In this document: piece by piece, positions 1-64,000 of the stretch | Layout of the letters: the number at the start of each line of letters is the position of its first letter | Numbering within the stretch: the stretch's first letter is position 1 | NCBI GenBank assembly: GCA_028279595.1 | Contig: JANQNK010000004.1 | Coordinates: forward strand, 160,001 to 224,000 | DNA from: Thermoplasmatota archaeon | GTDB taxonomy: Archaea > Thermoplasmatota > JAKEGO01 | Length of the DNA stretch: 64,000 nucleotides | Direction: 5' to 3' | Translations under genes and position numbers: made by a program | The notes under the pieces: model-generated | Database searches by the model: none | What the model was told of the DNA's origin: nothing | What the model saw: the letters and a program-made list of their open reading frames with translations, nothing else

Positions 1-760
1 CTACGTCACTGACAAGTCCCTCGTGCTCGGCATATTGACTGAGATCCCGGTCATACTCGTCATTGCATGGGTCTTCGCCTCGATGTACCTCATCGGCATG
101 CAGTTGAACGTCATGACCATCATGATAGCCTCCTTGACGGTGGGGCTGGGAATAACGTACGGCATCCACGTGACGCACCGGTTCGTGGAGGACCTCGCGG
201 CCCTGAACGACATCGACGAAGCGACCAGGAGCACGGTCGTCAACACAGGTACTGCACTGTTCGGGGCGGCGATAACCACGATAGGCGGTTTCGGCATCCT
301 GGTGTTCTCGCCGATACCCCCGATGAAGAAGTTCGGGGCCATCAGCGCCCTCGCCATCTTCTTCAGCCTCATAGCGTCGATATTCGTCCTTCCGACCTTC
401 CTGTCCATCTGGGCCAAGTGGGTCAAGAAGAGGGACCCCTGCTACTTCGAGCACCACGCCGACGTCCAGAAGGAGATAGAGAGGAAGGCTCTGGCTTGCG
501 AGACCCCCGAGGAGGAGGTCACGAAGAGGCCGAAACCGGTGAAGCGACCTGTCAGCAAGGCTGTCAAGAAGGGCGCCAAGAAACCCGCTGCGAAGAGACC
601 CGCACCCAAGAAGCAGGTAGAGGAAGAACCGGAGGACACCGAGGCCGACGAGGAACCCGACGACCTGAACAAGGATGAGGACATGGACCTCAAGGCTGCG
701 GAGTCACCAAAGGAGGAGGAGCCCTCCGAAGCCGCCGACGATGAGGACCTCGAAGACTGA
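1..760 (+). CDS. RND/MMPL-family transporter, C-terminal part (truncated by window start) with Lys/Pro-rich then acidic tail
   Basis: Frame is open from position 2. TM helices carry MMPL-type motifs SLTVGLGITYGIHVTHRF and TGTALFGAAITTIGGFGIL. Confidence 0.8.
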   Translation, partial: YVTDKSLVLGILTEIPVILVIAWVFASMYLIGMQLNVMTIMIASLTVGLGITYGIHVTHRFVEDLAALNDIDEATRSTVVNTGTALFGAAITTIGGFGILVFSPIPPMKKFGAISALAIFFSLIASIFVLPTFLSIWAKWVKKRDPCYFEHHADVQKEIERKALACETPEEEVTKRPKPVKRPVSKAVKKGAKKPAAKRPAPKKQVEEEPEDTEADEEPDDLNKDEDMDLKAAESPKEEEPSEAADDEDLED

Positions 761-932
761 GCCGACGCTCCATCACCCTTCCGGCACTCCCGATACGCGT
801 CGCTGGCGCTACGGCCCGCCAGCGAGCGTGATTTCATTATTTGACGATATCAGCGAGTGTTAGTTGTGACATTACCCATCCCAGGGGGGGTCATGCAGAA
901 GACTTAATAGCGGAAAACGGGATTCTGCAGGC

Positions 933-2030
933 ATGTCCGACGTCTACATAGCGCGCCTGAGGGCATCAGGCAAGCAGGAGAACGTCCAGTCCAAGGTCAG
1001 ATCCCTCTTCAGGAGGGCCGGATTCGCCGAGTTCATCAATCCGCGGGACTTCGTGGCCCTGAAGGTCCACTTCGGAGAACCTGGGAACACCGGTTTCATC
1101 CCGCCGTACAATCTCAAGCCGGTGGTCGAGGAAGCCCTCGCGGCGGGCGGTAAACCATTCCTTACCGATGCCAACACCATCTACCTGGGAGGCCGCTCCG
1201 ACGCTGTAGACCACCTTAACGTGGCGTACGCGCACGGGTTCCTTCCCGCCGTCGTCGGTGCCCCAGTTATCATCGCGGACGGGCTTCGCGGATCGGATTT
1301 CCAAAAGGTCCCCGTGGGATTGAAGCATTTCAATGAGGTCAACATCAGCGGCGCGGCCGTCAGCTCCGAGGTGATCATCGGTCTGACGCACTTCAAGGGC
1401 CACATGCTGGGAGGGTTCGGCGGAACCCTGAAGAACATGGGAATGGGCTTTGCCGCCCGCTCTGGCAAGCAGCTCCAGCATTCCGATCTCAAACCGTGCG
1501 TCGACCAGGACACCTGCGTGGCCTGCTTCGAGTGCATGAAGGCGTGCCCGGTGACCGCCATATCCGAAAGGGACGGGAAGGCGTTCATATCGGAGGATTC
1601 GTGCATCGGCTGCGGCGAATGCACAGCGACCTGCCGCTTCGGGGCCATCGAGGTGCAGTGGAAGACCGACAACGTCGTGTTCCTCGAGAAGATGATGGAG
1701 TATGCCTACGGCGTTCTCGGCAACAAGCTGGACAAGTGCGGTTTCTTCAACTTCATTGTGAACGTCACCCCGGACTGCGATTGCCTCGGGTGGTCCGACG
1801 CAGCCCTGGTCCATGATATCGGGATCGTTGCGTCGAAGGACCCGGTGGCCATCGATCAGGCTTCGGCCGACCTTGTGAACGAGGCCGCCGGTCTGCCCGA
1901 CACCAGATTATCTGCGACAGATGTGGAGGACAAGTTCGCCGACGTCCATAACGTTCCTTGGCGAAGACAGCTGGAGTATGCCGAGGAACTGGGGCTCGGC
2001 ACGAGGGAGTACAGGCTCGTCGACCTTTGA
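933..2030 (+). CDS. DUF362-type Fe-S protein with inserted 2x[4Fe-4S] ferredoxin domain
   Basis: Motifs KVHFGE, THFKGH...GFGGTLKN and PDCDC; ferredoxin motifs CVACFECMKACP and CIGCGECTATC. Confidence 0.85.
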   Translation: MSDVYIARLRASGKQENVQSKVRSLFRRAGFAEFINPRDFVALKVHFGEPGNTGFIPPYNLKPVVEEALAAGGKPFLTDANTIYLGGRSDAVDHLNVAYAHGFLPAVVGAPVIIADGLRGSDFQKVPVGLKHFNEVNISGAAVSSEVIIGLTHFKGHMLGGFGGTLKNMGMGFAARSGKQLQHSDLKPCVDQDTCVACFECMKACPVTAISERDGKAFISEDSCIGCGECTATCRFGAIEVQWKTDNVVFLEKMMEYAYGVLGNKLDKCGFFNFIVNVTPDCDCLGWSDAALVHDIGIVASKDPVAIDQASADLVNEAAGLPDTRLSATDVEDKFADVHNVPWRRQLEYAEELGLGTREYRLVDL

Positions 2031-2163
2031 AACATACCATAGATGATCGGGAACAAATGCCAAGTATTCGAGGAGAATGCAAACTTTTTTATGCGATTTT
2101 CGCGATATCTACGATGAGGGTTGCTATTCGGGTAGCGACCGCTCACGAGAAGGTGATGTGCGT

Positions 2164-5100
2164 ATGTTTGATTTTCCCCGCGGGAAGCGGGTGGTGGGGT
2201 CAGCGATAGCTGGGCTCGTCGTCCTGATGGTATTTAGCGTTCTGAACGCTAGCGCGAACGGAGATTATGTCGAGGCGGACGCCGGAGAGGATATCACTAT
2301 CCTCGAAACGGACCCGGTTGCAGACTTCGACGGATCCGGGTCATCGGCGTATCCCAACGATATCGCCGAGTACGCCTGGGTGTTCGGGGATGGTTCCGAC
2401 GCCGGCTACGGCGAGACGATCTCCCACGAATATTGGGCAGACGACGGCGAGTATCTTGTCTATCTGATCGTCAGCGACACGGAGGGCAACATGGACGACG
2501 ATATGTCGACCGTCACGGTCGAGAACGTCGATCCTGAGGTCTGGGCAGGCCGGGACGTCGAGATATTCGAGGGTTACTATGCGATCTTCAACGGTCAGTT
2601 CAACGACACCGCGAAGGACACCCACGAGATCCGCTGGGAGTTCGGCGATGGATCGAATTCGACCGGAAGCAACTACACCTGGCACCGTTACACGGACCAA
2701 GGCACCTACGAGGTCACCCTGACCGTGACCGACGATGATGGCGGTGTCGGAATGGACTCCCTGTACGTGACAGTGATCAACAGGCCTCCTTACGCAAGGC
2801 TATGGTGGGCCGACTCCTACTACGAAGAACCGGTCATAGACGAGGGGGACACCCTGAACTTCTACGCCCAGTACTACGACTCGGGATGGACCGACGACCT
2901 GACCATCGAGCTGGACTACGGTGACGGTTCCCCGATCGAGGAATGGGAGGACACCTACTACGGATGGGAGCTCATGCACCACGTCTACGAGGACGACGGC
3001 TTCTACAATATCACATTGACGGTGACGGACGAGGATGGCGCTGTCGGCACCGACACCATGATGGTGGAGGTCCACAACGTCGCTCCGACCGTCGAGCTTG
3101 GCGGACCGTACATGACCACGACCGAGGGCGCCTGCAACTACTTCGATGCCACAATGATCGATCCCGGAGCGGACGATACACACACGATAGAGTGGGACTT
3201 CGGTGACGGAACGACCGCATCGGGCTCCCTGGCCCTGTATCATCGATACACGGAGAACGGGGTATACAACGTAACGCTGAACGTCACGGACGATGACGGC
3301 GGTTTCGGCAGCGACACCATGATTATCGCCGTCGACAACGTGGCGCCGAGGGTCTACCTCCTCTGGGACCAGACGGTCGACGAGGGGGATGTCGTGGAGT
3401 TCAAGGCCTACTACTGCGACCCCGGTATCGACGACACGCATATCCTGGTCTGGGACTTCGGGGACGGGACGGTGATCACCGATGATGATCCCGATTCTAC
3501 AGATATCTACTGCAGCAGTGTCTGCACCTTCGCTGCGGAGGACCTTGAGGATGAAGACAATGACTTGAACGATTGCCAGTGCTCGTACTCCTGTTGTCAT
3601 GTGGTGACGATCGAGCACACCTACGTAGACGACGGGGATTTCATGGTGACGCTCACCGTACTCGATGACGACGGTGATTGGGGCAGTGACACATGCGAGG
3701 TGACAGTGGAGAACGTCGCTCCCGAGGTGGATGCGGGAGAGGCCATGGCCATCTACGAAGGCGGCTATGCCATCTTCCAGGGTTCCTTCGAGGACCCGGG
3801 GGCGAACGACACGCACACCATCGAATGGGACTTCGGTGACGGAACGAGCGGGTCCGGTGCTCTCTACACATGGCACCGCTACATGGACGAGGGAGAGTAC
3901 ACCGTGACCCTGACCGTGACGGACGACGATGGCGGTGTGGGCACGGACACCCTGACCCTCTGGGTCCAGAACCGGGCTCCGTGGGCGTACCTGTACGGGA
4001 TCGTGTACACCGAGAACGGCTACGGCTACTACTCGTACTACGCGGAGCCGACGGTCGACGAGGGAGAGCCACTGGACTTCTACGTCTACTACTACGACTA
4101 CGGCTGGAACGACACCCTTGAGGTCACGCTTGACTTCGGTGACGGAACGGCCTCGCTGAGCTGGACCGACGACTACTACGGCTACTTCGTCATGAACCAC
4201 ACCTACATGGACGACGGCGAGTACACCATGACGCTGACCGTTGAGGACAGTGATGGTGGTGTGGGGACCGACACCATGCTGGTAACGGTCGAGAACGTAG
4301 CGCCGCAGATCGGCGACGACGACGAATATGAGGGCCTCGAGGGCGAGTTCCTTACGTTCGAGGCCGAGGTGACGGACCAGGGCGACGACGAACTGACATA
4401 CGAATGGGAATTCGGCGACGGCGAGACAGGCACTGGGATGCCGGTCACCCATGCCTACGGGGACAACGGGGTCTACACCCTGACACTTACGGTCACCGAC
4501 GACGATGGCGGCTCGGACTCCGAGTCGTGGCCTGTCACGATAACGAACGCCGACCCCGTGGCCGATGCCGGCTACTACTACGTCTACACCACCCCCGGCG
4601 AGACCGTGGAGTTCGAGGGTTCGATCACCGACCCGGGTTGGCTCGACACGCACTCTGTCAACTGGAACTTCGCGGACGGGACCGAGGAGAACGATACCCT
4701 GACCCCCGAGCACGCGTTCGATGACATCGGCTACTATCTCGTCTGGTTGACGGTCACCGACGACGACGGCGGTGTCGGAACGGATTACATCTACGTGATA
4801 GTCCGCCAGGAGGGGCCCTACGCCTACCTTTACTGGGACCAGACCGTTGACGAGGGCGAGATGGCCAACTTCTACGCATACGGCTACAACCCGATCAACC
4901 AGGGCGACCTTGAGATGGAGGTGGACTTCGGGGACGGTTCCGCGCCCGTGGAGTGGACCGGGACCTACTATGCCTGGAAGATGCTGAACCACACCTATGG
5001 CGACGATGGCAACTACACGGTCACGCTGACCGTGACGGACGAAGAGGGCGACGAGACCACGGACACCGTCCTGGTGACCGTACTGAACGTCGATCCCGAC

Positions 5101-6189
5101 GTCGAGTGCGACAGCTACCTGGAGACCACCGACGAGGCGCATTACGTCTGGTTCGAGGCGACCATCGATGACCCGGGATGGGAGGACACTCACACGATCG
5201 TCTGGGACTTCGGCGACGGAACGTTCTGGAACGATACGCTGACCCCGTGGCACCGCTACGGCGACAACGGGATCTACAACGTAACTGTGACCGTTACCGA
5301 CGACGACGGCGGTTCTGACAGCGACACTGTCATGGTGAGCGTGTCGAACGTCGACCCATACGTCTGGGCATACTACGATGTCACAGTCAACGAATCCGAG
5401 GTCGCGACGTTCTACGGGGTGTTCTACGATCCCGGATACCTCGACACCCACACGTTCATCTGGGAGTTCGGCGACGGGACGTCCATCGTGACCACGAACT
5501 ACACGGAATACTGGAACGTGGTCGGCCTGTCGATAATGAACCATTCCTACGACGACGACGGCACGTACTACGTGAACGTAACGGTCTTCGATGACGATGG
5601 CGGTTCGAACACCGACACCGTGGAGGTAACCGTGCTCAATCTTCCGCCGGACGTCGAGGCGGGAGCGGACATAACGACCTACGAGGGCTACTACGTCCGC
5701 TTCAACGGATCCTACATGGACCCGAGCCCCGAGGACACGCACACCGTCGAATGGGAGTTCGGAGACGGTACCAACGGCTCCGGAACGCTCACGCCCTACC
5801 ACTGGTACTACGAGGAGGGGGAGTACGACGTGAACCTCACCGTGACCGACGACGACGGAGGCGTCGGCGAGGACTCGCTCGTCGTGACCGTCCTGAACCG
5901 TGCTCCATATGCGTACCTCTACTATCCGCGCTACGACGATCTGAACGTGACGTTCTATCTGTACTACTACGATCCCGGCAGGGACGACCTCGAGATCACG
6001 CTCGATTACGGTGACGGCACGGAGGAGTCCTGGAGCGACACCTACTATCACTGGGAACAGGTGACGCACACATACGAGGAGAGCGGGACCTACACCATAA
6101 CCATGACAGTGGAGGACGACGATGGTGCGAGCACGACAGTGACGCTTTCGGTCACCGTAGAGGGACCGGATCCACCGGACGACCCATAG
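2164..6189 (+). CDS. Secreted 14x PKD-domain repeat protein
   Basis: Start moved to ATG 2164 (GGTGA RBS upstream, followed by a signal peptide). 14 repeats of W(D/E)FGDG...H.Y...G.Y.VTLTVTDDDGG. Confidence 0.9.
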   Translation: MFDFPRGKRVVGSAIAGLVVLMVFSVLNASANGDYVEADAGEDITILETDPVADFDGSGSSAYPNDIAEYAWVFGDGSDAGYGETISHEYWADDGEYLVYLIVSDTEGNMDDDMSTVTVENVDPEVWAGRDVEIFEGYYAIFNGQFNDTAKDTHEIRWEFGDGSNSTGSNYTWHRYTDQGTYEVTLTVTDDDGGVGMDSLYVTVINRPPYARLWWADSYYEEPVIDEGDTLNFYAQYYDSGWTDDLTIELDYGDGSPIEEWEDTYYGWELMHHVYEDDGFYNITLTVTDEDGAVGTDTMMVEVHNVAPTVELGGPYMTTTEGACNYFDATMIDPGADDTHTIEWDFGDGTTASGSLALYHRYTENGVYNVTLNVTDDDGGFGSDTMIIAVDNVAPRVYLLWDQTVDEGDVVEFKAYYCDPGIDDTHILVWDFGDGTVITDDDPDSTDIYCSSVCTFAAEDLEDEDNDLNDCQCSYSCCHVVTIEHTYVDDGDFMVTLTVLDDDGDWGSDTCEVTVENVAPEVDAGEAMAIYEGGYAIFQGSFEDPGANDTHTIEWDFGDGTSGSGALYTWHRYMDEGEYTVTLTVTDDDGGVGTDTLTLWVQNRAPWAYLYGIVYTENGYGYYSYYAEPTVDEGEPLDFYVYYYDYGWNDTLEVTLDFGDGTASLSWTDDYYGYFVMNHTYMDDGEYTMTLTVEDSDGGVGTDTMLVTVENVAPQIGDDDEYEGLEGEFLTFEAEVTDQGDDELTYEWEFGDGETGTGMPVTHAYGDNGVYTLTLTVTDDDGGSDSESWPVTITNADPVADAGYYYVYTTPGETVEFEGSITDPGWLDTHSVNWNFADGTEENDTLTPEHAFDDIGYYLVWLTVTDDDGGVGTDYIYVIVRQEGPYAYLYWDQTVDEGEMANFYAYGYNPINQGDLEMEVDFGDGSAPVEWTGTYYAWKMLNHTYGDDGNYTVTLTVTDEEGDETTDTVLVTVLNVDPDVECDSYLETTDEAHYVWFEATIDDPGWEDTHTIVWDFGDGTFWNDTLTPWHRYGDNGIYNVTVTVTDDDGGSDSDTVMVSVSNVDPYVWAYYDVTVNESEVATFYGVFYDPGYLDTHTFIWEFGDGTSIVTTNYTEYWNVVGLSIMNHSYDDDGTYYVNVTVFDDDGGSNTDTVEVTVLNLPPDVEAGADITTYEGYYVRFNGSYMDPSPEDTHTVEWEFGDGTNGSGTLTPYHWYYEEGEYDVNLTVTDDDGGVGEDSLVVTVLNRAPYAYLYYPRYDDLNVTFYLYYYDPGRDDLEITLDYGDGTEESWSDTYYHWEQVTHTYEESGTYTITMTVEDDDGASTTVTLSVTVEGPDPPDDP

Positions 6190-6216
6190 GCCCGGACCGG
6201 GCCTGAAGCGAGTTGA

Positions 6217-6253
6217 GGGGGTCGGGACGCTGACCCCCGTTTTATCTTTTTTT
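6217..6253 (+). terminator. Intrinsic terminator of PKD gene
   Basis: GGGGGTC-loop-GACCCCC hairpin (6217-6238) followed by a T-rich tract. Confidence 0.65.
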
Positions 6254-6369
6254 ACGTTATTTTCTTATGCAAATACGGTATTTTTCAAGCAGGTCCCTTT
6301 TCGACGATTCACGTCAATCTACCATTTCTGCCGAAGGGTATTTATGTATGAAGGATTGATAGTTATAGT

Positions 6370-6447
6370 GGAGAGCGGGGAACCATCGCGAGTCATTTGG
6401 TCCCCTCTGCGATGGCCTTTCTTTGGCACCCATTCCCGCTCTCTTTT
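6370..6447 (+). ncRNA. Candidate small structured RNA with its own TATA promoter
   Basis: TTTATGTA at 6341-6348; stems 6371-6381/6433-6443 and 6383-6389/6409-6415; followed by TTTT; no credible ORF. Confidence 0.35.
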
Positions 6448-6649
6448 CCCATTCCCGCCAGCACGGACTGCGGCAGTGTTTCGAGTTATGAGGCGACACC
6501 CGTGCAGGTGGTTGACGGCTCCTTTTCGAGCTCTATGAAACCTCAGTCCGGAGTAGGTCTCCGTAAGGTTCTGATGCTCGGATCCGATGATCGGACCAGT
6601 CGTAGAAAGGATTATAACGACGCATTTCGTTCAATCTTACGGGATCCGC

Positions 6650-8479
6650 ATGAAACTACGAAACGCACTCGGAATGATGATAGCCTTAGTCTTAGCGCTG
6701 TTGATCGTGTCGGCTCAGAATGCCGCTGGAGGATATTCGGCCAATCCAGTCGTTGTCATGTCAGAGCTGCCGGATGGAGATTACGAGGTCGGCGACGAAG
6801 TGACGTTCACCGTGAACGTTTTCGAGAAGGGAGAACGCGTCGATGCCGACAACATCACCGTGACGGTCGGTTGGTACTTCGAGGATCGCAAGGTCAATGC
6901 GACACCTACGGGCACTCCAGGCGTCTACGAGGTGACCTTTACAATACAGGAGAACGACTCGTACGAGGGCGAGATCGATATATTCATCACGGTCGAGGTA
7001 GGGAACGTCACCTCGGGCGATTACATCTATTTCTATCTCTATGAAGGGGAGGAGGAACCCGAGGTAGAGGTGGAGGCCAAACCAACATCCTCGTCACTCC
7101 TGAAGCCCGGCGAGACCTTCACCTGCGAGGTCACTGTAACAGAGGATGGGGAGGCGGTCAACGCTGACGATAAGGACATCACCCTTTATGGACCGGAAGG
7201 CACGGAGAAATTGAACTGGACGAAGACCGGGAAGGGCATGTACATGATAACGTACACTGTCCCCGACCACATCACCGATTACAAGAAGTTCTCGATCCAC
7301 ATCTACGTGGATGTCGGAAATTTGACGGAATATGCGTATGCGACCTTCACGGTACTCGACATCCAGGTATGGTACGAGAAGGGTAGTGTCAACAAGACGG
7401 AGCTGGTGGCAACGTTCTGGGTGAACGACCTTGATGGGAACGTTGTGAACGGCGCCCAGGTAAAGATAGAGTACGACCACGACAACGACTACTTCACAGC
7501 GAGACTGATGAAGAGCGGAACCACCGTCAACGGCTCCGTCGAATTGACCCTACCGCACGCCAACCTGACAGGCATCTATGTGACGATAACGGTGAAGATC
7601 ACCAATAGGACTTACTTGATCGGGACAGGGATCGACTGGGACATGGAGGAAATGGAGGAACCAGAGGTCCCCGAACCCTCCGAGGAGGAGTTCGATGTCG
7701 TCCCCGAGGACATGGGATACGAGACGGGACAGCATACGTATGATTTCACAGCTTACAACTATTCCGAGCCCTGGGCCAGTGACTGGGTGTACTATTACGC
7801 AGGATTCTACGGCTCCCCATGTAGGAAGGTCCTCGCATTCGGCAAGGTCAAGACGAACGCTGAGGGCGAGTTCTCCATCAGCTTCAGCACACCCTCGGAT
7901 GAGGGAATGTACATCATGATCTTCTTCCAAGCTGCTACGGGCGACGCGGAGTACGAGGGACAGAGCAACGATGGCAGGGCTTACGAACAGGCCACGGTCT
8001 TCCTCTCGAAATTGACCGTGGAGGGCTCGGTCAAGAGCTCCAGCGTCAAGATCTCTGCAAAGGGCGCGCTGAAATTGAACGATACCAACGATTTCCAGGT
8101 CACGATACCTGGCGAGAGCGGTTTCCTCATGGTGTTCATCATCCCCGTGGACGCCGAGCCGGACTCCCAGATGGAAGCGTATCCCTTCATCCTCTGGGCA
8201 TTGATCCTGCCTGCTGACATTCCGCTCATGACAGGCACCCAGACGGTCTCGGTACTGCTGCCGGCTTATCTGCCCGAAGACCAGAAGTTCCTTTTCGTCG
8301 TGGTGTCGCTCAACGACGAGGGATTGAAGTACAACTACCTCATGCTTAAGGTCGGCCAGAGCGGTGGCACGGGCGACGACGATGACGACGACGGCGGTTT
8401 CTTCCCCGGATTCGAGGGTATCACTGTAGCCGCAGCGCTCGGCGTCGCCTTGGTCGCTATGAGGAGGAAGAGAAGATAG
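6650..8479 (+). CDS. Cell-surface (S-layer-like) protein with PGF-CTERM archaeosortase signal
   Basis: Signal peptide from ATG 6650 (MKLRNALG...), Ig-like beta-rich body, C-terminus DDDDDDGGFFPGFEGITVAAALGVALVAMRRKRR. Confidence 0.85.
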   Translation: MKLRNALGMMIALVLALLIVSAQNAAGGYSANPVVVMSELPDGDYEVGDEVTFTVNVFEKGERVDADNITVTVGWYFEDRKVNATPTGTPGVYEVTFTIQENDSYEGEIDIFITVEVGNVTSGDYIYFYLYEGEEEPEVEVEAKPTSSSLLKPGETFTCEVTVTEDGEAVNADDKDITLYGPEGTEKLNWTKTGKGMYMITYTVPDHITDYKKFSIHIYVDVGNLTEYAYATFTVLDIQVWYEKGSVNKTELVATFWVNDLDGNVVNGAQVKIEYDHDNDYFTARLMKSGTTVNGSVELTLPHANLTGIYVTITVKITNRTYLIGTGIDWDMEEMEEPEVPEPSEEEFDVVPEDMGYETGQHTYDFTAYNYSEPWASDWVYYYAGFYGSPCRKVLAFGKVKTNAEGEFSISFSTPSDEGMYIMIFFQAATGDAEYEGQSNDGRAYEQATVFLSKLTVEGSVKSSSVKISAKGALKLNDTNDFQVTIPGESGFLMVFIIPVDAEPDSQMEAYPFILWALILPADIPLMTGTQTVSVLLPAYLPEDQKFLFVVVSLNDEGLKYNYLMLKVGQSGGTGDDDDDDGGFFPGFEGITVAAALGVALVAMRRKRR

Positions 8480-8564
8480 TCTGGGCCAACCTTCCTAGGA
8501 AAGGCCGTTAATGGACCCACATATCACTGATAGTGGGAACTAGGTCGATGGAAAATGGGGGGGT

Positions 8565-8586
8565 GGCGCGGGCTCCTGCCCGCGCC
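8565..8586 (-). terminator. Hairpin terminator between convergent genes (end of acn-aclBA-icd operon)
   Basis: GGCGCGGGC-TCCT-GCCCGCGCC 9-bp stem, followed on the minus strand by a pyrimidine/T tract. Confidence 0.55.
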
Positions 8587-8620
8587 GCTGTCACCTCTTT
8601 CGTCTTGCCTCGATACTGGA

Positions 8621-12743
<4,123 letters not shown>

Positions 12744-14030
12744 TCAATCACCTCCCTTGAGCGCCATCGAAACGATCTTCGTCATGTGGGTCTCGGGTCC
12801 GTACACCTCGATCGGGATGCCGATGCTCTCTCCCGTCTGGCGCATCTTCGCCAGACCCTCCTTGAAGTTCGGTCCTCCGCGCCTTACGTAGATCTTCACT
12901 CCGGTGTCCTGGAGCTTCGGAGCGAACTCCTCGAGCGCCTGGATTATCCCGGTGAACGTCTTGGCGACGTCCGTGAAGTTCGCGATGCCTCCGCCGATGA
13001 TCAGGTACTTGGGCGTACCGTCGTCGTTCTTCGCCCGGGTCATCAGGTCGAGCACCGTCTTCGTGTACTCGTACGTGAGCTCCTGGGACGGATTGCCGCT
13101 GTACTCGCCGTAGTTGGCGAGCTCCTTGGCAAAGCCCAGGTCAGCGACCGTGTCGGCGTAGATGACGCTCGCGCCGCCTCCTGCCACGAGGTTCCATACC
13201 TTCCCGGTGGGATTGAGCACCGTGAGCTTCAGGGAAGCTCCGGTCCTCTCGTCGAGGTCGGCCACGTACTCCTCCTCCTTGGTCTTCGACAGACCGAAGG
13301 GGTTAGGGAAGCTGACGCCGCCCCACTTGTCGTGACAGCTGAAGGACGCGTAGTCGTCCAGCTTTGCCACCGTGTCGAGTGGGACGATTGTGTCGCCCAC
13401 GAACGTGAACGGGTTCAGCTCGATGTAGGTGAAGTGGTAGTCCACCACGATGTTGTAGAGGGCCGTCACGAAATCCGCCACTGTCTGCCTCTTGTCGCCG
13501 AGCTCGTCCGGAAGCTGTCCTGCCACATCGACCTCGTCGATCGAGGACAGGATCGGGATGTGTATCTCCTTGACCGTGTCCCATACCTCCTCGATGTCGA
13601 CGCCCCCGCTGGTCGAGAAGTGTATCGTATCGCCGTCCCGGTGTGTCGTTATTGCGACGTAGTACTCCTCCTCGTGCGGGACGAAGGGTTCGATCAGGAA
13701 GTGTGTCAGCGTCCCCGACGACTCTCCGGTCGTCTGGACGATCGTCACCTCCTTCTCCATCCTCTCACGGATCCATTCGACCGCCTCGTCCAGCGTCTTG
13801 TCGATGAACAGGAGGTTGTTCTTCCCCCTCTTCCCGAAGAGCTGGTCGGGCTTGACTACCAATTTCTTCTCGCGAAGCCACGGGTATGCCGTGCCGAGCC
13901 CGTCAAGGTCGGTCTCCGGACCGACCAGTACGAGGTCGGTGGTCATCGAGAACTTCCCGTCCGAGAACTCGGACAGGGCTCCAGCCACCATGCGCTTCGC
14001 ATCGTATTCTCTGATGCCTTTCTCTGCCAT
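12744..14030 (-). CDS. aclB: ATP-citrate lyase small subunit (ATP-grasp plus citrate-binding)
   Basis: Start ATG 14030 after GAGGTGA; IREYDAK, VVKPDQLFGKRGK, AGGGASVIYAD, ANYGEYSGNP, GGGIANFTDV, VRRGGPN. Confidence 0.96.
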   Translation of the reverse strand: MAEKGIREYDAKRMVAGALSEFSDGKFSMTTDLVLVGPETDLDGLGTAYPWLREKKLVVKPDQLFGKRGKNNLLFIDKTLDEAVEWIRERMEKEVTIVQTTGESSGTLTHFLIEPFVPHEEEYYVAITTHRDGDTIHFSTSGGVDIEEVWDTVKEIHIPILSSIDEVDVAGQLPDELGDKRQTVADFVTALYNIVVDYHFTYIELNPFTFVGDTIVPLDTVAKLDDYASFSCHDKWGGVSFPNPFGLSKTKEEEYVADLDERTGASLKLTVLNPTGKVWNLVAGGGASVIYADTVADLGFAKELANYGEYSGNPSQELTYEYTKTVLDLMTRAKNDDGTPKYLIIGGGIANFTDVAKTFTGIIQALEEFAPKLQDTGVKIYVRRGGPNFKEGLAKMRQTGESIGIPIEVYGPETHMTKIVSMALKGGD

Positions 14031-14035
14031 CTCAT

Positions 14036-15988
14036 TCACCTCATCTGTTGTGCTATCAGGTTCAGGGTCCCCCCTGCCAGGATCTTCTCCTTATCCTTCT
14101 CTGAAAGGTCGAAGCTCGCCTGGAACTCCGTCCCCTTCGTCATGTTCTTGACCGTAACGGTATTGCCCGCACCCTCGAGCGCGGACCGGACGTCCGGGAT
14201 CTCCAGGCCGTCCCCCTGGTCTATGCCATCGTAGTCGGCCGGGTCTGCGAAGTTGAGCGGGACGATGCCGAAGTTCACAAGGTTCGCCTTGTGGATCCTC
14301 TCCATCCCCTTCGTTATCACGGCCTTCACTCCCATGTACATCGGGCACAGGGCGGCGTGCTCGCGGGACGAGCCCTGTCCGTAACTGATCCCGGCGACGA
14401 TCACGTTGTCGTTGCCGGAGTCGCGTATCCCCTTGGCCCTGTCGAAGAATGTGTCGTCAACGACCTCGAAGAGGAACTCCGAGTACTTCGGCACGTTCGA
14501 CCTGTACTTCATCTTGCTGCCCGCGGGAATGATGTGGTCGGTGGTTATCTCGTCGCCGACCTTGATCGCGACCTCGCCGGCTATGACATCCGGCAGCGGC
14601 GCGTTCTTCGGCGGGTCCCCGATGTTCGGACCGCGGACTATCTCCACGTCCCCGGGGTCGTCAACGGGCGGCATGATCATGTTGTCGTTCACGATGAAAT
14701 CGTCAGGCATCTCGACCGCTGGGTACTCGATGCCCATGTCCTCCAGTTTCCTGGGGTCGATGAACTTCCCTGTTATCGCGCCGGCCGCTGCTGTCTCCGG
14801 GCTCACGAGGTACGCGTTGGCGCTCTTCGTGCCCGAGCGTCCCAGGAAGTTCCTGTTGCTGGTCCTCAGCGATATCGCCTCGGTCTTCGGCGACTGGCTG
14901 TTGCCGATGCAGAATCCGCAGGCGTTCTCGGCCATCCTGACCCCGGCGCCGAGTATGTAGGCCAGGCGTCCGTTCTCGGAGAGCATCTCGACCACCTGCT
15001 TCGAGCCGGGACCCACCACCGCGCTGACGTTCGGGTGGATCGTCCGGCCCTTCAGGAGCTCGGCAAATATCATCATGTCCCTGTAGGACGAGTTCGTGCA
15101 CGAGCCCATGCAGACCTGGTCGACGGCCATCTCGTTCGCGTCGGCGACCGTCATGATGTTCCCGGGGCTGTGCGGTGCAGCAGCAAGCGGTTCGAGCGTG
15201 CTGAGATCGACCTGCACAACACGGTCGTACTCCGCGTCAGGGTCCGCTGCCATGGCGACCCACTGGTCGCCGCGGCCCTGCGCGTCGAGGAACTGCTTCG
15301 TAACGTCGTCGCTCGGGAAGATGGATGTCGTCACACCGCACTCGGCCCCCATGTTCGTGATTGTGGCGCGCTCCGGTACGGTGAGTGTGGCGATCCCCTC
15401 GCCGCCGTACTCGAAGACCGTCCCGACGTTCCCGTGCGTGGTGAAGGTCTCGAGGACCTTCAGGATGACGTCCTTCGCGCTCACCCAAGGCCTAAGTTCG
15501 CCCGTGAGCTCGATCTTGACCACCTTCGGACAGGTGACGTTGAAATGTCCGCCCGCCATGGCGACGGCGACGTCGAGGCCCCCCGCTCCGACGGCGATCA
15601 TGCCGATCCCGCCTCCAGTGGGCGTGTGACTGTCACTTCCGAGAAGCGTCCTTCCAGGACGGCCGAAGCGTTCCAGGTGTACCTGGTGGCATATGCCGTT
15701 CCCGGCCCGCGAGTAGTATATCCCGAACTTCTTCGCCACGGACTGAAGGTACTTGTGGTCGTCGGCGTTCTCGTAGCCGATCTGGACGGTATTGTGGTCC
15801 ACGTAGCTGACCGAAAGCTCGGTCTTGACCCTCGGTACCCCCATCGCCTCGAACTGGAGGTATGCCATGGTCCCGGTGGCGTCCTGGGTCAGGGTCTGGT
15901 CGATCCTGATCCCTATCTCCTCTCCCTTTACGTACTCTCCTACAACTAGGTGCTCTTCCAATATCTTCTGCGTCAGGGTCTTGCCCAT
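14036..15988 (-). CDS. acnA: Aconitate hydratase (short ~650-aa type)
   Basis: QDATGTMA, GSDSHT, Fe-S ligands GSCTN and CGFCIG, SNRNF, TTDHI, YGQGSSREHAA. Confidence 0.93.
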   Translation of the reverse strand: MGKTLTQKILEEHLVVGEYVKGEEIGIRIDQTLTQDATGTMAYLQFEAMGVPRVKTELSVSYVDHNTVQIGYENADDHKYLQSVAKKFGIYYSRAGNGICHQVHLERFGRPGRTLLGSDSHTPTGGGIGMIAVGAGGLDVAVAMAGGHFNVTCPKVVKIELTGELRPWVSAKDVILKVLETFTTHGNVGTVFEYGGEGIATLTVPERATITNMGAECGVTTSIFPSDDVTKQFLDAQGRGDQWVAMAADPDAEYDRVVQVDLSTLEPLAAAPHSPGNIMTVADANEMAVDQVCMGSCTNSSYRDMMIFAELLKGRTIHPNVSAVVGPGSKQVVEMLSENGRLAYILGAGVRMAENACGFCIGNSQSPKTEAISLRTSNRNFLGRSGTKSANAYLVSPETAAAGAITGKFIDPRKLEDMGIEYPAVEMPDDFIVNDNMIMPPVDDPGDVEIVRGPNIGDPPKNAPLPDVIAGEVAIKVGDEITTDHIIPAGSKMKYRSNVPKYSEFLFEVVDDTFFDRAKGIRDSGNDNVIVAGISYGQGSSREHAALCPMYMGVKAVITKGMERIHKANLVNFGIVPLNFADPADYDGIDQGDGLEIPDVRSALEGAGNTVTVKNMTKGTEFQASFDLSEKDKEKILAGGTLNLIAQQMR

Positions 15989-16091
15989 GATATCCCTCCT
16001 CTGTGCCCCCTTTCGGGTGATACCCGGCCAGGGATGTCTCCCCTGGCTACGAGTTTGGATATTGATTGCGGGCTTGCCCTGTACGCCTATT

Positions 16092-17447
16092 TCAACTTTC
16101 TAGTTCGTCCAGGAAAGCCCCCGTCATCGCGGCGAACGTCTTGAAGTCGTCCGTCCAGTCGTACCTGCTGTCGTACTCCTTCCTGTGGGCCTTGTCGTAG
16201 CTCGACAGATACTTGTTGAGGTGCCTCTTCCACCTCTCCTTAGAGGCCAGCCGCTTGGTCTGGAGCTGGTTCGATATGTCGTACGAGACCACGCCGTCCA
16301 TGCTGTCGAATACGTCCTTGGCGAAGGTCTGGGCGGACTTTCTCGAGTCAGTGAGCAATGAAAGCAATATATCGTCCTGCCCCAGCGAGAAGGAGAGGTA
16401 GGTCGGGAAGACGTTCTCCTTGAGTCCATGGGTGATGAACTTGGACCTGATCGCCTGGTACTGGCTCGGATCGCCCCGAATGGAGACCAGGTACCTGTAC
16501 AGGTCGCTCGGATGGTCCTTCGGGAGCAGGAAGTACGTTGGTTGCAGGAGCGGCACGGTCCGCGTCTTGCGGACGTCGGCCAGAGTGTGGACGTTGTTGA
16601 CAAGGAAGTCCTTCAGGACCTCGAAGTTGTCCACCTCGAATATCACGTTGATGAACTCCTTGTTCTCCTGCTGTGACGCATACAATGGTGTTACATGGTC
16701 GGTCTCGAACTTCTGGATGTTCTTCTCGACGTCGTTCCATAGCTGCGGCATGCCGGACTTGGCGAATAGCCTCACGATCACGGTGAATGGCGACCGTTCC
16801 TTCAGGTATGCCTCGAACTCTGCCTTGTTCGCCATCCTGCCCTTCGTTCCGGCGGGCTTGGAATACCTGAACCTGTCCTTGTGCGCCTCGAGCTTGTTCT
16901 GGGGGAGTAGCGACAGGCTGTTGACGATCCTCGAAGTGTCGTATCCTACGACCCCGGGGATCTTGGATATCTTCCTCTCGACGAACCCGCGGGCCGTCTC
17001 CCTGTCCTTCGACAGGACCGAGAGGATGATGTCGTCGTCCCCGAACGAGTACGACAGGTAGGTCATGAAGGTGCTCTTCGTCCACTTGAGCTCGATGAGC
17101 TTGCTGTAGACGTCCCGGTAGTTCTCGGGATTGACCCTCAGGAAGACCAGGAACCGCTGGAGGTCCTTGGCGTGCTCCTTCGGCGGGGGGAAGTAGACAG
17201 GGCTCATTATCGGGATGGTCCTTGTGTCCCTGACGGCAGCCATCGTCTCGAGGTTCTTCAGGAATACCTGCTGGACGGAGTCCAGGCGCTTGACCTTCAG
17301 AAGTATGCTGAGATATCTTTTTCCCTCCTGGCGGATAGCGTACAGGGGTTCTACGTCCTCCCAGTACAGGTTCCGCTTCTCGGCCTCGATCACGCTGCAG
17401 AGATTGTTCAGACCACCCTTCGGAAAGAGCCTTACCATTACCAGCAT
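16092..17447 (-). CDS. Hypothetical protein: internally duplicated, about four Lrp/AsnC-ligand-domain-like modules, no HTH
   Basis: Two halves align (VRLFPK/VRLFAK, PLYAIRQE/PLYASQQE, VRDTRTIP/VRKTRTVP, TYLSYSFGDDDIIL/TYLSFSLGQDDILL, IPGVVGYD/MDGVVSYD). The fold assignment is inference. Confidence 0.6.
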   Translation of the reverse strand: MLVMVRLFPKGGLNNLCSVIEAEKRNLYWEDVEPLYAIRQEGKRYLSILLKVKRLDSVQQVFLKNLETMAAVRDTRTIPIMSPVYFPPPKEHAKDLQRFLVFLRVNPENYRDVYSKLIELKWTKSTFMTYLSYSFGDDDIILSVLSKDRETARGFVERKISKIPGVVGYDTSRIVNSLSLLPQNKLEAHKDRFRYSKPAGTKGRMANKAEFEAYLKERSPFTVIVRLFAKSGMPQLWNDVEKNIQKFETDHVTPLYASQQENKEFINVIFEVDNFEVLKDFLVNNVHTLADVRKTRTVPLLQPTYFLLPKDHPSDLYRYLVSIRGDPSQYQAIRSKFITHGLKENVFPTYLSFSLGQDDILLSLLTDSRKSAQTFAKDVFDSMDGVVSYDISNQLQTKRLASKERWKRHLNKYLSSYDKAHRKEYDSRYDWTDDFKTFAAMTGAFLDELES

Positions 17448-17614
17448 TCTATACCCCCCCTGGGGATTCCCCGAATGAGTCGAATGCTATAAAAATCTTA
17501 TTCTGTTTATAGGGCTCGATTTCGATAATCGCATTAATTTTACCGCGAAGATGTGAAAAAGAGAATGTGCAGGCCCGTCGTTTCCAAGTTTTCGTCAATC
17601 GAGTGCGGTGGAAT

Positions 17615-17631
17615 CAAAAACAGATATATAT
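17615..17631 (+). promoter_or_regulatory. BRE/TATA promoter of sucCD
   Basis: A-rich element followed by ATATATAT (17624-17631), about 30 nt before the TTG start. Confidence 0.5.
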
Positions 17632-17661
17632 CGCTCTCCCATTTGGGACGGGGGAATTCAG

Positions 17662-18828
17662 TTGAAGATACACGAGTATCAGGCGAAGGAGCTTTTCAGG
17701 AAATACAGCATTCCCGTGCCGGACGGCAGGATAGCGACGACTGCCGCCGAGGCGCGCGCGATAGCCGAGGAGATAGGCGGACGGGTCATAGTAAAGGCAC
17801 AGATACATGCTGGAGGACGCGGAAAGGGGGGCGGTGTGAAGCTTGCCGCCGACGCGAACGAGGCCGAATCGCTTGCGGACCAGATCCTCGGGATGACACT
17901 CGTGACCCACCAGACCGGTCCCGATGGGAAGGTCGTGGGAAAGGTGCTCGTCGAGGCTGCGTCGAACATCGAGAGCGAGATGTACATCGCGTTCGTTCTC
18001 GACAGGGAGACGTCGCAGCTCGTGATAATCGCTTCCTCCGAGGGTGGCGTCGAGATCGAGAAGGTGGCAGCCGAGACCCCCGAGAAGATATTCAAGACCT
18101 GGGTGGACCCATCGGTAGGGCTCATGTCATACCAGGCCAGGGAGGTCTGCTTCGCCCTCGGGCTGAAGGGCCAGGCATTCAAGGACGGCGTCAAGGCCAT
18201 AACGAACCTTTACAGGTTGTACGAAGGTGAGGACGCGACGCTTGCCGAGATCAATCCGTTCATAGTTACATCGGAAGGGAACGCCATGGCGATCGACGCC
18301 AAGGTGAACCTGGACGACGACGCGGGATACAGACAGGCGGATCATGCCGAGCTCCGGGACCTCACGGAGGAGGAGCCGCTCGAGACCGAGGCGAAGAAGT
18401 TCGGACTGAACTACATCAAGCTCGACGGTTCGGTTGGATGCATGGTCAACGGCGCCGGGCTGGCAATGGCCACCATGGACCTCATCAAGCTCTGCGGGTC
18501 CGAGCCGGCGAACTTCCTGGACGTCGGAGGAGGGGCCTCCGCGGAGGGGGTCGAGAACGCGTTCAAGATACTCATGAGCGACGAGAACGTGAAATGCGTA
18601 CTGATCAACATATTCGGCGGCATCGTAAGGTGCGACCGCGTCGCACAGGGGGTCGTCGAGGCGATCAGGAACATCGGCCAGATCGATGTCCCGATCGTCG
18701 TCAGGCTGGAGGGAACGAACGCAGCGGAGGGACAGGCCATACTTGAGGAGTCCGGACTGGACTTCCATACCGTTGTCGGGTTCCAGGCAGCGGCTCAAAA
18801 GGCCGCCGACCTAGCGGGAGGTGACTGA
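17662..18828 (+). CDS. sucC: Succinyl-CoA synthetase beta subunit
   Basis: TTG start gives the canonical MKIHEYQAK; [40 protein letters not shown]. Confidence 0.96.
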
Positions 18829-18829
18829 G

Positions 18830-19702
18830 ATGGCCATACTGCTAACGGACGACACGAAGGCGATAGTCCAGGGCCTGGGAAAGGAGGGCCAGTTCCACAC
18901 CGAGAGGATGCTCGATTACGGGACGAAGCTCGTAGGCGGAGTACGCCCCGGCAAGGCTGGCGAGGACTGCCTCGGCCTGCCCGCGTTCAACACTGTGAAC
19001 GACGCCGTCGATGCGACCGGCGCGAATGCGTCGATCATCTTCGTCCCCGCGCGGTTCGCAAAGGACGCCGCCATCGAGGCCATCGACGCCGAACTGGACC
19101 TGGTGGTATTGATAACCGAGGGGATTCCGCCGATCGATATGATCAAGGTCAAGGACAAGCTGAAGCGGTCCGAGACCCACTTGATAGGACCCAACTGCCC
19201 CGGGATAATCACCCCTGGCGTCGGCAAGCTCGGTATCCTGCCCGTGGAGATCCATACACCCGGAGTCGCCGGGGTCATCTCGCGCTCGGGCACCCTGACC
19301 TACGAGGTCGCGGCCCAGCTGACGGCAGAGGGCATCGGACAGTCGACCTGTATGGGCATAGGCGGGGATCCGATAATCGGGACCAAGCACCGGGACGCAT
19401 TGGAGCTCTTCAACGACGACCCTGACACAGAGATCGTCATATTGATCGGAGAGATAGGAGGCACCGACGAGGAGCTCGCGGCCGAGTTCATCCGGAACCA
19501 CATGACGAAGCCAGTGGTCGCGTTCATCGCCGGAAGCACTGCGCCGCCAGGCAAGAGGATGGGCCACGCCGGAGCCATCATCGCCGGAGGCAAGGGCACT
19601 GCTGCAGAGAAGAAGGCTGCCTTGAGTGATGCTGGTGCAACGGTCTGCGATTCTCCTGCCGATGTCGGGGCAACCGCTAAGAAGGTCCTCGACGGTCTTT
19701 GA
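18830..19702 (+). CDS. sucD: Succinyl-CoA synthetase alpha subunit
   Basis: GGAGGTGA RBS; [22 protein letters not shown], phospho-His RMGHAGA. Confidence 0.96.
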
Positions 19703-19706
19703 GGTC

Positions 19707-20021
19707 ATGTCAAGGATCGCCATAGCCTGCTACAGACCCAACGAAGGTTCTGAGAAGGAACTCATCGAACTGGTCAGAGTGCATTATCCATTGCTCAGGT
19801 CCCAGGACCTGGTCACGGACAGGGAACCCACCCTGATGAAGGCAGGGGACGGGACCATCCTCGAAGTGTTCGAATGGATAGGTGTCGAGGAAAAGGACAT
19901 GGCCCACAGCAATAAGGAGGTCATGGCCCTTTGGAACAGGTTCGACGAGATCTCGGAGAGCGTTCCATTGCTGGACCTGGCCGAGGCTAAGCACAAGTAC
20001 GCCAACTTCCAACCGTTGTGA
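19707..20021 (+). CDS. Small conserved hypothetical protein, probable dimeric alpha/beta-barrel (ABM-like)
   Basis: 104 aa, 4 nt after sucD with GAGG RBS; pattern IACYRP...H...LR...DGTILEVFEW...AH.N..V..LW..F. Confidence 0.6.
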   Translation: MSRIAIACYRPNEGSEKELIELVRVHYPLLRSQDLVTDREPTLMKAGDGTILEVFEWIGVEEKDMAHSNKEVMALWNRFDEISESVPLLDLAEAKHKYANFQPL

Positions 20022-20025
20022 CGGA

Positions 20026-20340
20026 TCAGGACTCGTCCGGGGTATCTCCCTCGGCGGCTTCCTCGCCGCCCTCACCCTCGGCTTCGCCCTCGCCCTCTTC
20101 TCCCTCATCGGCCTCCTCGTCCTCGCCGGAGGCGGCCGCTTCCGCGGCTCTCTGCGCTTCGAGCGCTGCGAGCCTCGCCTTCTCCTTCTCCTCCTGCTCG
20201 TGGAGGGCTTTCTGTTCCGCAATGGCCTCCCTGGCATGGGCCGCGCTAGCCTTGGTCCTTCCACACTTCTTGCAGAATCCGGCATAGTTCAGGAACCGCA
20301 TCGTCCCACAGAGCTCGCATCGACCGTACGCCTTTGCCAT
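20026..20340 (-). CDS. Small Zn-ribbon-like protein with coiled-coil and acidic tail
   Basis: ATG 20340 with AGGTG RBS; CELC-x11-CKKC followed by an Ala/Glu-rich helix and an E/G-rich tail. Confidence 0.6.
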   Translation of the reverse strand: MAKAYGRCELCGTMRFLNYAGFCKKCGRTKASAAHAREAIAEQKALHEQEEKEKARLAALEAQRAAEAAASGEDEEADEGEEGEGEAEGEGGEEAAEGDTPDES

Positions 20341-20546
20341 ACGTGAACACCTACCGAGGGAAGGCGATAACGCCTGTCCGTCAATCCACGCCATTACACC
20401 CTCTCCTATTTATACGCATCGAGCAGAAAAAACCATGAATACAGCCAAGCCAGCACTCCCGAGGCGCGTTGACCCCTGACTCGGCCAGGGTCGAACGCCC
20501 CCGAAACCGTTTTATCGATTCCTGCTGTTAGACAACAGGGGATAGG

Positions 20547-21077
20547 ATGAAGGTCACGTTCGAAGGGATAGACATCGAGATAGTCCAGGGTAATATCGTC
20601 GCGCAGCCCGACCTGGACACGATCGTGAATGCCGCGAATGCGCAGCTCCGGATGGGCGGAGGCGTCGCCGGCGCGATCCATCGTGCCGCGGGATCAGGGC
20701 TGGAGCAGGAGTGCAGGCCGCTAGCGCCGATAACCCCCGGAGAAGCGGTGATAACGAGCGGCCACGATCTTCCGAACGCCCATGTGATTCACTGTCTGGG
20801 GCCGATCTACGGTCGGGACAAGCCTTCCGATGTTCTGTTGGCAGATTGTTACAGGAACGCGCTGAAAGTCGCCGACGAAAATGAGGTCGAATCCATAGGG
20901 TTCCCGGCGATCTCGACCGGGGCATTCGGCTATCCGCTCGAGGAGGCAGCGGAGGTAGCTCTAAGGGCTGTCAAACAGACCGTGCCGAACCTGAGCAAGG
21001 TCAAGACCATCAGGTTCGTCCTCTACGGAGATGACGTCCAACAGGTGCACGAACGGGCCATGGACAATATCTTCTGA
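20547..21077 (+). CDS. Macro-domain protein (O-acetyl-ADP-ribose deacetylase / ADP-ribosylhydrolase, YmdB-like)
   Basis: IVNAAN..L.MGGGVAGAIH, VIHCLGP, FPAISTGAFGYP. Confidence 0.92.
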   Translation: MKVTFEGIDIEIVQGNIVAQPDLDTIVNAANAQLRMGGGVAGAIHRAAGSGLEQECRPLAPITPGEAVITSGHDLPNAHVIHCLGPIYGRDKPSDVLLADCYRNALKVADENEVESIGFPAISTGAFGYPLEEAAEVALRAVKQTVPNLSKVKTIRFVLYGDDVQQVHERAMDNIF

Positions 21078-21105
21078 AAAATGGGTGGGAGGGGGTTGAC
21101 CCCCC

Positions 21106-21951
21106 TCACTCGACGGGTATCTGGATCTCGGAGAGCAGCTCCGATTCCGGAACTTCCTTCGGGTCGTTCAGGAAGAGCTCGCGGCTCGGGCCGTTCATCT
21201 TCAATCCCTCTCGGCTGATGTACTCCATCACGGCGGCGAATGCGGGTCCGACCTCCTCGTATGGACCCTTGTACAGGTACGAGACCATGCGACCACCGTC
21301 GAGGGTTTTGACCTCGTATCCCTCGCCTACGGTCACGTTCCCAGCGATCGGGATCGCGATCTCGATGTCGGCGTCCTCCGCCTTCTCCTCGTCGTCGTGG
21401 CAGATGAACATCGGCGGACCGGTCACGCGGACCTGGGCCCTCTGGTTCTCGGGACTGAAGAGCATCCCGAAGGACTGCTTCATCAGACGCGGGATCGTCT
21501 CCTCGTAGGTCCCGATCTCCCTTATGCTCACGACTCTCTGGCTTGGCACTTCCTTTATGCAGGGTTCGTTCTTCTCCATGTTCAATACCTCCAAGAAGCT
21601 CCTCCGGAGCAACGATCCCCTTATCTTCTCGAGCCGGGCGATGTCGCCATCGATGGCCTCGATCCGTTCCAGTAGCAACTCGTTCAGCCGTTCCTCGCGC
21701 CTCTCCTCGGGGCACTCCTCGAGGATGTCCATTATCTCCTTCATCTCAGGGATTCCGAAGCCGAGGTTCGCCAGCCGCTTGATGCGGATACCCTTCGCCA
21801 TCTGCGAGAACGAGTAGAGCCTGTACCCGGTTATCTCTCGCTTGATCGGGTGCAGCAGACCCTTCTCGTCGTACAACCGCAGGGCGCGCTTCGTGAGCCG
21901 TGTCACGACGGAGAACGTTCCGATACCGATGCTCCTGTCATCGTCCGACAT
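21106..21951 (-). CDS. MerR-family regulator with C-terminal GyrI-like effector domain (BmrR/BltR type)
   Basis: MerR HTH: IGTFS...LTKRALRLYDEKGLL.P...TGYRLY. GyrI-like: YKGPYEEVG...PSRELFLNDP...EIQIPV. Confidence 0.9.
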   Translation of the reverse strand: MSDDDRSIGIGTFSVVTRLTKRALRLYDEKGLLHPIKREITGYRLYSFSQMAKGIRIKRLANLGFGIPEMKEIMDILEECPEERREERLNELLLERIEAIDGDIARLEKIRGSLLRRSFLEVLNMEKNEPCIKEVPSQRVVSIREIGTYEETIPRLMKQSFGMLFSPENQRAQVRVTGPPMFICHDDEEKAEDADIEIAIPIAGNVTVGEGYEVKTLDGGRMVSYLYKGPYEEVGPAFAAVMEYISREGLKMNGPSRELFLNDPKEVPESELLSEIQIPVE

Positions 21952-22024
21952 GGGGACCGGATAGCGATTATGGCTCTTATACTTTAATCGCCGGAGTCTG
22001 ACGCGGGTGAGGTTCTGACTCGGG

Positions 22025-25000
22025 TCAAGGTTCCTTTTGGTCCTCCGGGTCCTCGTCCCCCTCCTTCATCTCGTCATCAGGCCCTGATTTCGGCTCTTGA
22101 TCTTCGGATCCCTCCTCGGGTTCGGGATCCTCCTTGACCTCCTCCTCGGGCTCTGGTTCAGGCTCCTGTTCCTCGGAATCGGGGTCATCGGTCTCGGGTT
22201 CCTCGTCGTCCTCTGGTTCAGATCCCTCTGGCTCCTCTGAAGGTTCCTTTGTCCAAAACGGCCGTCCGAGCATCTGATTGAGAAGGATGATCAGGAGCAG
22301 TATTATCACGATGATGAGCAGGATCGTGTTGGGGTCGCCTCCATCATCGTCGTCGTCCGAGACTCCAGCGATGTCATCGCTCATTGCCTCGATCGCATCG
22401 TCAAGGTCCTCGAGCTCGGTCAAGATGGTTTCGACGTTGGAGATCCCCGCTAGGCTTGTGTTGATCTCGTCCAGGCGAGTCTCGATCTCGGCTTCGAGAG
22501 CGCCGATGGATGCCATGATGCTCGTGATGTTGGCGTCCGTTTCGGCGAATCCAGTGGACATATCGCCAAGGACGATGCTGATGTTGGTGAGTGATTCGGT
22601 GTCGAGCGAGTCGAGCAGCGACGACAGGGTTGCAATGTCCGAAAGAAGGTCAGCGCTGACGTTCCCCTGGTCCTCGGCATGTTGCTCGAGATCGGCCGCG
22701 AGGGCGGTCAAGGAAGTGTCCAGATCGGCGTAGGAGGAGGTCAGTAGAGTGTCCAGGTCACCGAGTGCCTGATGCAAAGACATGTTGGCCGAGCTGAGGT
22801 TCTGCTCGAGTTGTCCAAGGACCGTTTCCAGCCAAAGTTGGAGATCGGCCTGACCCGAGACGTTCAGGGAAGCGATCTCGGCCGCAAGCGAGTTGTTCAT
22901 CATGGCCATGAACGCTGTCAGATTGACCTCGGTCTGAGCCAATCGTGAACTGATCGAGCTGCCAACAACGTCTATGTCAGTGGACAGGCCGTCGAGCAGG
23001 CCAGTGAGGGAAGTATTCAGGCCGCCGAGGGCGGCATCAAGGTCGGATATGCTGGCATCGACGACGTCAAGTCTTGACACGACGGTCGTCAGGTTCCCCA
23101 GGATCTCTCCAAGGTCCATTCCGACGCTCGCGTTCATCCCCTCGATGTATGTGCGGAGGTCGAGTATGGTCTGGTTCAGGTACGCGAGCTGGTCGTCGAT
23201 GTCCTGGAGCTCGTCGGCGCGTCCCTTCTTCGTCACCTCGAAGTAGGTCCAGTTCGTGGAGTTCCATATCAACGATGTGCCGTTGTATCCGAACGCCTCG
23301 ACGGTTACGTTATACATCCCGAGGGGGGCGTGGCTGTATATTGGCAATCCGATGATGTGGGTCGTGTTGATGGAAAGACCGCTCTTGTGGGCCTCGAGGG
23401 TCGTTCCGTTCGGGTCGGTGTAGCTGACGACGAGCTCGAGGTTGTCGTAGGACGGTGCTGCGACCGTCCCGATGGTGATGGTGGCGGTGTCGTCCGGCTT
23501 GTACGTGGAGCGAAGTGCATCTACGAGGAGGTAGTCTCCGGCCATGACCTGATTGTTCACGTACAGATCGATCGATACGGAGACGATCCCGCCGATGTCG
23601 AGAACGGCATCGACGCGCAACGGCACCTTCGAGTCCTCGGTGAACCCAGAGGTGTTGACAAGATACCGATACGGGGATACGGGGTCGGATCCGACGTATG
23701 TTCCGTCGAGGTAGAGCCGGACCTCGCTAACCGCCCAGGTGGTCACCACTTCGAACACTTCCATTCCTTCGATGTAATCTCCGTTCGAATGGCTCGTGAT
23801 GGCGATCTTGCCGCTGGGAGGTTCGTCCAGTTTGAGGACGAGTGGATAGACGTCCTGCCCGCCATGGAACACATATGGCGTGTCGCCGATGGTGTCGCCG
23901 CCGCTGATGTCCTGGTCTGGCCCTGAAAGATAGTCGCCGCCGGGATAATCGTCCCAGTGGTTGCCGCCGCTCGGATATGAGAGGTTCCAGATGTTCCGGG
24001 CGGTCTGATAAGCGCCGATAGCGTTGTCGAAGAATTCGTTGTGATATACCATATTTCCGGATTGGTTCAAGAACTGGATGCCGATGTCGTTGTCCCTGAT
24101 CTCGTTGTAAATGATCGTGTTCTCTCCAACGTCGGGACCCCACATACAGATCTCATAGTCGCCATCCTCGAATCTGCCCCATACTATCTGGCCGGCGTTG
24201 TTGATCCTTGGCGATTGGTCGGAAAGATTGTTGTCTGTCAATTGTTCGACCCTGGATCCCCTCCATAGGAAGATCTCCCAGCCATCTCCGTCATTTCCCA
24301 TCCACACGATCTCCCCGGCCGAATTGATCTTGGGACTGGCGTCAATGAAGGTATTATCGGATATCTGTTTGACCTTCTTCCCGTTCCAGAAGTATATCTC
24401 AAGGTCGGAACCGTCCGAACCATACCACGTGATCTCGCCAGCATCGTTCAAACTTGGATTATAACCGCCTCCGGTGCCGTCCGTCACCTGGATGACCGCG
24501 GAACCGTTCCAGAAGAAGATCTGATCATAGTTCCCATCAGAGGCCTGCCATACGACCTGCCCGGCATCGTTGATCCGATGATTGATCTCGGCAAATGAGT
24601 CGTTCGTTAGCTGTAGGGTCCCCGTTCCGTTCCACAGGAAGAGATCGGTATTGTTACCGGACCTACTGGACCAAACAATATCCCCGGCCGAGTTGATCTG
24701 TGGATCCGTATCGTGACGACTGTTGTTGCTGACGTTTGTCACCGATATTCCATCCCAGAAATAGATCTCTTCGTCATTTCCATCATTACCGACCCAGGCG
24801 ACCTCGCCCGCTGAGTTGATCTGGGGTCGCGAGTCATTGTACGGGTTGGCGGAGATGTTCTGGGTGTTTTCGCCATCCCAGACGTATATATCGTAATCGT
24901 AGCCGTTCCACTTAACCCATAGGACCTCCCCCCTCGCATTGATCTGAGGTGGAGAATCGGTCTGGACGCCAACGAGAGGGTCAGCCGTTGAGCCATTCCA

Positions 25001-28000
25001 ATGGAAGATGCCGTAATAACCAACGCCGACGTTCTTCAGCCAGACGACCTCCCCTGAGGGATTGATACTTGGCATGGTGTCATTGTATTGATCATCGGTA
25101 AGATAATCGATCCTGTCCAGATCGCCTTTGATACCTACGTTGTTCGAGGCCACGAGGTTGTTGGTGATCCGGTTCGAGCTAGAACCTCTGAGGATCGACA
25201 CGCCGTCCCCCTCCCCGGAATGGATCGTGTTGTTGGTGATGGTGTTGTTCCATGCTGCGAACAGCTTGATCCCTGACTCGCCGAATGATGAGATATTGTT
25301 GTGTTCTATCAGGTTACTCGAAGATGTATCGATGTAGATCCCGAACTCGGAATTACCGTTCAGATGGTTCTGGGTGATCAGATTATGCCTTGAACTCGTG
25401 GAAAGTTTGATCCCTCCAACGTTGTCCGATGCATTGTTACGGTAGACAATTGTGTGGTTCATCTCCCAGAGATGGACCCCCGAAAGGGAATTTCCGAAAA
25501 GGGTGTTTTCCGAGATGTTGATCCCATTGCAGAAGTGGACGGATATCCCGGCCCGGTTTCGACCCATGGTGTTGTTCATGATCGTGATGTTGTTCCCTTC
25601 GTTGGAACCGATACCAGAGTTACCGTTGAAGTATCCCTCGTTATCGGCGATCGTGATGTTGTCTGAACCACTGGAGTATATTCCATCATAGTAGTTCTCG
25701 GTACAATTGTTGTCAGATATCGTGATGTTATGGGTCACGAAGATACCTATGCCCCACCAGCTACCGATCGCCGTGTTGTTGATCAGATCGGTGTGGTTCG
25801 CGTATGCCAGGGTGATGCCATAGAAGTAATTGTCAGTGACAATATTGTCTTCGATACTGTTATTCTCACATATGCGCACATTTATCCCATAGCCATCGTT
25901 CGAACCCAACTGGTTCCCACGTACGGTATTGTTCGAGGAAGCAAGATGGATCCCGTGACCAACGTTCCAGTTGACGATGTTGTCAGAGATCTCGAGATGG
26001 TGCGACGATTCGCGCACGTGGATCCCATCACCGCTTGAAGAGAGGATCGTATTGCCATCGATGTCGTTGTAGGGCGATTCATCCAGATCCACCCCATAAC
26101 CCGAATTGTTGTTCAGGTAGTTTCCAGATAATGTGTTGTTGCTGGAACGGATGGTTAGGTTGATAGCGGTTTCGGAATTTGACCATAGGTCATTATCAGC
26201 GATGGTGTTCTCGCTGACGAAAGCGAGATAAATCCCGTTGCTGTTACCACTCACGTTGTTGCCAGATATCAAGTTGCCGAAGCAGTTAGTGGAAAGAGAG
26301 ATGCCGTCATTTTTATTGGAAAGGACTGTATTGTTGACGATGGTTCCGTTGCTGCATGTATTCAGATATATGCCATCATCGTCATTCGAGGAGATATCGT
26401 TCCACATGATGTTGGTGTCTGAAAAGTATAGGAGGATACCGACATTGTTCGAATTCACAGTATTGTTCAGTATGTAAATGTCAGATGCGTGCCACAAGTG
26501 GATCCCGTGGTCTCCGTTCGAGCTGATATCGTTGTTCGTGATATTGTTCCGGTCACAGGATGTCATGACATAGATGCCTTTTTCGATGTTCGAACCCACG
26601 GTGTTGTTGATGATGGTATTGTTCGTGGAACCGAACATCATGTAGATGCCGTGTTGTTTGCTCTCATTGATCGTGTTGTTGGAGATCACGTTCCAGGAAG
26701 CATTGATGAGGTATATGCCATGACGTTGATTGACGCTCACATTGTTGTTGATGATCGTGTTGTTGACGGAATCGGAGACATGGATGCCGTCATCACCGTT
26801 CGCGTTCCAGGTATTGTTATCGATGGTGTTGTTGTTCGATCCATCTAGCCATATGCCAACACCGCCCCCTACGCTCGCACCGTTGTCTCGTATCTCGTTG
26901 TCGTGTGAGTTCTCGATATAGACTCCCATCCAGTTGATGTTCGCTGTGTTGTTTTGAACTGTAATGCGCTCGCACCATGAGAGCTCTATCCCTCTCCGAT
27001 TCCCCATTGCGCTGTTCCAACCAATGACAACCTCGGTCGAGTTGTCCACCGATATACCTGACCTATGCATACCCACATTGTTGTCGAAGACATCGATATC
27101 GGTTGAATATCCGATGATGATCCCTCTCACGTTCGCTGTGACGCTATTGTTGTAAAGGTCGGCGTCTTCAGTATCATTGAGATAGATGCCCATTCCATTG
27201 TAGAACACCATGTTGTCGGAGACGTTCACATCGGTCGAGTTCAACATGCGTATAGCCCACTGAGAGTAGAGCACAAGGTTCCCGCTCACGAAGTGGCCGG
27301 TGCCCCCGGGTACATCGATCGCTGTCCTGTTCCCGCTGAAAGTCGAGTTGATGATCCTGGCTGAGTCACCGACGACCCGCAATGCCAGCTTGCTGCCGGT
27401 TATCTCAGAGTCCTCGACGGTCAGATTATCACCCTGGACCCTCACTCCAATGTCGGCAGCCAGGCTGTCGAGGAAATAGACATCGTATACGCCTGATCTA
27501 TTGTCCACCCACACCACATCGTCATTGTTGTTGATCTTGTGATACCAGCCATGGGAATTCGCCGCCGAGACGTTGACGACAGAGTTGCCGTCCCACACAC
27601 GGATGACGGCTGTCGTTGTGGTGTACTCCCTCCACGCGATCCGTCCATTGTCGTTCAGGATCGGTTCTTGAAGATTGGGCCCATACGTGGTGATGATGGA
27701 GGTGGAATAGTCACCGTTCCAGTACATGATATCGGATATATCGGGAGCCATCCACGCCCGCCATGCCACCTCTCCGTTGTTGTTGATGCTGGGATTGAGG
27801 TTGAGGATGCCGTTGGCACTGATGTTGCGGACCGAGTTCCCATCCCAGAGCCAGATCTGATAGATAGTGCTGTAGTCATCCCTCCAGACGACCTGGCCGG
27901 CATCATTCAAATCGATCTGGCTATCATGTTCGGTCGATTTTCCCATGATCCGTATTGAGGTGCCATTCCACAGGAACACGTCGTTGCTGGCATTGTTCAT

Positions 28001-28810
28001 CCCGATCCAAGCGACATCGCCTCGGTTATTGATCAAGATCTCTTCTATATTGCTCGATGAGTTCCAGAGCTCGATCGTGTCCGATCCGTTCCAAAGCATG
28101 ACGCGGAAGAGTGTATCGTAGGCGATCCAGGCCACCCAACCATCGTCGTTTATGTGCGGATGGTCGTCCCAGCGGCTGTCGTTCGTGAGCCTGGTCGTGA
28201 TACCGTCATCCCACATGAAGACCTCGGTGGTTCCGTTCACCCAGCCCCTCCAGACTATCGTACCGTGGGAGTTGACATCGGGTATCTCATCGTGATTCGA
28301 CCTATTGGTCAATTGCATGGTCTCATTGAGGTCCCAATAGAAGATCTCGTACAACGGGGCAGGTGCGACCCAGGCAGTCTGTCCCTTGTCGTTCATATCG
28401 AGTTCCTTCTCGGACTGGTTGCTGTTGCTGAGTCTGATAGCGTTCGCGGGATTGAATATGCTTGCCCTCCGAACGAAGCTTCCCGAGAAGTTCAATCCGA
28501 TGAGCGTGACGTTGTCAGCCTCGATCGACATCGTGTACTCCTTGTATGCGGGATAGACGATGGTATCCGTGGTACCGTTCCCGGTCAGCGTCAACGTCTT
28601 GTTCAGAACCAGGGATTCGGTATAGGTTCCCGCATACACCATGACGGTGTCGTTGACGCTTGCCGCGTCGATCGCATCCTGTATGCTGGCGTAGTCCGCT
28701 CCAGCCCAGTTGTCATCCACCACGATCGTGGCCGCGTTCGTCGGGCTCAGTGCGATAACGGTCAGTACCATTACAAATAACGAGATAGCAGCTGCTGTAC
28801 CCCATTTCAT
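22025..28810 (-). CDS. Giant membrane-anchored surface protein: NosD/CASH beta-helix, two 8-repeat propeller-like inserts, Ig-like domain, coiled-coil stalk, TM and acidic tail
   Basis: Signal peptide; YASIQDAIDAA; many N-x-I-x-N-N/GI repeats; 2x8 INxxGxVxW repeats; GGNHWDDY...IGDTPY motif; TM ILLIIVIILLLIILL. Confidence 0.85.
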   Translation of the reverse strand: MKWGTAAAISLFVMVLTVIALSPTNAATIVVDDNWAGADYASIQDAIDAASVNDTVMVYAGTYTESLVLNKTLTLTGNGTTDTIVYPAYKEYTMSIEADNVTLIGLNFSGSFVRRASIFNPANAIRLSNSNQSEKELDMNDKGQTAWVAPAPLYEIFYWDLNETMQLTNRSNHDEIPDVNSHGTIVWRGWVNGTTEVFMWDDGITTRLTNDSRWDDHPHINDDGWVAWIAYDTLFRVMLWNGSDTIELWNSSSNIEEILINNRGDVAWIGMNNASNDVFLWNGTSIRIMGKSTEHDSQIDLNDAGQVVWRDDYSTIYQIWLWDGNSVRNISANGILNLNPSINNNGEVAWRAWMAPDISDIMYWNGDYSTSIITTYGPNLQEPILNDNGRIAWREYTTTTAVIRVWDGNSVVNVSAANSHGWYHKINNNDDVVWVDNRSGVYDVYFLDSLAADIGVRVQGDNLTVEDSEITGSKLALRVVGDSARIINSTFSGNRTAIDVPGGTGHFVSGNLVLYSQWAIRMLNSTDVNVSDNMVFYNGMGIYLNDTEDADLYNNSVTANVRGIIIGYSTDIDVFDNNVGMHRSGISVDNSTEVVIGWNSAMGNRRGIELSWCERITVQNNTANINWMGVYIENSHDNEIRDNGASVGGGVGIWLDGSNNNTIDNNTWNANGDDGIHVSDSVNNTIINNNVSVNQRHGIYLINASWNVISNNTINESKQHGIYMMFGSTNNTIINNTVGSNIEKGIYVMTSCDRNNITNNDISSNGDHGIHLWHASDIYILNNTVNSNNVGILLYFSDTNIMWNDISSNDDDGIYLNTCSNGTIVNNTVLSNKNDGISLSTNCFGNLISGNNVSGNSNGIYLAFVSENTIADNDLWSNSETAINLTIRSSNNTLSGNYLNNNSGYGVDLDESPYNDIDGNTILSSSGDGIHVRESSHHLEISDNIVNWNVGHGIHLASSNNTVRGNQLGSNDGYGINVRICENNSIEDNIVTDNYFYGITLAYANHTDLINNTAIGSWWGIGIFVTHNITISDNNCTENYYDGIYSSGSDNITIADNEGYFNGNSGIGSNEGNNITIMNNTMGRNRAGISVHFCNGINISENTLFGNSLSGVHLWEMNHTIVYRNNASDNVGGIKLSTSSRHNLITQNHLNGNSEFGIYIDTSSSNLIEHNNISSFGESGIKLFAAWNNTITNNTIHSGEGDGVSILRGSSSNRITNNLVASNNVGIKGDLDRIDYLTDDQYNDTMPSINPSGEVVWLKNVGVGYYGIFHWNGSTADPLVGVQTDSPPQINARGEVLWVKWNGYDYDIYVWDGENTQNISANPYNDSRPQINSAGEVAWVGNDGNDEEIYFWDGISVTNVSNNSRHDTDPQINSAGDIVWSSRSGNNTDLFLWNGTGTLQLTNDSFAEINHRINDAGQVVWQASDGNYDQIFFWNGSAVIQVTDGTGGGYNPSLNDAGEITWYGSDGSDLEIYFWNGKKVKQISDNTFIDASPKINSAGEIVWMGNDGDGWEIFLWRGSRVEQLTDNNLSDQSPRINNAGQIVWGRFEDGDYEICMWGPDVGENTIIYNEIRDNDIGIQFLNQSGNMVYHNEFFDNAIGAYQTARNIWNLSYPSGGNHWDDYPGGDYLSGPDQDISGGDTIGDTPYVFHGGQDVYPLVLKLDEPPSGKIAITSHSNGDYIEGMEVFEVVTTWAVSEVRLYLDGTYVGSDPVSPYRYLVNTSGFTEDSKVPLRVDAVLDIGGIVSVSIDLYVNNQVMAGDYLLVDALRSTYKPDDTATITIGTVAAPSYDNLELVVSYTDPNGTTLEAHKSGLSINTTHIIGLPIYSHAPLGMYNVTVEAFGYNGTSLIWNSTNWTYFEVTKKGRADELQDIDDQLAYLNQTILDLRTYIEGMNASVGMDLGEILGNLTTVVSRLDVVDASISDLDAALGGLNTSLTGLLDGLSTDIDVVGSSISSRLAQTEVNLTAFMAMMNNSLAAEIASLNVSGQADLQLWLETVLGQLEQNLSSANMSLHQALGDLDTLLTSSYADLDTSLTALAADLEQHAEDQGNVSADLLSDIATLSSLLDSLDTESLTNISIVLGDMSTGFAETDANITSIMASIGALEAEIETRLDEINTSLAGISNVETILTELEDLDDAIEAMSDDIAGVSDDDDDGGDPNTILLIIVIILLLIILLNQMLGRPFWTKEPSEEPEGSEPEDDEEPETDDPDSEEQEPEPEPEEEVKEDPEPEEGSEDQEPKSGPDDEMKEGDEDPEDQKEP

Positions 28811-28912
28811 TCTAAGTCACCTCGGGGAATGACATCAAAGGAACTCTATTTAGTGATATCTGTGTCTGGGGTTGTGGGAATTGAGAACATTCTCAATGGA
28901 AGCGATAATGGC

Positions 28913-29341
28913 TCACTTCTTTGCTTCGGCGTCGTCGATCTCCTGCTTGAGCCACGACTCGACGTCCCCGCCGTGCACCAGTCCGTCGATCTCGTCCTCG
29001 TCGGAGGGTTCGAGCTTCATGATCCAGCCTTCACCGTATGGATCCGTGTTGATGAGCGTCGGGTCGTCCTCCAGGTCCTCGTTCACCTCGAGGACCTCAC
29101 CTGACAATGGTGCGACGAACTTGCCCACCCACTTCGCGGACTGGATCTTCCCGCAGGTCTCTCCGGCCTCGACGTCGTCGCCCTCGAAGGGAAGGTCTAT
29201 GTACGTGGTGTCCCCGGCGGTCTTCTGGTAGAAGTCGTTCATGCCAATGGTCACGTTGCCGTCGTCCTCCTTCCTGACCCACGCGTGCTCTCCGTGGTAG
29301 TACAGCTCATCGGGCATGTCGTATCCGTGGTAAACCGCCAT
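28913..29341 (-). CDS. gcvH: Lipoyl-carrier protein, GcvH/LbpA-like
   Basis: YYHGEHAWVR, lipoyl-Lys motif IQSAKWVG..APLSGEVLEVN, INTDPYGEGWI; GAGGTG RBS. Confidence 0.9.
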   Translation of the reverse strand: MAVYHGYDMPDELYYHGEHAWVRKEDDGNVTIGMNDFYQKTAGDTTYIDLPFEGDDVEAGETCGKIQSAKWVGKFVAPLSGEVLEVNEDLEDDPTLINTDPYGEGWIMKLEPSDEDEIDGLVHGGDVESWLKQEIDDAEAKK

Positions 29342-29401
29342 TTGAACACCTCATACTATTTCTACGGACTTGAATTGATAAACGTTGTTTTAAGGCTTTT
29401 C

Positions 29402-29839
29402 CTAGGTTGTGCCGTCGTCCACAACGACGGTCGGTTCGATGATAACGTCAGACCTGACGGATTTGAAGACAAGACAGTAATCCCGTATGTCGACGAGGCA
29501 CTTCTCGACCTTCTGGCGGTCTGATTCCTCGGCGATCGTGATGACCGGGCGCACAACAACTTGCGTGAACCTTAGCGAACCCTCGGACATCGTGGCCAGT
29601 CCTTCGGCCTCGCTCTCGTATGAGACAAGTCGGATGCGCCGTTTCTCAGCGAGCCACAGGAAGGTCGACATGGTGCAGTGCTCGACCGATGCGACGAATA
29701 GGTCCTCCGGGTTCCAGTAACCTTCGTGGCCGCCGAACTCGGGTCCGCAGGCGACCTCAAGGTTTGGCTTTCCCTCGCTGCCGAGGACCCCTTTCCGCTC
29801 GCCGGTCCACCTCAACCGGGTCCGGTAGGTGTACTCCAT
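29402..29839 (-). CDS. OsmC/Ohr-family protein
   Basis: PEFGG...WNPEDLFVASVEHC.MSTF with a second Cys in YCLVFKS. Confidence 0.85.
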   Translation of the reverse strand: MEYTYRTRLRWTGERKGVLGSEGKPNLEVACGPEFGGHEGYWNPEDLFVASVEHCTMSTFLWLAEKRRIRLVSYESEAEGLATMSEGSLRFTQVVVRPVITIAEESDRQKVEKCLVDIRDYCLVFKSVRSDVIIEPTVVVDDGTT

Positions 29840-29850
29840 CCGCTCTCCCT

Positions 29851-31092
29851 TCACACTATCTCCTCCAGGACGGGCACGGTCCATGTCCCGTTCGGCATGA
29901 TGATGACGCTGGGTTCCTTCCCGCGGGAACGCATCGTCGCCATGGCCTCATCGACAGCGGCCTGAATATCGGTAAAGGGCCTCAGGTGCGCCTTGGTGAT
30001 GAGCTCATCGTCGACGCCCATGACGGTCCATATCTCGGCCCATTGAAGCGTTTGCATGATCCTCAGCGCCTTGTGGTCGCCCAGATGATATCCCCCGGAG
30101 ATGCTGGCCTCGACGTCGTCCAGGCTCTCGATCCCGTGGAGGAAACGTAGGAACGCGTCGTTGCCGACACCGTTCCTGCAGGCAGAGACCCAGATGATGA
30201 TGCCGCCCTCGTTCAGGACCAGTTTACCGTTCTCCAGCGCGTGCTGCGACTGGTACATCTCGAGGTCCTTGGGCGGGGGGACGCAGGTGACGACTATGTC
30301 AGCCTTCCTCGTGACAGGGACGCACTGTAGCGCCATGGCATCCCTGGCAGCAGCTTCGAAGGCTCCGACGATATCGCCGCCGTGTGCAGGAAGAACGCGC
30401 TTCTCGCTGTCGAGGACGAGCTGCATGGTGAATATCCTCTCCGTCCGGAGGAACGACACTGCCTCGGCCATGTCCTCGTGGATAGGGTTCCTGACCAGCG
30501 CGGCTGGTTTCGAGCCGTCGGTCACGGCCAGAGAATGGTTCGCCTCGATCGTCTTGAACCCGGCGATGCCTGGCAGGAAAGACTTCCGCCCTCCGGAGAA
30601 CCCGGCGAAGTAATGGGGCTCGACGCTATTGATCGTTATTATCCTCTCAGCGTCGACCGCTAACTTGTTGAAAGTTACCGGTGTCCCACGGGTGGTTGTC
30701 CCGACCGAAACCAGCTTGCTTTCGTCGCGCGCGTCGTGCACCTCGATCATGTCGCGAAAGCGATCCAGGTGACGTCCGAATATCGTCCGGAGCTGCTCCT
30801 CCGTCGGAGAACGATGTGTTCCGGTGGCCACCAGGAATGTCAACTCGGGTCCGCCGTCAAGGAAAGGGACCACGGAATCCAGCACCTCGGCCGTTGGGGT
30901 AGCCCTTGTAGCATCGTTGACTATGATGAGGACGTTCTGTGCACCTTCCACGAACTCCTCCATCGAAGGTCCGTCGTCGGGCGGTTCCGTCAGAGGAAGC
31001 GAGGACGCATCGTTGGGATGGATGACCTCGCACTCTGCAACTACGCTGATCGTGATCGTCTCTCCGCCGTAATCGATGTCGACGGTCCTCAT
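29851..31092 (-). CDS. larA: LarA-family nickel-pincer 2-hydroxyacid racemase/epimerase (copy 1)
   Basis: DATRATP, ATGTHR, EPHYFAGFSGGRKS, NH, NPIHEDM. Confidence 0.88.
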   Translation of the reverse strand: MRTVDIDYGGETITISVVAECEVIHPNDASSLPLTEPPDDGPSMEEFVEGAQNVLIIVNDATRATPTAEVLDSVVPFLDGGPELTFLVATGTHRSPTEEQLRTIFGRHLDRFRDMIEVHDARDESKLVSVGTTTRGTPVTFNKLAVDAERIITINSVEPHYFAGFSGGRKSFLPGIAGFKTIEANHSLAVTDGSKPAALVRNPIHEDMAEAVSFLRTERIFTMQLVLDSEKRVLPAHGGDIVGAFEAAARDAMALQCVPVTRKADIVVTCVPPPKDLEMYQSQHALENGKLVLNEGGIIIWVSACRNGVGNDAFLRFLHGIESLDDVEASISGGYHLGDHKALRIMQTLQWAEIWTVMGVDDELITKAHLRPFTDIQAAVDEAMATMRSRGKEPSVIIMPNGTWTVPVLEEIV

Positions 31093-31134
31093 CACGATTA
31101 GGAATGTAAGGATGTTATTTCATACATCCGGTGC

Positions 31135-32064
31135 TCAGAACTCCGGGACCATCTCCTTGACTTCCTGGTACGTGAAGACAGGGCCGTGCTTGCACACGTA
31201 GATGTCGCCGATGTTGCAGCGGCCGCACTTGCCTATGCCGCACTTCATCCTGTTCTCCAGGGTCGTGTAGATCTGGTCCGAGGACCAGCCGAGCTTCTCG
31301 AGGGCCTGGGTGATGAACTTGATGGCGATCGGAGGTCCACACGTGACGACGATGGAGTTCTCCGGTGACGGCTTGACCACCTCGACCAGCTGCGGTACGA
31401 AACAGGTGAACCTGTTCTGTCCGGCAGGTATCTCGGTGTCGCCTGGCGACTTCATGTTTATCGCCGGCCAGTCCTCGTGGGACGCCGCCTCGATCGGGCC
31501 GTCGGGTCCGAACTTCCAGTCGATGCAGAGCCAGAGGTCCAGGTCGTCGCGGGCCTCGATCTCCTTGAACTCCTCCTTGTAGGCCAGGTCCGCCGGTGTC
31601 CTGGCGCCGTAGATGAGCGTGACATCGCCGTAATCCTTCCTGTGATCGGGATGGAGCACCCACTGGTAGACGCTCCTGACCGGGGAGATGCCGATACCGG
31701 CACCGATGAAGACCATGTTCTTGCCCTTCCAGTCGTCCACGGGGAAGTCGTTGCCATAGGGACCTCTCAGTCCGACCTTGTCGCCGACATCGAGCTCGTG
31801 GAGCTTTCCAGTGACGTTGCCAACCCGCATCGCCGAGACCTCGACTATTCCGTCGGTGTTCGGGAAAGAGGATATCGCGAAGACGCTCTCGCCGGTGCCG
31901 AAGTGGCTGACGATGCAGAACTGGCCCGGCTTGTGGAGGAAGTCCTCGCGCTCGGACTCGTCGTCGATCTGCATCTTGAACGTCCGTATCGGACGGCCGC
32001 CGCCGGCCTCAAGCTGGATGTCCAGCACAGTTGCCGTGACCGGCTTGTAGATGTTGTCGGTCAT
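31135..32064 (-). CDS. flxA: FlxA-like NAD(P)H:flavin oxidoreductase with [2Fe-2S] (AsrB/hydrogenase gamma family)
   Basis: PGQF, LRGPYGN, FIGAGIGISP, CGPP, MKCGIGKCGRC...VCKHGPVF; last gene of the hdrA-flxDCBA order. Confidence 0.85.
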   Translation of the reverse strand: MTDNIYKPVTATVLDIQLEAGGGRPIRTFKMQIDDESEREDFLHKPGQFCIVSHFGTGESVFAISSFPNTDGIVEVSAMRVGNVTGKLHELDVGDKVGLRGPYGNDFPVDDWKGKNMVFIGAGIGISPVRSVYQWVLHPDHRKDYGDVTLIYGARTPADLAYKEEFKEIEARDDLDLWLCIDWKFGPDGPIEAASHEDWPAINMKSPGDTEIPAGQNRFTCFVPQLVEVVKPSPENSIVVTCGPPIAIKFITQALEKLGWSSDQIYTTLENRMKCGIGKCGRCNIGDIYVCKHGPVFTYQEVKEMVPEF

Positions 32065-32065
32065 T

Positions 32066-33130
32066 TCATGCAGCCTCCTCGCCCTTCGCGTCGGCATCCT
32101 TCTCCATGCACGCTCGCGCGACAGCGCCCTCCGTCACATCGATGATGTCGATGTTCACGGGACAGGCGGATATGCACCTGCCGCAGCCGACGCAGCCTAT
32201 CACGCCGAGGTTGTTGTCGATGTAGAGGAACTTGTGGTACATCCTGTTCCGCTGCCTCATGCGCTTCGCCGGCCTCGGGTTGTGCCCCGATGCGTGGGAT
32301 GAGTAGTACTCGAACTGGCAGGAGTCCCAGGTCCGCTCGCGCCGTCCCTCGCCCTGCTTCACGACGTCGTTGATGTCGAAGCAGTGGCAGGTCGGACAGA
32401 GCAGGGTGCACATGCCGCATCCGATGCAGCTGGCCGAGATATCCTCCCAGTACTTGCTTTCGAAGAGACAGCGGAGGGATTCCGCCACCTCGGCCCTGTC
32501 GAAAGTGCGTGTGATCGCCTTCACGGCGTTCTCCTTGACCTCCTCGGCAGACGACTCATCGTCCGAGACGGCCTCTACGAAGAGGTTCCCGCCAAGCTCG
32601 ATCAGGGCCTCGCCCTTCTCGGTGACGCTCTCGACGAAGTACCTGTCACCCAGGTCGGTCCAGAGGCTGTCGACCCCTTCCGTTCCGGAGGGGCTCCCCT
32701 CGATGGAGGTGCAGAAGCAGTTCTCATCGGGTTTCTGGCCCGAGCACGTTAGCGCGATCGTCGTCGCTCTCTCGCGCCTGTCAACGAAGTAAGGGTCGAT
32801 GTAGTCCCAGGTGAAGAGCTTGTCCAGGAGCGTGAACGCCTTGGCGTCGCATGGACGCACGCCGAACACCACGAGCGGCTTGCTCGCCCGCTGCGGCTCC
32901 TCCGCGCCTACGAAACGCGCTCCGTCGCGCTTGAACTCGAACATCGTCTCGGTCTGGGGGAAGAAGACGGACTTCGGAGGGACCTGCGAGTTGCCGAACT
33001 CGAGATCGGGAGCGGAATCGAGCTTCTTGTAGGTCCAGACCCCGTCGACCTCCACCGGTCCGTAGACCTCATGCTCCGAGAGCGCCTCGAAGAGGGCGTC
33101 CATCTTGTCCTTTCCAATTGTGTGTGACAT
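32066..33130 (-). CDS. flxB: FlxB-like (AsrA family) 4Fe-4S subunit
   Basis: PPKSVFFP, GVRPCD, CFC, CIGCGMCTLLCPTCHCF, RTWDSC, CVGCGRCISACP. Confidence 0.85.
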   Translation of the reverse strand: MSHTIGKDKMDALFEALSEHEVYGPVEVDGVWTYKKLDSAPDLEFGNSQVPPKSVFFPQTETMFEFKRDGARFVGAEEPQRASKPLVVFGVRPCDAKAFTLLDKLFTWDYIDPYFVDRRERATTIALTCSGQKPDENCFCTSIEGSPSGTEGVDSLWTDLGDRYFVESVTEKGEALIELGGNLFVEAVSDDESSAEEVKENAVKAITRTFDRAEVAESLRCLFESKYWEDISASCIGCGMCTLLCPTCHCFDINDVVKQGEGRRERTWDSCQFEYYSSHASGHNPRPAKRMRQRNRMYHKFLYIDNNLGVIGCVGCGRCISACPVNIDIIDVTEGAVARACMEKDADAKGEEAA

Positions 33131-33142
33131 GTTTGGTGCCTC

Positions 33143-34063
33143 CTACCAGATGAAATCCTCCGGGTCGGCCGTGTCGCACGTCCCGAACATGCTGTCGTCC
33201 TCGGGATCGACCCCCGCCTCTACGTCGTAGCGTTCCTTCGCCTTCCACTCCAGGTACCTGTTGATCTTCCTGATGGGGATGTCCACGGGGCAGACGCGCT
33301 CGCACTCGCCGCAGTCGACGCAGCGGCCGGCGAGATGCATCGCCCTCACGAGGTGGTAGAACGTGTTCTCGGGCAATTGCACCGACTTCTCGTTCCACCT
33401 GTAGGGCTTCTCGCGGTCGAACACGCACTCCTCGCAGTAGCACAGCGGGCACGCCTCGCGGCATCCGTAGCACCGGACGCACCTCTCGAGCTGGCGCTCC
33501 CAGTACTCCCACCTCTCCTGCGGGGTCATTGCCTCCAACTCGGCCACGTCCGAGTAATCGTCTGTTATCGTTTCAGGGACCGCCTCGCCGCAGACGACGT
33601 CTGCGATCAGTGGATTGTGATGCGTGCATACGAGGCATTTACCGGCGATGTTCTCATCGGTCACCGCGGGCGGCTGCTTTTCGGACCCGTCCACCTTCTT
33701 GGTGTCGCAGACGCCCTCGCATGTGACCCCGATGATCTTGACGCGCTCCCGTGCGACGATGTTCTCCTTCATGAGCTCGACGATGGTCTTCGAGTCGCAC
33801 GGCTTGACGACGATGCCGATCGGCGTCGTGTCGAGCTCCTCGCCACGTCCGGGTCTGGTCTGCATCTCCTCCACGAGGAAGAGCGTCAGGTTGTTGACGC
33901 ACATGGAGTTCCATACAAGCTTGTCAGCGTCTTCCGGTCTCCGGACGAAGGCGACCTTCGTGCCTGCGCGGCGGCCCTGTTCGAACCCGACGACGTACTT
34001 GACCTCTCCGGACTCGAGCCATCCGCGTGCGGTGTCCTGGATCTGGCCCTGGCGGTCCGTCAT
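33143..34063 (-). CDS. flxC: FlxC-like 4Fe-4S subunit
   Basis: True start is ATG 34063, overlapping the flxD stop (ATGA). [40 protein letters not shown]. Confidence 0.85.
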
Positions 34064-34500
34064 TGGCCACCACCTCCGGCCATCTTGGTCTGGGGGCCAA
34101 GCTCCCTGACCTGTTCCGTGAACTTGGTGACCACTTCCGCGAACTTGTGGCCCTCGGATGCCGAGACCCACGAGAGCTGGAACCGACCTGGATCGATGCC
34201 CATGTGGTCCATCAGGTCGTGCAGCAATGTCAGCTTTCGCCTCGCATGATAGTTGCCCTTGATGTAGTGGCAGTCGCCCGGATGACATCCGGAGACGAGC
34301 ACACCGTCCGCTCCCTCCTGGAACGCTTTCAGAATGAACTGGGGATTGACCCGGCCAGAGCACATCACCTTGATGATGCGGATGTTGGACGGATACTGCA
34401 GCCTGGACGTCCCTGCGAGGTCGGCGCCCGTGTAGCTGCACCAGTTGCACAGGAATCCCAGGATCTTCGGCTCGAAATCGTTCTTCGCGTCGTCAGCCAT
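34060..34500 (-). CDS. flxD: MvhD/FlxD [2Fe-2S] subunit
   Basis: [34 protein letters not shown]. Confidence 0.92.
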
Positions 34501-37500
34501 TCAATACACCTCGTGCATCGCGCCCTTGATCATCGACAGGATCTGCTCGTCCTTGAAGCCCTTCTGCTGGATCGCTCCCGCGCGGCAGGTCGCCGTGCAG
34601 ACGCCGCATCCCTTGCACAGGGCGGTGTTCACGATCGCCTTTCCGCTCTCCAGATCGATGGCCGAGAACGGGCAGGCGGCCACGCAGAGGCCGCAGCCGC
34701 TGCATATCTCCTCCAGGACGTTGGCGGTGATCCCCTCGAGTACCAGGGTGCCCTTCATGATAGGTATCGCCGCCCTCGACGCAGCTCCCTCGGACTGCGC
34801 GATGGTATCGGCCAGGTTCTTCGGGAAGTGCGCTGAACCACAGAAGTAGACCCCGTCGGTGGCGAAGTCAAGCGGTCTGATCTTGGCGTGCGCCTCGATG
34901 AGGTAGCGTCCGGGTCCCGCGGGTATTTTGAACATCTCCATCAGGCCCTCGACGCTCTCGTTGCCCTCGGTCTGGGCCGTGAGCACAACGAGGTCAGCGG
35001 GAAGTTCGAGCGTGTCGCCGTAGATGGAGTCGTGGACGGTCACCATGACGTTCCCGTCATCGTCGACCGCCACCTCTGGCTGTTCCTCGTAGGTGTAGCG
35101 GACGATCTTCACCCTCTTGCCCTCGATGACATCGGTGAAGTACTCCTCCTCGTCCTTTCCGAAGACGCGGATGTCGCGGTAGAGGATGTATACGTCGCTG
35201 TCCGGGTACATCTCCTTGATCATCTTGGCGTTCTTGATGGACACGCCGCAACCCACGCGACAGCAGTATGGCCGCTCCGGCTCCATGGCGCCGGCGCAGT
35301 TCACCATGACCACGGTCTTGGGCTTCTCCAGGGTTCCGGCCTCGATCCTCTCCTCGAGCTCGGTCTGGGTCATGATCTTCTCGCTGTCGCCGTAGCCGTA
35401 CCGGCCGGTGAGGTCGATCTCGCCGAACCCGGAGGCGATTATCGCAGTCCCGAACTCGAGCTTCTCCTCTCCGCCGGGAGTGTTGATGGTGGCCTCGAAG
35501 TTTCCGATGAATCCCTCGATGTCCTCGAGGGTGGACCCGGTCATTACCGTGATGAACTCCGACTCGCTGACCCTCTTGATGAGCGGATCGATGATGTCGC
35601 TCGCCTTCACGTCGGACGGGAAGAGCGTGTGCAGTCTGCGCAGCATGCCGCCCAGTTCGGGGTCCTTCTCGAGAAGATATGTCTTTATCTTCATGTCCGA
35701 GAGAGCGAGCGCCGCCCTCATCCCGGATAGGCCGCCTCCGACTATCAGGACGGACGGAATGACCGAGACCTCCTCCTGCTCCAGGGGTTCAAGGAGCGCG
35801 GACTTGTTCGCAGACATCCGTACCAGGTCCTTCGCCTTCTGGGTGGCCTCCTCCCTGTCGTGGGAGTGGACCCATGAACAGTGCTGTCTGATGTTGGCGA
35901 ACTCGAAGAGGTACTTGTTCAGGCCGGCCTCGACCATTGTGTCCTGGAACAGACCGCCGTGCGTGATCGGCGAACATGCCGCGACGATCACACGGTTCAG
36001 ACCCTCCTCCTCGATCTTCTCCCTGATGTCCTTCTGGGTGTCCTCGGAGCAGGCGAACATTATGTCAGTGGCGTACTCGACGTAGGGCTGTTCGCCAATG
36101 TAATCGGCGACCTCCTTGCAGTCGAGGTAGCCGTTGATGTTCTTGCCGCAGTGACAGACGAACACTCCGATGCGGGGCTTCTCGCCGGTGACGTCCTTCT
36201 GCTCCGGCGGCTCGACGGCCTCCGCCTGGTCCCTGTCTACGATGTCGCTGATGGCCTTGGCGGCCGCACCGCTGGCCATCGCCACGGAGTCCGGGATGTC
36301 CTTGGGGCCCTGGTCGCAGCCCGCGAGGTATACGCCGTCGCGGGTGGACTCGATCGGGTCCGTCATTATGGACTTGACCTGGAAGAAACCGCTCTCGTCC
36401 ACGTCGATACCGAGCACCTCGGCGAGGCGCTGGTTCTCCTGGGACGGGATTATCGCGGTGGAAAGGACGAGCATCTCGACCGTCTTCTCCTTCACCTCCC
36501 GGGTGTGTGTGTCCATGTATCTTATCGTGATGCTCTTGTCCTCGTTCTCGTAGACGCTGGACGGCCGGGCGCGGATGTACTCCACACCCATGTCCTTGGC
36601 CTTGTCGTAGTACTGCTGGAAGTCCTTTCCGTAGGCGCGGAGGTCCATGTAGAAGATGGAGACGTCTGTCTCGGGATCGGTCTCCTTCTGTATCGAGGCC
36701 TCCTTGGTTGCGTACATGCAGCACACGCGGGAGCAGTAGGGCCACCCGAGCTGCTTGCTCCGGGAGCCGACGCACTGGATCCACGCGATCGATTCCGGCT
36801 TCTCGCCGTCGGACGGCCTCCTAGCCTTGCCTTCGGTCGGACCGAAGGAGGAAAGCAGGCGTTCGAACTGCATCGCCGTGATGACGTTAGGGTACTTGCC
36901 GTAGCCGTACTCGCGCCTCATCTCCACGGGCTCGAAGAGCTCGTATCCCGTTGCGACGATGACGCTGCCCACCTTGACCTCGATGTCCTCGGACTTCTCG
37001 AGGAAGGAGATGGCCCCCGGCTCGCAGACCCTCTCGCAGGAGCCGCAGCCGACGCAGGCCTCGTAATCTATCGTGTAGACGATCGGCACGGCCTGGGGGA
37101 ACTCGATGTAGATCGCCTTCCTCTTGGCCAGCTTCTCGTCGAAGACGCTGATGACGTCGACGGGGCACACGGGTGTGCAATCGTCGCAGCCGGTGCACTT
37201 GTCGGGGTCGACGTACTTGCTCTTCCTGTACACGCGGGCGGTGAAGTTGCCCGCCTCGCCCTTCAGATCAGCGATCTCGGCGTAGGTAAGTAAGGTAATG
37301 TTCGGATGTCTGGAGACCTCCACCATCTTCGGGGCGGAGGTGCAGATCGAGCAGTCGTTCGTCGGGAAGGTCTTGTCCAGCTTCACCATGTTCCCGCCGA
37401 TCGTGGACGACTTGTCGATGAGGATCACACGGTATCCCTTGTCGGCGATGTCCAGCGCCGCCTGCATCCCGGATATCCCGGCGCCGACGATGAGCACATC

Positions 37501-37680
37501 GCCCTCCATCTTGCGCTTGCGGGAATGGATCGCTGTCTCTGCGACGATGGCCGCATCGCTCTCAGCCTGGGGCCACTCGTCGTCGAGCTTCGCTATCTCC
37601 GGCACCTGGATCAGGTAGTCGTCCTCAAGGGGGACGTCCTCGTAGTACTGCGGAATTATTCCATCACTCTGGTCGGGCAT
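34501..37680 (-). CDS. hdrA: Large double-FAD heterodisulfide reductase A-like protein (copy 1, flx-linked)
   Basis: GAGISG...LDKTFPTNDC, CVGSR..CSRVCC, CHCG domain, second GGGLSG FAD module, C-terminal 2x[4Fe-4S]. Confidence 0.92.
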   Translation of the reverse strand: MPDQSDGIIPQYYEDVPLEDDYLIQVPEIAKLDDEWPQAESDAAIVAETAIHSRKRKMEGDVLIVGAGISGMQAALDIADKGYRVILIDKSSTIGGNMVKLDKTFPTNDCSICTSAPKMVEVSRHPNITLLTYAEIADLKGEAGNFTARVYRKSKYVDPDKCTGCDDCTPVCPVDVISVFDEKLAKRKAIYIEFPQAVPIVYTIDYEACVGCGSCERVCEPGAISFLEKSEDIEVKVGSVIVATGYELFEPVEMRREYGYGKYPNVITAMQFERLLSSFGPTEGKARRPSDGEKPESIAWIQCVGSRSKQLGWPYCSRVCCMYATKEASIQKETDPETDVSIFYMDLRAYGKDFQQYYDKAKDMGVEYIRARPSSVYENEDKSITIRYMDTHTREVKEKTVEMLVLSTAIIPSQENQRLAEVLGIDVDESGFFQVKSIMTDPIESTRDGVYLAGCDQGPKDIPDSVAMASGAAAKAISDIVDRDQAEAVEPPEQKDVTGEKPRIGVFVCHCGKNINGYLDCKEVADYIGEQPYVEYATDIMFACSEDTQKDIREKIEEEGLNRVIVAACSPITHGGLFQDTMVEAGLNKYLFEFANIRQHCSWVHSHDREEATQKAKDLVRMSANKSALLEPLEQEEVSVIPSVLIVGGGLSGMRAALALSDMKIKTYLLEKDPELGGMLRRLHTLFPSDVKASDIIDPLIKRVSESEFITVMTGSTLEDIEGFIGNFEATINTPGGEEKLEFGTAIIASGFGEIDLTGRYGYGDSEKIMTQTELEERIEAGTLEKPKTVVMVNCAGAMEPERPYCCRVGCGVSIKNAKMIKEMYPDSDVYILYRDIRVFGKDEEEYFTDVIEGKRVKIVRYTYEEQPEVAVDDDGNVMVTVHDSIYGDTLELPADLVVLTAQTEGNESVEGLMEMFKIPAGPGRYLIEAHAKIRPLDFATDGVYFCGSAHFPKNLADTIAQSEGAASRAAIPIMKGTLVLEGITANVLEEICSGCGLCVAACPFSAIDLESGKAIVNTALCKGCGVCTATCRAGAIQQKGFKDEQILSMIKGAMHEVY

Positions 37681-38203
37681 TCTTACCAGCCTCTAATCCT
37701 CTCTCGAATGCGTTCACGTTGAGGTCTATGAACCGCTTCGGCACGCTGTCTACTACGGCCTTCTTGACGGACTCCGGGTCGAGGAGGTCGTCGATCCCGG
37801 CCATGGCACCCACCATCGCGATGTTGGTAACGATCTTGTTACCCAGGTCCTCTGCGATCTTCTGGACCCTGACCTTGTAGATCGGCCGACCTATGTCGTG
37901 GTTCGGCACGAGGTCTGGATCGATGATAATGACTGTGTTCTCATGCAGATCGTCGCGATACGTGTTGAAGGCCTCCTGGGCCATCGCCACGTACAGGTCC
38001 ACGCCGGTCGGGCGCGGGTATCCGATCTTCTCGTCCGAGATCAGGACCTCGGAGCGGGCGGCGCCTCCGCGGGCCTCGGGTCCGTATGACTGGCTCTGGA
38101 CAGCATTGAGGTCTCCGAACACGCAGGCTGCCTTTCCCCAGATGAATCCGGCCAGGATCACTCCCTGACCGCCGAAACCGCAGATCCTCACTTCACGTTT
38201 CAT
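37664..38203 (-). CDS. korC: 2-oxoacid:ferredoxin oxidoreductase gamma subunit
   Basis: GFGGQGV, QSYGPEARGG. The 2-oxoglutarate specificity is inferred from context. Confidence 0.88.
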   Translation of the reverse strand: MKREVRICGFGGQGVILAGFIWGKAACVFGDLNAVQSQSYGPEARGGAARSEVLISDEKIGYPRPTGVDLYVAMAQEAFNTYRDDLHENTVIIIDPDLVPNHDIGRPIYKVRVQKIAEDLGNKIVTNIAMVGAMAGIDDLLDPESVKKAVVDSVPKRFIDLNVNAFERGLEAGKNARPE

Positions 38204-38205
38204 GT

Positions 38206-39084
38206 TCAGACCCCCCACTTCGCGTCGTCCTGCTCCATCAGTCTCGTGGTCATCTTGTCATACTCCCCGAAGAAGCCGGACCTCTCCTGATGCTGGAACA
38301 CGCCGATCTTGATCTTGTTCTTGGCGGCCGCGATCTCCTCCTCGGTTCCGTAGTCCATGATCCGGTCGTAGTCCTCCATGAGCATGGTGTTATCCTCGTA
38401 CCACGTCCATAGCGCGTCGATCTTGCCCAGCTTGTTCCTCCGGCCGTAGGCCGTCGGACAGGGGGACATGAGCTCGACGAGTCCGAAACCCGGTGTCGAG
38501 AGGGCGTCCTTGATGGACTTGATCGGCTGGTACGGATAGAAGACGGGCCAACGAGCCACGTACGCTGCTCCGAGGGCCTGGGTCAGTTCGGATATGTTGA
38601 ACGCATGCTCGATGTTCCCGTAAGGTGCGGTTGTGGCGATACTGCCCTTCGGCGCCGTCGGGGCCAGCTGTCCGCCGGTCATCCCGTAGATGAAGTTGTT
38701 CAGCAGGATCACTGTCATGTCGATGTTCCTCCGGGCAGCGTGGATGAAATGGTTTCCGCCGATCCCGGTGGCGTCGCCGTCGCCGGTGAAGACGATGACG
38801 TGCAGGTCGGGGTTCGCCGCCTTTATCCCGGTCGCGAACGCGATGGCGCGACCGTGCGTGGTGTGCAGGCCGTCCGCGCTGACGTACCCGGGTATCCTCG
38901 ACGAGCAGCCGATACCGGATGCAAGAGCAACGTCGTCCATGTCGATCCCGAGCTCCTCTATGGCCCAGAACACGTAGTCCAGCGAGTTGCCGTGGCCGCA
39001 TCCGTTGCAGAAGATGGTCGGCAGCATTCCGTCCCTAAGGTACTTCTCCCTCAGCTCGTTCGCGTTGATCATGTCCTCGACCAT
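38206..39084 (-). CDS. korB: 2-oxoacid:ferredoxin oxidoreductase beta subunit
   Basis: CNGCG, GIGCSS, HTTHGRA, TPP motif GDGD...GGN...NN, SPCPT. Confidence 0.9.
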   Translation of the reverse strand: MVEDMINANELREKYLRDGMLPTIFCNGCGHGNSLDYVFWAIEELGIDMDDVALASGIGCSSRIPGYVSADGLHTTHGRAIAFATGIKAANPDLHVIVFTGDGDATGIGGNHFIHAARRNIDMTVILLNNFIYGMTGGQLAPTAPKGSIATTAPYGNIEHAFNISELTQALGAAYVARWPVFYPYQPIKSIKDALSTPGFGLVELMSPCPTAYGRRNKLGKIDALWTWYEDNTMLMEDYDRIMDYGTEEEIAAAKNKIKIGVFQHQERSGFFGEYDKMTTRLMEQDDAKWGV

Positions 39085-40265
39085 CAGCTCACCTCCAGCA
39101 TCTCTAACAGTTCCTGTGGCAGGTGCATCTCACCGCCTATCTTCGGGGCCAGAACGATCTCACAGCCGGGATCGGAGTACTCGACTATCGGGTGGTACAT
39201 CTGGCCTAGGTTCATCTCCGGGACGATTATCTTGTCGACCTGCTTGGAGACCTTGTTGACGATGTGCCTCGGGAACGGCCAGCAGAGCTTCATCCGGAGC
39301 ATTCCCGCCTTGATCCCCTTCGCTCGGGCCATGGCGACGGCGCTCTCAGCGGGTCTGGCGGACGCACCGTATGTGACGAACGCCACCTCTGCGTCCTCGA
39401 GTTCGATCTCCTCGACGTCGGTCATCTCCTCCCGGTCGTCGGTTATCTTCGTGATTATCCTCATCACCAACCGCTCGTGGTCCGGCTGCTTGTCGGTCTT
39501 CGGGAATCCCTTGTCATTGTGTGTCAGTCCAGTGACGTATGTGCGGTATCCCGATCCGAACGTCGGGAAGTCGGGCACCTTGCTTCCGGTGGTCGGCGAT
39601 TCCGCGAACGGAAGGAAGGTCTCCTTGTCCGTGGTCGCCTCGACCCTCTCGATAAGGGGCATCTCCTCCTCCTCCGGGATGACGACCTTCTCCCTCAGAT
39701 GTCCGACCTCCCCGTCGGTCATCAGGCACACCGGGTGCCTGTACTTCTCCGACAGGTTGAACGAGTCGATGGTCATGTCCAGGCACTCCTGCACGGTACT
39801 GGGGGCGTAGGCTATCGCCTCCATGTCGCCGTGGGTGCCCCATCGCACCTGCATCATATCGCCCTGGGCGCCGAGGGTCGGCTGACCCGTGGACGGCCCC
39901 GTCCTCTGGACGTTGGCGATGACGCAAGGCGTCTCGGTCATGATCGCGTAACCGTAGTTCTCCATCATCAGCGAGAATCCGGGTCCAGACGTCGCTGTCA
40001 TCGCCTTCGCACCGCCCCATGCGGCGCCGATGACTGCGGCTATGCTTGCGATCTCGTCCTCCATCTGGATGAAGCATCCGCCAACCCGCGGGAGCAGCCG
40101 GGCCATGCCCTCAGCCACCTCTGACGCAGGTGTGATCGGATATCCCCCGAAGAACGACACCCCAGACAGAAGCCCGCCGTATGCGACGGCCATGTCTCCC
40201 TGGATGAACTGTACCTTCTCGCCGAGGACCTTCCTGATGCGTACTGGGTCCCTCTCATACTTCAT
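39084..40265 (-). CDS. korA: 2-oxoacid:ferredoxin oxidoreductase alpha subunit
   Basis: GYPITPASE, QMEDE, TATSGPG, QRTGPSTG, EMNLGQ. Confidence 0.9.
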   Translation of the reverse strand: MKYERDPVRIRKVLGEKVQFIQGDMAVAYGGLLSGVSFFGGYPITPASEVAEGMARLLPRVGGCFIQMEDEIASIAAVIGAAWGGAKAMTATSGPGFSLMMENYGYAIMTETPCVIANVQRTGPSTGQPTLGAQGDMMQVRWGTHGDMEAIAYAPSTVQECLDMTIDSFNLSEKYRHPVCLMTDGEVGHLREKVVIPEEEEMPLIERVEATTDKETFLPFAESPTTGSKVPDFPTFGSGYRTYVTGLTHNDKGFPKTDKQPDHERLVMRIITKITDDREEMTDVEEIELEDAEVAFVTYGASARPAESAVAMARAKGIKAGMLRMKLCWPFPRHIVNKVSKQVDKIIVPEMNLGQMYHPIVEYSDPGCEIVLAPKIGGEMHLPQELLEMLEVS

Positions 40266-40512
40266 TAGCTACACCTCCGATGATGAGCCCGCTCTTCGAC
40301 TCCTCCTTCCTCTCCTCCGCGACCACGGTGATCGCGAAGTCCGGACAGAGCAACTCGCAGAGCCGGCAGTAATTGCATTCGTTCTCCTCCTTCAATTTGG
40401 GTGGATAGACGCCTCGCTTGTTCAGCTCGTCGGATGTCTCGAGAGCATGGACCGGGCACCTCCTGACGCATATATCGCAGCCCTTGCACCAGTCCTTGAT
40501 CACCTCGATCAT
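40255..40512 (-). CDS. korD: 2-oxoacid:ferredoxin oxidoreductase delta (ferredoxin) subunit
   Basis: CKGCDICVRRCP and CNYCRLCELLCPDFAI. Confidence 0.88.
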   Translation of the reverse strand: MIEVIKDWCKGCDICVRRCPVHALETSDELNKRGVYPPKLKEENECNYCRLCELLCPDFAITVVAEERKEESKSGLIIGGVANEV

Positions 40513-40526
40513 GTCCCTTCACCACC

Positions 40527-42176
40527 TCATAGGATGTCCAGAGCCCTGGCCAGAGTATCCTGGCCCCTGTATTCCGGCAGGATCGCCGGGGCGGTCATAT
40601 CGCTGACTATGCTTGCGTCCTCGAGGGCCTTGTTGTACTTGTCGATGTGGGCCATCGAGAGCTTTCCGATCGAACTGCGCTTCTTGACCAGTTCGGCGAC
40701 CTTGATGCCGGCGCGCCTTCCGAAGACGTTGAAGTCGAGGAGGGAGTTGCCCATCAGCCTGTTCTTTCCGTGTACGCCGCCGGTGACCTCGCCTGCCGCA
40801 AGCAGGCCGGGCACCCCGGTCTCGCACCACTCGTTGATCTCGACGCCGCCGTTCTGATAGTGCAGTGTCGGGTAGACGAGGATCGGGTGCTTGGTCATGT
40901 CGATGCCGAAGCGCTTGAACTTGCGGACCTCTCCCGCAAGCTTCTCCTCGATCGTTCCCTCTCCGTGGATGATATCTATCATCGGTGCGTCGAGCCACAC
41001 GCCCGGCATTCCCGTCGGTGTGGTTATCCCGCGGCACTCGTCGCACTCCTTCAGGAACATAGCGGACTCGACATCCCTCGGTTCCAGCGGGAACACGAAC
41101 GGGTCGCCGTCCTTGTTGAGCGGCTTGCCGCCCAGGCCCCGGACCTTCTCCGTGGTCAGGATGCCGACGACCGCTTCGGGATAGGCGTCGCCGGTCGGAT
41201 GGATCTGTATGGTGTCGAGGTCGAGCAGGTTCGCACCTGCATGATAGGCCATAATCAGGCCGTCCCCGGTCGCTCCGTAGTGGTTCGTGGTCGGATAACC
41301 GGAAAGATGAAGTCGCCCAGAGCCTCCCGTGGCCATCACGACGGCCTTCGCCCTGATGACCTGGTACTCGTTGGTCTCGATGTTGAACGCTACTCCGCCG
41401 GAGACAGTTCCTGTATCGTCCAGCAGCAGCTCGACGACCGGGCAGAACTCGAGCGTCGGTATGCTCAGGTTCCGCGAGCGGTCGCGGATGTTGCGCATGA
41501 TCTCCATGCCGCTGTAGTCCTTGGCGCTGTGCATGCGGTTCCTGCTGGTCCCGCCGCCCGACAGCTCCTGGAACTCGCCGTCGTCGTGCCTGTCGTACAT
41601 GACGCCGAGGTCGACGTGCCACCTGATGATCTCGGGCGCGTCCATTGCAAGTGCACGGGCGAGCTCCGGCTTGTTCGTGAAGTGGCCTCCGCCGTAGATG
41701 TCCAGGTAGTGGATGGACGGACTGTCGATAGCCCTGTCCGCAGCCTGGATGCCGCCTTGGGCCATCATGGAGTTGGCGTCGCCGTGCCTCAGCTTCGTTG
41801 TGATGAGTATCCTGTCCGTCGGGACGCCGTGATCGTGTGCGAATATCGATGCTACGGTTCCTGCGCCCCCGCCTCCGATGATCAATACGTCGACGTCGTA
41901 GTCGACCTTCGATAGGTCGACCGCCGACGTGTCGAGCGCCGACCTGGCCTCGAGGAGGTCGACGATGCCGTTGTATATCAGGTCGCCCTTGTTGGGGCCG
42001 ATCCCGACCTCGCGGCGCGTGCCCTCCATGAAATCGGGGTGGTAGTTCTTCAGCACCTCCTCCCTCTCCTCCATGGTGAGCGGCGTCACGGCCGTCTCGA
42101 TGTTCTTCTCCCTCTTCTCCTCGATGAGCTTGATGGATTCCATCATGTAGTCGGGGTAGCCGTCTATGATCTCCAT
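40527..42176 (-). CDS. Soluble fumarate reductase/succinate dehydrogenase flavoprotein (TfrA-like, non-covalent FAD)
   Basis: GGGGAG; ANSMMAQGG with Asn at the covalent-His position; QIHPTG, TEKVRG, EPRD, HYQNGG, HGKNRLMGNSL. Confidence 0.88.
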   Translation of the reverse strand: MEIIDGYPDYMMESIKLIEEKREKNIETAVTPLTMEEREEVLKNYHPDFMEGTRREVGIGPNKGDLIYNGIVDLLEARSALDTSAVDLSKVDYDVDVLIIGGGGAGTVASIFAHDHGVPTDRILITTKLRHGDANSMMAQGGIQAADRAIDSPSIHYLDIYGGGHFTNKPELARALAMDAPEIIRWHVDLGVMYDRHDDGEFQELSGGGTSRNRMHSAKDYSGMEIMRNIRDRSRNLSIPTLEFCPVVELLLDDTGTVSGGVAFNIETNEYQVIRAKAVVMATGGSGRLHLSGYPTTNHYGATGDGLIMAYHAGANLLDLDTIQIHPTGDAYPEAVVGILTTEKVRGLGGKPLNKDGDPFVFPLEPRDVESAMFLKECDECRGITTPTGMPGVWLDAPMIDIIHGEGTIEEKLAGEVRKFKRFGIDMTKHPILVYPTLHYQNGGVEINEWCETGVPGLLAAGEVTGGVHGKNRLMGNSLLDFNVFGRRAGIKVAELVKKRSSIGKLSMAHIDKYNKALEDASIVSDMTAPAILPEYRGQDTLARALDIL

Positions 42177-42941
42177 TCAGTCACCCCCCCCCTCGTCGAG
42201 GTCTCCGCTGGCCTCGATCTTGCGCTCGCTGTAGAGCTTCTCCATCTTGCCCCGCTCCATGGTCATGAGGTCCTCGATCTCAGCGTCGTACTTGCCGTCC
42301 TCGATCTCCTTCAGCCGGACCACGAGGTCGCCGGACCGCTTGTCGAGGTACTTGCCGAACAGACGCCGGGCGAGCTGGGCCACGTGATAGTGCTTGATGT
42401 CGGCGGGACAGCGCATGGCGCACATCCCGCACTGGATGCAGTCGAACGAGAGCTCGGCCGCCTTGGCGATGTCGCCCCTCAGTGCGTTCTGGATGTACAT
42501 CATGACCTTGATGTCCTGCGGACAGGCCTTGGTGCACGTGTTGCACGAGACGCATCGGGCTATCTCCGGATAGATCGCCAGGATGGCGTTCTCGTCCGGG
42601 GTGAGCTCGTAGATATCGTACTGGGCCCGGTTCGCCGGCACGAAGGGTATCTGCACCAGGTACATCCCGTCCTCGACGAGCGTCTGGCACGCGAGGGCGA
42701 AGTGGAGCTTCTGCTCGTCCTCCTTCCTGTACACCGTCGAGCAGGCGCCGCAGAAACCTGCCCTGCAGCCGCAGCTCCTGATGTACTGGTACCCCGCGTA
42801 TTCGATGGCCTTCATTATGGTGAACCCGACGGGCACCCTGTACCTCTTGCCCATCACGAATATCTCGATGGTCCCCTCTTCATGGGTCTCGCATTCCGTT
42901 GCCTCTCGGTCCTCTGTAATGGCGTCAGTTGCGCCGGTCAT
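42177..42941 (-). CDS. Fumarate reductase Fe-S subunit ([2Fe-2S] plus 2x[4Fe-4S])
   Basis: GCRAGFCGAC...LACQT; CVSCNTCTKACP; CIQCGMCAMRCP; directly upstream of the flavoprotein. Confidence 0.85.
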   Translation of the reverse strand: MTGATDAITEDREATECETHEEGTIEIFVMGKRYRVPVGFTIMKAIEYAGYQYIRSCGCRAGFCGACSTVYRKEDEQKLHFALACQTLVEDGMYLVQIPFVPANRAQYDIYELTPDENAILAIYPEIARCVSCNTCTKACPQDIKVMMYIQNALRGDIAKAAELSFDCIQCGMCAMRCPADIKHYHVAQLARRLFGKYLDKRSGDLVVRLKEIEDGKYDAEIEDLMTMERGKMEKLYSERKIEASGDLDEGGGD

Positions 42942-43831
42942 GTGCTTCCCTCCGATATGGGTAGGACCCCCTTCTCCTCCAGAAGGGGGGTCGGGTCCAC
43001 GGCGTGCGCGCCGAAGCCCCAGTCGCCCTCGAGCCCGAGGGCGATGGCTAACAGTTGAGTGTAATACATCACGGGGATCTGGGAGTATCCATCGAACAGG
43101 AGCTCCGCCTCCTTACCCCTCTGGTCGATGTTGTACTTGCAGAGCGGGCAGGACAGCATGATGAGGTCCGCGTCACGCTCCACGGCGTACGTGGAGATGG
43201 TCTTCGCCCGCCTCGACGTCATCTCCTTCTCCTCGATGGTCTTGTACGACCCGCAGCACTCGATCTTGTACGGGTTGTCCACGACCTCTGCGCCGAGGGC
43301 CTTTATCAGGTCGGCCATTATGCGCGGTTCCTCCGCGTCGTCGATGGCCACCTCCCTCGGGCGGAGGAGCATACAGCCGTAGTACGGCATTATCCTGACG
43401 CCTTTCAGAGGGTTCACGACCTTCTTTTTGAGCGTCTTCCACCCGACATCGTCTCGGAGGAACTCGAGGAAGTGCTGGACGGAGACCGTCATCCTGTAGT
43501 CGTTCTCCTGGTCCATGAAGTCGTTAAGCGTCTTCAGGTCGTCCTCCCTCTCGCGGACGCGGTAATCGGTCTGCTTCAGCGTGTTCGAGCACATGTCGCA
43601 GAGGGTGACGATCCTGTCCATGCCCTGGTCCTCGGCATGGACAAGGTTCCTCAGGGGAGCGAGATGATGCATGAGGTCGTCCTCGGTGAGGGATGCGGAA
43701 ACGCCGCAGCAGTTCCACTCCTCCATCTCGATCATACTGTGCCCGAGGGCCTCTGCCACAGCGAACGCTGATTCCTCTAGGTTCACCGCCGACGTCTTCA
43801 GCGTGCATCCTGGATAGTAGAGCAGTTCCAT
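42938..43831 (-). CDS. hdrB: HdrB-like CCG-domain subunit (fumarate-reductase-linked copy)
   Basis: YYPGC, WNCCG, CDMC, YYGC, ECCG, CPLC, YYTQLL. Confidence 0.9.
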   Translation of the reverse strand: MELLYYPGCTLKTSAVNLEESAFAVAEALGHSMIEMEEWNCCGVSASLTEDDLMHHLAPLRNLVHAEDQGMDRIVTLCDMCSNTLKQTDYRVREREDDLKTLNDFMDQENDYRMTVSVQHFLEFLRDDVGWKTLKKKVVNPLKGVRIMPYYGCMLLRPREVAIDDAEEPRIMADLIKALGAEVVDNPYKIECCGSYKTIEEKEMTSRRAKTISTYAVERDADLIMLSCPLCKYNIDQRGKEAELLFDGYSQIPVMYYTQLLAIALGLEGDWGFGAHAVDPTPLLEEKGVLPISEGST

Positions 43832-43837
43832 GTTAGC

Positions 43838-44269
43838 TCAACCTATGTTCTTCCTGAAGAGACTGACGAAGGCCATCTGCGGGATCGACCTCTTCTCCTC
43901 GTCGGTGAGGCATTCGAGGTCGGTCTCGTCGATGTTCTGGCGAAGGACTATCTGCCTGAGGGCCTCCATTATCTTGGTAATGTTGATATCCCTCGGGCAC
44001 CGCTCGGCGCAGGCGAAACACGATGCGCAGAGCCAGATAGTCTTGGATTCGAGGACCTCCTTCTTGTCGAGAATGACATATCTCAGTACCTCATCCACAG
44101 TGAGGTCCATCTCGTCCATGAACGGGCATCCTGCGGCACATGTGCCGCATTGATAGCAACCGAACACGTCCTCCTCGCAAAGGCCCTCCAGCTCATCGAT
44201 CAACTTCCCGCTGACAACTATATGCTTATCAGCGGAGTCCTGGCAGCCCCCTTCGGTTTCTGTTGCCAT
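43838..44269 (-). CDS. hdrC: HdrC-like 2x[4Fe-4S] subunit
   Basis: ATG 44269 after GGAGG; CYQCGTCAAGCP, IWLCASCFACAERCP. Confidence 0.88.
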   Translation of the reverse strand: MATETEGGCQDSADKHIVVSGKLIDELEGLCEEDVFGCYQCGTCAAGCPFMDEMDLTVDEVLRYVILDKKEVLESKTIWLCASCFACAERCPRDINITKIMEALRQIVLRQNIDETDLECLTDEEKRSIPQMAFVSLFRKNIG

Positions 44270-44329
44270 TGATCGTCCTCCGTCGCCATTCAGGCTCGTT
44301 AACGCGGGCTGGCGCTGGTGCTTTCGGTA

Positions 44330-44420
44330 AGGTTTCCGAATATATATTCTTTCTGGCATTTCGAAGGCCAGGAAACGATGAATTTTCATAAAAAAGCGTT
44401 ATACGTTACGAATATGTTAT
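44330..44420 (-). promoter_or_regulatory. Internal AT-rich promoter region for hdrC-hdrB-frd-kor-hdrA-flx
   Basis: Largest gap (214 nt) in the 24-gene run; TATA-like elements and a 12-bp palindrome GAATATATATTC (44338-44349). Confidence 0.5.
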
Positions 44421-44483
44421 GGCTGGTCCTTCGGGGTTTCCGTTTTCGTAATAATTGGGTGATTCGCTCAACCGCGGCTTCCA

Positions 44484-47400
44484 CTAGAGGACCTCGCAGA
44501 GCGCTCCCTTGATCAGGGAGAGTATCTGCTCGTCCTTGAACCCCTTCTGCTGTACGGCACCGGACCTGCATGTCGCGGCGCATACTCCGCATCCCTTGCA
44601 GAGGGCCGTGGTGACGACTGCCTTCCCGTCCACGAGCTCGATGGCAAGATATGGACAGGCTGCCGCGCATAGGCCGCAGCCCGAGCAGAGCGCCTCGTTC
44701 ACCGACGATACGGTCGCCTCGGTCTCGAACTTGTCGCTCGATATTATGGTGCAAGCCCTCGAGGCGGCCGCATAGGCCTGGGCGATCGCCTCCCCGATGA
44801 ACTTCGGTGAATGGGCCATTCCAGCGAGGAAGACCCCCTCGGTGGAGAAGTCCACGGGCCTCAGTTTCACGTGCGCCTCGAGGAAGAAGCCGTCCTCGTT
44901 GAGCGGGACCTTCAGTAGCTTGCCGATGTCGGCGTTCCCGGGCTGCGGGATTATGGCCGGTGCGAGCACGACGAGATCGGCCTCGATCTCCAAGTCCATG
45001 TCGAGGATGTGGTCCCTGGTGCCGACGACCAGACCGTCCTTCCCCTTGGCGACGGTGGGCTTTCGGTCGAGGCTGTAACGTATGAATATGACGCCTTCGG
45101 CGCGGGCCCTTTCGTAAAGGGTCTCCTTGAACCCGTACGTGCGCATGTCACGATATAGGACGTAGACGTTCGCGTCCGGATGCGCCTCCTTTATCGCGAG
45201 CGCGTTCTTGACGGCGTCGGTGCAGCAGACGCGGCTGCAGTACGGCCTGTGCTCCTCCCTCGAGCCGACGCACTGGATCATCGCGATGGTCTTCCCGGAC
45301 AGGTCGGCCCCTTCTGCCATCATTCCCTCGAGGTCGAGCTGGGTGACGACGCGCTCGTCCTCGCCGAACAGGTACTCCTCTGGCTTGGACTCGACCGCGC
45401 CGGTGGCGACTATGACAACGCCGTGCTCGATCTCGATCTGGTCGCTGTCCTGCTCCACGGTGGTCCGGTAGTTGCCGATGTATCCGTCGATATCTATGAT
45501 CTGCGAGTTACTATGTACTGTAATGAGCGGGTTGGAGTCTACCTTCCCGATGGTATCGCGGAGGAATCCTTGCACGTCCATCCCCTCGCTGGAGTGATGG
45601 ATCCGGCGCATGACCCCGCCGAGTTCCGACTGTGCCTCGATCAGGTCCACCGGATATCCCTGCTCGGCGATGGCAAGGGCCGATATCATGCCGGACAATC
45701 CGCCGCCCACAACGAGGGCGGACTGCGTGATGTCCAGTTCGACCATCGGAAGAGGTTCGATTATCGAAGCCTTGGCGATGGCCATTCTGACCAGGTCCCT
45801 GGCCTTCTCGGTCGCCGTGGACCTGTCATCCATGTGGACCCACGAGCACTGGTCCCGGATGTTGGCCATCTCGAAGAGGTGGGCGTTGAGCCCGGCCTCG
45901 CGTATCGTGGCCTGGAAGAGCGGTTCGTGCGTCCTCGGCGTGCACGATGCGACGATGACGCGGTTAAGATGGTTCTCCTGGATGGTCTCGACGAAGCGCT
46001 TCTGGGTGTCCTGGGAGCAGGTGTAGAGGTTGTCTTCGGCATAGACCACGCCGGGCAGCCCCCTTGCGTAGTCGACGAGGCCTGGTACGTCGACGTAACC
46101 GCCGATGTTGATGCCGCAGTGGCAGATGAACACGCCGATCCGGGGGCCGACGCCCGTGACGTCCAGCTCGGGCGGGAGCGCCTTCCTCTCCACCATTGTG
46201 TTCCTCGCCTCGGATATCAGGCCGCTGGCCTTCGCGGCGGCACCGGAGGCTTCCATGACCGTTTCCGGGATGTCCTTCGGACCGGAGAAAGCGCCGCAGA
46301 CGAACACGCCGTCCCTGGACGTCTCGACGGGGCACTCCTCCTGGGTCTGGCAGAAGCCCCGCTCGTTGAGGTCGATCCCCATGCGGCCGGCCAGGTCGCG
46401 GGAGTCCTCCTTGGACGTGAACCCGACCGACAGGACGGCCATGTCGAACTCCTCCTCGATGAGCTGTCCGTCCTCGGTCTCGTACTGGATCGTCAGGTCG
46501 TGGGTCTCCGGGTCCTCCTTGATCTCCGATATCCTGCATCGCAGGAAGCGGACCCCGTACTCGTCCTTAGCCCGGTTGTAATATGATTCGAAGCCCTTGC
46601 CGAAGGTCCGCATGTCCATGAAGAAGATGGTCGGTTCTATTGACGGTACATGCTCCTTGGCTATGACGGCCTCCTTGATGGCGTACGTGCAGCAGACCGA
46701 TGAACAGTAGTCAGCGCCGCAGCCCAGGTCCCTGGACCCGACGCACTGGACCCACGCGATCTTCTTCGGCTGCTTGCCGTCCGAGGCCCTCAGTACATGG
46801 CTCTTGTACGGGCCTGATGCGGAAAGTATGCGCTCGAACTCGATGCTCGAGACGACGTTGGGGAATCGGCCGTGACCGTACTCGCCCTTCTGGTCGGAGT
46901 CGAACTCCTCGAACCCGGGACAGAGTATGATCGATCCGACGTTGATCTCCGACAGTTCGTCCTTGTCGTCGTAGACGATGGCGTCGGCAAGGCAGAGGTT
47001 CTCGCATAGCCCGCAGCCGATGCACTTCTCCCTGTCGATGGCGAATGCCAGGGGCACCGCCTGGGGGTACATGAGATAGATCGCACGCCTTTCCGAAAGG
47101 CCCTCGTTGAAGACGGAGACGGCGTCGATGGGGCACTCCTTGGCGCAGACGCCGCATCCCGTGCACTTCTCGACGTCCACGTATCGCGCCTTCTTCCTGA
47201 TCTTGACCTTGAAGTCACCGGCCTCGCCCTCGACGGACTCGACCTCGGAATATGTGATTAGTTCGATGTTGGGATGTCTTCCGACGTCCACGAGCTTTGG
47301 GGCCATGATGCACATGGAGCAGTCGTTCGTCGGGAACGTCTTGTCCAGCTGGGCCATCGTCCCGCCGATCCCCGGCGATGAGTCGAGGAGATAGACCTTG

Positions 47401-47492
47401 AAACCCGAGTTGGCCAGGTCGAGGGACGACTGCATCCCGGCGATCCCGCCTCCGACCACGAGAACGGCTCCGACCTTGTTCTCGGCCGTCAT
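44484..47492 (-). CDS. hdrA: Large double-FAD HdrA-like protein (copy 2)
   Basis: True start ATG 47492 (ATGA overlap); GGGIAG, QLDKTFPTNDC, two CVGSR..CC motifs, CHCG, C-terminal ferredoxin. Confidence 0.92.
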   Translation of the reverse strand: MTAENKVGAVLVVGGGIAGMQSSLDLANSGFKVYLLDSSPGIGGTMAQLDKTFPTNDCSMCIMAPKLVDVGRHPNIELITYSEVESVEGEAGDFKVKIRKKARYVDVEKCTGCGVCAKECPIDAVSVFNEGLSERRAIYLMYPQAVPLAFAIDREKCIGCGLCENLCLADAIVYDDKDELSEINVGSIILCPGFEEFDSDQKGEYGHGRFPNVVSSIEFERILSASGPYKSHVLRASDGKQPKKIAWVQCVGSRDLGCGADYCSSVCCTYAIKEAVIAKEHVPSIEPTIFFMDMRTFGKGFESYYNRAKDEYGVRFLRCRISEIKEDPETHDLTIQYETEDGQLIEEEFDMAVLSVGFTSKEDSRDLAGRMGIDLNERGFCQTQEECPVETSRDGVFVCGAFSGPKDIPETVMEASGAAAKASGLISEARNTMVERKALPPELDVTGVGPRIGVFICHCGINIGGYVDVPGLVDYARGLPGVVYAEDNLYTCSQDTQKRFVETIQENHLNRVIVASCTPRTHEPLFQATIREAGLNAHLFEMANIRDQCSWVHMDDRSTATEKARDLVRMAIAKASIIEPLPMVELDITQSALVVGGGLSGMISALAIAEQGYPVDLIEAQSELGGVMRRIHHSSEGMDVQGFLRDTIGKVDSNPLITVHSNSQIIDIDGYIGNYRTTVEQDSDQIEIEHGVVIVATGAVESKPEEYLFGEDERVVTQLDLEGMMAEGADLSGKTIAMIQCVGSREEHRPYCSRVCCTDAVKNALAIKEAHPDANVYVLYRDMRTYGFKETLYERARAEGVIFIRYSLDRKPTVAKGKDGLVVGTRDHILDMDLEIEADLVVLAPAIIPQPGNADIGKLLKVPLNEDGFFLEAHVKLRPVDFSTEGVFLAGMAHSPKFIGEAIAQAYAAASRACTIISSDKFETEATVSSVNEALCSGCGLCAAACPYLAIELVDGKAVVTTALCKGCGVCAATCRSGAVQQKGFKDEQILSLIKGALCEVL

Positions 47493-48253
47493 TCCGACAC
47501 CTCCCCGACGAGTATGTAGCGTGGGTCGTCGTCCACGATGTCCATCATGTGGACCTGTCCGGCGTTCTCGAGGTCGATCATGTACTTGAAGACCGTCGCC
47601 GTGTCCATCTCGACCGCTTCGGCGATCGATGGGACCGTCGCGGGCGATCCGGCCCTGATGGCGGACCGTATCAGTTCCCGGTTGTACTCGTTCACTATAT
47701 TGTTCCACAGGATGTCCTTCAGTTCGGCCTCGTCGAGCTTGTCGCCGTAGACGTTGCCGTGGTCGACCATGTCCCGCTCCTTGCCGACGAGCCATCGGAT
47801 GCGGTCCATCGAGGCGATCTTCTCACCGACCGCTGCCTTCGGTCCGGCGTCAGCCGCGTCGAGCGGTCCGAGCTCCCGGATGCGCTCGGTGAAGTCCGTG
47901 ATGACCTCGCCGAACCTCTGGCCCTCGGCGGCCGAGACCCAGTCGAGGAGCAAACGGTCGGGGTCGATGCCGACCTTCTCCATGACGCGGAAGGTCAGGT
48001 CCATCTTCCTCTCGGCCTGGTAGTTGCCTGTGAGGTAATGGCAGTCGCCCGGATGGCAGCCGAGGACCGCGACGCCGTCCATACCGTTCCTGAACGCCTC
48101 GAGTACGTGGAGCGGGTCCACCCGGCCGGAGCACATGACGCGGATGACCCGCATGTTCGGAGGGTACTGGACCCGCGAGACACCGGCGAGGTCCGCGCCC
48201 GCGTAGGCGCACCAGTTGCAGAGGAATCCGAGGAGCTTGGGTTCGTAGGCCAT
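47489..48253 (-). CDS. mvhD: MvhD-like [2Fe-2S] protein fused to a C-terminal winged-helix-like domain
   Basis: Start ATG 48253; [27 protein letters not shown]; ~120-aa extension ending ATVPSIAEAVEMDTATVFKYMIDLENAGQV. Confidence 0.85.
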   Translation of the reverse strand: MAYEPKLLGFLCNWCAYAGADLAGVSRVQYPPNMRVIRVMCSGRVDPLHVLEAFRNGMDGVAVLGCHPGDCHYLTGNYQAERKMDLTFRVMEKVGIDPDRLLLDWVSAAEGQRFGEVITDFTERIRELGPLDAADAGPKAAVGEKIASMDRIRWLVGKERDMVDHGNVYGDKLDEAELKDILWNNIVNEYNRELIRSAIRAGSPATVPSIAEAVEMDTATVFKYMIDLENAGQVHMMDIVDDDPRYILVGEVSE

Positions 48254-51200
48254 CAGGCCACCCCCCTGTAGGCCTCGATCTGGGCCGTGATCTCCTCGTT
48301 CGTGAAATGCTTCATGGTGATGGCCAGCTTCGGACAGCTTGCTCCGCAGACGCCGCAGCCCTTGCACGATGCGGGGATGACCTGAGCCTTGCGTCCGCCC
48401 TCCTTCAGAACTAGCTCCATGGCCTTGAAGGGACAGTTGGTGACGCACAGACCGCAGCCGATGCACATCTCCTCGGTGATATCGGCAATGGCGGGATTGA
48501 CCCTGACCTCGCCCTTGGCGAGCAGTGTCGAAGCCCTTGCGGCCGCAGCGTACGCCTGTGCAATGGACTCTTCCATCGTCTTCGGGGAGTGTGCCATGCC
48601 GGCGAGGAAGACGCCGTCCGTGGCGAAATCGACAGGACGCAGCTTGACATGCGCCTCGAGGAAGAAACCGTCCTCGTTGAGGGGGACCTTGAGCATCTTC
48701 GCCAGGTCGACCCTGTCGGGGCGCGGCTCGATGGCCGGTGCCAGTGCTACTATGTCCGCCTCTATGAAGAGCTCTTCGCCGAGTATCTTCTCCTTGACCT
48801 TGACCGTCAGCGCATCGCCGTCAGTGTCCACGGCGGGCTTGCCGTCCAGGTCGAACCGGACGAACACGACGCCGAGCTCCCTTGCGCGGCCGTAGTGGCT
48901 CTCCTTCAATCCATACGTGCGCATGTCCCTGTAGAGGATGTAGACCTGTGCCGATGGGTCAGTTTCCTTGATCCTGATGGCGTTCTTGATGGCGTCCGAG
49001 CAGCAGACGCGGCTGCAGTACGTGTGGCTCTCGTCCCTTGAACCGACGCACTGGATCATGGCGACGGTCCTCCCGACCGGTTCGCCCTCAGCGATCCGTC
49101 GCTCCAGCTCCGTCTGTGAGATGACGCGCTCGTCCTCGCCGAAGAGGTACTCCGCAGGTGCCGATTCGACCGCGCCTGTCGCGACGATTATCGCACCATG
49201 CTCGACCCTCTCCGGGCCGTCCGGCGTGTCTATGACCGACTCGAAGTTGCCGACGAAGCCGCCGATCTCCGAGACCTTCGCGTTGAGGTGGACATCGATG
49301 ATGTCGCTCTCCCCGATCCGGTCCACGAGCGAGCCCAGGTATTCCTGGACGTTGTCATTGTCAAGTGTGTAATGTATGTTCCTCATGTTCCCGCCGAGAG
49401 CGTCCTCCTGTTCGACGAGTGATACTCCGAAGCCCTGGTCCGCAAGGGCGAGGGCAGCGGTCATTCCCGCAAGTCCGCCGCCGATCACGAGGCCGTGCTG
49501 GATGACGTCCAGTGAGAGTTCCTCGAGGGGTTCGATGTGCGCCGCCCGAGCGACGGACATCCGGACTAGGTCCTGCGCCTTCTCGGTCGCGGTGGCCTTG
49601 TCGTCCATGTGGACCCACGAGCACTGGTCCCGGATGTTGGCCATCTCGAAGAGGTGGGCGTTCAGACCTGCCTCCCGAAGCGTCTCCTGGAATAGGGGTT
49701 CGTGCGTCCTTGGAGTGCACGAGGCAACGAGCACGCGGTTCAGCCCATGCTCCTTGATCCGGTCGATGAGCGTGTGCTGTGCGTCCTGGCTGCAGGAGTA
49801 GATGTTCTCCTCGGCGTGGACGACGTTCGGCAGTCCCCTGGCGTACTCCACGACCGCGGGCACGTCGACGTAGGCACCGATGTTGATGCCGCAATGACAT
49901 ACGTAGACGCCGATCCGCGGCTCCTCGCCGGAGACGTCGCGCTCGGGGACGAACTCGCGCTCCTCGACGAGAGTCCCGCGTCCGGACGATATCATCGCGC
50001 CAGCCTTCGCGGCCGCGCCGGAGGCCTCCATCACGGTCTCCGGGATGTCCTTCGGACCGGAGAATGCGCCGCAGACGAAGACGCCTGGTACGTCGGTCTC
50101 CATGGGCCTCGTCTCCTCGGTCTCGCAGAAACCGAAGTCGTCCAGGGATATGCCGGCCGTCTCGGCGAGGTCCTTGACGCCCTCGCCCGGCTCCAGGCCG
50201 ATGGAAAGGACGACCATGTCGAAGGTCTCCTCCCTCAATGCCCCTTCCTCGCTCTCGTACCTTATCCTGAGGTCCTTCCCGGGGGTCTCCTGGACCTCCG
50301 AGATCCTGGACCTTATGAATCGGATGCCATGCTGGTCCTCGGCGCGGTTGAGATAGGACTCGAAACCCTTGCCGTGGGTGCGCATGTCCATGTAGAAGAT
50401 GGTCGGCTCGACGGAACCGGAGTGCTCCTTGGCGATTATGGCCTCCTTGATGGAGTAGGTGCAGCAGACGGAAGAGCAGTACTCGTTCCCGCATGACCTG
50501 TCCCTGGACCCGACGCAGTTGATCCAGGCGATCCTTTTCGGCTCCTTCCCGTCGGACGGCCTGAGCACGTGACCTTCGTACGGACCGGAGGCAGAAAGTA
50601 TCCGCTCGAACTCGAGGGACGTCACGACGTTGTCGAAGCGGCCGTAGCCGTATTCGCCCTTCGCCTCTGCGTGGAAACCCTCGAACCCGGGCGCCATGAC
50701 GATCGACCCTACCTCGACGGTGCGTTCGATATCCTGCATGTCGAAATCGATTGCGTTAGCGGGGCAGGCCTCGACGCACTTCATGGCGCACTTGCCGGTC
50801 TTGACCTGGAGGCAGTTGACGGGATCGACGACGTACCGGAGCGGTACGGCCTGGGGATATGGGATGTAGATCGCGCTCCTCTCCTTCAGCTCCTCGTCGA
50901 ACTCGTTCCTGAGACGCCCCTTGAGGACGCATGCCTCGGCGCAGAGGTTGCATCCGACGCAGGCCTCGGTTACGCGGCGTGCTCTTTCGGTGATCTTGAC
51001 GGTGAAGTCGCCCGCCTTTCCGTCGATCGCAGTGACCGACGAGTTCGTCATCAATTCTATGTTCGGGTGCCTGCCGACGTCCACGAGCTTCGGCGACAGG
51101 ATGCAGAGGGAACAGTCATTGGTTGGAAATGTCTTGTCGAGCTGTGCCATCGCCCCGCCTATCGCGGGCTTGTCCTCCACCATGTAGACCTTGAAGCCGG

Positions 51201-51279
51201 CGTCGGCCAGGTCGAGTGCGGACTGGATGCCACCAATGCCGCCCCCGACTACCAGCACAGCGCCGACCGGGTCGCTCAT
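48253..51279 (-). CDS. hdrA: Large double-FAD HdrA-like protein (copy 3)
   Basis: Same architecture as copy 2; directly follows hdrC-hdrB. Confidence 0.92.
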   Translation of the reverse strand: MSDPVGAVLVVGGGIGGIQSALDLADAGFKVYMVEDKPAIGGAMAQLDKTFPTNDCSLCILSPKLVDVGRHPNIELMTNSSVTAIDGKAGDFTVKITERARRVTEACVGCNLCAEACVLKGRLRNEFDEELKERSAIYIPYPQAVPLRYVVDPVNCLQVKTGKCAMKCVEACPANAIDFDMQDIERTVEVGSIVMAPGFEGFHAEAKGEYGYGRFDNVVTSLEFERILSASGPYEGHVLRPSDGKEPKRIAWINCVGSRDRSCGNEYCSSVCCTYSIKEAIIAKEHSGSVEPTIFYMDMRTHGKGFESYLNRAEDQHGIRFIRSRISEVQETPGKDLRIRYESEEGALREETFDMVVLSIGLEPGEGVKDLAETAGISLDDFGFCETEETRPMETDVPGVFVCGAFSGPKDIPETVMEASGAAAKAGAMISSGRGTLVEEREFVPERDVSGEEPRIGVYVCHCGINIGAYVDVPAVVEYARGLPNVVHAEENIYSCSQDAQHTLIDRIKEHGLNRVLVASCTPRTHEPLFQETLREAGLNAHLFEMANIRDQCSWVHMDDKATATEKAQDLVRMSVARAAHIEPLEELSLDVIQHGLVIGGGLAGMTAALALADQGFGVSLVEQEDALGGNMRNIHYTLDNDNVQEYLGSLVDRIGESDIIDVHLNAKVSEIGGFVGNFESVIDTPDGPERVEHGAIIVATGAVESAPAEYLFGEDERVISQTELERRIAEGEPVGRTVAMIQCVGSRDESHTYCSRVCCSDAIKNAIRIKETDPSAQVYILYRDMRTYGLKESHYGRARELGVVFVRFDLDGKPAVDTDGDALTVKVKEKILGEELFIEADIVALAPAIEPRPDRVDLAKMLKVPLNEDGFFLEAHVKLRPVDFATDGVFLAGMAHSPKTMEESIAQAYAAAARASTLLAKGEVRVNPAIADITEEMCIGCGLCVTNCPFKAMELVLKEGGRKAQVIPASCKGCGVCGASCPKLAITMKHFTNEEITAQIEAYRGVA

Positions 51280-52163
51280 GCCGCCTCCTCTCCCTCCTCG
51301 AGTTTCGCCAGGAGGTCCTTGGCCTTGACCTTGTTGAGCCTGAATCCCAGCTGTTTCTTGTCCATTCCGTAAGCGAGGCCCAGCAGCTGGGGGTAGTAGA
51401 GGACCGGCAGGCCGTACTCCGTCTCGTACTTCTGCTCGATCTTCTTCTGATTGTCCTCGTACATGACGGTACAGAAGGGACAGACCGTGATGAGCCCGTC
51501 AACCGGGTTCGCCGTGATGTGATCGAGCTTCTTCTTCGCCATCTGGAGGGCGATGTCCTCCTCCACGCCGAGGATGGCCCCTCCGCAGCATTCGAGCTTG
51601 TCCTGGTAGTCGACGGACTTCGCTCCGGCGGCCTCGATGAGCTCGTCGATCGTCCGCGGGTCCTCGGCGTCGTCGAAGCAGTGCACTTCAGCAGGCCTGA
51701 GGTAGTGGCACCCGTAATGGACCGAGAACGAGAAGTCGCTCATGTCCCGTGTGATGGGGTCCTTGATCTTCTCAAGACCTATATCCTCGTAGAGCATCCT
51801 CGAGAAGTGCTTGATCTTCGTCCCTGGCTTGAACTCGCAACCCACGTCCTTCAGGTCCTCGTTGACCTTGGCGCGCAGTTCGGAGTCCTCCGAGAGGATG
51901 TGGTTAGCCTCGGCAAGTACGCCGGTGCAGGCGTTGCAGAGGGTCACGATATCGACGCCCTCCTTCTGGGCCTGACATATGTTCCTGGCAGCGAGGGCCA
52001 GAGTGCTCCTGGCACTCGTCGATTTCACGGGATATCCGCAGCACGAGAAACCGTCCATGTCGACGAGCTCGATGCCGAGCTTCTCGGCGACTGCGCGGGC
52101 GGAGAGTTCGTAGTTCTGACCCCTTACGGGGATCGTGCAGCCTAGGAAGAGTGCGTACTTCAT
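51276..52163 (-). CDS. hdrB: Heterodisulfide reductase subunit B
   Basis: FLGC, FSCCG, CNAC, HYGCH, ECCG, CPFC, PVLYYPQLLG. Confidence 0.92.
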   Translation of the reverse strand: MKYALFLGCTIPVRGQNYELSARAVAEKLGIELVDMDGFSCCGYPVKSTSARSTLALAARNICQAQKEGVDIVTLCNACTGVLAEANHILSEDSELRAKVNEDLKDVGCEFKPGTKIKHFSRMLYEDIGLEKIKDPITRDMSDFSFSVHYGCHYLRPAEVHCFDDAEDPRTIDELIEAAGAKSVDYQDKLECCGGAILGVEEDIALQMAKKKLDHITANPVDGLITVCPFCTVMYEDNQKKIEQKYETEYGLPVLYYPQLLGLAYGMDKKQLGFRLNKVKAKDLLAKLEEGEEAA

Positions 52164-52648
52164 TCACACACCTCCGCGATGGCCGGGTCCTTGACGACCT
52201 TCCTGACCTCGTCGATGGTCTTCTGGACGGGGGGCAGGCCCATCTTCTCGCGCTTCTTGTTGTCGAAGTCCTCGACCTCGTAGAGACGGCCGAACTCGAG
52301 CACGAGCCGCGCCTGCTCCTTGAAGGAGGGATGCATGTATCCCTCCCGTACGGCGATGTTCTTCAATGCCGTCATGATGTCGGTGAGGTGTACGTCCTGG
52401 GGACACCTGTCGTAACAGGTATAGCATGTGGAACAGAGCCATATGAACTCGCTCGACAGTACCTCTTCCCTCATTCCAAGAAGGACCATCCTGATGATCT
52501 TGCGGGGATTGTACTTGTCGTCGATCTCGCGGACGGGGCATCCTGCCGTGCAGGTTCCGCACGCGAAGCAGCGGGATATCTCCCATCCACCGAGTTCCTT
52601 CGAGACCTCGTCCTTGAAGTTCGGATCAAGCTCGCTGGTCCTTATCAT
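52160..52648 (-). CDS. hdrC: Heterodisulfide reductase subunit C
   Basis: CFACGTCTAGCP, YNPRKIIR, IWLCSTCYTCYDRCPQ. Confidence 0.92.
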   Translation of the reverse strand: MIRTSELDPNFKDEVSKELGGWEISRCFACGTCTAGCPVREIDDKYNPRKIIRMVLLGMREEVLSSEFIWLCSTCYTCYDRCPQDVHLTDIMTALKNIAVREGYMHPSFKEQARLVLEFGRLYEVEDFDNKKREKMGLPPVQKTIDEVRKVVKDPAIAEVCE

Positions 52649-52649
52649 C

Positions 52650-53699
52650 TCACTTTGCCTCCATGACCGCTTTTGTGATGTCCCTGGGCTCGACGCCTGG
52701 CGTCTGGACCTCGGACTCCTCGTAGAACTCCTCGATCGCGTTCACGACCTCGGACTCGTCCCTCTGGGTGTCGGCCAGGCTCGCCTCGAGACCGGCCAGT
52801 TCCTTCTTCGGAAGGAGCGTGAAGTCGCCGGAGATGCCGATGTCGGCGATGCGGGCCTCGACCACCTCCTGCTGCGTCCTTATCAGGCCGCCCTGGGCCT
52901 TGTACATGCCGTAGAGTATCTCCACGCCTTCCTTGATCTTGACCCCGCTGGGGACCTTCGGGGTCTTCCTGTACTTGAACTCGGGTGAATCGAACCAGAC
53001 CGCCAGTTCCTCCATCTTCGCGACCACGTCGTCGCTCAGGGTCAGCGGGGTCAGCTTTCCGAGGAGGTCCTCGTATCGGCTATGGAGCACGCCGGTGAGC
53101 TCCTCCCTCGGGGGGAGCCTTCCGAGTTCCTTCTTCATTGTGGTGACGTTCTCCTCCATCGTCTTGAAGACCTTGTCCCTGAACTTCTCGTCGGGGACCT
53201 TGATCGCATGGGCCATCGCGTTGAAGTCGAAGTCCATGATGAGCGAACCGACGAAGACCATCGAATCGTCTATGTCCGCGCCGCCGAGACCCGCGATCTT
53301 GCGGCCCTCGGTCGTGATTATGTCGTTGACCTCGCGGAACTTGGTCTGGATGCCGTACTCCTCGTAGGTCTCGATCGGCGGGATCGACAGCTGCTGGTAG
53401 ATCTCCTTGACGCTCTTGGGGAACGCCGGATTGTCCTGGTTCCAGATTATATGGTAGAATATCTGGTCCCTGTCGAGGTAGACCGTGCCCCCGCCGACCT
53501 CCCTGCGGATTATCGGGAGACCCGCTTTTTCGCAGTAGGCGGTGTCAACCTCCTTCTCTAGGTCCTGGAAGTATCCCACGCTGATGAACGGGGTCTCGGG
53601 GGACACCGTCACCATCGCCTCCACGCCCATCCGGGCGAGGGTGTGGAATATCAACATCGACTGTTTCCATGGGCGCACACCGAGATCGAGCAGGTACAC
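52650..53699 (-). CDS. lplA: Lipoate-protein ligase with fused accessory domain (LplAB type)
   Basis: SVGYFQ...EVD, RREVGGGTVYLD, NDI...GRKIAG (catalytic Lys); C-terminal KAQGGLIR...ISGDF; GTG start after GAGGTGA. Confidence 0.9.
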   Translation of the reverse strand: MYLLDLGVRPWKQSMLIFHTLARMGVEAMVTVSPETPFISVGYFQDLEKEVDTAYCEKAGLPIIRREVGGGTVYLDRDQIFYHIIWNQDNPAFPKSVKEIYQQLSIPPIETYEEYGIQTKFREVNDIITTEGRKIAGLGGADIDDSMVFVGSLIMDFDFNAMAHAIKVPDEKFRDKVFKTMEENVTTMKKELGRLPPREELTGVLHSRYEDLLGKLTPLTLSDDVVAKMEELAVWFDSPEFKYRKTPKVPSGVKIKEGVEILYGMYKAQGGLIRTQQEVVEARIADIGISGDFTLLPKKELAGLEASLADTQRDESEVVNAIEEFYEESEVQTPGVEPRDITKAVMEAK

Positions 53700-53708
53700 A
53701 TGATCACC

Positions 53709-54767
53709 TCATTTCAGGGCTTTCCAGATGAGGTCCTCAATGTTCCTGACGGTTATAGTATCTTCACCTAACTCCGCCACGGTCTTCGCGGCCTTCTTGA
53801 GCACCGTCTCGCAGGTTGAACAAGTAGTGACGAGGACCTCGGCTCCGGTGGCGACGGCCTGTCGGATCCGGTAGAGGGAGATGTCGTCCGAGAGCTCCTG
53901 ATCGGACATGAGGATGCCCCCGCCGCCTCCGCAGCAGGCAGAGCCGTCCTTGTTGCTCTCCATCTCGATGAGCTCGCAGCCGAGCCTCTTGATTATCTCA
54001 CGGGGCTCGTCGATTATCTTGAGACCGCGCGAGAAATCGCATGGGTCGTGGTATGTGACCTTCATTCCGAGGTCGCCCTGCGGAAGCACCTCCAGGATCG
54101 CCTGGAGCAGATGCCTGGCTTCGATGTCGTGGCCTTCCCTCAGGAAGACGGTGCAGGTCGGACACATCGTGATCGCCTCTCCGTGCGGGAACGCCGCCTT
54201 GAAGCGCTCCTTGTGCTCGTCGAAGTCGTCAACGAACCCGAGGATCTCCATGGGGAATCCGCAGCAGACCTCGTCGCTAATCGTTGCGTCGATGCCGAGC
54301 TTCTCCAGGATCTTGATGAACTTCTTGGTCTTGTTGGGCCGGGACTGGTACTGGCATCCGACGAAGAGGGGTGTGTCGCCCTCCTTGCCCTCGATGCCTC
54401 CCTCGGTGTCGCCGTAGATGTTGCCTGTGTCCTTGACGTTCTGGATGACGCGCTCGTGTGTCTCGCTCGAAAAGCCGGCCTTGACGAGGTCGGCGCGGGC
54501 TGCGGCTATGATGTCCACGACGGTCACGTTCGAGGGGCAGCGCTCCATGCAGTCGCCGCACGTCGTGCACTGGAACAGGCGGTCCGCGACCTCCTGGGTC
54601 GCCTCCAGGTCGCCGGTCATCAGCCCGTACGAGAGCATGACCTTTCCCCGGGCGCCGTCGGTGTCCCATCCGCGCTCGCGGATCACTGGGCACTCCTCGA
54701 AGCAGTAGGCGCACCTTATGCAGACGTACATCTCGTTCTCGAGCTTCTCCAGGTTCTTCGCTTCCAT
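53709..54767 (-). CDS. GlcF/HdrD-like Fe-S oxidoreductase with two CCG domains
   Basis: Start ATG 54767; CIRCAYCFEECP, CTTCGDCMERCP, VCCG/CPTC, YHDPC, ACCG/CSTC. Confidence 0.88.
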   Translation of the reverse strand: MEAKNLEKLENEMYVCIRCAYCFEECPVIRERGWDTDGARGKVMLSYGLMTGDLEATQEVADRLFQCTTCGDCMERCPSNVTVVDIIAAARADLVKAGFSSETHERVIQNVKDTGNIYGDTEGGIEGKEGDTPLFVGCQYQSRPNKTKKFIKILEKLGIDATISDEVCCGFPMEILGFVDDFDEHKERFKAAFPHGEAITMCPTCTVFLREGHDIEARHLLQAILEVLPQGDLGMKVTYHDPCDFSRGLKIIDEPREIIKRLGCELIEMESNKDGSACCGGGGGILMSDQELSDDISLYRIRQAVATGAEVLVTTCSTCETVLKKAAKTVAELGEDTITVRNIEDLIWKALK

Positions 54768-54772
54768 CCTTG

Positions 54773-56215
54773 TCACCCCCTCACCTTGTACCTGAGGTCC
54801 GTCGCGGTCACCCAGTCGTCCGGAGCGTCCTGCAGTTTGTGCGGGTTGAGTATGTTGTTGGGATCTAGGGCCTTCTTGATGGCGCGCATCGTCTCGAGCT
54901 GGTCGGCCTTCTCCTCCTTCCACGCAGGTGCCTTGGAGAGGGCGATGCCGTGCTCGCCGGATGTCGTTCCGCCTACCTCGCGTATGAACTTGTAGACCTC
55001 GTCGACCGCCTTCGCCGATGCGTCCCACTGGCTCTGCTGGGATGGGTCGATGAGGATCTTCGTGTGTATGAGGCCGGAGCCGGCGTGGCCGTAGGCGCTC
55101 ATTATGATGCCGTTGTTCTCGGCGATCTCGTGGATCTTCTGTATCGTTGCCGCGATCTGGGATATCGGAACGGCCATGTCGTCGGCCAGGGAGGTCGAGA
55201 CGAGTCCTTCCTTGTAACGGGAGAGCGATGGGAAGAGCTTCTTCCTTCCGGCGTAGATACGGGCCATCTCCTTTGGGTCGTCACTGACCTCGATCCCGGA
55301 GCCGTTGTGCTCCTTGAATATCTCCTGGACGCGCTCCATATCGCGGTCCACCTCGTCCTTGGCCATGCCGTTGCACTCGAACATCACGATGGCCTCGACG
55401 TCAGGGAGTCCCATGTCCAGTGCTGTATTGACGGCCTTGATGGCAACGTGGTCCATCAGCTCGAGCATGGACGGCTTCACGCCGCTGGCGGCGATGGCCG
55501 ATATCGCGTTCCCGGCGTCCTCGAGCCTGTCGAAGTTTACCACGCCGATCATCCTGAACTTGGGAAGAGGTGCCAGCCTGAGTGTAGCCTCCGTGACGAT
55601 CCCGAGTGTGCCCTCGGAACCGACGATCAGCCTGTGGAGCTGGTAGCCGGCGGATTCCACGATCGTGTTGGAGCCGAGGTCCAGTGCCTCACCGTTCGCC
55701 ATGACGACCTTCATGCCCATTATCGAGTCGCGGGTCGCGCCGTACTTCACCGCGCGGTTCCCAGAGGCGTTGGTCCCGATCATCCCGCCGATCGTGCAGA
55801 TGTTGCCGGATGACGGTGTCGGGGGGAAGAAGACGCCGAACGGCTTCAGGGCCTTGTTGAGGTCGTCGTTGACGACCCCGGCCTCGACGCGGACGAGCAC
55901 GTCCTCGGGTTTTATGTCCATGATCCTGTCCATCCTCTTCATGTCGAGGACGATGCCGCCGTCGATAGGGACTGTGTGCCCGGACATGCCGGAGCCGGCG
56001 CCCCTAGGGACGATCGGTATCTTCTTCTCGTTCGCGTAGCGAACGATGTCCTGGACCTCCTCGGTCGTACCGGGCCGGACCACCACGTCGGGCTTGGCCT
56101 GGTGAACCGATGCGTCCGAGGAATACACGTACAGGTCGAACGCCCTGTCGGAGACGTTCTCATCACCGACTATCGACCTCAGCCTCTCGATGTCGACGTC
56201 CATATTGACCACCAT
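54773..56215 (-). CDS. FAD-linked D-2-hydroxyacid dehydrogenase (GlcD/D-lactate dehydrogenase family)
   Basis: PRGAGSG, TIGGMIGTNASG..AVKYG, GSEGTLG, GHAGSG.IH, GEHGI, DPNNILNP. Confidence 0.9.
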   Translation of the reverse strand: MVVNMDVDIERLRSIVGDENVSDRAFDLYVYSSDASVHQAKPDVVVRPGTTEEVQDIVRYANEKKIPIVPRGAGSGMSGHTVPIDGGIVLDMKRMDRIMDIKPEDVLVRVEAGVVNDDLNKALKPFGVFFPPTPSSGNICTIGGMIGTNASGNRAVKYGATRDSIMGMKVVMANGEALDLGSNTIVESAGYQLHRLIVGSEGTLGIVTEATLRLAPLPKFRMIGVVNFDRLEDAGNAISAIAASGVKPSMLELMDHVAIKAVNTALDMGLPDVEAIVMFECNGMAKDEVDRDMERVQEIFKEHNGSGIEVSDDPKEMARIYAGRKKLFPSLSRYKEGLVSTSLADDMAVPISQIAATIQKIHEIAENNGIIMSAYGHAGSGLIHTKILIDPSQQSQWDASAKAVDEVYKFIREVGGTTSGEHGIALSKAPAWKEEKADQLETMRAIKKALDPNNILNPHKLQDAPDDWVTATDLRYKVRG

Positions 56216-56356
56216 ATTCGATGTCGTACCAGAAGAGTCCCCGGCCTTGCCGAGTGGGTCTTGGCGCAGCCCCCGGGCCGCCTTGCACCGCCGTTCGCCG
56301 CCCTATCCGGACCGTCCGTCAGGGCTCCCCTGTTTCCGCGGATATGCCCCGCCGTT

Positions 56357-56378
56357 TCCCGAATATCGATATTCGGGA
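56357..56378. promoter_or_regulatory. Perfect 22-bp palindrome in the divergent glcD/mdh intergenic region (candidate operator)
   Basis: TCCCGAATATCGATATTCGGGA is its own reverse complement. Confidence 0.55.
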
Positions 56379-56652
56379 GGGATTCTCGTTATTCTGGAGC
56401 GGATGGAAGCGAAATTTTCGCGTTCTATCGCCCCTGTGCAGGCAGGGCAACGAAGAAGGACCCTTTGTCTTATTTTAGATTTCCGCTTCCCCGCGGTGAA
56501 AAGGATAAACAGGATATTACCGAGTGTGTAAATTGACAAGCCCGTCCGAGGGGCTTGGGAGCGACCGTTCCGATGTATTGTAACAACGCCGGGGACGGAC
56601 GTAACGTTTTATCGGATATCTGTGTCCAGGCGTCCGCTTGGCAGGGATATTC

Positions 56653-56660
56653 TTATAAAT
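56653..56660 (+). promoter_or_regulatory. TATA box of mdh (probably leaderless mRNA)
   Basis: TTATAAAT ends 21 nt before ATG 56682; no RBS. Confidence 0.55.
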
Positions 56661-56681
56661 CGGACCTGCCTTACCGACCCT

Positions 56682-57563
56682 ATGGGGAAGATAGCAGTCA
56701 TTGGAGCAGGCAGGCTCGGTTCGACCATCGCGTTCTCGGTCATGAAGGAGCGGATCGCTGACGAGCTGGTCATCATAGACATCATCGAGAACCTCGTCAA
56801 GGGCGAGGGGCTCGACCTCGGGCAGACCACCATCTGTCCGGTGGCCGGGTCGACAGATTACAGCAACATCGCGGGGTCCGACCTGATCATAATCGTCGCC
56901 GGCATTGCGAGGAAGCCGGACATGACCAGGGAGCAGCTCCTCGGCACGAACGCGAAGATCATGAAGTCTGTGATCGAGCAGATCAAGATCCACGCACCCG
57001 AAGCGCTCCTGCTCGTCGTCGCGAACCCGATGGACGCCATGGCGTACATCGCCTTCAAGGAGTCCGGCTTCGAGAGGCACAGGGTGTTCGGCATGGGCGG
57101 GGTCGTCGACTCGAACAGGTTCAAATACTTCCTGTCTCTGGAGTTCGGCGTCCCGGTGGAGAACGTGGAGGGCGTCGTCGTCGGCCAGCACGGCGAGATA
57201 ATGATACCGCTGGCAAGCTCCGTCAAGATCAACGGCGAGCCCGCTGACCCGGAAAGGGTCGCGCGCGCCGTAGCAAGGACGAAGGACGCGGGAAGGGAGG
57301 TCATCGCCCTCAAGGGCGCCACCTTCTACGCGCCGGCACACGCCACGTCGATCATGGCCAGGATAGTCATGAACGACGAGAAGGTCGTGGTGCCCAGCTC
57401 CGTCCTCTGGGAGGACGAGCAGGTGTTCGTGGGCCAGCCCATCAGGCTGGGCCGCAACGGCGTCGAGGAGGTAATGGACATGGACATGACCGACGCCGAG
57501 AAGGAGGAGTTCAGCAGGGCCGCCAGGGCTCTGAGGGGCAACCTCGAAGCAGTGGGATACTGA
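56682..57563 (+). CDS. mdh: Malate dehydrogenase (LDH-like)
   Basis: IAVIGAGRLG; AGIARKPDMTR with Arg at the malate-specificity position; ANPMD, DSNRF, GQHG. Confidence 0.92.
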   Translation: MGKIAVIGAGRLGSTIAFSVMKERIADELVIIDIIENLVKGEGLDLGQTTICPVAGSTDYSNIAGSDLIIIVAGIARKPDMTREQLLGTNAKIMKSVIEQIKIHAPEALLLVVANPMDAMAYIAFKESGFERHRVFGMGGVVDSNRFKYFLSLEFGVPVENVEGVVVGQHGEIMIPLASSVKINGEPADPERVARAVARTKDAGREVIALKGATFYAPAHATSIMARIVMNDEKVVVPSSVLWEDEQVFVGQPIRLGRNGVEEVMDMDMTDAEKEEFSRAARALRGNLEAVGY

Positions 57564-57740
57564 GATCGCAGATGGGGACCGGCTCCGATTTGGGGCTTCT
57601 GCAGTGTAGATTGTAGTAGTTCGAACGAGGCCGTGACCCTGGACCCCTAACCCAACCTCGGACCAGTGATCATCAAGACGCGTTGATCGCCGAAGGGCTC
57701 GCGGTCGAGCGCGTTCACTGCTGGGTTTTGAATGGTCCGA

Positions 57741-58823
57741 TCAAATATTGTCCAGGATCTTCCGGACCAGTGGTTCGTAAACGAGCCACTTCACCTCGTA
57801 TATCCTCGGGATGGACTGGAGGAGGACGAAGGGGTCGTTCCTCAACGTGTTGTGCTCCTGGCAGTAGGAGACGTACTCGTTGTGGAGGTACTTGAACTCC
57901 TCGAAGTCTCGGAATGCCGTGAGCATGACGCTCTCGGGGTCGCGGGCGATATTGAATATCGGCGTCTGGACAGCCCGAGTATGCTGTACGCACTTCTGAC
58001 GTCCAGAGAGCGGGATGAGCGGATTGAACTTGGAATGCGTCAGAGCGAGCATCTTGAAGCCGAGCTTCTCGAGGCTGACTATGCGGCGGCGTTCTATCAG
58101 CCGTTCCTCCAGGAAACGGTTCTTGACGCGAGTGAAGACAGGCCTGGAGCACCCGATACGTTCGCTGAGCGATGAATCGGATAGTTCTGGATACTTGACG
58201 AGTCCGAGGAATACACGCTTCTCGAGGTCGTTGAGCTCGGGGTAATGGACCTTCGTCTTGTTCTTCTCGGAGCTCACGTCGATGTCCTCGGTTATCGCGT
58301 CCTCGGGCTCGATCTGGAATATCCGATTGAGAAGTGGAGCGAAGTCGAAGCAGCTGAATATCGACGAGGCGTCGAACGGGAACATGACCTGATGGATCTC
58401 CTCGAGGAAGTCGTTCTCCTCGTAGAGCTGGACGAGGTCGTCGGTGACCTTCACGTGCTCGCCTATGTTCTTGGACACAGAAAGGAATACGGCCTGGTTC
58501 GACTCGCTGACGATGGTGAAGATGTCGGAGGCCGCGAGGAGCCTTCCGCGCGAGATCGCGAGGCGGTCCTCGGTGCGGGTCTTCCGGTTGAGGGTGACGT
58601 ACCAGACGACGAGGAGTTCAGAACCGAGCCTGTTGAAGACGGGGGAATGCGAGGAGTAGAAGTAACCCTCGGTCCGGAGCTTCTTCTTGATGGTCGAGAA
58701 GGTCGACTGCTTCATGTCGATCCTGTTGCAGAGCTCCTGGTCCGAGAGTAGCGGATGGCGCACGAGGTTGTACAGGACGGTCTGTTCGTTGACCGATAAT
58801 CCGCTGATATCAGCACTGTTCAT
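57741..58823 (-). CDS. Tandem (2x) Lrp/AsnC-like wHTH transcription regulator
   Basis: Two HTH units: LSVNEQTVLYNLVRHPLLSDQELCNRIDM...; LNDLEKRVFLGLVKYPELSDSSLSERIGC.... Start is 58823 or 58853. Confidence 0.7.
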   Translation of the reverse strand: MNSADISGLSVNEQTVLYNLVRHPLLSDQELCNRIDMKQSTFSTIKKKLRTEGYFYSSHSPVFNRLGSELLVVWYVTLNRKTRTEDRLAISRGRLLAASDIFTIVSESNQAVFLSVSKNIGEHVKVTDDLVQLYEENDFLEEIHQVMFPFDASSIFSCFDFAPLLNRIFQIEPEDAITEDIDVSSEKNKTKVHYPELNDLEKRVFLGLVKYPELSDSSLSERIGCSRPVFTRVKNRFLEERLIERRRIVSLEKLGFKMLALTHSKFNPLIPLSGRQKCVQHTRAVQTPIFNIARDPESVMLTAFRDFEEFKYLHNEYVSYCQEHNTLRNDPFVLLQSIPRIYEVKWLVYEPLVRKILDNI

Positions 58824-59110
58824 TGTAGCGACGGAGAAGGGCGATATCCGCATAAGAACCTTACTAGGGCCCGATTTCCCCTAATTTGGGCTTCGAAAGT
58901 ACATCGGCATTATCGCTTCAAGCGTGATATTGTGCAACAGGGCCATGATTCTCGCAATAACGAGTTATTTCTGTGATTTTCGATGAATTGAGAATAATTT
59001 CAGCGAGATGTGTTCAGGTTATCGGGAATTTTCCATATCGACTTCGGAATATATTTACACTTCCCCACCGATTTTAATGGTAGAGAAGAGCAAAATATCG
59101 GGTGATTCCC

Positions 59111-60391
59111 ATGGAAAACCGAACTGCGGAAAATGGCGAGCGGGTTGCACGGATCGCGGGCGTCGACATCGACCTCGGACAGGTCGAGGAAGTGCTGTTG
59201 AGCCACGGGGCGGTCCTCGAGGCGGAGGTCATGGCGGTGGAGGACGAGGCGAGGGGCGAGCTGCTCAATGCCGTGATATCCCTGAAGGGAGGCCATCACG
59301 TATCCAACGACCTCAAGACCGAGATCGCTTGGCACGTGGGTACCGACATCGGGTATCCGTCGATATTCAAGGACATAGAGTTCATAGCGAAGGAGGTCGA
59401 GCCCCAGGTCCCGTGGGACGAGGTCCGGGAGGAGGGCGACGTCGTCTTCACCTCCGGTCACAAGATAGATATCACCGAGGTCGAGAAGGTCCTCATGCGG
59501 TACGACGAGGTCACCAAGGCCGTCGTCACCGGCGTGCCCGACGAGAGGCACGGTGAGATCCTCAGGGCATATGTGACCCTAAAGGAGGGCAGCGTACCCA
59601 CCGACGACCTCAAGAGGGACCTCGCGTGGTACGCCCAGGTCGAGGTCGGCCCGATGCTCCTCTTCGAGGACATCGAGTTCGGCGACCGCCCCTCCGGAGC
59701 ACCTGTCAAGGTGCCAGTCGGCAATGACGGCATGGTCGTCGTCGACGATGTCGCCATGGACGGAGGGGCCATGGAGATCTCCGGACACAGGCTCTCCACC
59801 ACGGAGATCACCAACGTCCTTCTCAGTCACCCCGACATATCCGACGCGGCTGTTGTAACGGTCCCGGACGAGAGGAAGGGAGAGGTCATGAAGGCCTTCG
59901 CAAAGGTCAAGGAGGGCGTCGTTCCCTCGAACGACCTCAAGCTCGAACTGGCCTGGCTCGTTCTTACTGAGCTCAAACCCATAGGCGTCTTCAAGAGCAT
60001 AGAGCTGGAGCAGGAGGAGACCGAAAAGGCACCGGTCATGGGCGAGGAGGTCCACATCTCCGGACACACGCTCCTCAGCATCGACGTCGAGGAGGCCCTC
60101 GTGAGCCACCCTTCGGTCGCCGAGGCGATCGTCGTCGGGGTCCCGGACGGCACCCACGGAGAGGCGCTGCAGGCCTTCGTCAATCTCAATACCGACGTTC
60201 TCCCGACCGAGGCTCTGAAGGAGGAGCTCGCATGGCATGCGCGGACCGAGATCGGCCCGGAGGTCGTCTTCAGGTCCGTGAAGTTCAGGAGCTTCCTGCC
60301 CAGGGCAAAAGATAGAAGAACGTTAAGGAGCATACTCCGGGCCGACGCCCTGGAGATCCCGACGAAGATGTCCATCACCATGGCAGACTGA
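59111..60391 (+). CDS. Protein of four tandem AMP-binding C-terminal (acetyl-CoA synthetase C) domains, no adenylation domain
   Basis: 4x SGH.I...EVE..L.SHP.V..A.V.GVPD...GE...AFV.LK.G..P...LK.ELAW; ATG 59111 after GGTGA. Confidence 0.8.
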   Translation: MENRTAENGERVARIAGVDIDLGQVEEVLLSHGAVLEAEVMAVEDEARGELLNAVISLKGGHHVSNDLKTEIAWHVGTDIGYPSIFKDIEFIAKEVEPQVPWDEVREEGDVVFTSGHKIDITEVEKVLMRYDEVTKAVVTGVPDERHGEILRAYVTLKEGSVPTDDLKRDLAWYAQVEVGPMLLFEDIEFGDRPSGAPVKVPVGNDGMVVVDDVAMDGGAMEISGHRLSTTEITNVLLSHPDISDAAVVTVPDERKGEVMKAFAKVKEGVVPSNDLKLELAWLVLTELKPIGVFKSIELEQEETEKAPVMGEEVHISGHTLLSIDVEEALVSHPSVAEAIVVGVPDGTHGEALQAFVNLNTDVLPTEALKEELAWHARTEIGPEVVFRSVKFRSFLPRAKDRRTLRSILRADALEIPTKMSITMAD

Positions 60392-60440
60392 TGGCCAGCG
60401 GCTCTCCGGTGGGCGGACTGTCCCCATTGGAAGTGAGAGC

Positions 60441-61778
60441 CTGAGCTACACCGTCCACTACGGAAAGGACGCCATCGACGTCGAGATCGAGGGTGAGGTA
60501 CAGATACTCGATCCTGCCGAGTTCGAAGTAGGCGACGAGTCGGTGATAATCAAGAACGCCCTGGAGGATCCGATCGACTCCGTCGGGTTCGCCGAGTTCG
60601 CTGACTACGAGGATTCCCTTCTGATAATCGTCAATGACGGGACCCGGCCGACGCCGACAGCGAGGATCGTCAGGGAGATATATCCGATATTGAAGGACCA
60701 TCCCGACGTCAGGTTCCTGATCGCGACCGGAGCGCACCGCGCGCCGAACCAGGAGGAGTTCGACTTCATGTTCGGCGAGCACCACGAGGAGTTCGCCGAC
60801 AGGATATTCTCGCACGATGCCAGGGACGAGGATGCCATGGTCCACCTCGGGACGTCGACGAACGGCACCGAGATGTACATCAACAGGATGGTGCCGGAGG
60901 CGGACAGGATACTAGTCATCTCGAGCGTCGAGCCGCACTACTTCGGCGGCTACACCGGCGGGCGAAAGTCGTTCCTGCCCGGGGTTGCATCGTACAAGAC
61001 CATAACGCAGAACCACAAGCTTGCACTCTCGAACAGGGCGCGGGCCCTGGCTCTGGACGGCAATCCAGTACACGAGGACATGATGGACGCGCTCAAGAAC
61101 CTGTCCGACATGAAGGTGTTCTCGATACAGACCGTGTTGACGGGAGACCACAAGATATTCGCATGCACCGCGGGCGACCTGCACGGTTCCTTCTACGCCG
61201 CCATCGAGCAGGCCTTCAAGATATTCTGCGTTCCCCTCGAACACAGGGGTAACATCGTGGTAACGGTCGCGCCATATCCCATGGACGTCGACCTCTACCA
61301 GTCGCAGAAGGCCGTCGAGAACGGGAAGTACGCTCTCCAGAACGGCGGTGTTCTCATCCTGGTGTCGCGCTGTACCGATGGCATCGGCGGCAAGACCTTC
61401 TTCGACCTCCTGTCCTCGGAGCCGACTCCGCAGGAGGTCCTGTACAGGATCAACAAGGACTACAAGCTCGGATGGCACAAGGCCGCGAAGATGGCCCAGA
61501 TCGGCGTCTGGGCACAGGTCTGGGCCGTTTCCGAACTACCGGAAGAGGACCTGGAGGCGATCAATATAGTATCCTACCGCGACGTCCAGAAGGCCATCGA
61601 CGACGCGATCGATTTCATCAAGGAGAAGGGTTCGGAGCCGAAGACCGTGATCCTTTCGAGCGGCAGCCTGACCGTCCCGGTCCTCGAGGGTACCGAGACC
61701 GAAGGGGGCTGGATGAGGGTCTCTACGGACGTCGGACTCGACGACCTGCTGGAAGTGCTGGACATCTCCATAGAATGA
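60441..61778 (+). CDS. larA: LarA-family racemase/epimerase (copy 2), probable CTG start
   Basis: DGTRPTP, ATGAHR, EPHYFGGYTGGRKS, DLYQSQKA. The LarA-like N-terminus (YTVHYGKDAIDVEI) lies upstream of the first GTG (60543), in frame from CTG 60441. Confidence 0.85.
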   Translation: MSYTVHYGKDAIDVEIEGEVQILDPAEFEVGDESVIIKNALEDPIDSVGFAEFADYEDSLLIIVNDGTRPTPTARIVREIYPILKDHPDVRFLIATGAHRAPNQEEFDFMFGEHHEEFADRIFSHDARDEDAMVHLGTSTNGTEMYINRMVPEADRILVISSVEPHYFGGYTGGRKSFLPGVASYKTITQNHKLALSNRARALALDGNPVHEDMMDALKNLSDMKVFSIQTVLTGDHKIFACTAGDLHGSFYAAIEQAFKIFCVPLEHRGNIVVTVAPYPMDVDLYQSQKAVENGKYALQNGGVLILVSRCTDGIGGKTFFDLLSSEPTPQEVLYRINKDYKLGWHKAAKMAQIGVWAQVWAVSELPEEDLEAINIVSYRDVQKAIDDAIDFIKEKGSEPKTVILSSGSLTVPVLEGTETEGGWMRVSTDVGLDDLLEVLDISIE

Positions 61779-61787
61779 GGTGAGGAT

Positions 61788-62129
61788 ATGGATGAGAAGG
61801 ACGGACACATGACGGTGATCGACGTGGACCAGCTGGAGAGGGACAATCCCGAGAAGTGGACCAACTTCACGCTCTGCAGGATCAACGACTCACTGGTAAG
61901 GATGGGAATATTCGAGGGAGAGTTCCACTGGCACCACCACGAGGACGAGGACGAGTTCTTCTACGTCGTGAGCGGGAAGCTCCTCCTGGACCTGCCGGAC
62001 GAGACCGTGGAGGTCCTTCCGCACCAGGGATTCGCCGTCCCGAAGGGAGTCGAGCACAGGACCCGCGCCGAGGAGAGGACCGTGGTCCTCATGGTCGAAG
62101 GGGACACGGTGAGTCCCAAGGGCGATTGA
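61788..62129 (+). CDS. Cupin-domain protein
   Basis: GEFHWHHHEDEDEFF..VSG...VPKGVEHR; GAGGTGA RBS. Confidence 0.85.
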   Translation: MDEKDGHMTVIDVDQLERDNPEKWTNFTLCRINDSLVRMGIFEGEFHWHHHEDEDEFFYVVSGKLLLDLPDETVEVLPHQGFAVPKGVEHRTRAEERTVVLMVEGDTVSPKGD

Positions 62130-62130
62130 T

Positions 62131-62288
62131 GGGGTGCCAAAACCGACCTCGCAGCAGAATCGGTGAGACGCGTTGAAGCTGCCGAGGCCCAGCTTCGAGC
62201 GCTGTTGTCCTCTCTGTTCAGGATCCCTGAGACGCGTTGTCCCCCGATCGGCCGGGGTCTAGCGCTGTTGCGGTAATGTCGGTTACCC
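62131..62288. repeat. Structured intergenic element with imperfect terminal inverted repeats and two internal direct-repeat hairpin units
   Basis: TGAGACGCGTTG at 62164 and 62228; AGCGCTGTTG at 62198 and 62261; AACCGAC/GTCGGTT and CGCAGCAG/CTGTTGCG end pairing. Confidence 0.55.
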
Positions 62289-62332
62289 TTTTATCCGGAA
62301 ATCACAATGCGGGGCCAATCAGGGGGCGCTAA

Positions 62333-63193
62333 ATGTTCGACAAGGACAAGTTCATAGACGCTGCCGTCAAAGGTCTCCGCGACGGCGTCGTGGAGCTGCC
62401 GCCGGACGTCACCGAGAGGATACGGACGGCGTACGAGAACGAGACGAGCGACATCGCCAGGATGCAACTGAAGGCGATACTGGACAACATCGACCTCGCC
62501 CACGATGAGGGTCTACCTTTGTGCCAGGACACGGGCGTTCAGCTCTTCTTCGTCAAGGCTGGCTACGATTTCCCTTACCTGTCAGATGTCATGAAAGCGA
62601 TACCGGAGGCGATAGAACGGGCGACGGCCGAGGTGCCCTTGAGGCCGAACACGGTCGATCCGTTCACCGGCGTCAATCCGAAGAACAACCTCGGGCACAA
62701 CATGCCGGCCGTGACTGTCGAGCTTGTCGAGGGCGACGGCGCCACTGTCATCGTATTTCCAAAGGGCGGCGGGAGCGAGAACATGTCCGCTCTCTGGATG
62801 CTCACGCCCGCAGAGGGTTTCGACGGTGCAAAGAGGAAGATCCTGGAACAGATGCAGTATGCCGCGGGGAAACCGTGCACCCCAGTGGTGCTGGGCATCG
62901 GGTTCGGCGGCGGCGCCGACATCGCACTCAAGCTCGCCAAGAAGGCGCTCCTGAGACCGTTGGGGACGGAGAATCCGATCCCGGAGGTGGCGGCGATGGA
63001 GAAGGAATTGATGGACGACGTCAACTCAATCGGCATAGGCCCCATGGGGCTGGGCGGCAGGACGACCGCTCTTGGGGTCCACATCGAACATACGGTGAGG
63101 CATCCGGCGACGTTCCCGGTCGCCATGGTGGTCCAGTGCTGGTGCGACCGCCGGGCCATCGTCAAGCTCGACGTCAACGGGGAGGTGGTCTGA
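62333..63193 (+). CDS. fumA: Class I Fe-S fumarate hydratase alpha subunit
   Basis: PLCQDTG, KGGGSEN, PCTP, GIGPMGLGG, QCWCDRR. Fumarase rather than tartrate dehydratase is inferred from context. Confidence 0.85.
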   Translation: MFDKDKFIDAAVKGLRDGVVELPPDVTERIRTAYENETSDIARMQLKAILDNIDLAHDEGLPLCQDTGVQLFFVKAGYDFPYLSDVMKAIPEAIERATAEVPLRPNTVDPFTGVNPKNNLGHNMPAVTVELVEGDGATVIVFPKGGGSENMSALWMLTPAEGFDGAKRKILEQMQYAAGKPCTPVVLGIGFGGGADIALKLAKKALLRPLGTENPIPEVAAMEKELMDDVNSIGIGPMGLGGRTTALGVHIEHTVRHPATFPVAMVVQCWCDRRAIVKLDVNGEVV

Positions 63194-63789
63194 TGACCGA
63201 GTACAGGCTGCAGACTCCGATAGACGAAGAGACCATCGCCGGACTGAACGCCGGCGACATCATCTACATATCAGGGACCGTCTTCACGGCGCGTGACGAG
63301 GCTCACATGGAGCTTCTCAAGGACGGGGAGCCGGAGGGTCTGGACATGACCGGGCTCGGCCTCTACCACTGCGGACCGGTGATGAAGCAGACCGATGGAG
63401 TATGGCAGGTCGTCTCGGCCGGACCGACCACGTCGTTCAGGATGGAGACGCTCGAGCCGGGTTTCCTGGATATGTTCGGAGTCAAGGTCATCATCGGAAA
63501 GGGCGGAATGGGGCCGGGGACCCTGGCCGCGCTCGAAAAGCACAATGTCGTTTACGCGACCTTCACGGGGGGTGCTGGAGCGCTAGCTGCAAAGGGACTT
63601 GGTCGAGTGGCTGCAGTCCATTATCTTGAAGAGCTCGGCATGCCAGAAGCGGTCTGGATCTTCGAAGCAAAGGATTTCGGCCCTCTCGTTGTCTCGATGG
63701 ACGCTCACGGAAACTCGTTGTACGCCGACGTCGACGCTGAGACGAAGGCCAACCTGAAGGCTATCTTCGAGAGAAAGGGGCTTGACTGA
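63193..63789 (+). CDS. fumB: Class I Fe-S fumarate hydratase beta subunit
   Basis: TGATG overlap; TARDEAH, YHCGP, SAGPTTS.RM, IGKGGM, LGMPEAVW, MDAHGNS. Confidence 0.88.
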   Translation: MTEYRLQTPIDEETIAGLNAGDIIYISGTVFTARDEAHMELLKDGEPEGLDMTGLGLYHCGPVMKQTDGVWQVVSAGPTTSFRMETLEPGFLDMFGVKVIIGKGGMGPGTLAALEKHNVVYATFTGGAGALAAKGLGRVAAVHYLEELGMPEAVWIFEAKDFGPLVVSMDAHGNSLYADVDAETKANLKAIFERKGLD

Positions 63790-63792
63790 ACC

Positions 63793-64000
63793 TCATTCCA
63801 GGCGGTCTATCAGGTCGCCGAAGAAGCCCATCAGGGCATGGTACTCCCATTTGGTTATCACAGCGCGTCCGAAGATCCTTCTGTAGTAGGTCTCGACGCG
63901 CTCGCGGCGCGCGTCATCGTATTCAAGTATCTCAAGCAGCTCCGCCGCCCTCTCGACTAGCCTGTCGCGCTCGGATGCGGAGGCCTCCTCCTTCTCCGGG
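63793..64000 (-). CDS. C-terminus of a probable TrmJ-type (SPOUT) tRNA 2'-O-methyltransferase, truncated by window end
   Basis: Manual translation ...ERDRLVERAAELLEILEY...YYRRIFGRAVITKWEYHALMGFF...* resembles the TrmJ C-terminal helical domain. Confidence 0.55.
   Translation of the reverse strand, partial: PEKEEASASERDRLVERAAELLEILEYDDARRERVETYYRRIFGRAVITKWEYHALMGFFGDLIDRLE

Follow-up and report, generated by a model that had tools for sequence, protein, structure and literature searches.

Which partner does a stand-alone lipoyl carrier serve when its gene lies in the same run as two hdrCB pairs and a fumarate reductase? This question is raised by a 64,000-nt stretch of DNA (the window) from an uncultured, non-methanogenic marine Thermoplasmata archaeon, for which a preliminary description had proposed a new bifurcating system powering the rTCA cycle, with the lipoyl protein as a required part. 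In our assessment there is about an even chance that the rTCA island instead holds two adjacent Hdr systems, a bifurcating Frd module and a lipoyl-carrier-dependent Hdr, a reading that starts from the observed gene content, gene coupling, conserved synteny, co-occurrence and conserved cofactor-binding residues.

Organization of the gene run

The locus consists of a 27-kb run of mostly translationally coupled genes on the minus strand, surrounded by the rTCA genes acl, acn, idh, sucCD, mdh and fumAB (Table 1). Gene identities were assigned by Pfam and NCBIfam profile searches, and coordinates were then refined. The run falls into three blocks: glcD-glcF-lplA-hdrC1B1A1-mvhD-hdrA2; then, after hdrA2, hdrC2B2-frdBA-korDABG-hdrA3-flxDCBA-larA-osmC; and finally gcvH, set apart from osmC. 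All genes named in the preliminary description were confirmed in this co-directional arrangement, including the 1-nt spacing between the LplA stop and the hdrC1 start and the tight packing of the second hdrCB pair with the frd genes (hdrB2 overlaps frdB by 4 nt, and frdB abuts frdA). Overlaps of 1-4 nt occur throughout hdrC1/B1/A1/mvhD/hdrA2 and of 1-17 nt across korD-A-B-G-hdrA3, and the only two sizeable gaps lie before hdrC2 (214 nt) and gcvH (60 nt), the former AT-rich and probably containing a separate promoter. The 5' end of the run, upstream of 28913-53699, is formed by glcD and a GlcF-like gene with 5 and 9 nt spacing to their neighbours. The korD reading frame, which differs from the mechanical ORF, encodes two CxxCxxCxxxCP motifs, flxD forms a gene of its own (MvhD-like, 146 aa) that abuts hdrA3, and homologues of LarA and OsmC are encoded between flxA and gcvH.

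Table 1. Genes of the run in window coordinates, with the basis of each assignment; the flxC-, flxB- and flxA-like calls are based on PF17179, PF00175 and PF10418.
Gene	Position	Strand	Description	Basis
glcD	54773..56215	-	glcD-like FAD-linked D-2-hydroxyacid dehydrogenase; first gene of the run	PF01565 and PF02913, E 1e-47 to 1e-58
glcF	53709..54767	-	GlcF/HdrD-like subunit, two 4Fe-4S motifs and two CCG domains	PF02754, PF13183; Cys pattern; refined start
lplA	52650..53699	-	two-domain lipoate-protein ligase, Lpl(AB) type	PF21948 (E 1e-32) and PF10437
hdrC1	52160..52648	-		TIGR03290, 137.5 bits
hdrB1	51276..52163	-	two complete CCG motifs, ten CCG Cys	TIGR03288, 307.7 bits (cut-off 345)
hdrA1	48253..51279	-	1008-aa 'double' HdrA: two FAD Rossmann sites and ferredoxin domains	PDB 5ODC HdrA match, E 1.6e-208; motifs
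mvhD1	47489..48253	-	FlpD domain and ~110-aa C-terminal extension	PF02662, E 1.5e-54; refined start
hdrA2	44484..47492	-	1002-aa double HdrA; 60% identity to HdrA1	profile match and motifs
hdrC2	43838..44269	-		TIGR03290, 82.6 bits; matches TfrB positions 131-241
hdrB2	42938..43831	-	frd-coupled CCG subunit	TIGR03288, 149.6 bits; matches TfrB positions 264-485
frdB	42177..42941	-	Fe-S subunit, 2Fe-2S and dicluster	PF13510/PF00111 and Fer4 families; matches TfrB N-terminus
frdA	40527..42176	-	flavoprotein, 90-aa N-terminal extension	PF00890, E 2e-63; best NCBIfam match TfrA, 311 bits (cut-off 718)
korDABG	37664..40512	-	four-subunit 2-oxoacid:ferredoxin oxidoreductase	PF01855, PF17147, PF02775, PF01558
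korD	40255-40512	-		
korA	39084-40265	-		
korB	38206-39084	-		
korG	37664-38218	-		
hdrA3	34501..37680	-	1059-aa double HdrA; located after kor in relatives too	profile match, motifs, synteny
flxD/mvhD2	34060-34500	-		NF040770/NF045873
flxC-like	33143-34063	-	Fe-S gene	
flxB-like	32066-33130	-	AsrA/HydB-type	
flxA-like	31135-32097	-	NAD(P)H-FAD-2Fe2S gene	
larA	29851..31095	-	LarA-family 2-hydroxyacid racemase/epimerase homologue	PF09861, E 8e-47
osmC	29402..29884	-	OsmC-family peroxiredoxin homologue	PF02566, E 9e-16
gcvH	28913..29341	-	K-W type GcvH-like lipoyl carrier, IQSAKWVGK; 60-nt AT-rich gap upstream	PF01597, E 1.7e-40

No membrane segment was predicted for any protein of the run (the highest Kyte-Doolittle mean over 19 residues was 1.78), in agreement with the description of the fumarate reductase as lacking an anchor. 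The window is also, as described, without dsrC, mcr, gcvP/T and E2 genes, and a check of the genome (86% complete) found no DsrC, McrA, ComA or E2 catalytic domain. GcvP (C4:69324-70598) and GcvT (C7:38270-39016) are encoded outside the window, and a second, canonical GcvH is present at C18:254677-255036.

A split-Tfr type fumarate reductase joined to Flx-Hdr

FrdA has an Asn at the position of the FAD-linking His and retains the catalytic and fumarate-binding residues (HPT, Arg346, His439 and Arg473); the genome encodes just one further FrdA homologue, at 33% identity. Successive parts of TfrB are matched by FrdB, HdrC2 and HdrB2, and the synteny of FrdB-FrdA with HdrC2-HdrB2, KorABG and an HdrA3-type HdrA is kept in about 70 of 80 FrdA loci, which come from Thermoplasmata, Archaeoglobi, Thermococci, TA06, Bipolaricaulota and Aerophobetes. 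These sequence features support assignment of the window Frd as a soluble, anchor-less fumarate reductase of a split-Tfr type with non-covalent FAD, joined to Hdr, Flx and OGOR genes in an rTCA island. The ten CCG cysteines of HdrB2 are invariant across 58 orthologues, which suggests that this subunit still performs thiol/disulfide chemistry on some substrate.

We infer the electron flows, lipoylation, binding and directions of both systems from such features. In the first system (hdrC2B2-frdBA-korDABG-hdrA3-flxDCBA), a cytoplasmic split-Tfr-type fumarate reductase would operate on a bifurcating HdrA and an NAD(P)H-oxidising Flx, dividing NAD(P)H electrons between fumarate (exergonic) and ferredoxin (endergonic), with the ferredoxin supplying the adjacent 2-oxoglutarate synthase. 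The route to FrdBA would most likely be an Fe-S chain through HdrA, HdrC2, (HdrB2) and FrdB, or some thiol other than the K-W GcvH described below. Of 47 module-bearing genomes in a 301-genome sample of the phylum, however, 26 lack ACL, so the function of the module does not depend on the rTCA cycle.

The proposal that this system is new does not hold, as fumarate reduction paying for ferredoxin reduction via Flx-Hdr in the rTCA cycle, and hence the logic of NADH to fumarate plus ferredoxin to OGOR, is already published as a hypothesis (PMC6315080, PMC11636981, PMC7282089 and a 2026 restatement, PMC13147460), to which the window adds an archaeal member. The closest counterparts are the rTCA clusters of tubeworm symbionts and Thioflavicoccus mobilis (flxABCD-hdrABC, korABCD, tfrAB; Rubin-Blum et al. 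2019, PMC6315080; expression data in PMC11636981; restated in PMC13147460), where a soluble AB-type fumarate reductase, a four-subunit OGOR and Flx-Hdr are likewise interleaved near acl, acn, idh and mdh, and where the same NADH bifurcation to fumarate and ferredoxin is proposed. The present locus differs in its archaeal host, the division of TfrB into FrdB, HdrC2 and HdrB2, three ~1000-aa double HdrA paralogues, and a second Hdr operon that encodes a K-W lipoyl carrier together with a ligase. In the published model the transfer is direct or involves a DsrC-like protein; DsrC was not found here in the genome.

In Pseudoclostridium thermosuccinogenes, the 'succinate operon' outlined in PMC7282089 (citing Koendjbiharie and van Kranenburg 2019) combines fumarase with a novel fumarate reductase that is likewise fused genetically to Flx-Hdr. 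For that unpurified enzyme, succinate formation coupled to ferredoxin reduction is proposed; its context is fermentative, without ACL or OGOR coupling, and the outline in PMC7282089 does not mention a lipoyl carrier. Methanothermobacter TfrAB (Heim et al. 1998, as cited in PMC6315080) shares the non-covalent FAD, the Fe-S and CCG modules of TfrB and the lack of a membrane anchor, and among NCBIfam models FrdA matches TfrA best. However, the window proteins score far below the TfrA/TfrB cut-offs, the counterpart of TfrB is divided among three genes and has additional clusters, and CoM/CoB thiols are unlikely substrates because neither ComA nor mcr was found in the genome. Desulfovibrio vulgaris FlxABCD-HdrABC (Ramos et al. 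2015, as cited in PMC6315080 and PMC7282089) also places a FlxA-like NAD(P)H flavoprotein, two Fe-S subunits and an MvhD-like FlxD beside HdrA, and is presented there as a proposed bifurcating NADH dehydrogenase whose acceptor is the protein disulfide DsrC; here, in contrast, the order is hdrA-flxDCBA, HdrA is double-length, HdrBC lies with frd and DsrC was not found.

A distinct GcvH clade tracks HdrC1B1

The lipoylation motif of the window GcvH (IQSAKWVGK) differs from that of the genome's canonical copy (LESVKAAEE). The branch that divides proteins with the motif SxKW[VIT]G from canonical GcvH has an SH-aLRT value of 100, supporting, at the sequence level, a distinct K-W clade rather than a housekeeping H-protein. 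Across 301 genomes of the phylum, 22 encode both a K-W GcvH and an HdrB1 orthologue (defined by an E-value cut-off of 1e-79 picked after inspecting the score distribution), 3 only the GcvH, 2 only HdrB1 and 274 neither, counts that include relatives and hence are non-independent. The pairing extends over at least 10 families, with a patchy distribution inside one family. In other phyla, K-W GcvH lies within 10 kb of an HdrB1-type gene in 20 of 80 loci, mostly directly adjoining hdrC1B1; two HdrB1-type loci, however, have GcvH-like genes missing the lipoyl lysine.

Genes directly flanking K-W gcvH in many phyla are hdrC1B1, lplA, glcDF-larA or LipS-like genes. Neighbours at 57 K-W loci include LplA (24), HdrA (22), LarA (17), OsmC (13) and two radical-SAM families, probably LipS1/S2 (22 and 13), none of which was among the neighbours at 20 canonical GcvH loci. 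The part of the preliminary description that tied the carrier to Hdr thus stands, and gains a distinct clade with its own ligase and Hdr linkage across phyla, but the genomic partner is the HdrC1B1-type Hdr and not the Frd-linked HdrB2.

From these patterns, K-W GcvH is a credible candidate for the protein-bound disulfide partner of HdrC1B1-type Hdr, and so a testable candidate for the disulfide of Hdr enzymes outside methanogens. In the second system (glcDF-lplA-hdrC1B1A1-mvhD-hdrA2 with larA, osmC and K-W gcvH), the carrier would be lipoylated by the ligase, and its dithiolane/dithiol would be the substrate at the HdrB1 CCG site, possibly also at the GlcF-like protein, filling the role held elsewhere by CoM-S-S-CoB, DsrC or LbpA. 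A point against this reading is that the lipoyl couple, at about -290 mV by the textbook value, would be unusually low as the 'high-potential' acceptor for an HdrB site.

Other roles for the lipoyl carrier

The two systems could instead form the closed loop originally envisaged, in which Flx and HdrA reduce ferredoxin and, via HdrB1C1, lipoyl-GcvH, and HdrB2C2-FrdAB re-oxidises dihydrolipoyl-GcvH with fumarate, making the carrier an obligatory swinging arm. All parts lie in a single 27-kb run, HdrB1 and HdrB2 each keep all ten CCG cysteines, genes for CoM, DsrC and Mcr were not found in the genome, K-W GcvH is enriched in FrdA-positive genomes (18/47 versus 7/254), and in Aerophobetes gcvH-lplA immediately precedes hdrC2B2-hdrA-frdBA (L173-L175). 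Even so, K-W GcvH is absent from 29 of the 47 module-bearing genomes in the phylum sample of 301, including two closed, 99%-complete genomes, so the Frd/HdrB2C2/Kor module needs no lipoyl shuttle; a second, cross-phylum set lacks it in 23 of 30. The carrier also tracks HdrB1 rather than HdrB2, and the energetics are unfavourable. By textbook potentials (NADH -320 mV, ferredoxin -450 mV, lipoyl -290 mV), the proposed NADH-driven bifurcation (2 NADH to ferredoxin plus lipoyl-GcvH) is endergonic unless the carrier stays more than 99.9% (about 2000-fold) oxidised. We consider such a loop unlikely.

In several bacteria, Hdr is missing within 10 kb of a minimal conserved unit, gcvH-larA-glcD-glcF-lplA (L045, L054, L063), and a Desulfobacterales unit comprises only gcvH-lplA-radical SAM, so GlcF or some other protein may be the primary partner of the carrier. 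K-W GcvH might partner mainly with GlcD, the GlcF-like protein and LarA; the CCG domains of the GlcF-like protein would then link a D-2-hydroxyacid/2-oxoacid couple to the lipoyl dithiol, with Hdr joining only in some lineages. The five-gene unit recurs in WOR-3, Zixibacteria, Stahlbacteria and other bacteria (L033, L044, L045, L054, L063; L010, L069, L070), both CCG motifs of the GlcF-like protein are intact, and glcD-glcF is coupled to lplA in the window by its 5- and 9-nt gaps. Yet many K-W loci carry hdrC1B1 without glcDF within 10 kb (L064, L071, L072, L077, L292, L294, L299), and electron transfer from lactate (-190 mV) to lipoyl (-290 mV) is uphill, so that only the reductive direction is easy. 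This assignment, too, seems improbable.

A peroxide-defence relay, in which Hdr and Flx keep GcvH reduced and GcvH recycles the adjacent OsmC, would be compatible with the preferred two-system reading. Such a relay would have parallels in lipoyl-dependent Ohr/OsmC systems and in the S. aureus GcvH-L operon. The window osmC lies directly upstream of gcvH, and a role for lipoylated proteins in oxidative-stress defence is documented in passages of PMC12440151 and PMC10332631. The 13 OsmC-bearing K-W loci, however, are mostly from Thermoplasmata, with one from Clostridia; OsmC is missing at most bacterial K-W loci, and the near one-to-one link to HdrB1 is left unexplained, making this role quite unlikely. 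That the carrier is an ordinary glycine-cleavage H-protein or lipoyl-relay protein, near hdr by chance, is highly improbable despite its strong PF01597 match and the GcvP and GcvT encoded elsewhere, which the preliminary description had allowed it might serve, since the genome has a canonical ESVKAA-type GcvH available for them, the K-W clade is phylogenetically separate, gcvP/T were never seen among its neighbours while Hdr, Lpl or GlcDF recur in many phyla, and no E2 that would require a relay was found in the genome.

Relation to known Hdr-linked lipoyl proteins

In the two-system reading, the closest precedents for the carrier are Hdr-linked GcvH proteins. The Culexarchaeia Ehe cluster with HdrBC, SdhA, HdrA2B2C2 and GcvH led Kohtz et al. 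2022 (bioRxiv 10.1101/2022.04.06.487207) to suggest that an Hdr-encoded GcvH may carry the disulfide in a non-methanogenic archaeon without CoM and CoB; that cluster has a membrane-bound hydrogenase context, and the work neither defines a clade nor reports a ligase link or a co-occurrence census. The sHdr-LbpA-sLpl(AB)-LipS1/S2 system of sulfur oxidisers, as presented in Cao et al. 2018 (PMC6067878) and Tanabe et al. 2023 (PMC10332631), likewise pairs a GcvH-like single lipoyl-domain protein, distinct from housekeeping GcvH, and a dedicated ligase with hdr, and LipS-like radical-SAM genes adjoin the carrier in relatives. Unlike that system, the window has neither the hdrC1B1A-hyp-hdrC2B2 arrangement nor a TusA, DsrE or rhodanese set nearby; its carrier has the K-W motif instead of the N- and C-terminal Cys pair of LbpA, the hosts are anaerobes, and the context is carbon and electron metabolism rather than sulfur oxidation.

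The gene run lies in an island holding a full (r)TCA set

The host assembly (2.29 Mb in 21 contigs, 86% complete) has its nearest relatives among Thermoplasmata/Thermoplasmatota MAGs from sediments. Gene order in the window was fixed after re-reading of starts and frames and scans with Pfam and NCBIfam; the automatic ORFs for korD, flxX, mvhD, hdrA2 and glcF had a wrong frame or start and were re-read. The co-directional run of the preliminary description was confirmed by this analysis, except that glcDF come first, and the genes it listed are present, with korD and flxD hidden in other frames and with larA and osmC lying between flxA and gcvH. Most junctions in the run fall between a 34-nt overlap and a 14-nt gap, and no segment hydrophobic enough for a membrane helix was found in any cluster protein. 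The window further holds a monomeric idh, aclA, aclB, acn, sucC, sucD, mdh, fumA/B and a second larA, and thus carries the full (r)TCA set in one island. A search of sequencing runs with window positions 40500-50400 listed one DNA data set (a coral metagenome, perhaps the source sample) and no RNA.

Genes of the run by descending window position, with the second GcvH copy of the host (contig C18 positions) in the last line
Gene	Position	Strand	Remarks
glcD	54773-56215	minus	
glcF-like	53709-54767	minus	two 4Fe-4S motifs and two CCG domains
lplA	52650-53699	minus	two-domain ligase
hdrC1	52160-52648	minus	
hdrB1	51276-52163	minus	
hdrA1	48253-51279	minus	
mvhD1	47489-48253	minus	
hdrA2	44484-47492	minus	214-nt gap before hdrC2
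hdrC2	43838-44269	minus	
hdrB2	42938-43831	minus	
frdB	42177-42941	minus	
frdA	40527-42176	minus	
korD	40255-40512	minus	
korA	39084-40265	minus	
korB	38206-39084	minus	
korG	37664-38218	minus	
hdrA3	34501-37680	minus	
flxD/mvhD2	34060-34500	minus	
flxC-like	33143-34063	minus	
flxB-like	32066-33130	minus	
flxA-like	31135-32097	minus	
larA	29851-31095	minus	
osmC	29402-29884	minus	60-nt gap before gcvH
gcvH (K-W type)	28913-29341	minus	
canonical GcvH	C18:254677-255036		

The fumarate reductase module is a new archaeal member of a proposed system

FrdA keeps the residues of the dicarboxylate site (HPT at 325-327, Arg346 in TEKVRGLGG, His439 in HYQNGG and Arg473 in GKNRLMGNS), has Asn at the covalent-FAD His position (HGDANSMMAQGG) and carries an N-terminal extension of 90 aa. 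NCBIfam models NF004900 and NF004898 were used for the thiol:fumarate reductase Tfr. The best NCBIfam model for FrdA was TfrA (NF004900), which scored 311 bits where the cut-off is 718. TfrB (NF004898, cut-off 385 bits) was matched in pieces only, each of three proteins covering one part of it with 33-53 bits (FrdB at TfrB positions 19-82, HdrC2 at 131-241 and HdrB2 at 264-485). By score the enzyme thus falls outside the thiol:fumarate reductase family, of which it is a distant and split relative, though it resembles TfrAB in its non-covalent FAD, its fumarate-site residues, its combination of an Fe-S and a CCG module and the lack of an anchor. All ten CCG cysteines of HdrB2 are invariant among 58 orthologues.

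To examine synteny, loci were collected by a scan with FrdA and then compared with the window proteins by tblastn. FrdB-FrdA, HdrC2-HdrB2, KorABG and a double HdrA of the HdrA3 type occur together in approximately 70 of 80 FrdA loci, which include Thermoplasmata at 71-80% identity (SG8-5 among them) as well as Mnemosynella (Archaeoglobi), a Thermococci MAG, TA06, Bipolaricaulota and Aerophobetes at 56-63%. In the window, the module is followed by genes that resemble FlxABCD-HdrABC in encoding a FlxA of the NAD(P)H/FAD/2Fe-2S type, FlxB/C Fe-S proteins and an MvhD-like FlxD adjoining HdrA, together with HdrBC (PF00175 with PF10418, PF17179 and Fer4_8; FlxD by NF040770/NF045873), but the HdrBC genes are placed with frd.

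A five-subunit soluble NADH fumarate reductase of Hydrogenobacter was reportedly described by Miura et al. in 2008. Rubin-Blum et al. (2019) found rTCA clusters in which korABCD and tfrAB are interleaved among flxABCD-hdrABC, and proposed that the complex shuttles electrons to OGOR and fumarate reductase (PMC6315080). Mitchell et al. (2024) showed co-expression and mentioned two routes of transfer, a direct one and one through reduced ferredoxin and a DsrC-like protein (PMC11636981), a 2026 survey modelled the simultaneous reduction of fumarate and ferredoxin by NADH (PMC13147460), and the succinate operon of P. thermosuccinogenes is a fermentative analogue (PMC7282089). The logic of the module is already published in these four sources, so the central energetic idea of the preliminary description, ferredoxin reduction paid for by fumarate, is not new. 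The window has kor and a soluble frd among flx-hdr genes, beside acl, acn, idh and mdh, as in the cluster type of Rubin-Blum et al., and differs from the published clusters in its archaeal host, its split TfrB and its three double-length HdrA proteins. The Frd-Hdr-Kor-Flx part thus adds a new archaeal member to a kind of system that has been proposed before.

A role of the module in the rTCA cycle of this host is plausible: no further Frd or Kor was seen, and both of these lie inside the acl island. Such a role is not general: among 301 genomes of the phylum, FrdA and AclB occur together in 21, FrdA alone in 26, AclB alone in 55 and neither in 199, so that 26 of the 47 module-bearing genomes are without ACL.

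The window carrier belongs to a GcvH clade of its own

The window GcvH has the PF01597 fold (E 1.7e-40) and the lipoyl-lysine. Its lipoylation site reads IQSAKWVGK, as opposed to the canonical LESVKAAEE of the second host copy on contig C18, to which it is 38% identical; the combination of an E-S-V-K-[AST] motif and a place in the housekeeping clade that marks functional GcvH is not found in the window protein. We collected 60 relatives with this K-W site, in which Lys70 and Trp71 are invariant (Lys70 throughout the 61-sequence set). In a tree with 40 canonical sequences, the K-W relatives are set apart by a branch with an SH-aLRT support of 100, joined on their side by one long-branch K-F sequence. 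That K-F motif (FESAKFVSK) belongs to a second carrier on a Thermoplasmata chromosome (L068:19419-19800), which adjoins a lipoate ligase and is placed with the K-W clade at the end of a long branch. A WOR-3 bacterium has a K-W GcvH (L033:10001-10435) that nests inside the Thermoplasmata subclade, a placement that suggests transfer of the carrier between domains.

Neighbours of the K-W genes were clustered de novo within 7 kb at 57 loci, with matches to window proteins within 10 kb used for context. No gcvP or gcvT neighbour was found at these loci, and Hdr, Lpl or GlcDF recur instead: LplA is present at 24, two radical-SAM families at 22 and 13 (probably LipS1/LipS2), HdrA at 22, LarA at 17, class I fumarase at 14 and OsmC at 13. 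At 20 canonical GcvH loci, no neighbour from the LplA, radical-SAM, HdrA, LarA, class I fumarase or OsmC families was found. The absence of gcvP/T from the window, noted in the preliminary description, holds, but GcvP, GcvT and canonical GcvH do exist elsewhere in the genome, the former two on contigs other than that of the window. An ordinary glycine-cleavage function for the window protein was rejected because this canonical paralogue is present.

An attempt to find the nearest relatives of the window LplA beside hdr genes failed, most of the 55%-identical Thermodesulfobacteriota loci showing the ligase only. LipS-like genes and a second ligase lie elsewhere in the host, on contigs C5 and C11. 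On C5, whose G+C is lower (0.51), a radical-SAM gene precedes this ligase, which differs from the window one and lies at C5:54474-55500; the pair (C5:53530-55500) resembles the LipS/Lpl pairs beside K-W GcvH in relatives.

The carrier follows HdrC1B1 and is dispensable to the fumarate reductase module

Two Hdr modules of the run could be associated with the carrier: HdrC1B1, from the lplA-hdrC1B1A1-mvhD1-hdrA2 operon, and HdrC2B2, coupled to frdBA. Among 30 module-bearing genomes from several phyla, 7 have K-W GcvH, 21 (one of them a chromosome-level assembly) have only the canonical protein and 2 have neither. The 7 K-W genomes all encode a long LplA homologue with two domains (E 1e-43 or better), which the remaining 23 lack.

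With just 3 genomes available in the GTDB class, the census was made on 301 evenly drawn genomes of the phylum, with the motif of every match checked on DNA. K-W GcvH was found in 25, a FrdA orthologue in 47, AclB in 76 and an HdrB1 orthologue in 24, the last at a cut-off of E 1e-79 or better that was set after the scores had been seen. K-W GcvH and HdrB1 occur together in 22 genomes, K-W GcvH alone in 3, HdrB1 alone in 2 and neither in 274. The carrier thus tracks the HdrC1B1-type Hdr almost one-to-one, in a sample of relatives that are not independent and MAGs that are incomplete; the link spans at least 10 GTDB families and is patchy inside one family. For FrdA the corresponding counts are 18 with both, 7 with K-W GcvH only, 29 with FrdA only and 247 with neither. 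The carrier is enriched in Frd-positive genomes, yet 62% of these genomes do not have it, among them two that are closed and 99% complete. Fumarate reduction in most module-bearing genomes therefore does not depend on the carrier. The tie between lipoyl GcvH and Hdr made in the preliminary description is thus partly supported: the census favours it for HdrC1B1 but not as a requirement of the Frd module.

Outside the phylum, a GcvH-family gene lies within 10 kb of HdrB1 at 24 of 80 loci, and 20 of these are of the K-W type, mostly directly flanking hdrC1B1 (Desulfobacterota, Syntrophaceae, Bacillota and others). Two Bathyarchaeia HdrB1 loci carry a K-C variant (L279:10961-11344, ESVKCVSE; L281:10995-11345, ESQKCVSE) in place of K-W, a second form of lipoylation site that is linked to Hdr. 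On a Deltaproteobacteria chromosome (L309:5993-9436) and in an unclassified bacterium (L280:8233-9410), 2-3 tandem GcvH-like genes just upstream of hdrC1B1 encode proteins with no lysine at the aligned lipoylation position; these may be carrier-fold subunits without cofactor.

Proposed role of the carrier

An assignment to the sHdr sulfur-oxidation system has in its favour that, as with sHdr-LbpA, a GcvH-like carrier gene occurs together with hdr and with the gene of a dedicated lipoate ligase. It was rejected on the Cys pair, the gene arrangement and the sulfur transferases: LbpA has two conserved Cys near its N- and C-termini, with some archaeal LbpAs as exceptions (PMC6067878), but the only Cys of the window protein is Cys63, away from both termini; the hdrC1B1A-hyp-hdrC2B2 order is lacking; and the TusA, DsrE and rhodanese families were not found among the cluster proteins scanned. 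The K-W carrier may nonetheless be analogous in concept to LbpA in sHdr (PMC6067878). For a cluster of Culexarchaeia, Kohtz et al. suggested in passing that GcvH may carry the disulfide used by Hdr (bioRxiv 10.1101/2022.04.06.487207).

The preliminary description went further and had Flx and HdrA reduce both ferredoxin and the lipoyl carrier, which fumarate would re-oxidise through the second HdrBC. The textbook potentials are -320 mV for NADH, about -450 mV for ferredoxin and about -290 mV for lipoyl. With these values, the bifurcation step from NADH to ferredoxin requires an acceptor of at least -190 mV, so the thermodynamics argue against this specific loop, in which the shuttle is uphill, as does the absence of the carrier from 29 of 47 module genomes. 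Fumarate reductase would need to keep the shuttle approximately 2000-fold oxidised, which is possible for a swinging arm in a complex but goes beyond a simple reading. The many module genomes without the carrier are consistent with direct Fe-S transfer to FrdB, from HdrA by way of HdrC2/HdrB2.

As for HdrC1B1, the preliminary description had a lipoylated protein replace CoM-S-S-CoB or DsrC. The CoM synthesis protein ComA and DsrC were not found in the 86%-complete host genome; nor were McrA, sought with ComA for CoM-SH/CoB-SH, and E2. The recognisable lipoyl acceptors of the host are two GcvH proteins only. Of these, the canonical copy is available for GcvP and GcvT. The K-W protein has a ligase gene of its own, coupled to hdrC1 at a distance of 1 nt, and the best reading of this protein is as a dedicated protein-bound dithiol/disulfide that would serve the CCG site of HdrB1, and possibly the GlcF-like protein too. 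We tentatively propose, at somewhat less than an even chance, that the K-W clade receives its lipoyl group from its own ligase and serves as the physiological, protein-bound disulfide/dithiol substrate of an HdrC1B1A-type Hdr widespread in non-methanogenic anaerobic archaea and bacteria, and that in this host it may additionally link that Hdr to the fumarate reductase Hdr module. A complex prediction for HdrB1 (13-row alignment) with K-W GcvH (61-row alignment), run without controls, scored 0.00 and speaks neither for nor against binding.

Significance of the findings (MECHANISTICALLY)

Hdr-type bifurcating enzymes are common in anaerobes without CoM/CoB or DsrC, and their substrate is a long-standing question. 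Of the two parts, the K-W carrier linked to HdrC1B1, a new variation on the LbpA idea, is the more interesting; the contribution of this analysis is the census of which Hdr the carrier follows, together with the observation that the Frd module does not require it. The carrier is a concrete candidate for the bench: it is small and easily expressed, and has a signature (SxKW[VIT]G), a ligase of its own and an almost one-to-one association, in genomes, with one type of Hdr. The archaeal Frd-Hdr-Kor-Flx cluster, for its part, extends the bacterial hypothesis of a cheaper rTCA cycle to Thermoplasmata.

HdrA paralogues and other genes of the window

The Hdr proteins resemble methanogen-type HdrABC in that HdrB has two CCG motifs, HdrC two 4Fe-4S clusters and HdrA the character of an FAD/Fe-S protein, HdrB1 narrowly missing the TIGR03288 cut-off of 345 bits with a score of 308. 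Unlike methanogen HdrA, the window HdrA is without the N-terminal domain and is duplicated in tandem. The three double-length paralogues (window 34501-51279; 1008, 1002 and 1059 aa) are 44-60% identical; each carries two FAD Rossmann sites, one near residue 12 and the other near residue 600, and they may be fused pseudo-dimers. MvhD1 (47489-48253) has a C-terminal extension of approximately 110 aa past the FlpD domain, with no Pfam match, which the second MvhD/FlxD (34060-34500) lacks.

Directly downstream of gcvH lies a 2261-aa ORF (22025-28810), in a region where G+C falls to 0.50, compared with approximately 0.60. At 16092-17447, between sucCD and acn, a 451-aa protein has Lrp/AsnC ligand-binding domains, with no DNA-binding domain detected in it. 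At 2077-6189, a 1370-aa protein with at least 13 PKD-type repeats is probably a surface protein.

Follow-up and report, generated by a model that had tools for sequence, protein, structure and literature searches.

A four-gene module of a Thermoplasmatota archaeon as a probable fumarate-reducing outlet of an Hdr/Flx electron-splitting system within a gene cluster of the reverse citric-acid cycle

Where does a fumarate reductase-like flavoprotein obtain its electrons when its gene is followed and preceded by genes for heterodisulfide reductase-type subunits rather than a membrane anchor? The question is raised by a four-gene module in a 64,000-nucleotide stretch of a contig from an uncultured Thermoplasmatota archaeon (JANQNK010000004.1, positions 160,001 to 224,000), referred to here as the window. 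A preliminary description took the module for a soluble, reductive thiol:fumarate reductase with TfrB-type modules split among separate polypeptides; the separate modules, the predicted solubility and the reductive direction are supported by the present analysis, while the identity with TfrA and the thiol linkage are not. We favour, with a probability of roughly 0.55, a soluble and reductive fumarate reductase supplied via HdrBC with electrons that HdrA bifurcates from NAD(P)H. Within a gene cluster of the reverse citric-acid cycle, the module would probably be the electron sink for a splitting system driven by NAD(P)H.

Table 1. Features of the gene row and its surroundings, in positions of the window
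Feature	Position	Strand	Details
GcvH-family lipoyl-carrier protein	28913..29341	minus	PF01597, 138 bits
Flx-like NAD(P)H input module	31135..34450	minus	435-aa FeS, AsrA/HydB-like FeS and AsrB/HydG-like FAD/NAD(P)-binding proteins
HdrA2-like flavoprotein, double-length	34501..37680	minus	1059 aa; NF040770 HdrA2, 1031.9 bits
oorD-oorA-oorB-oorC, four-subunit 2-oxoacid (2-oxoglutarate-type):ferredoxin oxidoreductase	37664..40512	minus	NF006412, NF007207
Sdh/Frd-superfamily flavoprotein	40527-42176	minus	549 aa
SdhB/FrdB-like iron-sulfur protein	42177-42941	minus	254 aa
HdrB/SdhE-like	42938-43831	minus	297 aa
HdrC-like	43838-44269	minus	143 aa
AT-rich 214-bp spacer ahead of hdrC-like	44270..44483	minus	sole long gap in gene row
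Upstream genes of same row	44484..53699	minus	
HdrA	ORF extends to 47795	minus	true start uncertain: overlaps mvhD
MvhD-like	47489-48253	minus	
HdrA	48253-51279	minus	
HdrB1	51276-52163	minus	
HdrC1	52160-52648	minus	
Lipoate-protein ligase	52650-53699	minus	

The four genes abut or overlap, as first described: a 6-nt spacer separates the hdrC-like and hdrB-like genes, a 4-nt ATGA overlap joins the hdrB-like and FeS genes, and the FeS stop directly abuts the flavoprotein start. The hdrC-like ATG is preceded by GGAGG, 7 nt upstream; a longer reading frame extending to 44389 is unlikely, its added 40 residues being basic and unconserved. The spacer ahead of this gene includes aaagaatatatatt and cttttttatgaaaatt and is a possible internal promoter. 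The module forms part of a tight 12-gene unit, hdrCB-frdBA-oorDABC-hdrA-flxCBA, held together by overlaps or short gaps; oorD begins 14 nt past the flavoprotein stop and the hdrA2-like gene overlaps oorC by 17 nt. The Oor proteins match NF006412 above its cutoff (541 bits) and the KorB-type model NF007207 (271 bits). The whole gene row contains three double-length HdrA genes and GlcD/GlcF-like genes, and the window contains two HdrBC pairs as well as genes for ATP-citrate lyase (AclAB), aconitase, IDH, SucCD, Mdh and fumarase. None of the four module proteins has a 19-residue segment with the hydrophobicity that a membrane helix requires, and no anchor gene adjoins the module, in agreement with the prediction of a soluble enzyme.

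The flavoprotein matches PF00890 over residues 96-479 (215.7 bits), and its predicted structure (pLDDT 92.4) has E. coli FrdA as top fold match (TMq 0.69). Alignment to E. coli FrdA places Asn135 at the position of the covalent FAD-linking histidine and confirms that the dicarboxylate catalytic residues are kept: H326 and T328 correspond to FrdA H232 and T234, R367 to R287, H439 to H355 and R473 to R390, and T342, E343 and R346 are also retained. All of these residues, including N135, are invariant in 54 family members, except for T342 (at least 90%). PF02910 was not matched in the domain search, and alignments to SdhA, FrdA and TfrA stop near residue 500 of 549 (position 422 of 546 in the TfrA profile), so the usual C-terminal helical domain is absent, as had been suspected. 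A conserved N-terminal extension of 92 residues is modelled with pLDDT >90; the preliminary description overlooked it, along with a second, canonical SdhAB encoded elsewhere in the genome and the HdrA/Flx/Oor context of the module.

Thiol:fumarate reductase, TfrAB, is represented by the NCBIfam models NF004900 and NF004898. The identification of the flavoprotein as TfrA is rejected by its score on the TfrA model (310.8 bits, where the cutoff is 718) and by phylogeny, which places it outside a clade joining NadB, SdhA/FrdA and true TfrA; a clade shared with TfrA is rejected by the AU test (p 0.0002). On this sequence evidence the flavoprotein belongs to a family distinct from TfrA, with >50% identity between archaeal and bacterial members. 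We know of no biochemistry for any member of this family.

The three smaller proteins together cover the TfrB profile, with positions 19-82 matched by the FeS protein, 131-241 by the HdrC-like protein and 264-485 by the HdrB-like protein. The FeS protein is composed of Fer2_4 and 4Fe-4S dicluster (Fer4_9) domains, with sites for one 2Fe-2S and two [4Fe-4S] clusters and without a 3Fe-4S motif; C59, C64, C67 and C85 are invariant, as are both CxxCxxCxxxCP motifs. The HdrB-like protein matches PF02754 twice, representing two CCG domains, and contains exactly ten cysteines, which lie in two complete CX31-38CCX34-35CXXC motifs and are all invariant in 48 homologues; its score on TIGR03288 is 149.6 bits, below cutoff. 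The HdrC-like protein is a 4Fe-4S dicluster protein (TIGR03290 HdrC, 81.8 bits against a cutoff of 160) with two CxxCxxCxxxCP [4Fe-4S] motifs at C38 and C81, likewise invariant in 48 homologues.

Complex prediction for the HdrC-like and HdrB-like proteins with the FeS protein as partner gave a score of 0.84 against 0.00 for the best control, a score that may partly stem from learned HdrBC or SdhB-like interfaces and is no proof of binding in the cell. Among solved complexes, 58 of 80 scored this high, against 2 of 110 among mismatched pairs; with self-made alignments these figures hold only approximately. Contacts agreed between runs to at least 96%, with partner pLDDT of at least 66. FeS residues 114-157, the region of the C130-C140 cluster, are predicted to contact HdrB residues 8-14, 38-43 and 54-61, which adjoin the CCG ligands C9, C41 and C42. 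The model thus has the FeS protein docking directly at the N-terminal CCG cluster site of HdrB.

The same association recurs across the flavoprotein family. Of 80 related loci, 78 have the FeS gene next to that of the flavoprotein, and in P0126 the two are naturally fused. Among 53 long related loci, each spanning 12 kb or more and together drawn from many phyla of archaea and bacteria, HdrB is found in 45, HdrA in 44, HdrC in 37, Oor in 32, MvhD in 27 and Flx-like genes in 24. SucCD lies within 10 kb in about 19 of the 80 loci, and fumarase, at the same range, in about 12.

Because of the Oor/HdrA/Flx unit, its conserved association across many phyla and the modelled FeS-HdrB contact, the evidence points to electrons reaching fumarate from NAD(P)H via HdrA, HdrC and HdrB, with or without a thiol intermediate, and less to a free-standing thiol-linked reductase of the kind first proposed. 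No Hdr genes or Mvh-type partner were found beyond this cluster in the 86% complete genome, and the sole [NiFe] hydrogenase found lies on C10 beside HydB/HydG-like genes; NAD(P)H entering through Flx is therefore the likely donor. The module would then be the high-potential outlet of flavin-based electron bifurcation encoded in the same gene row. Electrons from NAD(P)H would enter through the Flx-like proteins and be split in pairs by HdrA. One branch would run through the HdrC-like dicluster ferredoxin to HdrB, with its two non-cubane CCG motifs, and on through the SdhB-like FeS protein to the non-covalent FAD of the flavoprotein, which would reduce fumarate (E0' ~ +33 mV). The other would reduce ferredoxin, to be spent by the adjacent 2-oxoglutarate:ferredoxin oxidoreductase (OGOR) in carboxylating succinyl-CoA. 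Both branches, with ATP-citrate lyase, aconitase, IDH, SucCD, Mdh and fumarase, would drive a reductive citric-acid cycle.

Complete HdrB CCG motifs form a disulfide-reducing site in methanogens, and since both are retained here a thiol/disulfide step could be accommodated. A free-standing thiol:fumarate reductase, in which a dithiol is oxidised at the CCG site of the HdrB-like protein and its electrons pass via the FeS protein to fumarate, is accordingly the foremost alternative, though a doubtful one. The dithiol would most plausibly be the dihydrolipoyl arm of a GcvH-like protein, with the resulting disulfide re-reduced by the other HdrC1B1-HdrA set. Every TfrB module is present with both CCG motifs intact, and the second HdrBC pair, the lipoate-protein ligase of the gene row and the GcvH-family protein encoded 11 kb downstream, a candidate protein-bound dithiol, fit such a shuttle. 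In five of the 80 loci (L023, L068, L070, L087 and L034) a GcvH homologue is likewise encoded no farther than about 7 kb from the flavoprotein gene, directly adjoining it in Culexarchaeum L034, and the same idea has been raised for Culexarchaeia (PMC9723716). However, no more than about 6 of the 80 loci have GcvH within 10 kb, and many related loci show, within flanks of up to 10 kb, a single HdrBC pair with HdrA and the FeS-flavoprotein pair, and therefore no separate disulfide-reducing and dithiol-oxidising sites. The genome also encodes GcvP, so at least one of its two GcvH copies may merely serve glycine cleavage, and phylogeny keeps the flavoprotein out of the TfrA clade.

Sdh/Frd enzymes without covalent FAD, such as FrdA/SdhA His mutants, Fcc3 and TfrA, reduce fumarate and oxidise succinate poorly. 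The missing histidine and the reductive-cycle enzymes of the window, including OGOR, fit fumarate reduction in a reductive cycle, in line with the direction first proposed. It is quite unlikely that the module works oxidatively in amino-acid or oxidative-TCA catabolism, as a soluble succinate dehydrogenase that delivers its electrons to NAD(P)+ through confurcation, the reduced ferredoxin being supplied by oxidation of 2-oxoglutarate: Hdr/Flx systems are in principle reversible, OGOR can run oxidatively and many hosts of the family are peptide fermenters, but Asn135 is invariant, ATP-citrate lyase and other reductive-cycle genes cluster here, and the canonical SdhAB is available for oxidation. 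That SdhAB could itself perform the fumarate/succinate step of the cycle.

It is very improbable that the flavoprotein is an L-aspartate oxidase or another 2-enoate or amino-acid oxidoreductase merely homologous to fumarate reductases. NadB likewise has Asn or Ser at the histidine position with the same catalytic residues, and the family has no characterised member to our knowledge, but the flavoprotein scores 249 bits on the NadB model TIGR00551 (cutoff 452.75) and falls outside the NadB clade. NadB has no SdhB-like partner of the kind encoded adjacently in nearly all related loci; the neighbours are fumarase, SucCD and OGOR, and NadA with an aspartate dehydrogenase (Asp_DH_C) in the genome makes NadB dispensable.

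A type-E succinate:quinone oxidoreductase (SdhABE-like), peripheral on the membrane via its CCG subunit, is scarcely credible: type-E SdhABEF and the methylmenaquinol:fumarate reductase (MFR) SdhABE share the CCG subunit on an SdhAB core and a [4Fe-4S] third cluster in place of [3Fe-4S], and the MFR SdhE model matches the HdrB-like protein with 135.9 bits, but the cutoff is 500, the module has neither the covalent histidine, SdhF nor a hydrophobic or amphipathic anchor subunit, and HdrC is additional and HdrA/MvhD synteny conserved, whereas type-E enzymes and MFR carry covalent FAD and a full-length SdhA, work with quinones at the membrane or periplasm and lack HdrC/HdrA partners.

Parts of the system resemble several known enzymes. 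TfrAB of Methanothermobacter, reportedly described as a thiol:fumarate reductase by Heim and colleagues in 1998, is similarly soluble, lacks the covalent-FAD histidine and a membrane anchor, contains 2Fe-2S, two [4Fe-4S] and two CCG modules, and serves the reductive branch towards 2-oxoglutarate. In contrast to TfrA, the flavoprotein here has the added N-terminal residues and no C-terminal domain, the TfrB modules are spread over three polypeptides, and the organism has no sign of methanogenesis-type Hdr usage. The MvhADG-HdrABC heterodisulfide reductase of methanogens (structure 5ODC; ref 82 of PMC9723716) and FlxABCD-HdrABC of Desulfovibrio, reportedly described by Ramos and colleagues in 2015, also combine a bifurcating HdrA with HdrC (two [4Fe-4S]) and HdrB (two CCG) downstream of it and with Flx-type NAD(P)H input. 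In the present module, HdrB is modelled with an SdhB-like protein and a fumarate-reducing flavoprotein attached, and fumarate may take the place of the heterodisulfide, or of the DsrC disulfide, as the final electron acceptor. [quoted passage not shown] 2008, summarised in PMC13147460). It is alike by description in being multi-subunit, irreversible, part of a reductive cycle and supplied by a pyridine nucleotide. Its genes are reportedly dispersed in the genome, and we know of no bifurcation by this enzyme.

The same bifurcation idea has been published for flxABCD-hdrABC-korABCD-tfrAB clusters (PMC6315080, PMC11636981, PMC8542988). Reductive-cycle clusters of the tubeworm symbionts Ca. Endoriftia and the Escarpia symbiont and of Thioflavicoccus mobilis (Rubin-Blum et al. 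2019, PMC6315080; Mitchell et al. 2024, PMC11636981) have the same gene content. Among aclAB, acn, idh and mdh they carry genes for a 'Tfr' flavoprotein and FeS protein without an anchor, for HdrBC and HdrA, for an NAD(P)H module of Flx type and for an OGOR of four subunits. The function proposed there is likewise bifurcation that supplies both fumarate reductase and OGOR. An Mvh-Hdr/TFR/OGOR cluster is described for Ca. Celaenobacter (Cloacimonadota, 2021; PMC8542988). We encountered no paper in which the phrase 'electron-bifurcating fumarate reductase' occurs, and no bench test of the Hdr-fumarate reductase arrangement in the literature. The cluster type was already proposed from genomes in 2019, and the Thermoplasmatota module adds another member. 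It differs from the symbiont clusters in its archaeal host, in the three double-length HdrA, second HdrBC, lipoate ligase and GlcD/GlcF-like genes of its row, and in the absence of Rnf and PntAB from the window. Within the flavoprotein family, proteins of Chromatiaceae (Thiodictyon) are among the close relatives of the Gallionella-type homologue (L076), with 77-78% identity.

The four genes lie head-to-tail on the minus strand and abut or overlap as first described, with a spacer only between the HdrC-like and HdrB-like genes. Translation of the HdrC-like gene is assigned to the ATG at 44269, with a GGAGG 7 nt upstream; a longer ORF (to 44389) is disfavoured by this SD sequence and by its extra N-terminal residues, which are basic and unconserved. 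Pfam and NCBIfam searches identified Fer2_4 and 4Fe-4S dicluster domains in the iron-sulfur (FeS) protein, two CCG domains in the HdrB-like protein, and one 4Fe-4S dicluster domain in the HdrC-like protein. No membrane-spanning hydrophobic stretch and no membrane anchor was found in any of the four proteins, and the module is thus predicted to be soluble and anchor-less, as had been proposed.

Features of the redox gene row and its surroundings in the window
Feature	Coordinates	Strand	Remark
Monomeric IDH	8621-10861
AclA and AclB	10896-14039
Aconitase	14036-15988
SucCD	17608-19702
2261-aa secreted/surface protein	22025-28810
GcvH-like lipoyl carrier	28913-29341
OsmC-family gene	29402-29884		directly upstream of the GcvH-like gene
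LarA-family racemase gene	29851-31095		directly after the flx-like genes
Three Flx-like genes	31135-34450	-	last encodes a FAD/NAD(P)-binding AsrB/HydG-like protein
Double-length HdrA	34501-37680	-	overlaps oorC
oorDABC	37664-40512	-	begins 14 nt after the four-gene module
Flavoprotein gene	40527-42176	-	start directly abuts the FeS gene stop
FeS protein gene	42177-42941	-	4-nt ATGA overlap with the HdrB-like gene
HdrB-like gene	42938-43831	-	6-nt spacer after the HdrC-like gene
HdrC-like gene	43838-44269	-	first of four head-to-tail ORFs
HdrA ORF (1103 aa)	44484-47795
MvhD-like gene	47489-48253
Malate dehydrogenase (Mdh)	56622-57563
LarA-family racemase gene	60543-61778
Class-I fumarase	62333-63193

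The flavoprotein matches PF00890 (215.7 bits, residues 96–479) and contains the dicarboxylate catalytic set together with the FAD-binding and capping domains of the Sdh/Frd/NadB superfamily. In a residue-by-residue alignment H326, T328, T342, E343, R346, R367, H439 and R473 correspond to FrdA H232, T234, T244, E245, R248, R287, H355 and R390, and Asn135 aligns with the covalent-FAD His of E. coli FrdA. Asn135 and the catalytic residues are invariant in an alignment of 54 family sequences, T342 alone excepted, with retention in at least 90% of them. Similarity to SdhA, FrdA, NadB and TfrA ends near residue 500, and PF02910, the C-terminal helical domain, has no match in the protein. The preliminary description, which had reported the retained catalytic residues, the Asn in place of the FAD-linking His and the apparent lack of the C-terminal domain, is upheld on these points. 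Assignment to the complex-II type of SdhA/FrdA was rejected, given Asn135 in place of the 8-alpha-N3-histidyl FAD His and the lack of PF02910. The AlphaFold model (mean pLDDT 92.4) has E. coli FrdA (1kf6_A) as its top structural match, with a TMq of 0.69 over ~450 columns. A conserved N-terminal extension of 92 residues, in which H46, P47, G60 and G64 show little or no variation, had gone unmentioned previously and is confidently folded in this model. Non-covalent FAD is established as favouring reduction from His mutants of FrdA and SdhA, flavocytochrome c3 and TfrA, and by analogy the reductive direction would be favoured here because covalent FAD is absent.

Family models scored the flavoprotein well below their cutoffs: 310.8 bits against 718 for the TfrA equivalog (NCBIfam NF004900; profile positions 6–422 of 546), 262.6 against 567 for sdhA_frdA, and 249.1 against 452.75 for the NadB model TIGR00551. 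We built a tree of 99 sequences comprising cluster representatives, the canonical SdhA of the host genome, and three E. coli proteins (SdhA, FrdA and NadB). NadB, SdhA/FrdA and true TfrA are joined in a clade of 63 sequences (SH-aLRT 99), with the family of the window flavoprotein outside it in a separate, well-supported clade (SH-aLRT 98). The true TfrA in this tree is representative P0187, which at 765 bits scores above the NF004900 cutoff. Constraining the window family to join the TfrA group, a group chosen after the tree had been seen, lowers the log-likelihood by 175.7 units (AU p 0.0002). The score, the placement and the AU test together rule out that the flavoprotein is itself a TfrA. 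By its residues it is nevertheless predicted to work like a Tfr/Frd flavoprotein. An L-aspartate oxidase is unlikely in view of the NadB score, the position outside the NadB clade and an FeS gene adjoining the flavoprotein gene in 78 of 80 related loci; the host genome also encodes NadA and aspartate dehydrogenase, which we count against this assignment. The window flavoprotein's clade adjoins a group of short PF00890 flavoproteins of roughly 400 residues (P0146, P0155, P0165, P0170, P0178 and others, ~400–415 aa), a sister clade whose members have neither the N-terminal extension nor the C-terminal domain; of these, P0146 and P0165 were scanned and gave no NCBIfam match at E ≤ 1e-95.

The three remaining proteins together correspond to the modules of methanogen TfrB, whose profile positions 19–82, 131–241 and 264–485 are matched by the FeS, HdrC-like and HdrB-like proteins, respectively. 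The distribution of TfrB domains over separate polypeptides therefore agrees with what had been described, and membership of TfrB proper (NF004898) was rejected, since the modules lie on three proteins rather than one and no score comes near the cutoff of 385. The FeS protein has four Cys for the 2Fe-2S site (C59, C64, C67 and C85) and two CxxCxxCxxxCP motifs, all of them conserved without exception across 48 homologues; its third cluster is a [4Fe-4S], as it is in TfrB and type-E enzymes. The only Cys of the HdrB-like protein are ten invariant ones (C9/C41/C42/C78/C81 and C153/C192/C193/C228/C231), arranged in two CX31–38CCX34–35CXXC motifs, conforming to the HdrB pattern of two CX31–39CCX35–36CXXC motifs for non-cubane [4Fe-4S] clusters. 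Its score on the HdrB equivalog model is 149.6 bits against a cutoff of 345, and it is thus classed by sequence as HdrB-like and not as the methanogen equivalog. Both dicluster motifs of the HdrC-like protein are invariant.

A complex model covering the HdrC-like, HdrB-like and FeS (partner) proteins scored 0.84 compared with 0.00 for the best control, a mark that 58 of 80 solved complexes attain but only 2 of 110 mismatched pairs, these counts to be read as rough only, as our own alignments were supplied. At least 96% of contacts agree between runs, and the partner pLDDT is at least 66. The model predicts that FeS residues 114–157, around the C130–C140 cluster, touch HdrB residues 8–14, 38–43 and 54–61, adjoining the CCG ligands C9, C41 and C42 and also meeting the C-terminal tail of HdrC. 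This contact supports, though does not prove, a four-subunit assembly with a short cluster-to-cluster path. The FeS–flavoprotein pair also occurs as a natural fusion in cluster representative P0126 (727 aa), where the FeS protein is joined to the N-terminus of a flavoprotein; P0126 shares 45% identity with the window flavoprotein and can be regarded as a 'Rosetta stone' for the pair.

Upstream, the same gene row includes two further HdrA genes, one on each side of the MvhD-like gene, together with a second HdrBC pair, a gene for lipoate-protein ligase and a GlcD/GlcF-like pair. The window holds the gene set of an Flx-Hdr-Tfr-Kor cluster: a Flx-like module, HdrA, HdrBC, MvhD, a four-subunit 2-oxoglutarate:ferredoxin oxidoreductase (OGOR), an anchor-less Frd pair and genes of the reductive citric-acid cycle (rTCA) including aclAB. 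A nearly full set of rTCA enzymes is encoded within this one 64-kb stretch, with the Hdr/Frd/Oor row lying between its members. The 1103-aa HdrA ORF and the MvhD-like gene share ~300 nt; as the first domain match of this ORF begins only near residue 110, translation probably starts further downstream and yields a protein of ~1000 aa. In the 86%-complete host genome no further Hdr genes were found elsewhere; a second GcvH and a GcvP are present. A canonical SdhAB is encoded on contig C10 (L007:8193-10711; SdhA 750 bits on TIGR01812), with no obvious membrane-anchor genes adjacent and a C_GCAxxG_C_C-family ORF overlapping the downstream region.

Close homologues of the flavoprotein (75–89% identity, 546–553 aa) all come from Thermoplasmata/Thermoplasmatota MAGs. 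A wider scan, taking one genome per species, gave at least 593 loci, and we mapped the window proteins onto the best 80, whose flavoproteins are 51–77% identical over the full length. Archaeal hosts among these 80 are Thermoplasmatota, Theionarchaea, Bathyarchaeota and Heimdall-, Thor- and Culexarchaea, and the bacterial hosts include Aminicenantes, WOR-3, Bipolaricaulota, Chloroflexota, Cloacimonadota, Deltaproteobacteria, Gallionella and Bacillota. Counts over the 53 loci that span 12 kb or more are 45 for HdrB, 44 for HdrA, 37 for HdrC, 32 for Oor, 27 for MvhD and 24 for Flx-like genes. Succinyl-CoA synthetase lies within 10 kb in ~19 of the 80 loci and class-I fumarase in ~12. The strongest case for fumarate/succinate as the substrate, and for a functional link of the enzyme with HdrA and OGOR, comes from this conserved gene neighbourhood. 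Family members of the Gallionella type have Chromatiaceae (Thiodictyon) relatives at 77–78% identity. In four loci from Deltaproteobacteria/Thermodesulfobacteriota (L055, L066, L077 and L084) there is an additional flavoprotein paralogue of lower similarity (32–35% identity), followed in the last three by an HdrB1-like CCG protein downstream of the Oor genes; a type-E Sdh may thus be encoded next to the Hdr-linked enzyme.

The acceptor of HdrABC-type complexes in organisms without CoM-S-S-CoB is a long-standing question, and the widespread gene association suggests fumarate as one such acceptor. In the best-supported reading, the Flx-like module would be the entry point of NAD(P)H electrons, which HdrA would bifurcate in pairs; on the high-potential branch electrons would pass from HdrC to HdrB, on to the FeS protein and FAD, and finally to fumarate, and on the low-potential branch to ferredoxin for use by the adjacent 2-oxoglutarate synthase, the whole system serving the reductive cycle. 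We assign a probability of about 0.4 to the full proposal, in which the non-cubane clusters of HdrB would act as a relay into an SdhB-like wire with no disulfide reduction, fumarate would be the physiological high-potential acceptor of HdrA bifurcation in many non-methanogenic archaea and bacteria, and an NAD(P)H:fumarate/ferredoxin bifurcating oxidoreductase would power 2-oxoglutarate synthase, here perhaps with a second layer in the form of a lipoyl-GcvH shuttle between the two HdrBC pairs. The main rival is a lipoyl-protein shuttle in which HdrB would catalyse a thiol/disulfide step rather than merely relay electrons; the second HdrBC pair, the lipoate-protein ligase in the gene row and the GcvH-like protein in the window speak for it. 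Of the 80 loci, five have a GcvH homologue no more than ~7 kb from the flavoprotein gene, and in Culexarchaeum (L034) the two genes are directly adjacent. Lipoyl proteins serve as reductants for OsmC/Ohr peroxidases, and from the adjacency of the OsmC-family and GcvH-like genes this pair may form a lipoyl-dependent peroxidase system, instead of or besides a partner of Hdr. An Mvh-type hydrogenase as electron donor is dismissed, as the genome's sole [NiFe] hydrogenase large subunit, beside HydB/HydG-like genes on contig C10, has a group-3b-like arrangement unlinked to Hdr. Of the split, soluble, reductive thiol:fumarate reductase proposed in the preliminary description, the first two attributes stand, given the three-protein TfrB modules and the lack of a membrane stretch, and the third is favoured by the predicted non-covalent FAD; the flavoprotein is no TfrA by score, tree and AU test, and the enzyme is probably not purely thiol-driven.

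If the bifurcation scheme is correct, the rTCA, or its reductive branch to 2-oxoglutarate, could draw low-potential ferredoxin from NAD(P)H, driven by fumarate reduction, and CO2 fixation would be energetically cheaper for many uncultured anaerobes. The window is a clean archaeal example, bringing all enzymes of the cycle together with the redox machinery on 64 kb, and could guide heterologous expression. By gene content it belongs to a known, widespread kind of cluster published in 2019 and 2021. Rubin-Blum et al. 2019 (PMC6315080) found korABCD and tfrAB interspersed with flxABCD-hdrABC in rTCA clusters of tubeworm symbionts and Thioflavicoccus, and proposed a complex shuttling electrons to OGOR and Tfr; the same gene set is co-located here, but in an archaeal host. 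Most of the flx-hdr-kor-tfr cluster is co-expressed, with the stated exception of the tfrAB genes (Mitchell et al., PMC11636981). A Cloacimonadota cluster contains Mvh-Hdr, TFR, OGOR, fumarase and SucCD (Williams et al., PMC8542988), and SdhA, HdrA2B2C2 and GcvH occur together in Culexarchaeia (PMC9723716). In Thermoprofundales, aclAB and frdAB were at first reported absent (PMC6461988), and a later rTCA-encoding member has a 'putative fumarate reductase flavoprotein' (PMC11287216). A 2026 survey (PMC13147460) restates the idea of a bifurcating fumarate reductase as untested, and our literature search returned no characterised 'electron-bifurcating fumarate reductase' and no biochemistry of such an enzyme. 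Relative to the compared papers, the flavoprotein clade with an N-terminal extension and no C-terminal domain, the natural FeS–flavoprotein fusion and the modelled FeS–HdrB contact seem to be new.

Two LarA-family racemase genes, whose putative substrate is lactate, malate or 2-hydroxyglutarate, are positioned on either side of the redox cluster. The 2261-aa secreted/surface protein, unrelated to the redox cluster, contains numerous NxxI repeats resembling those of a parallel beta-helix, along with a transmembrane segment at the C-terminus and an acidic tail.
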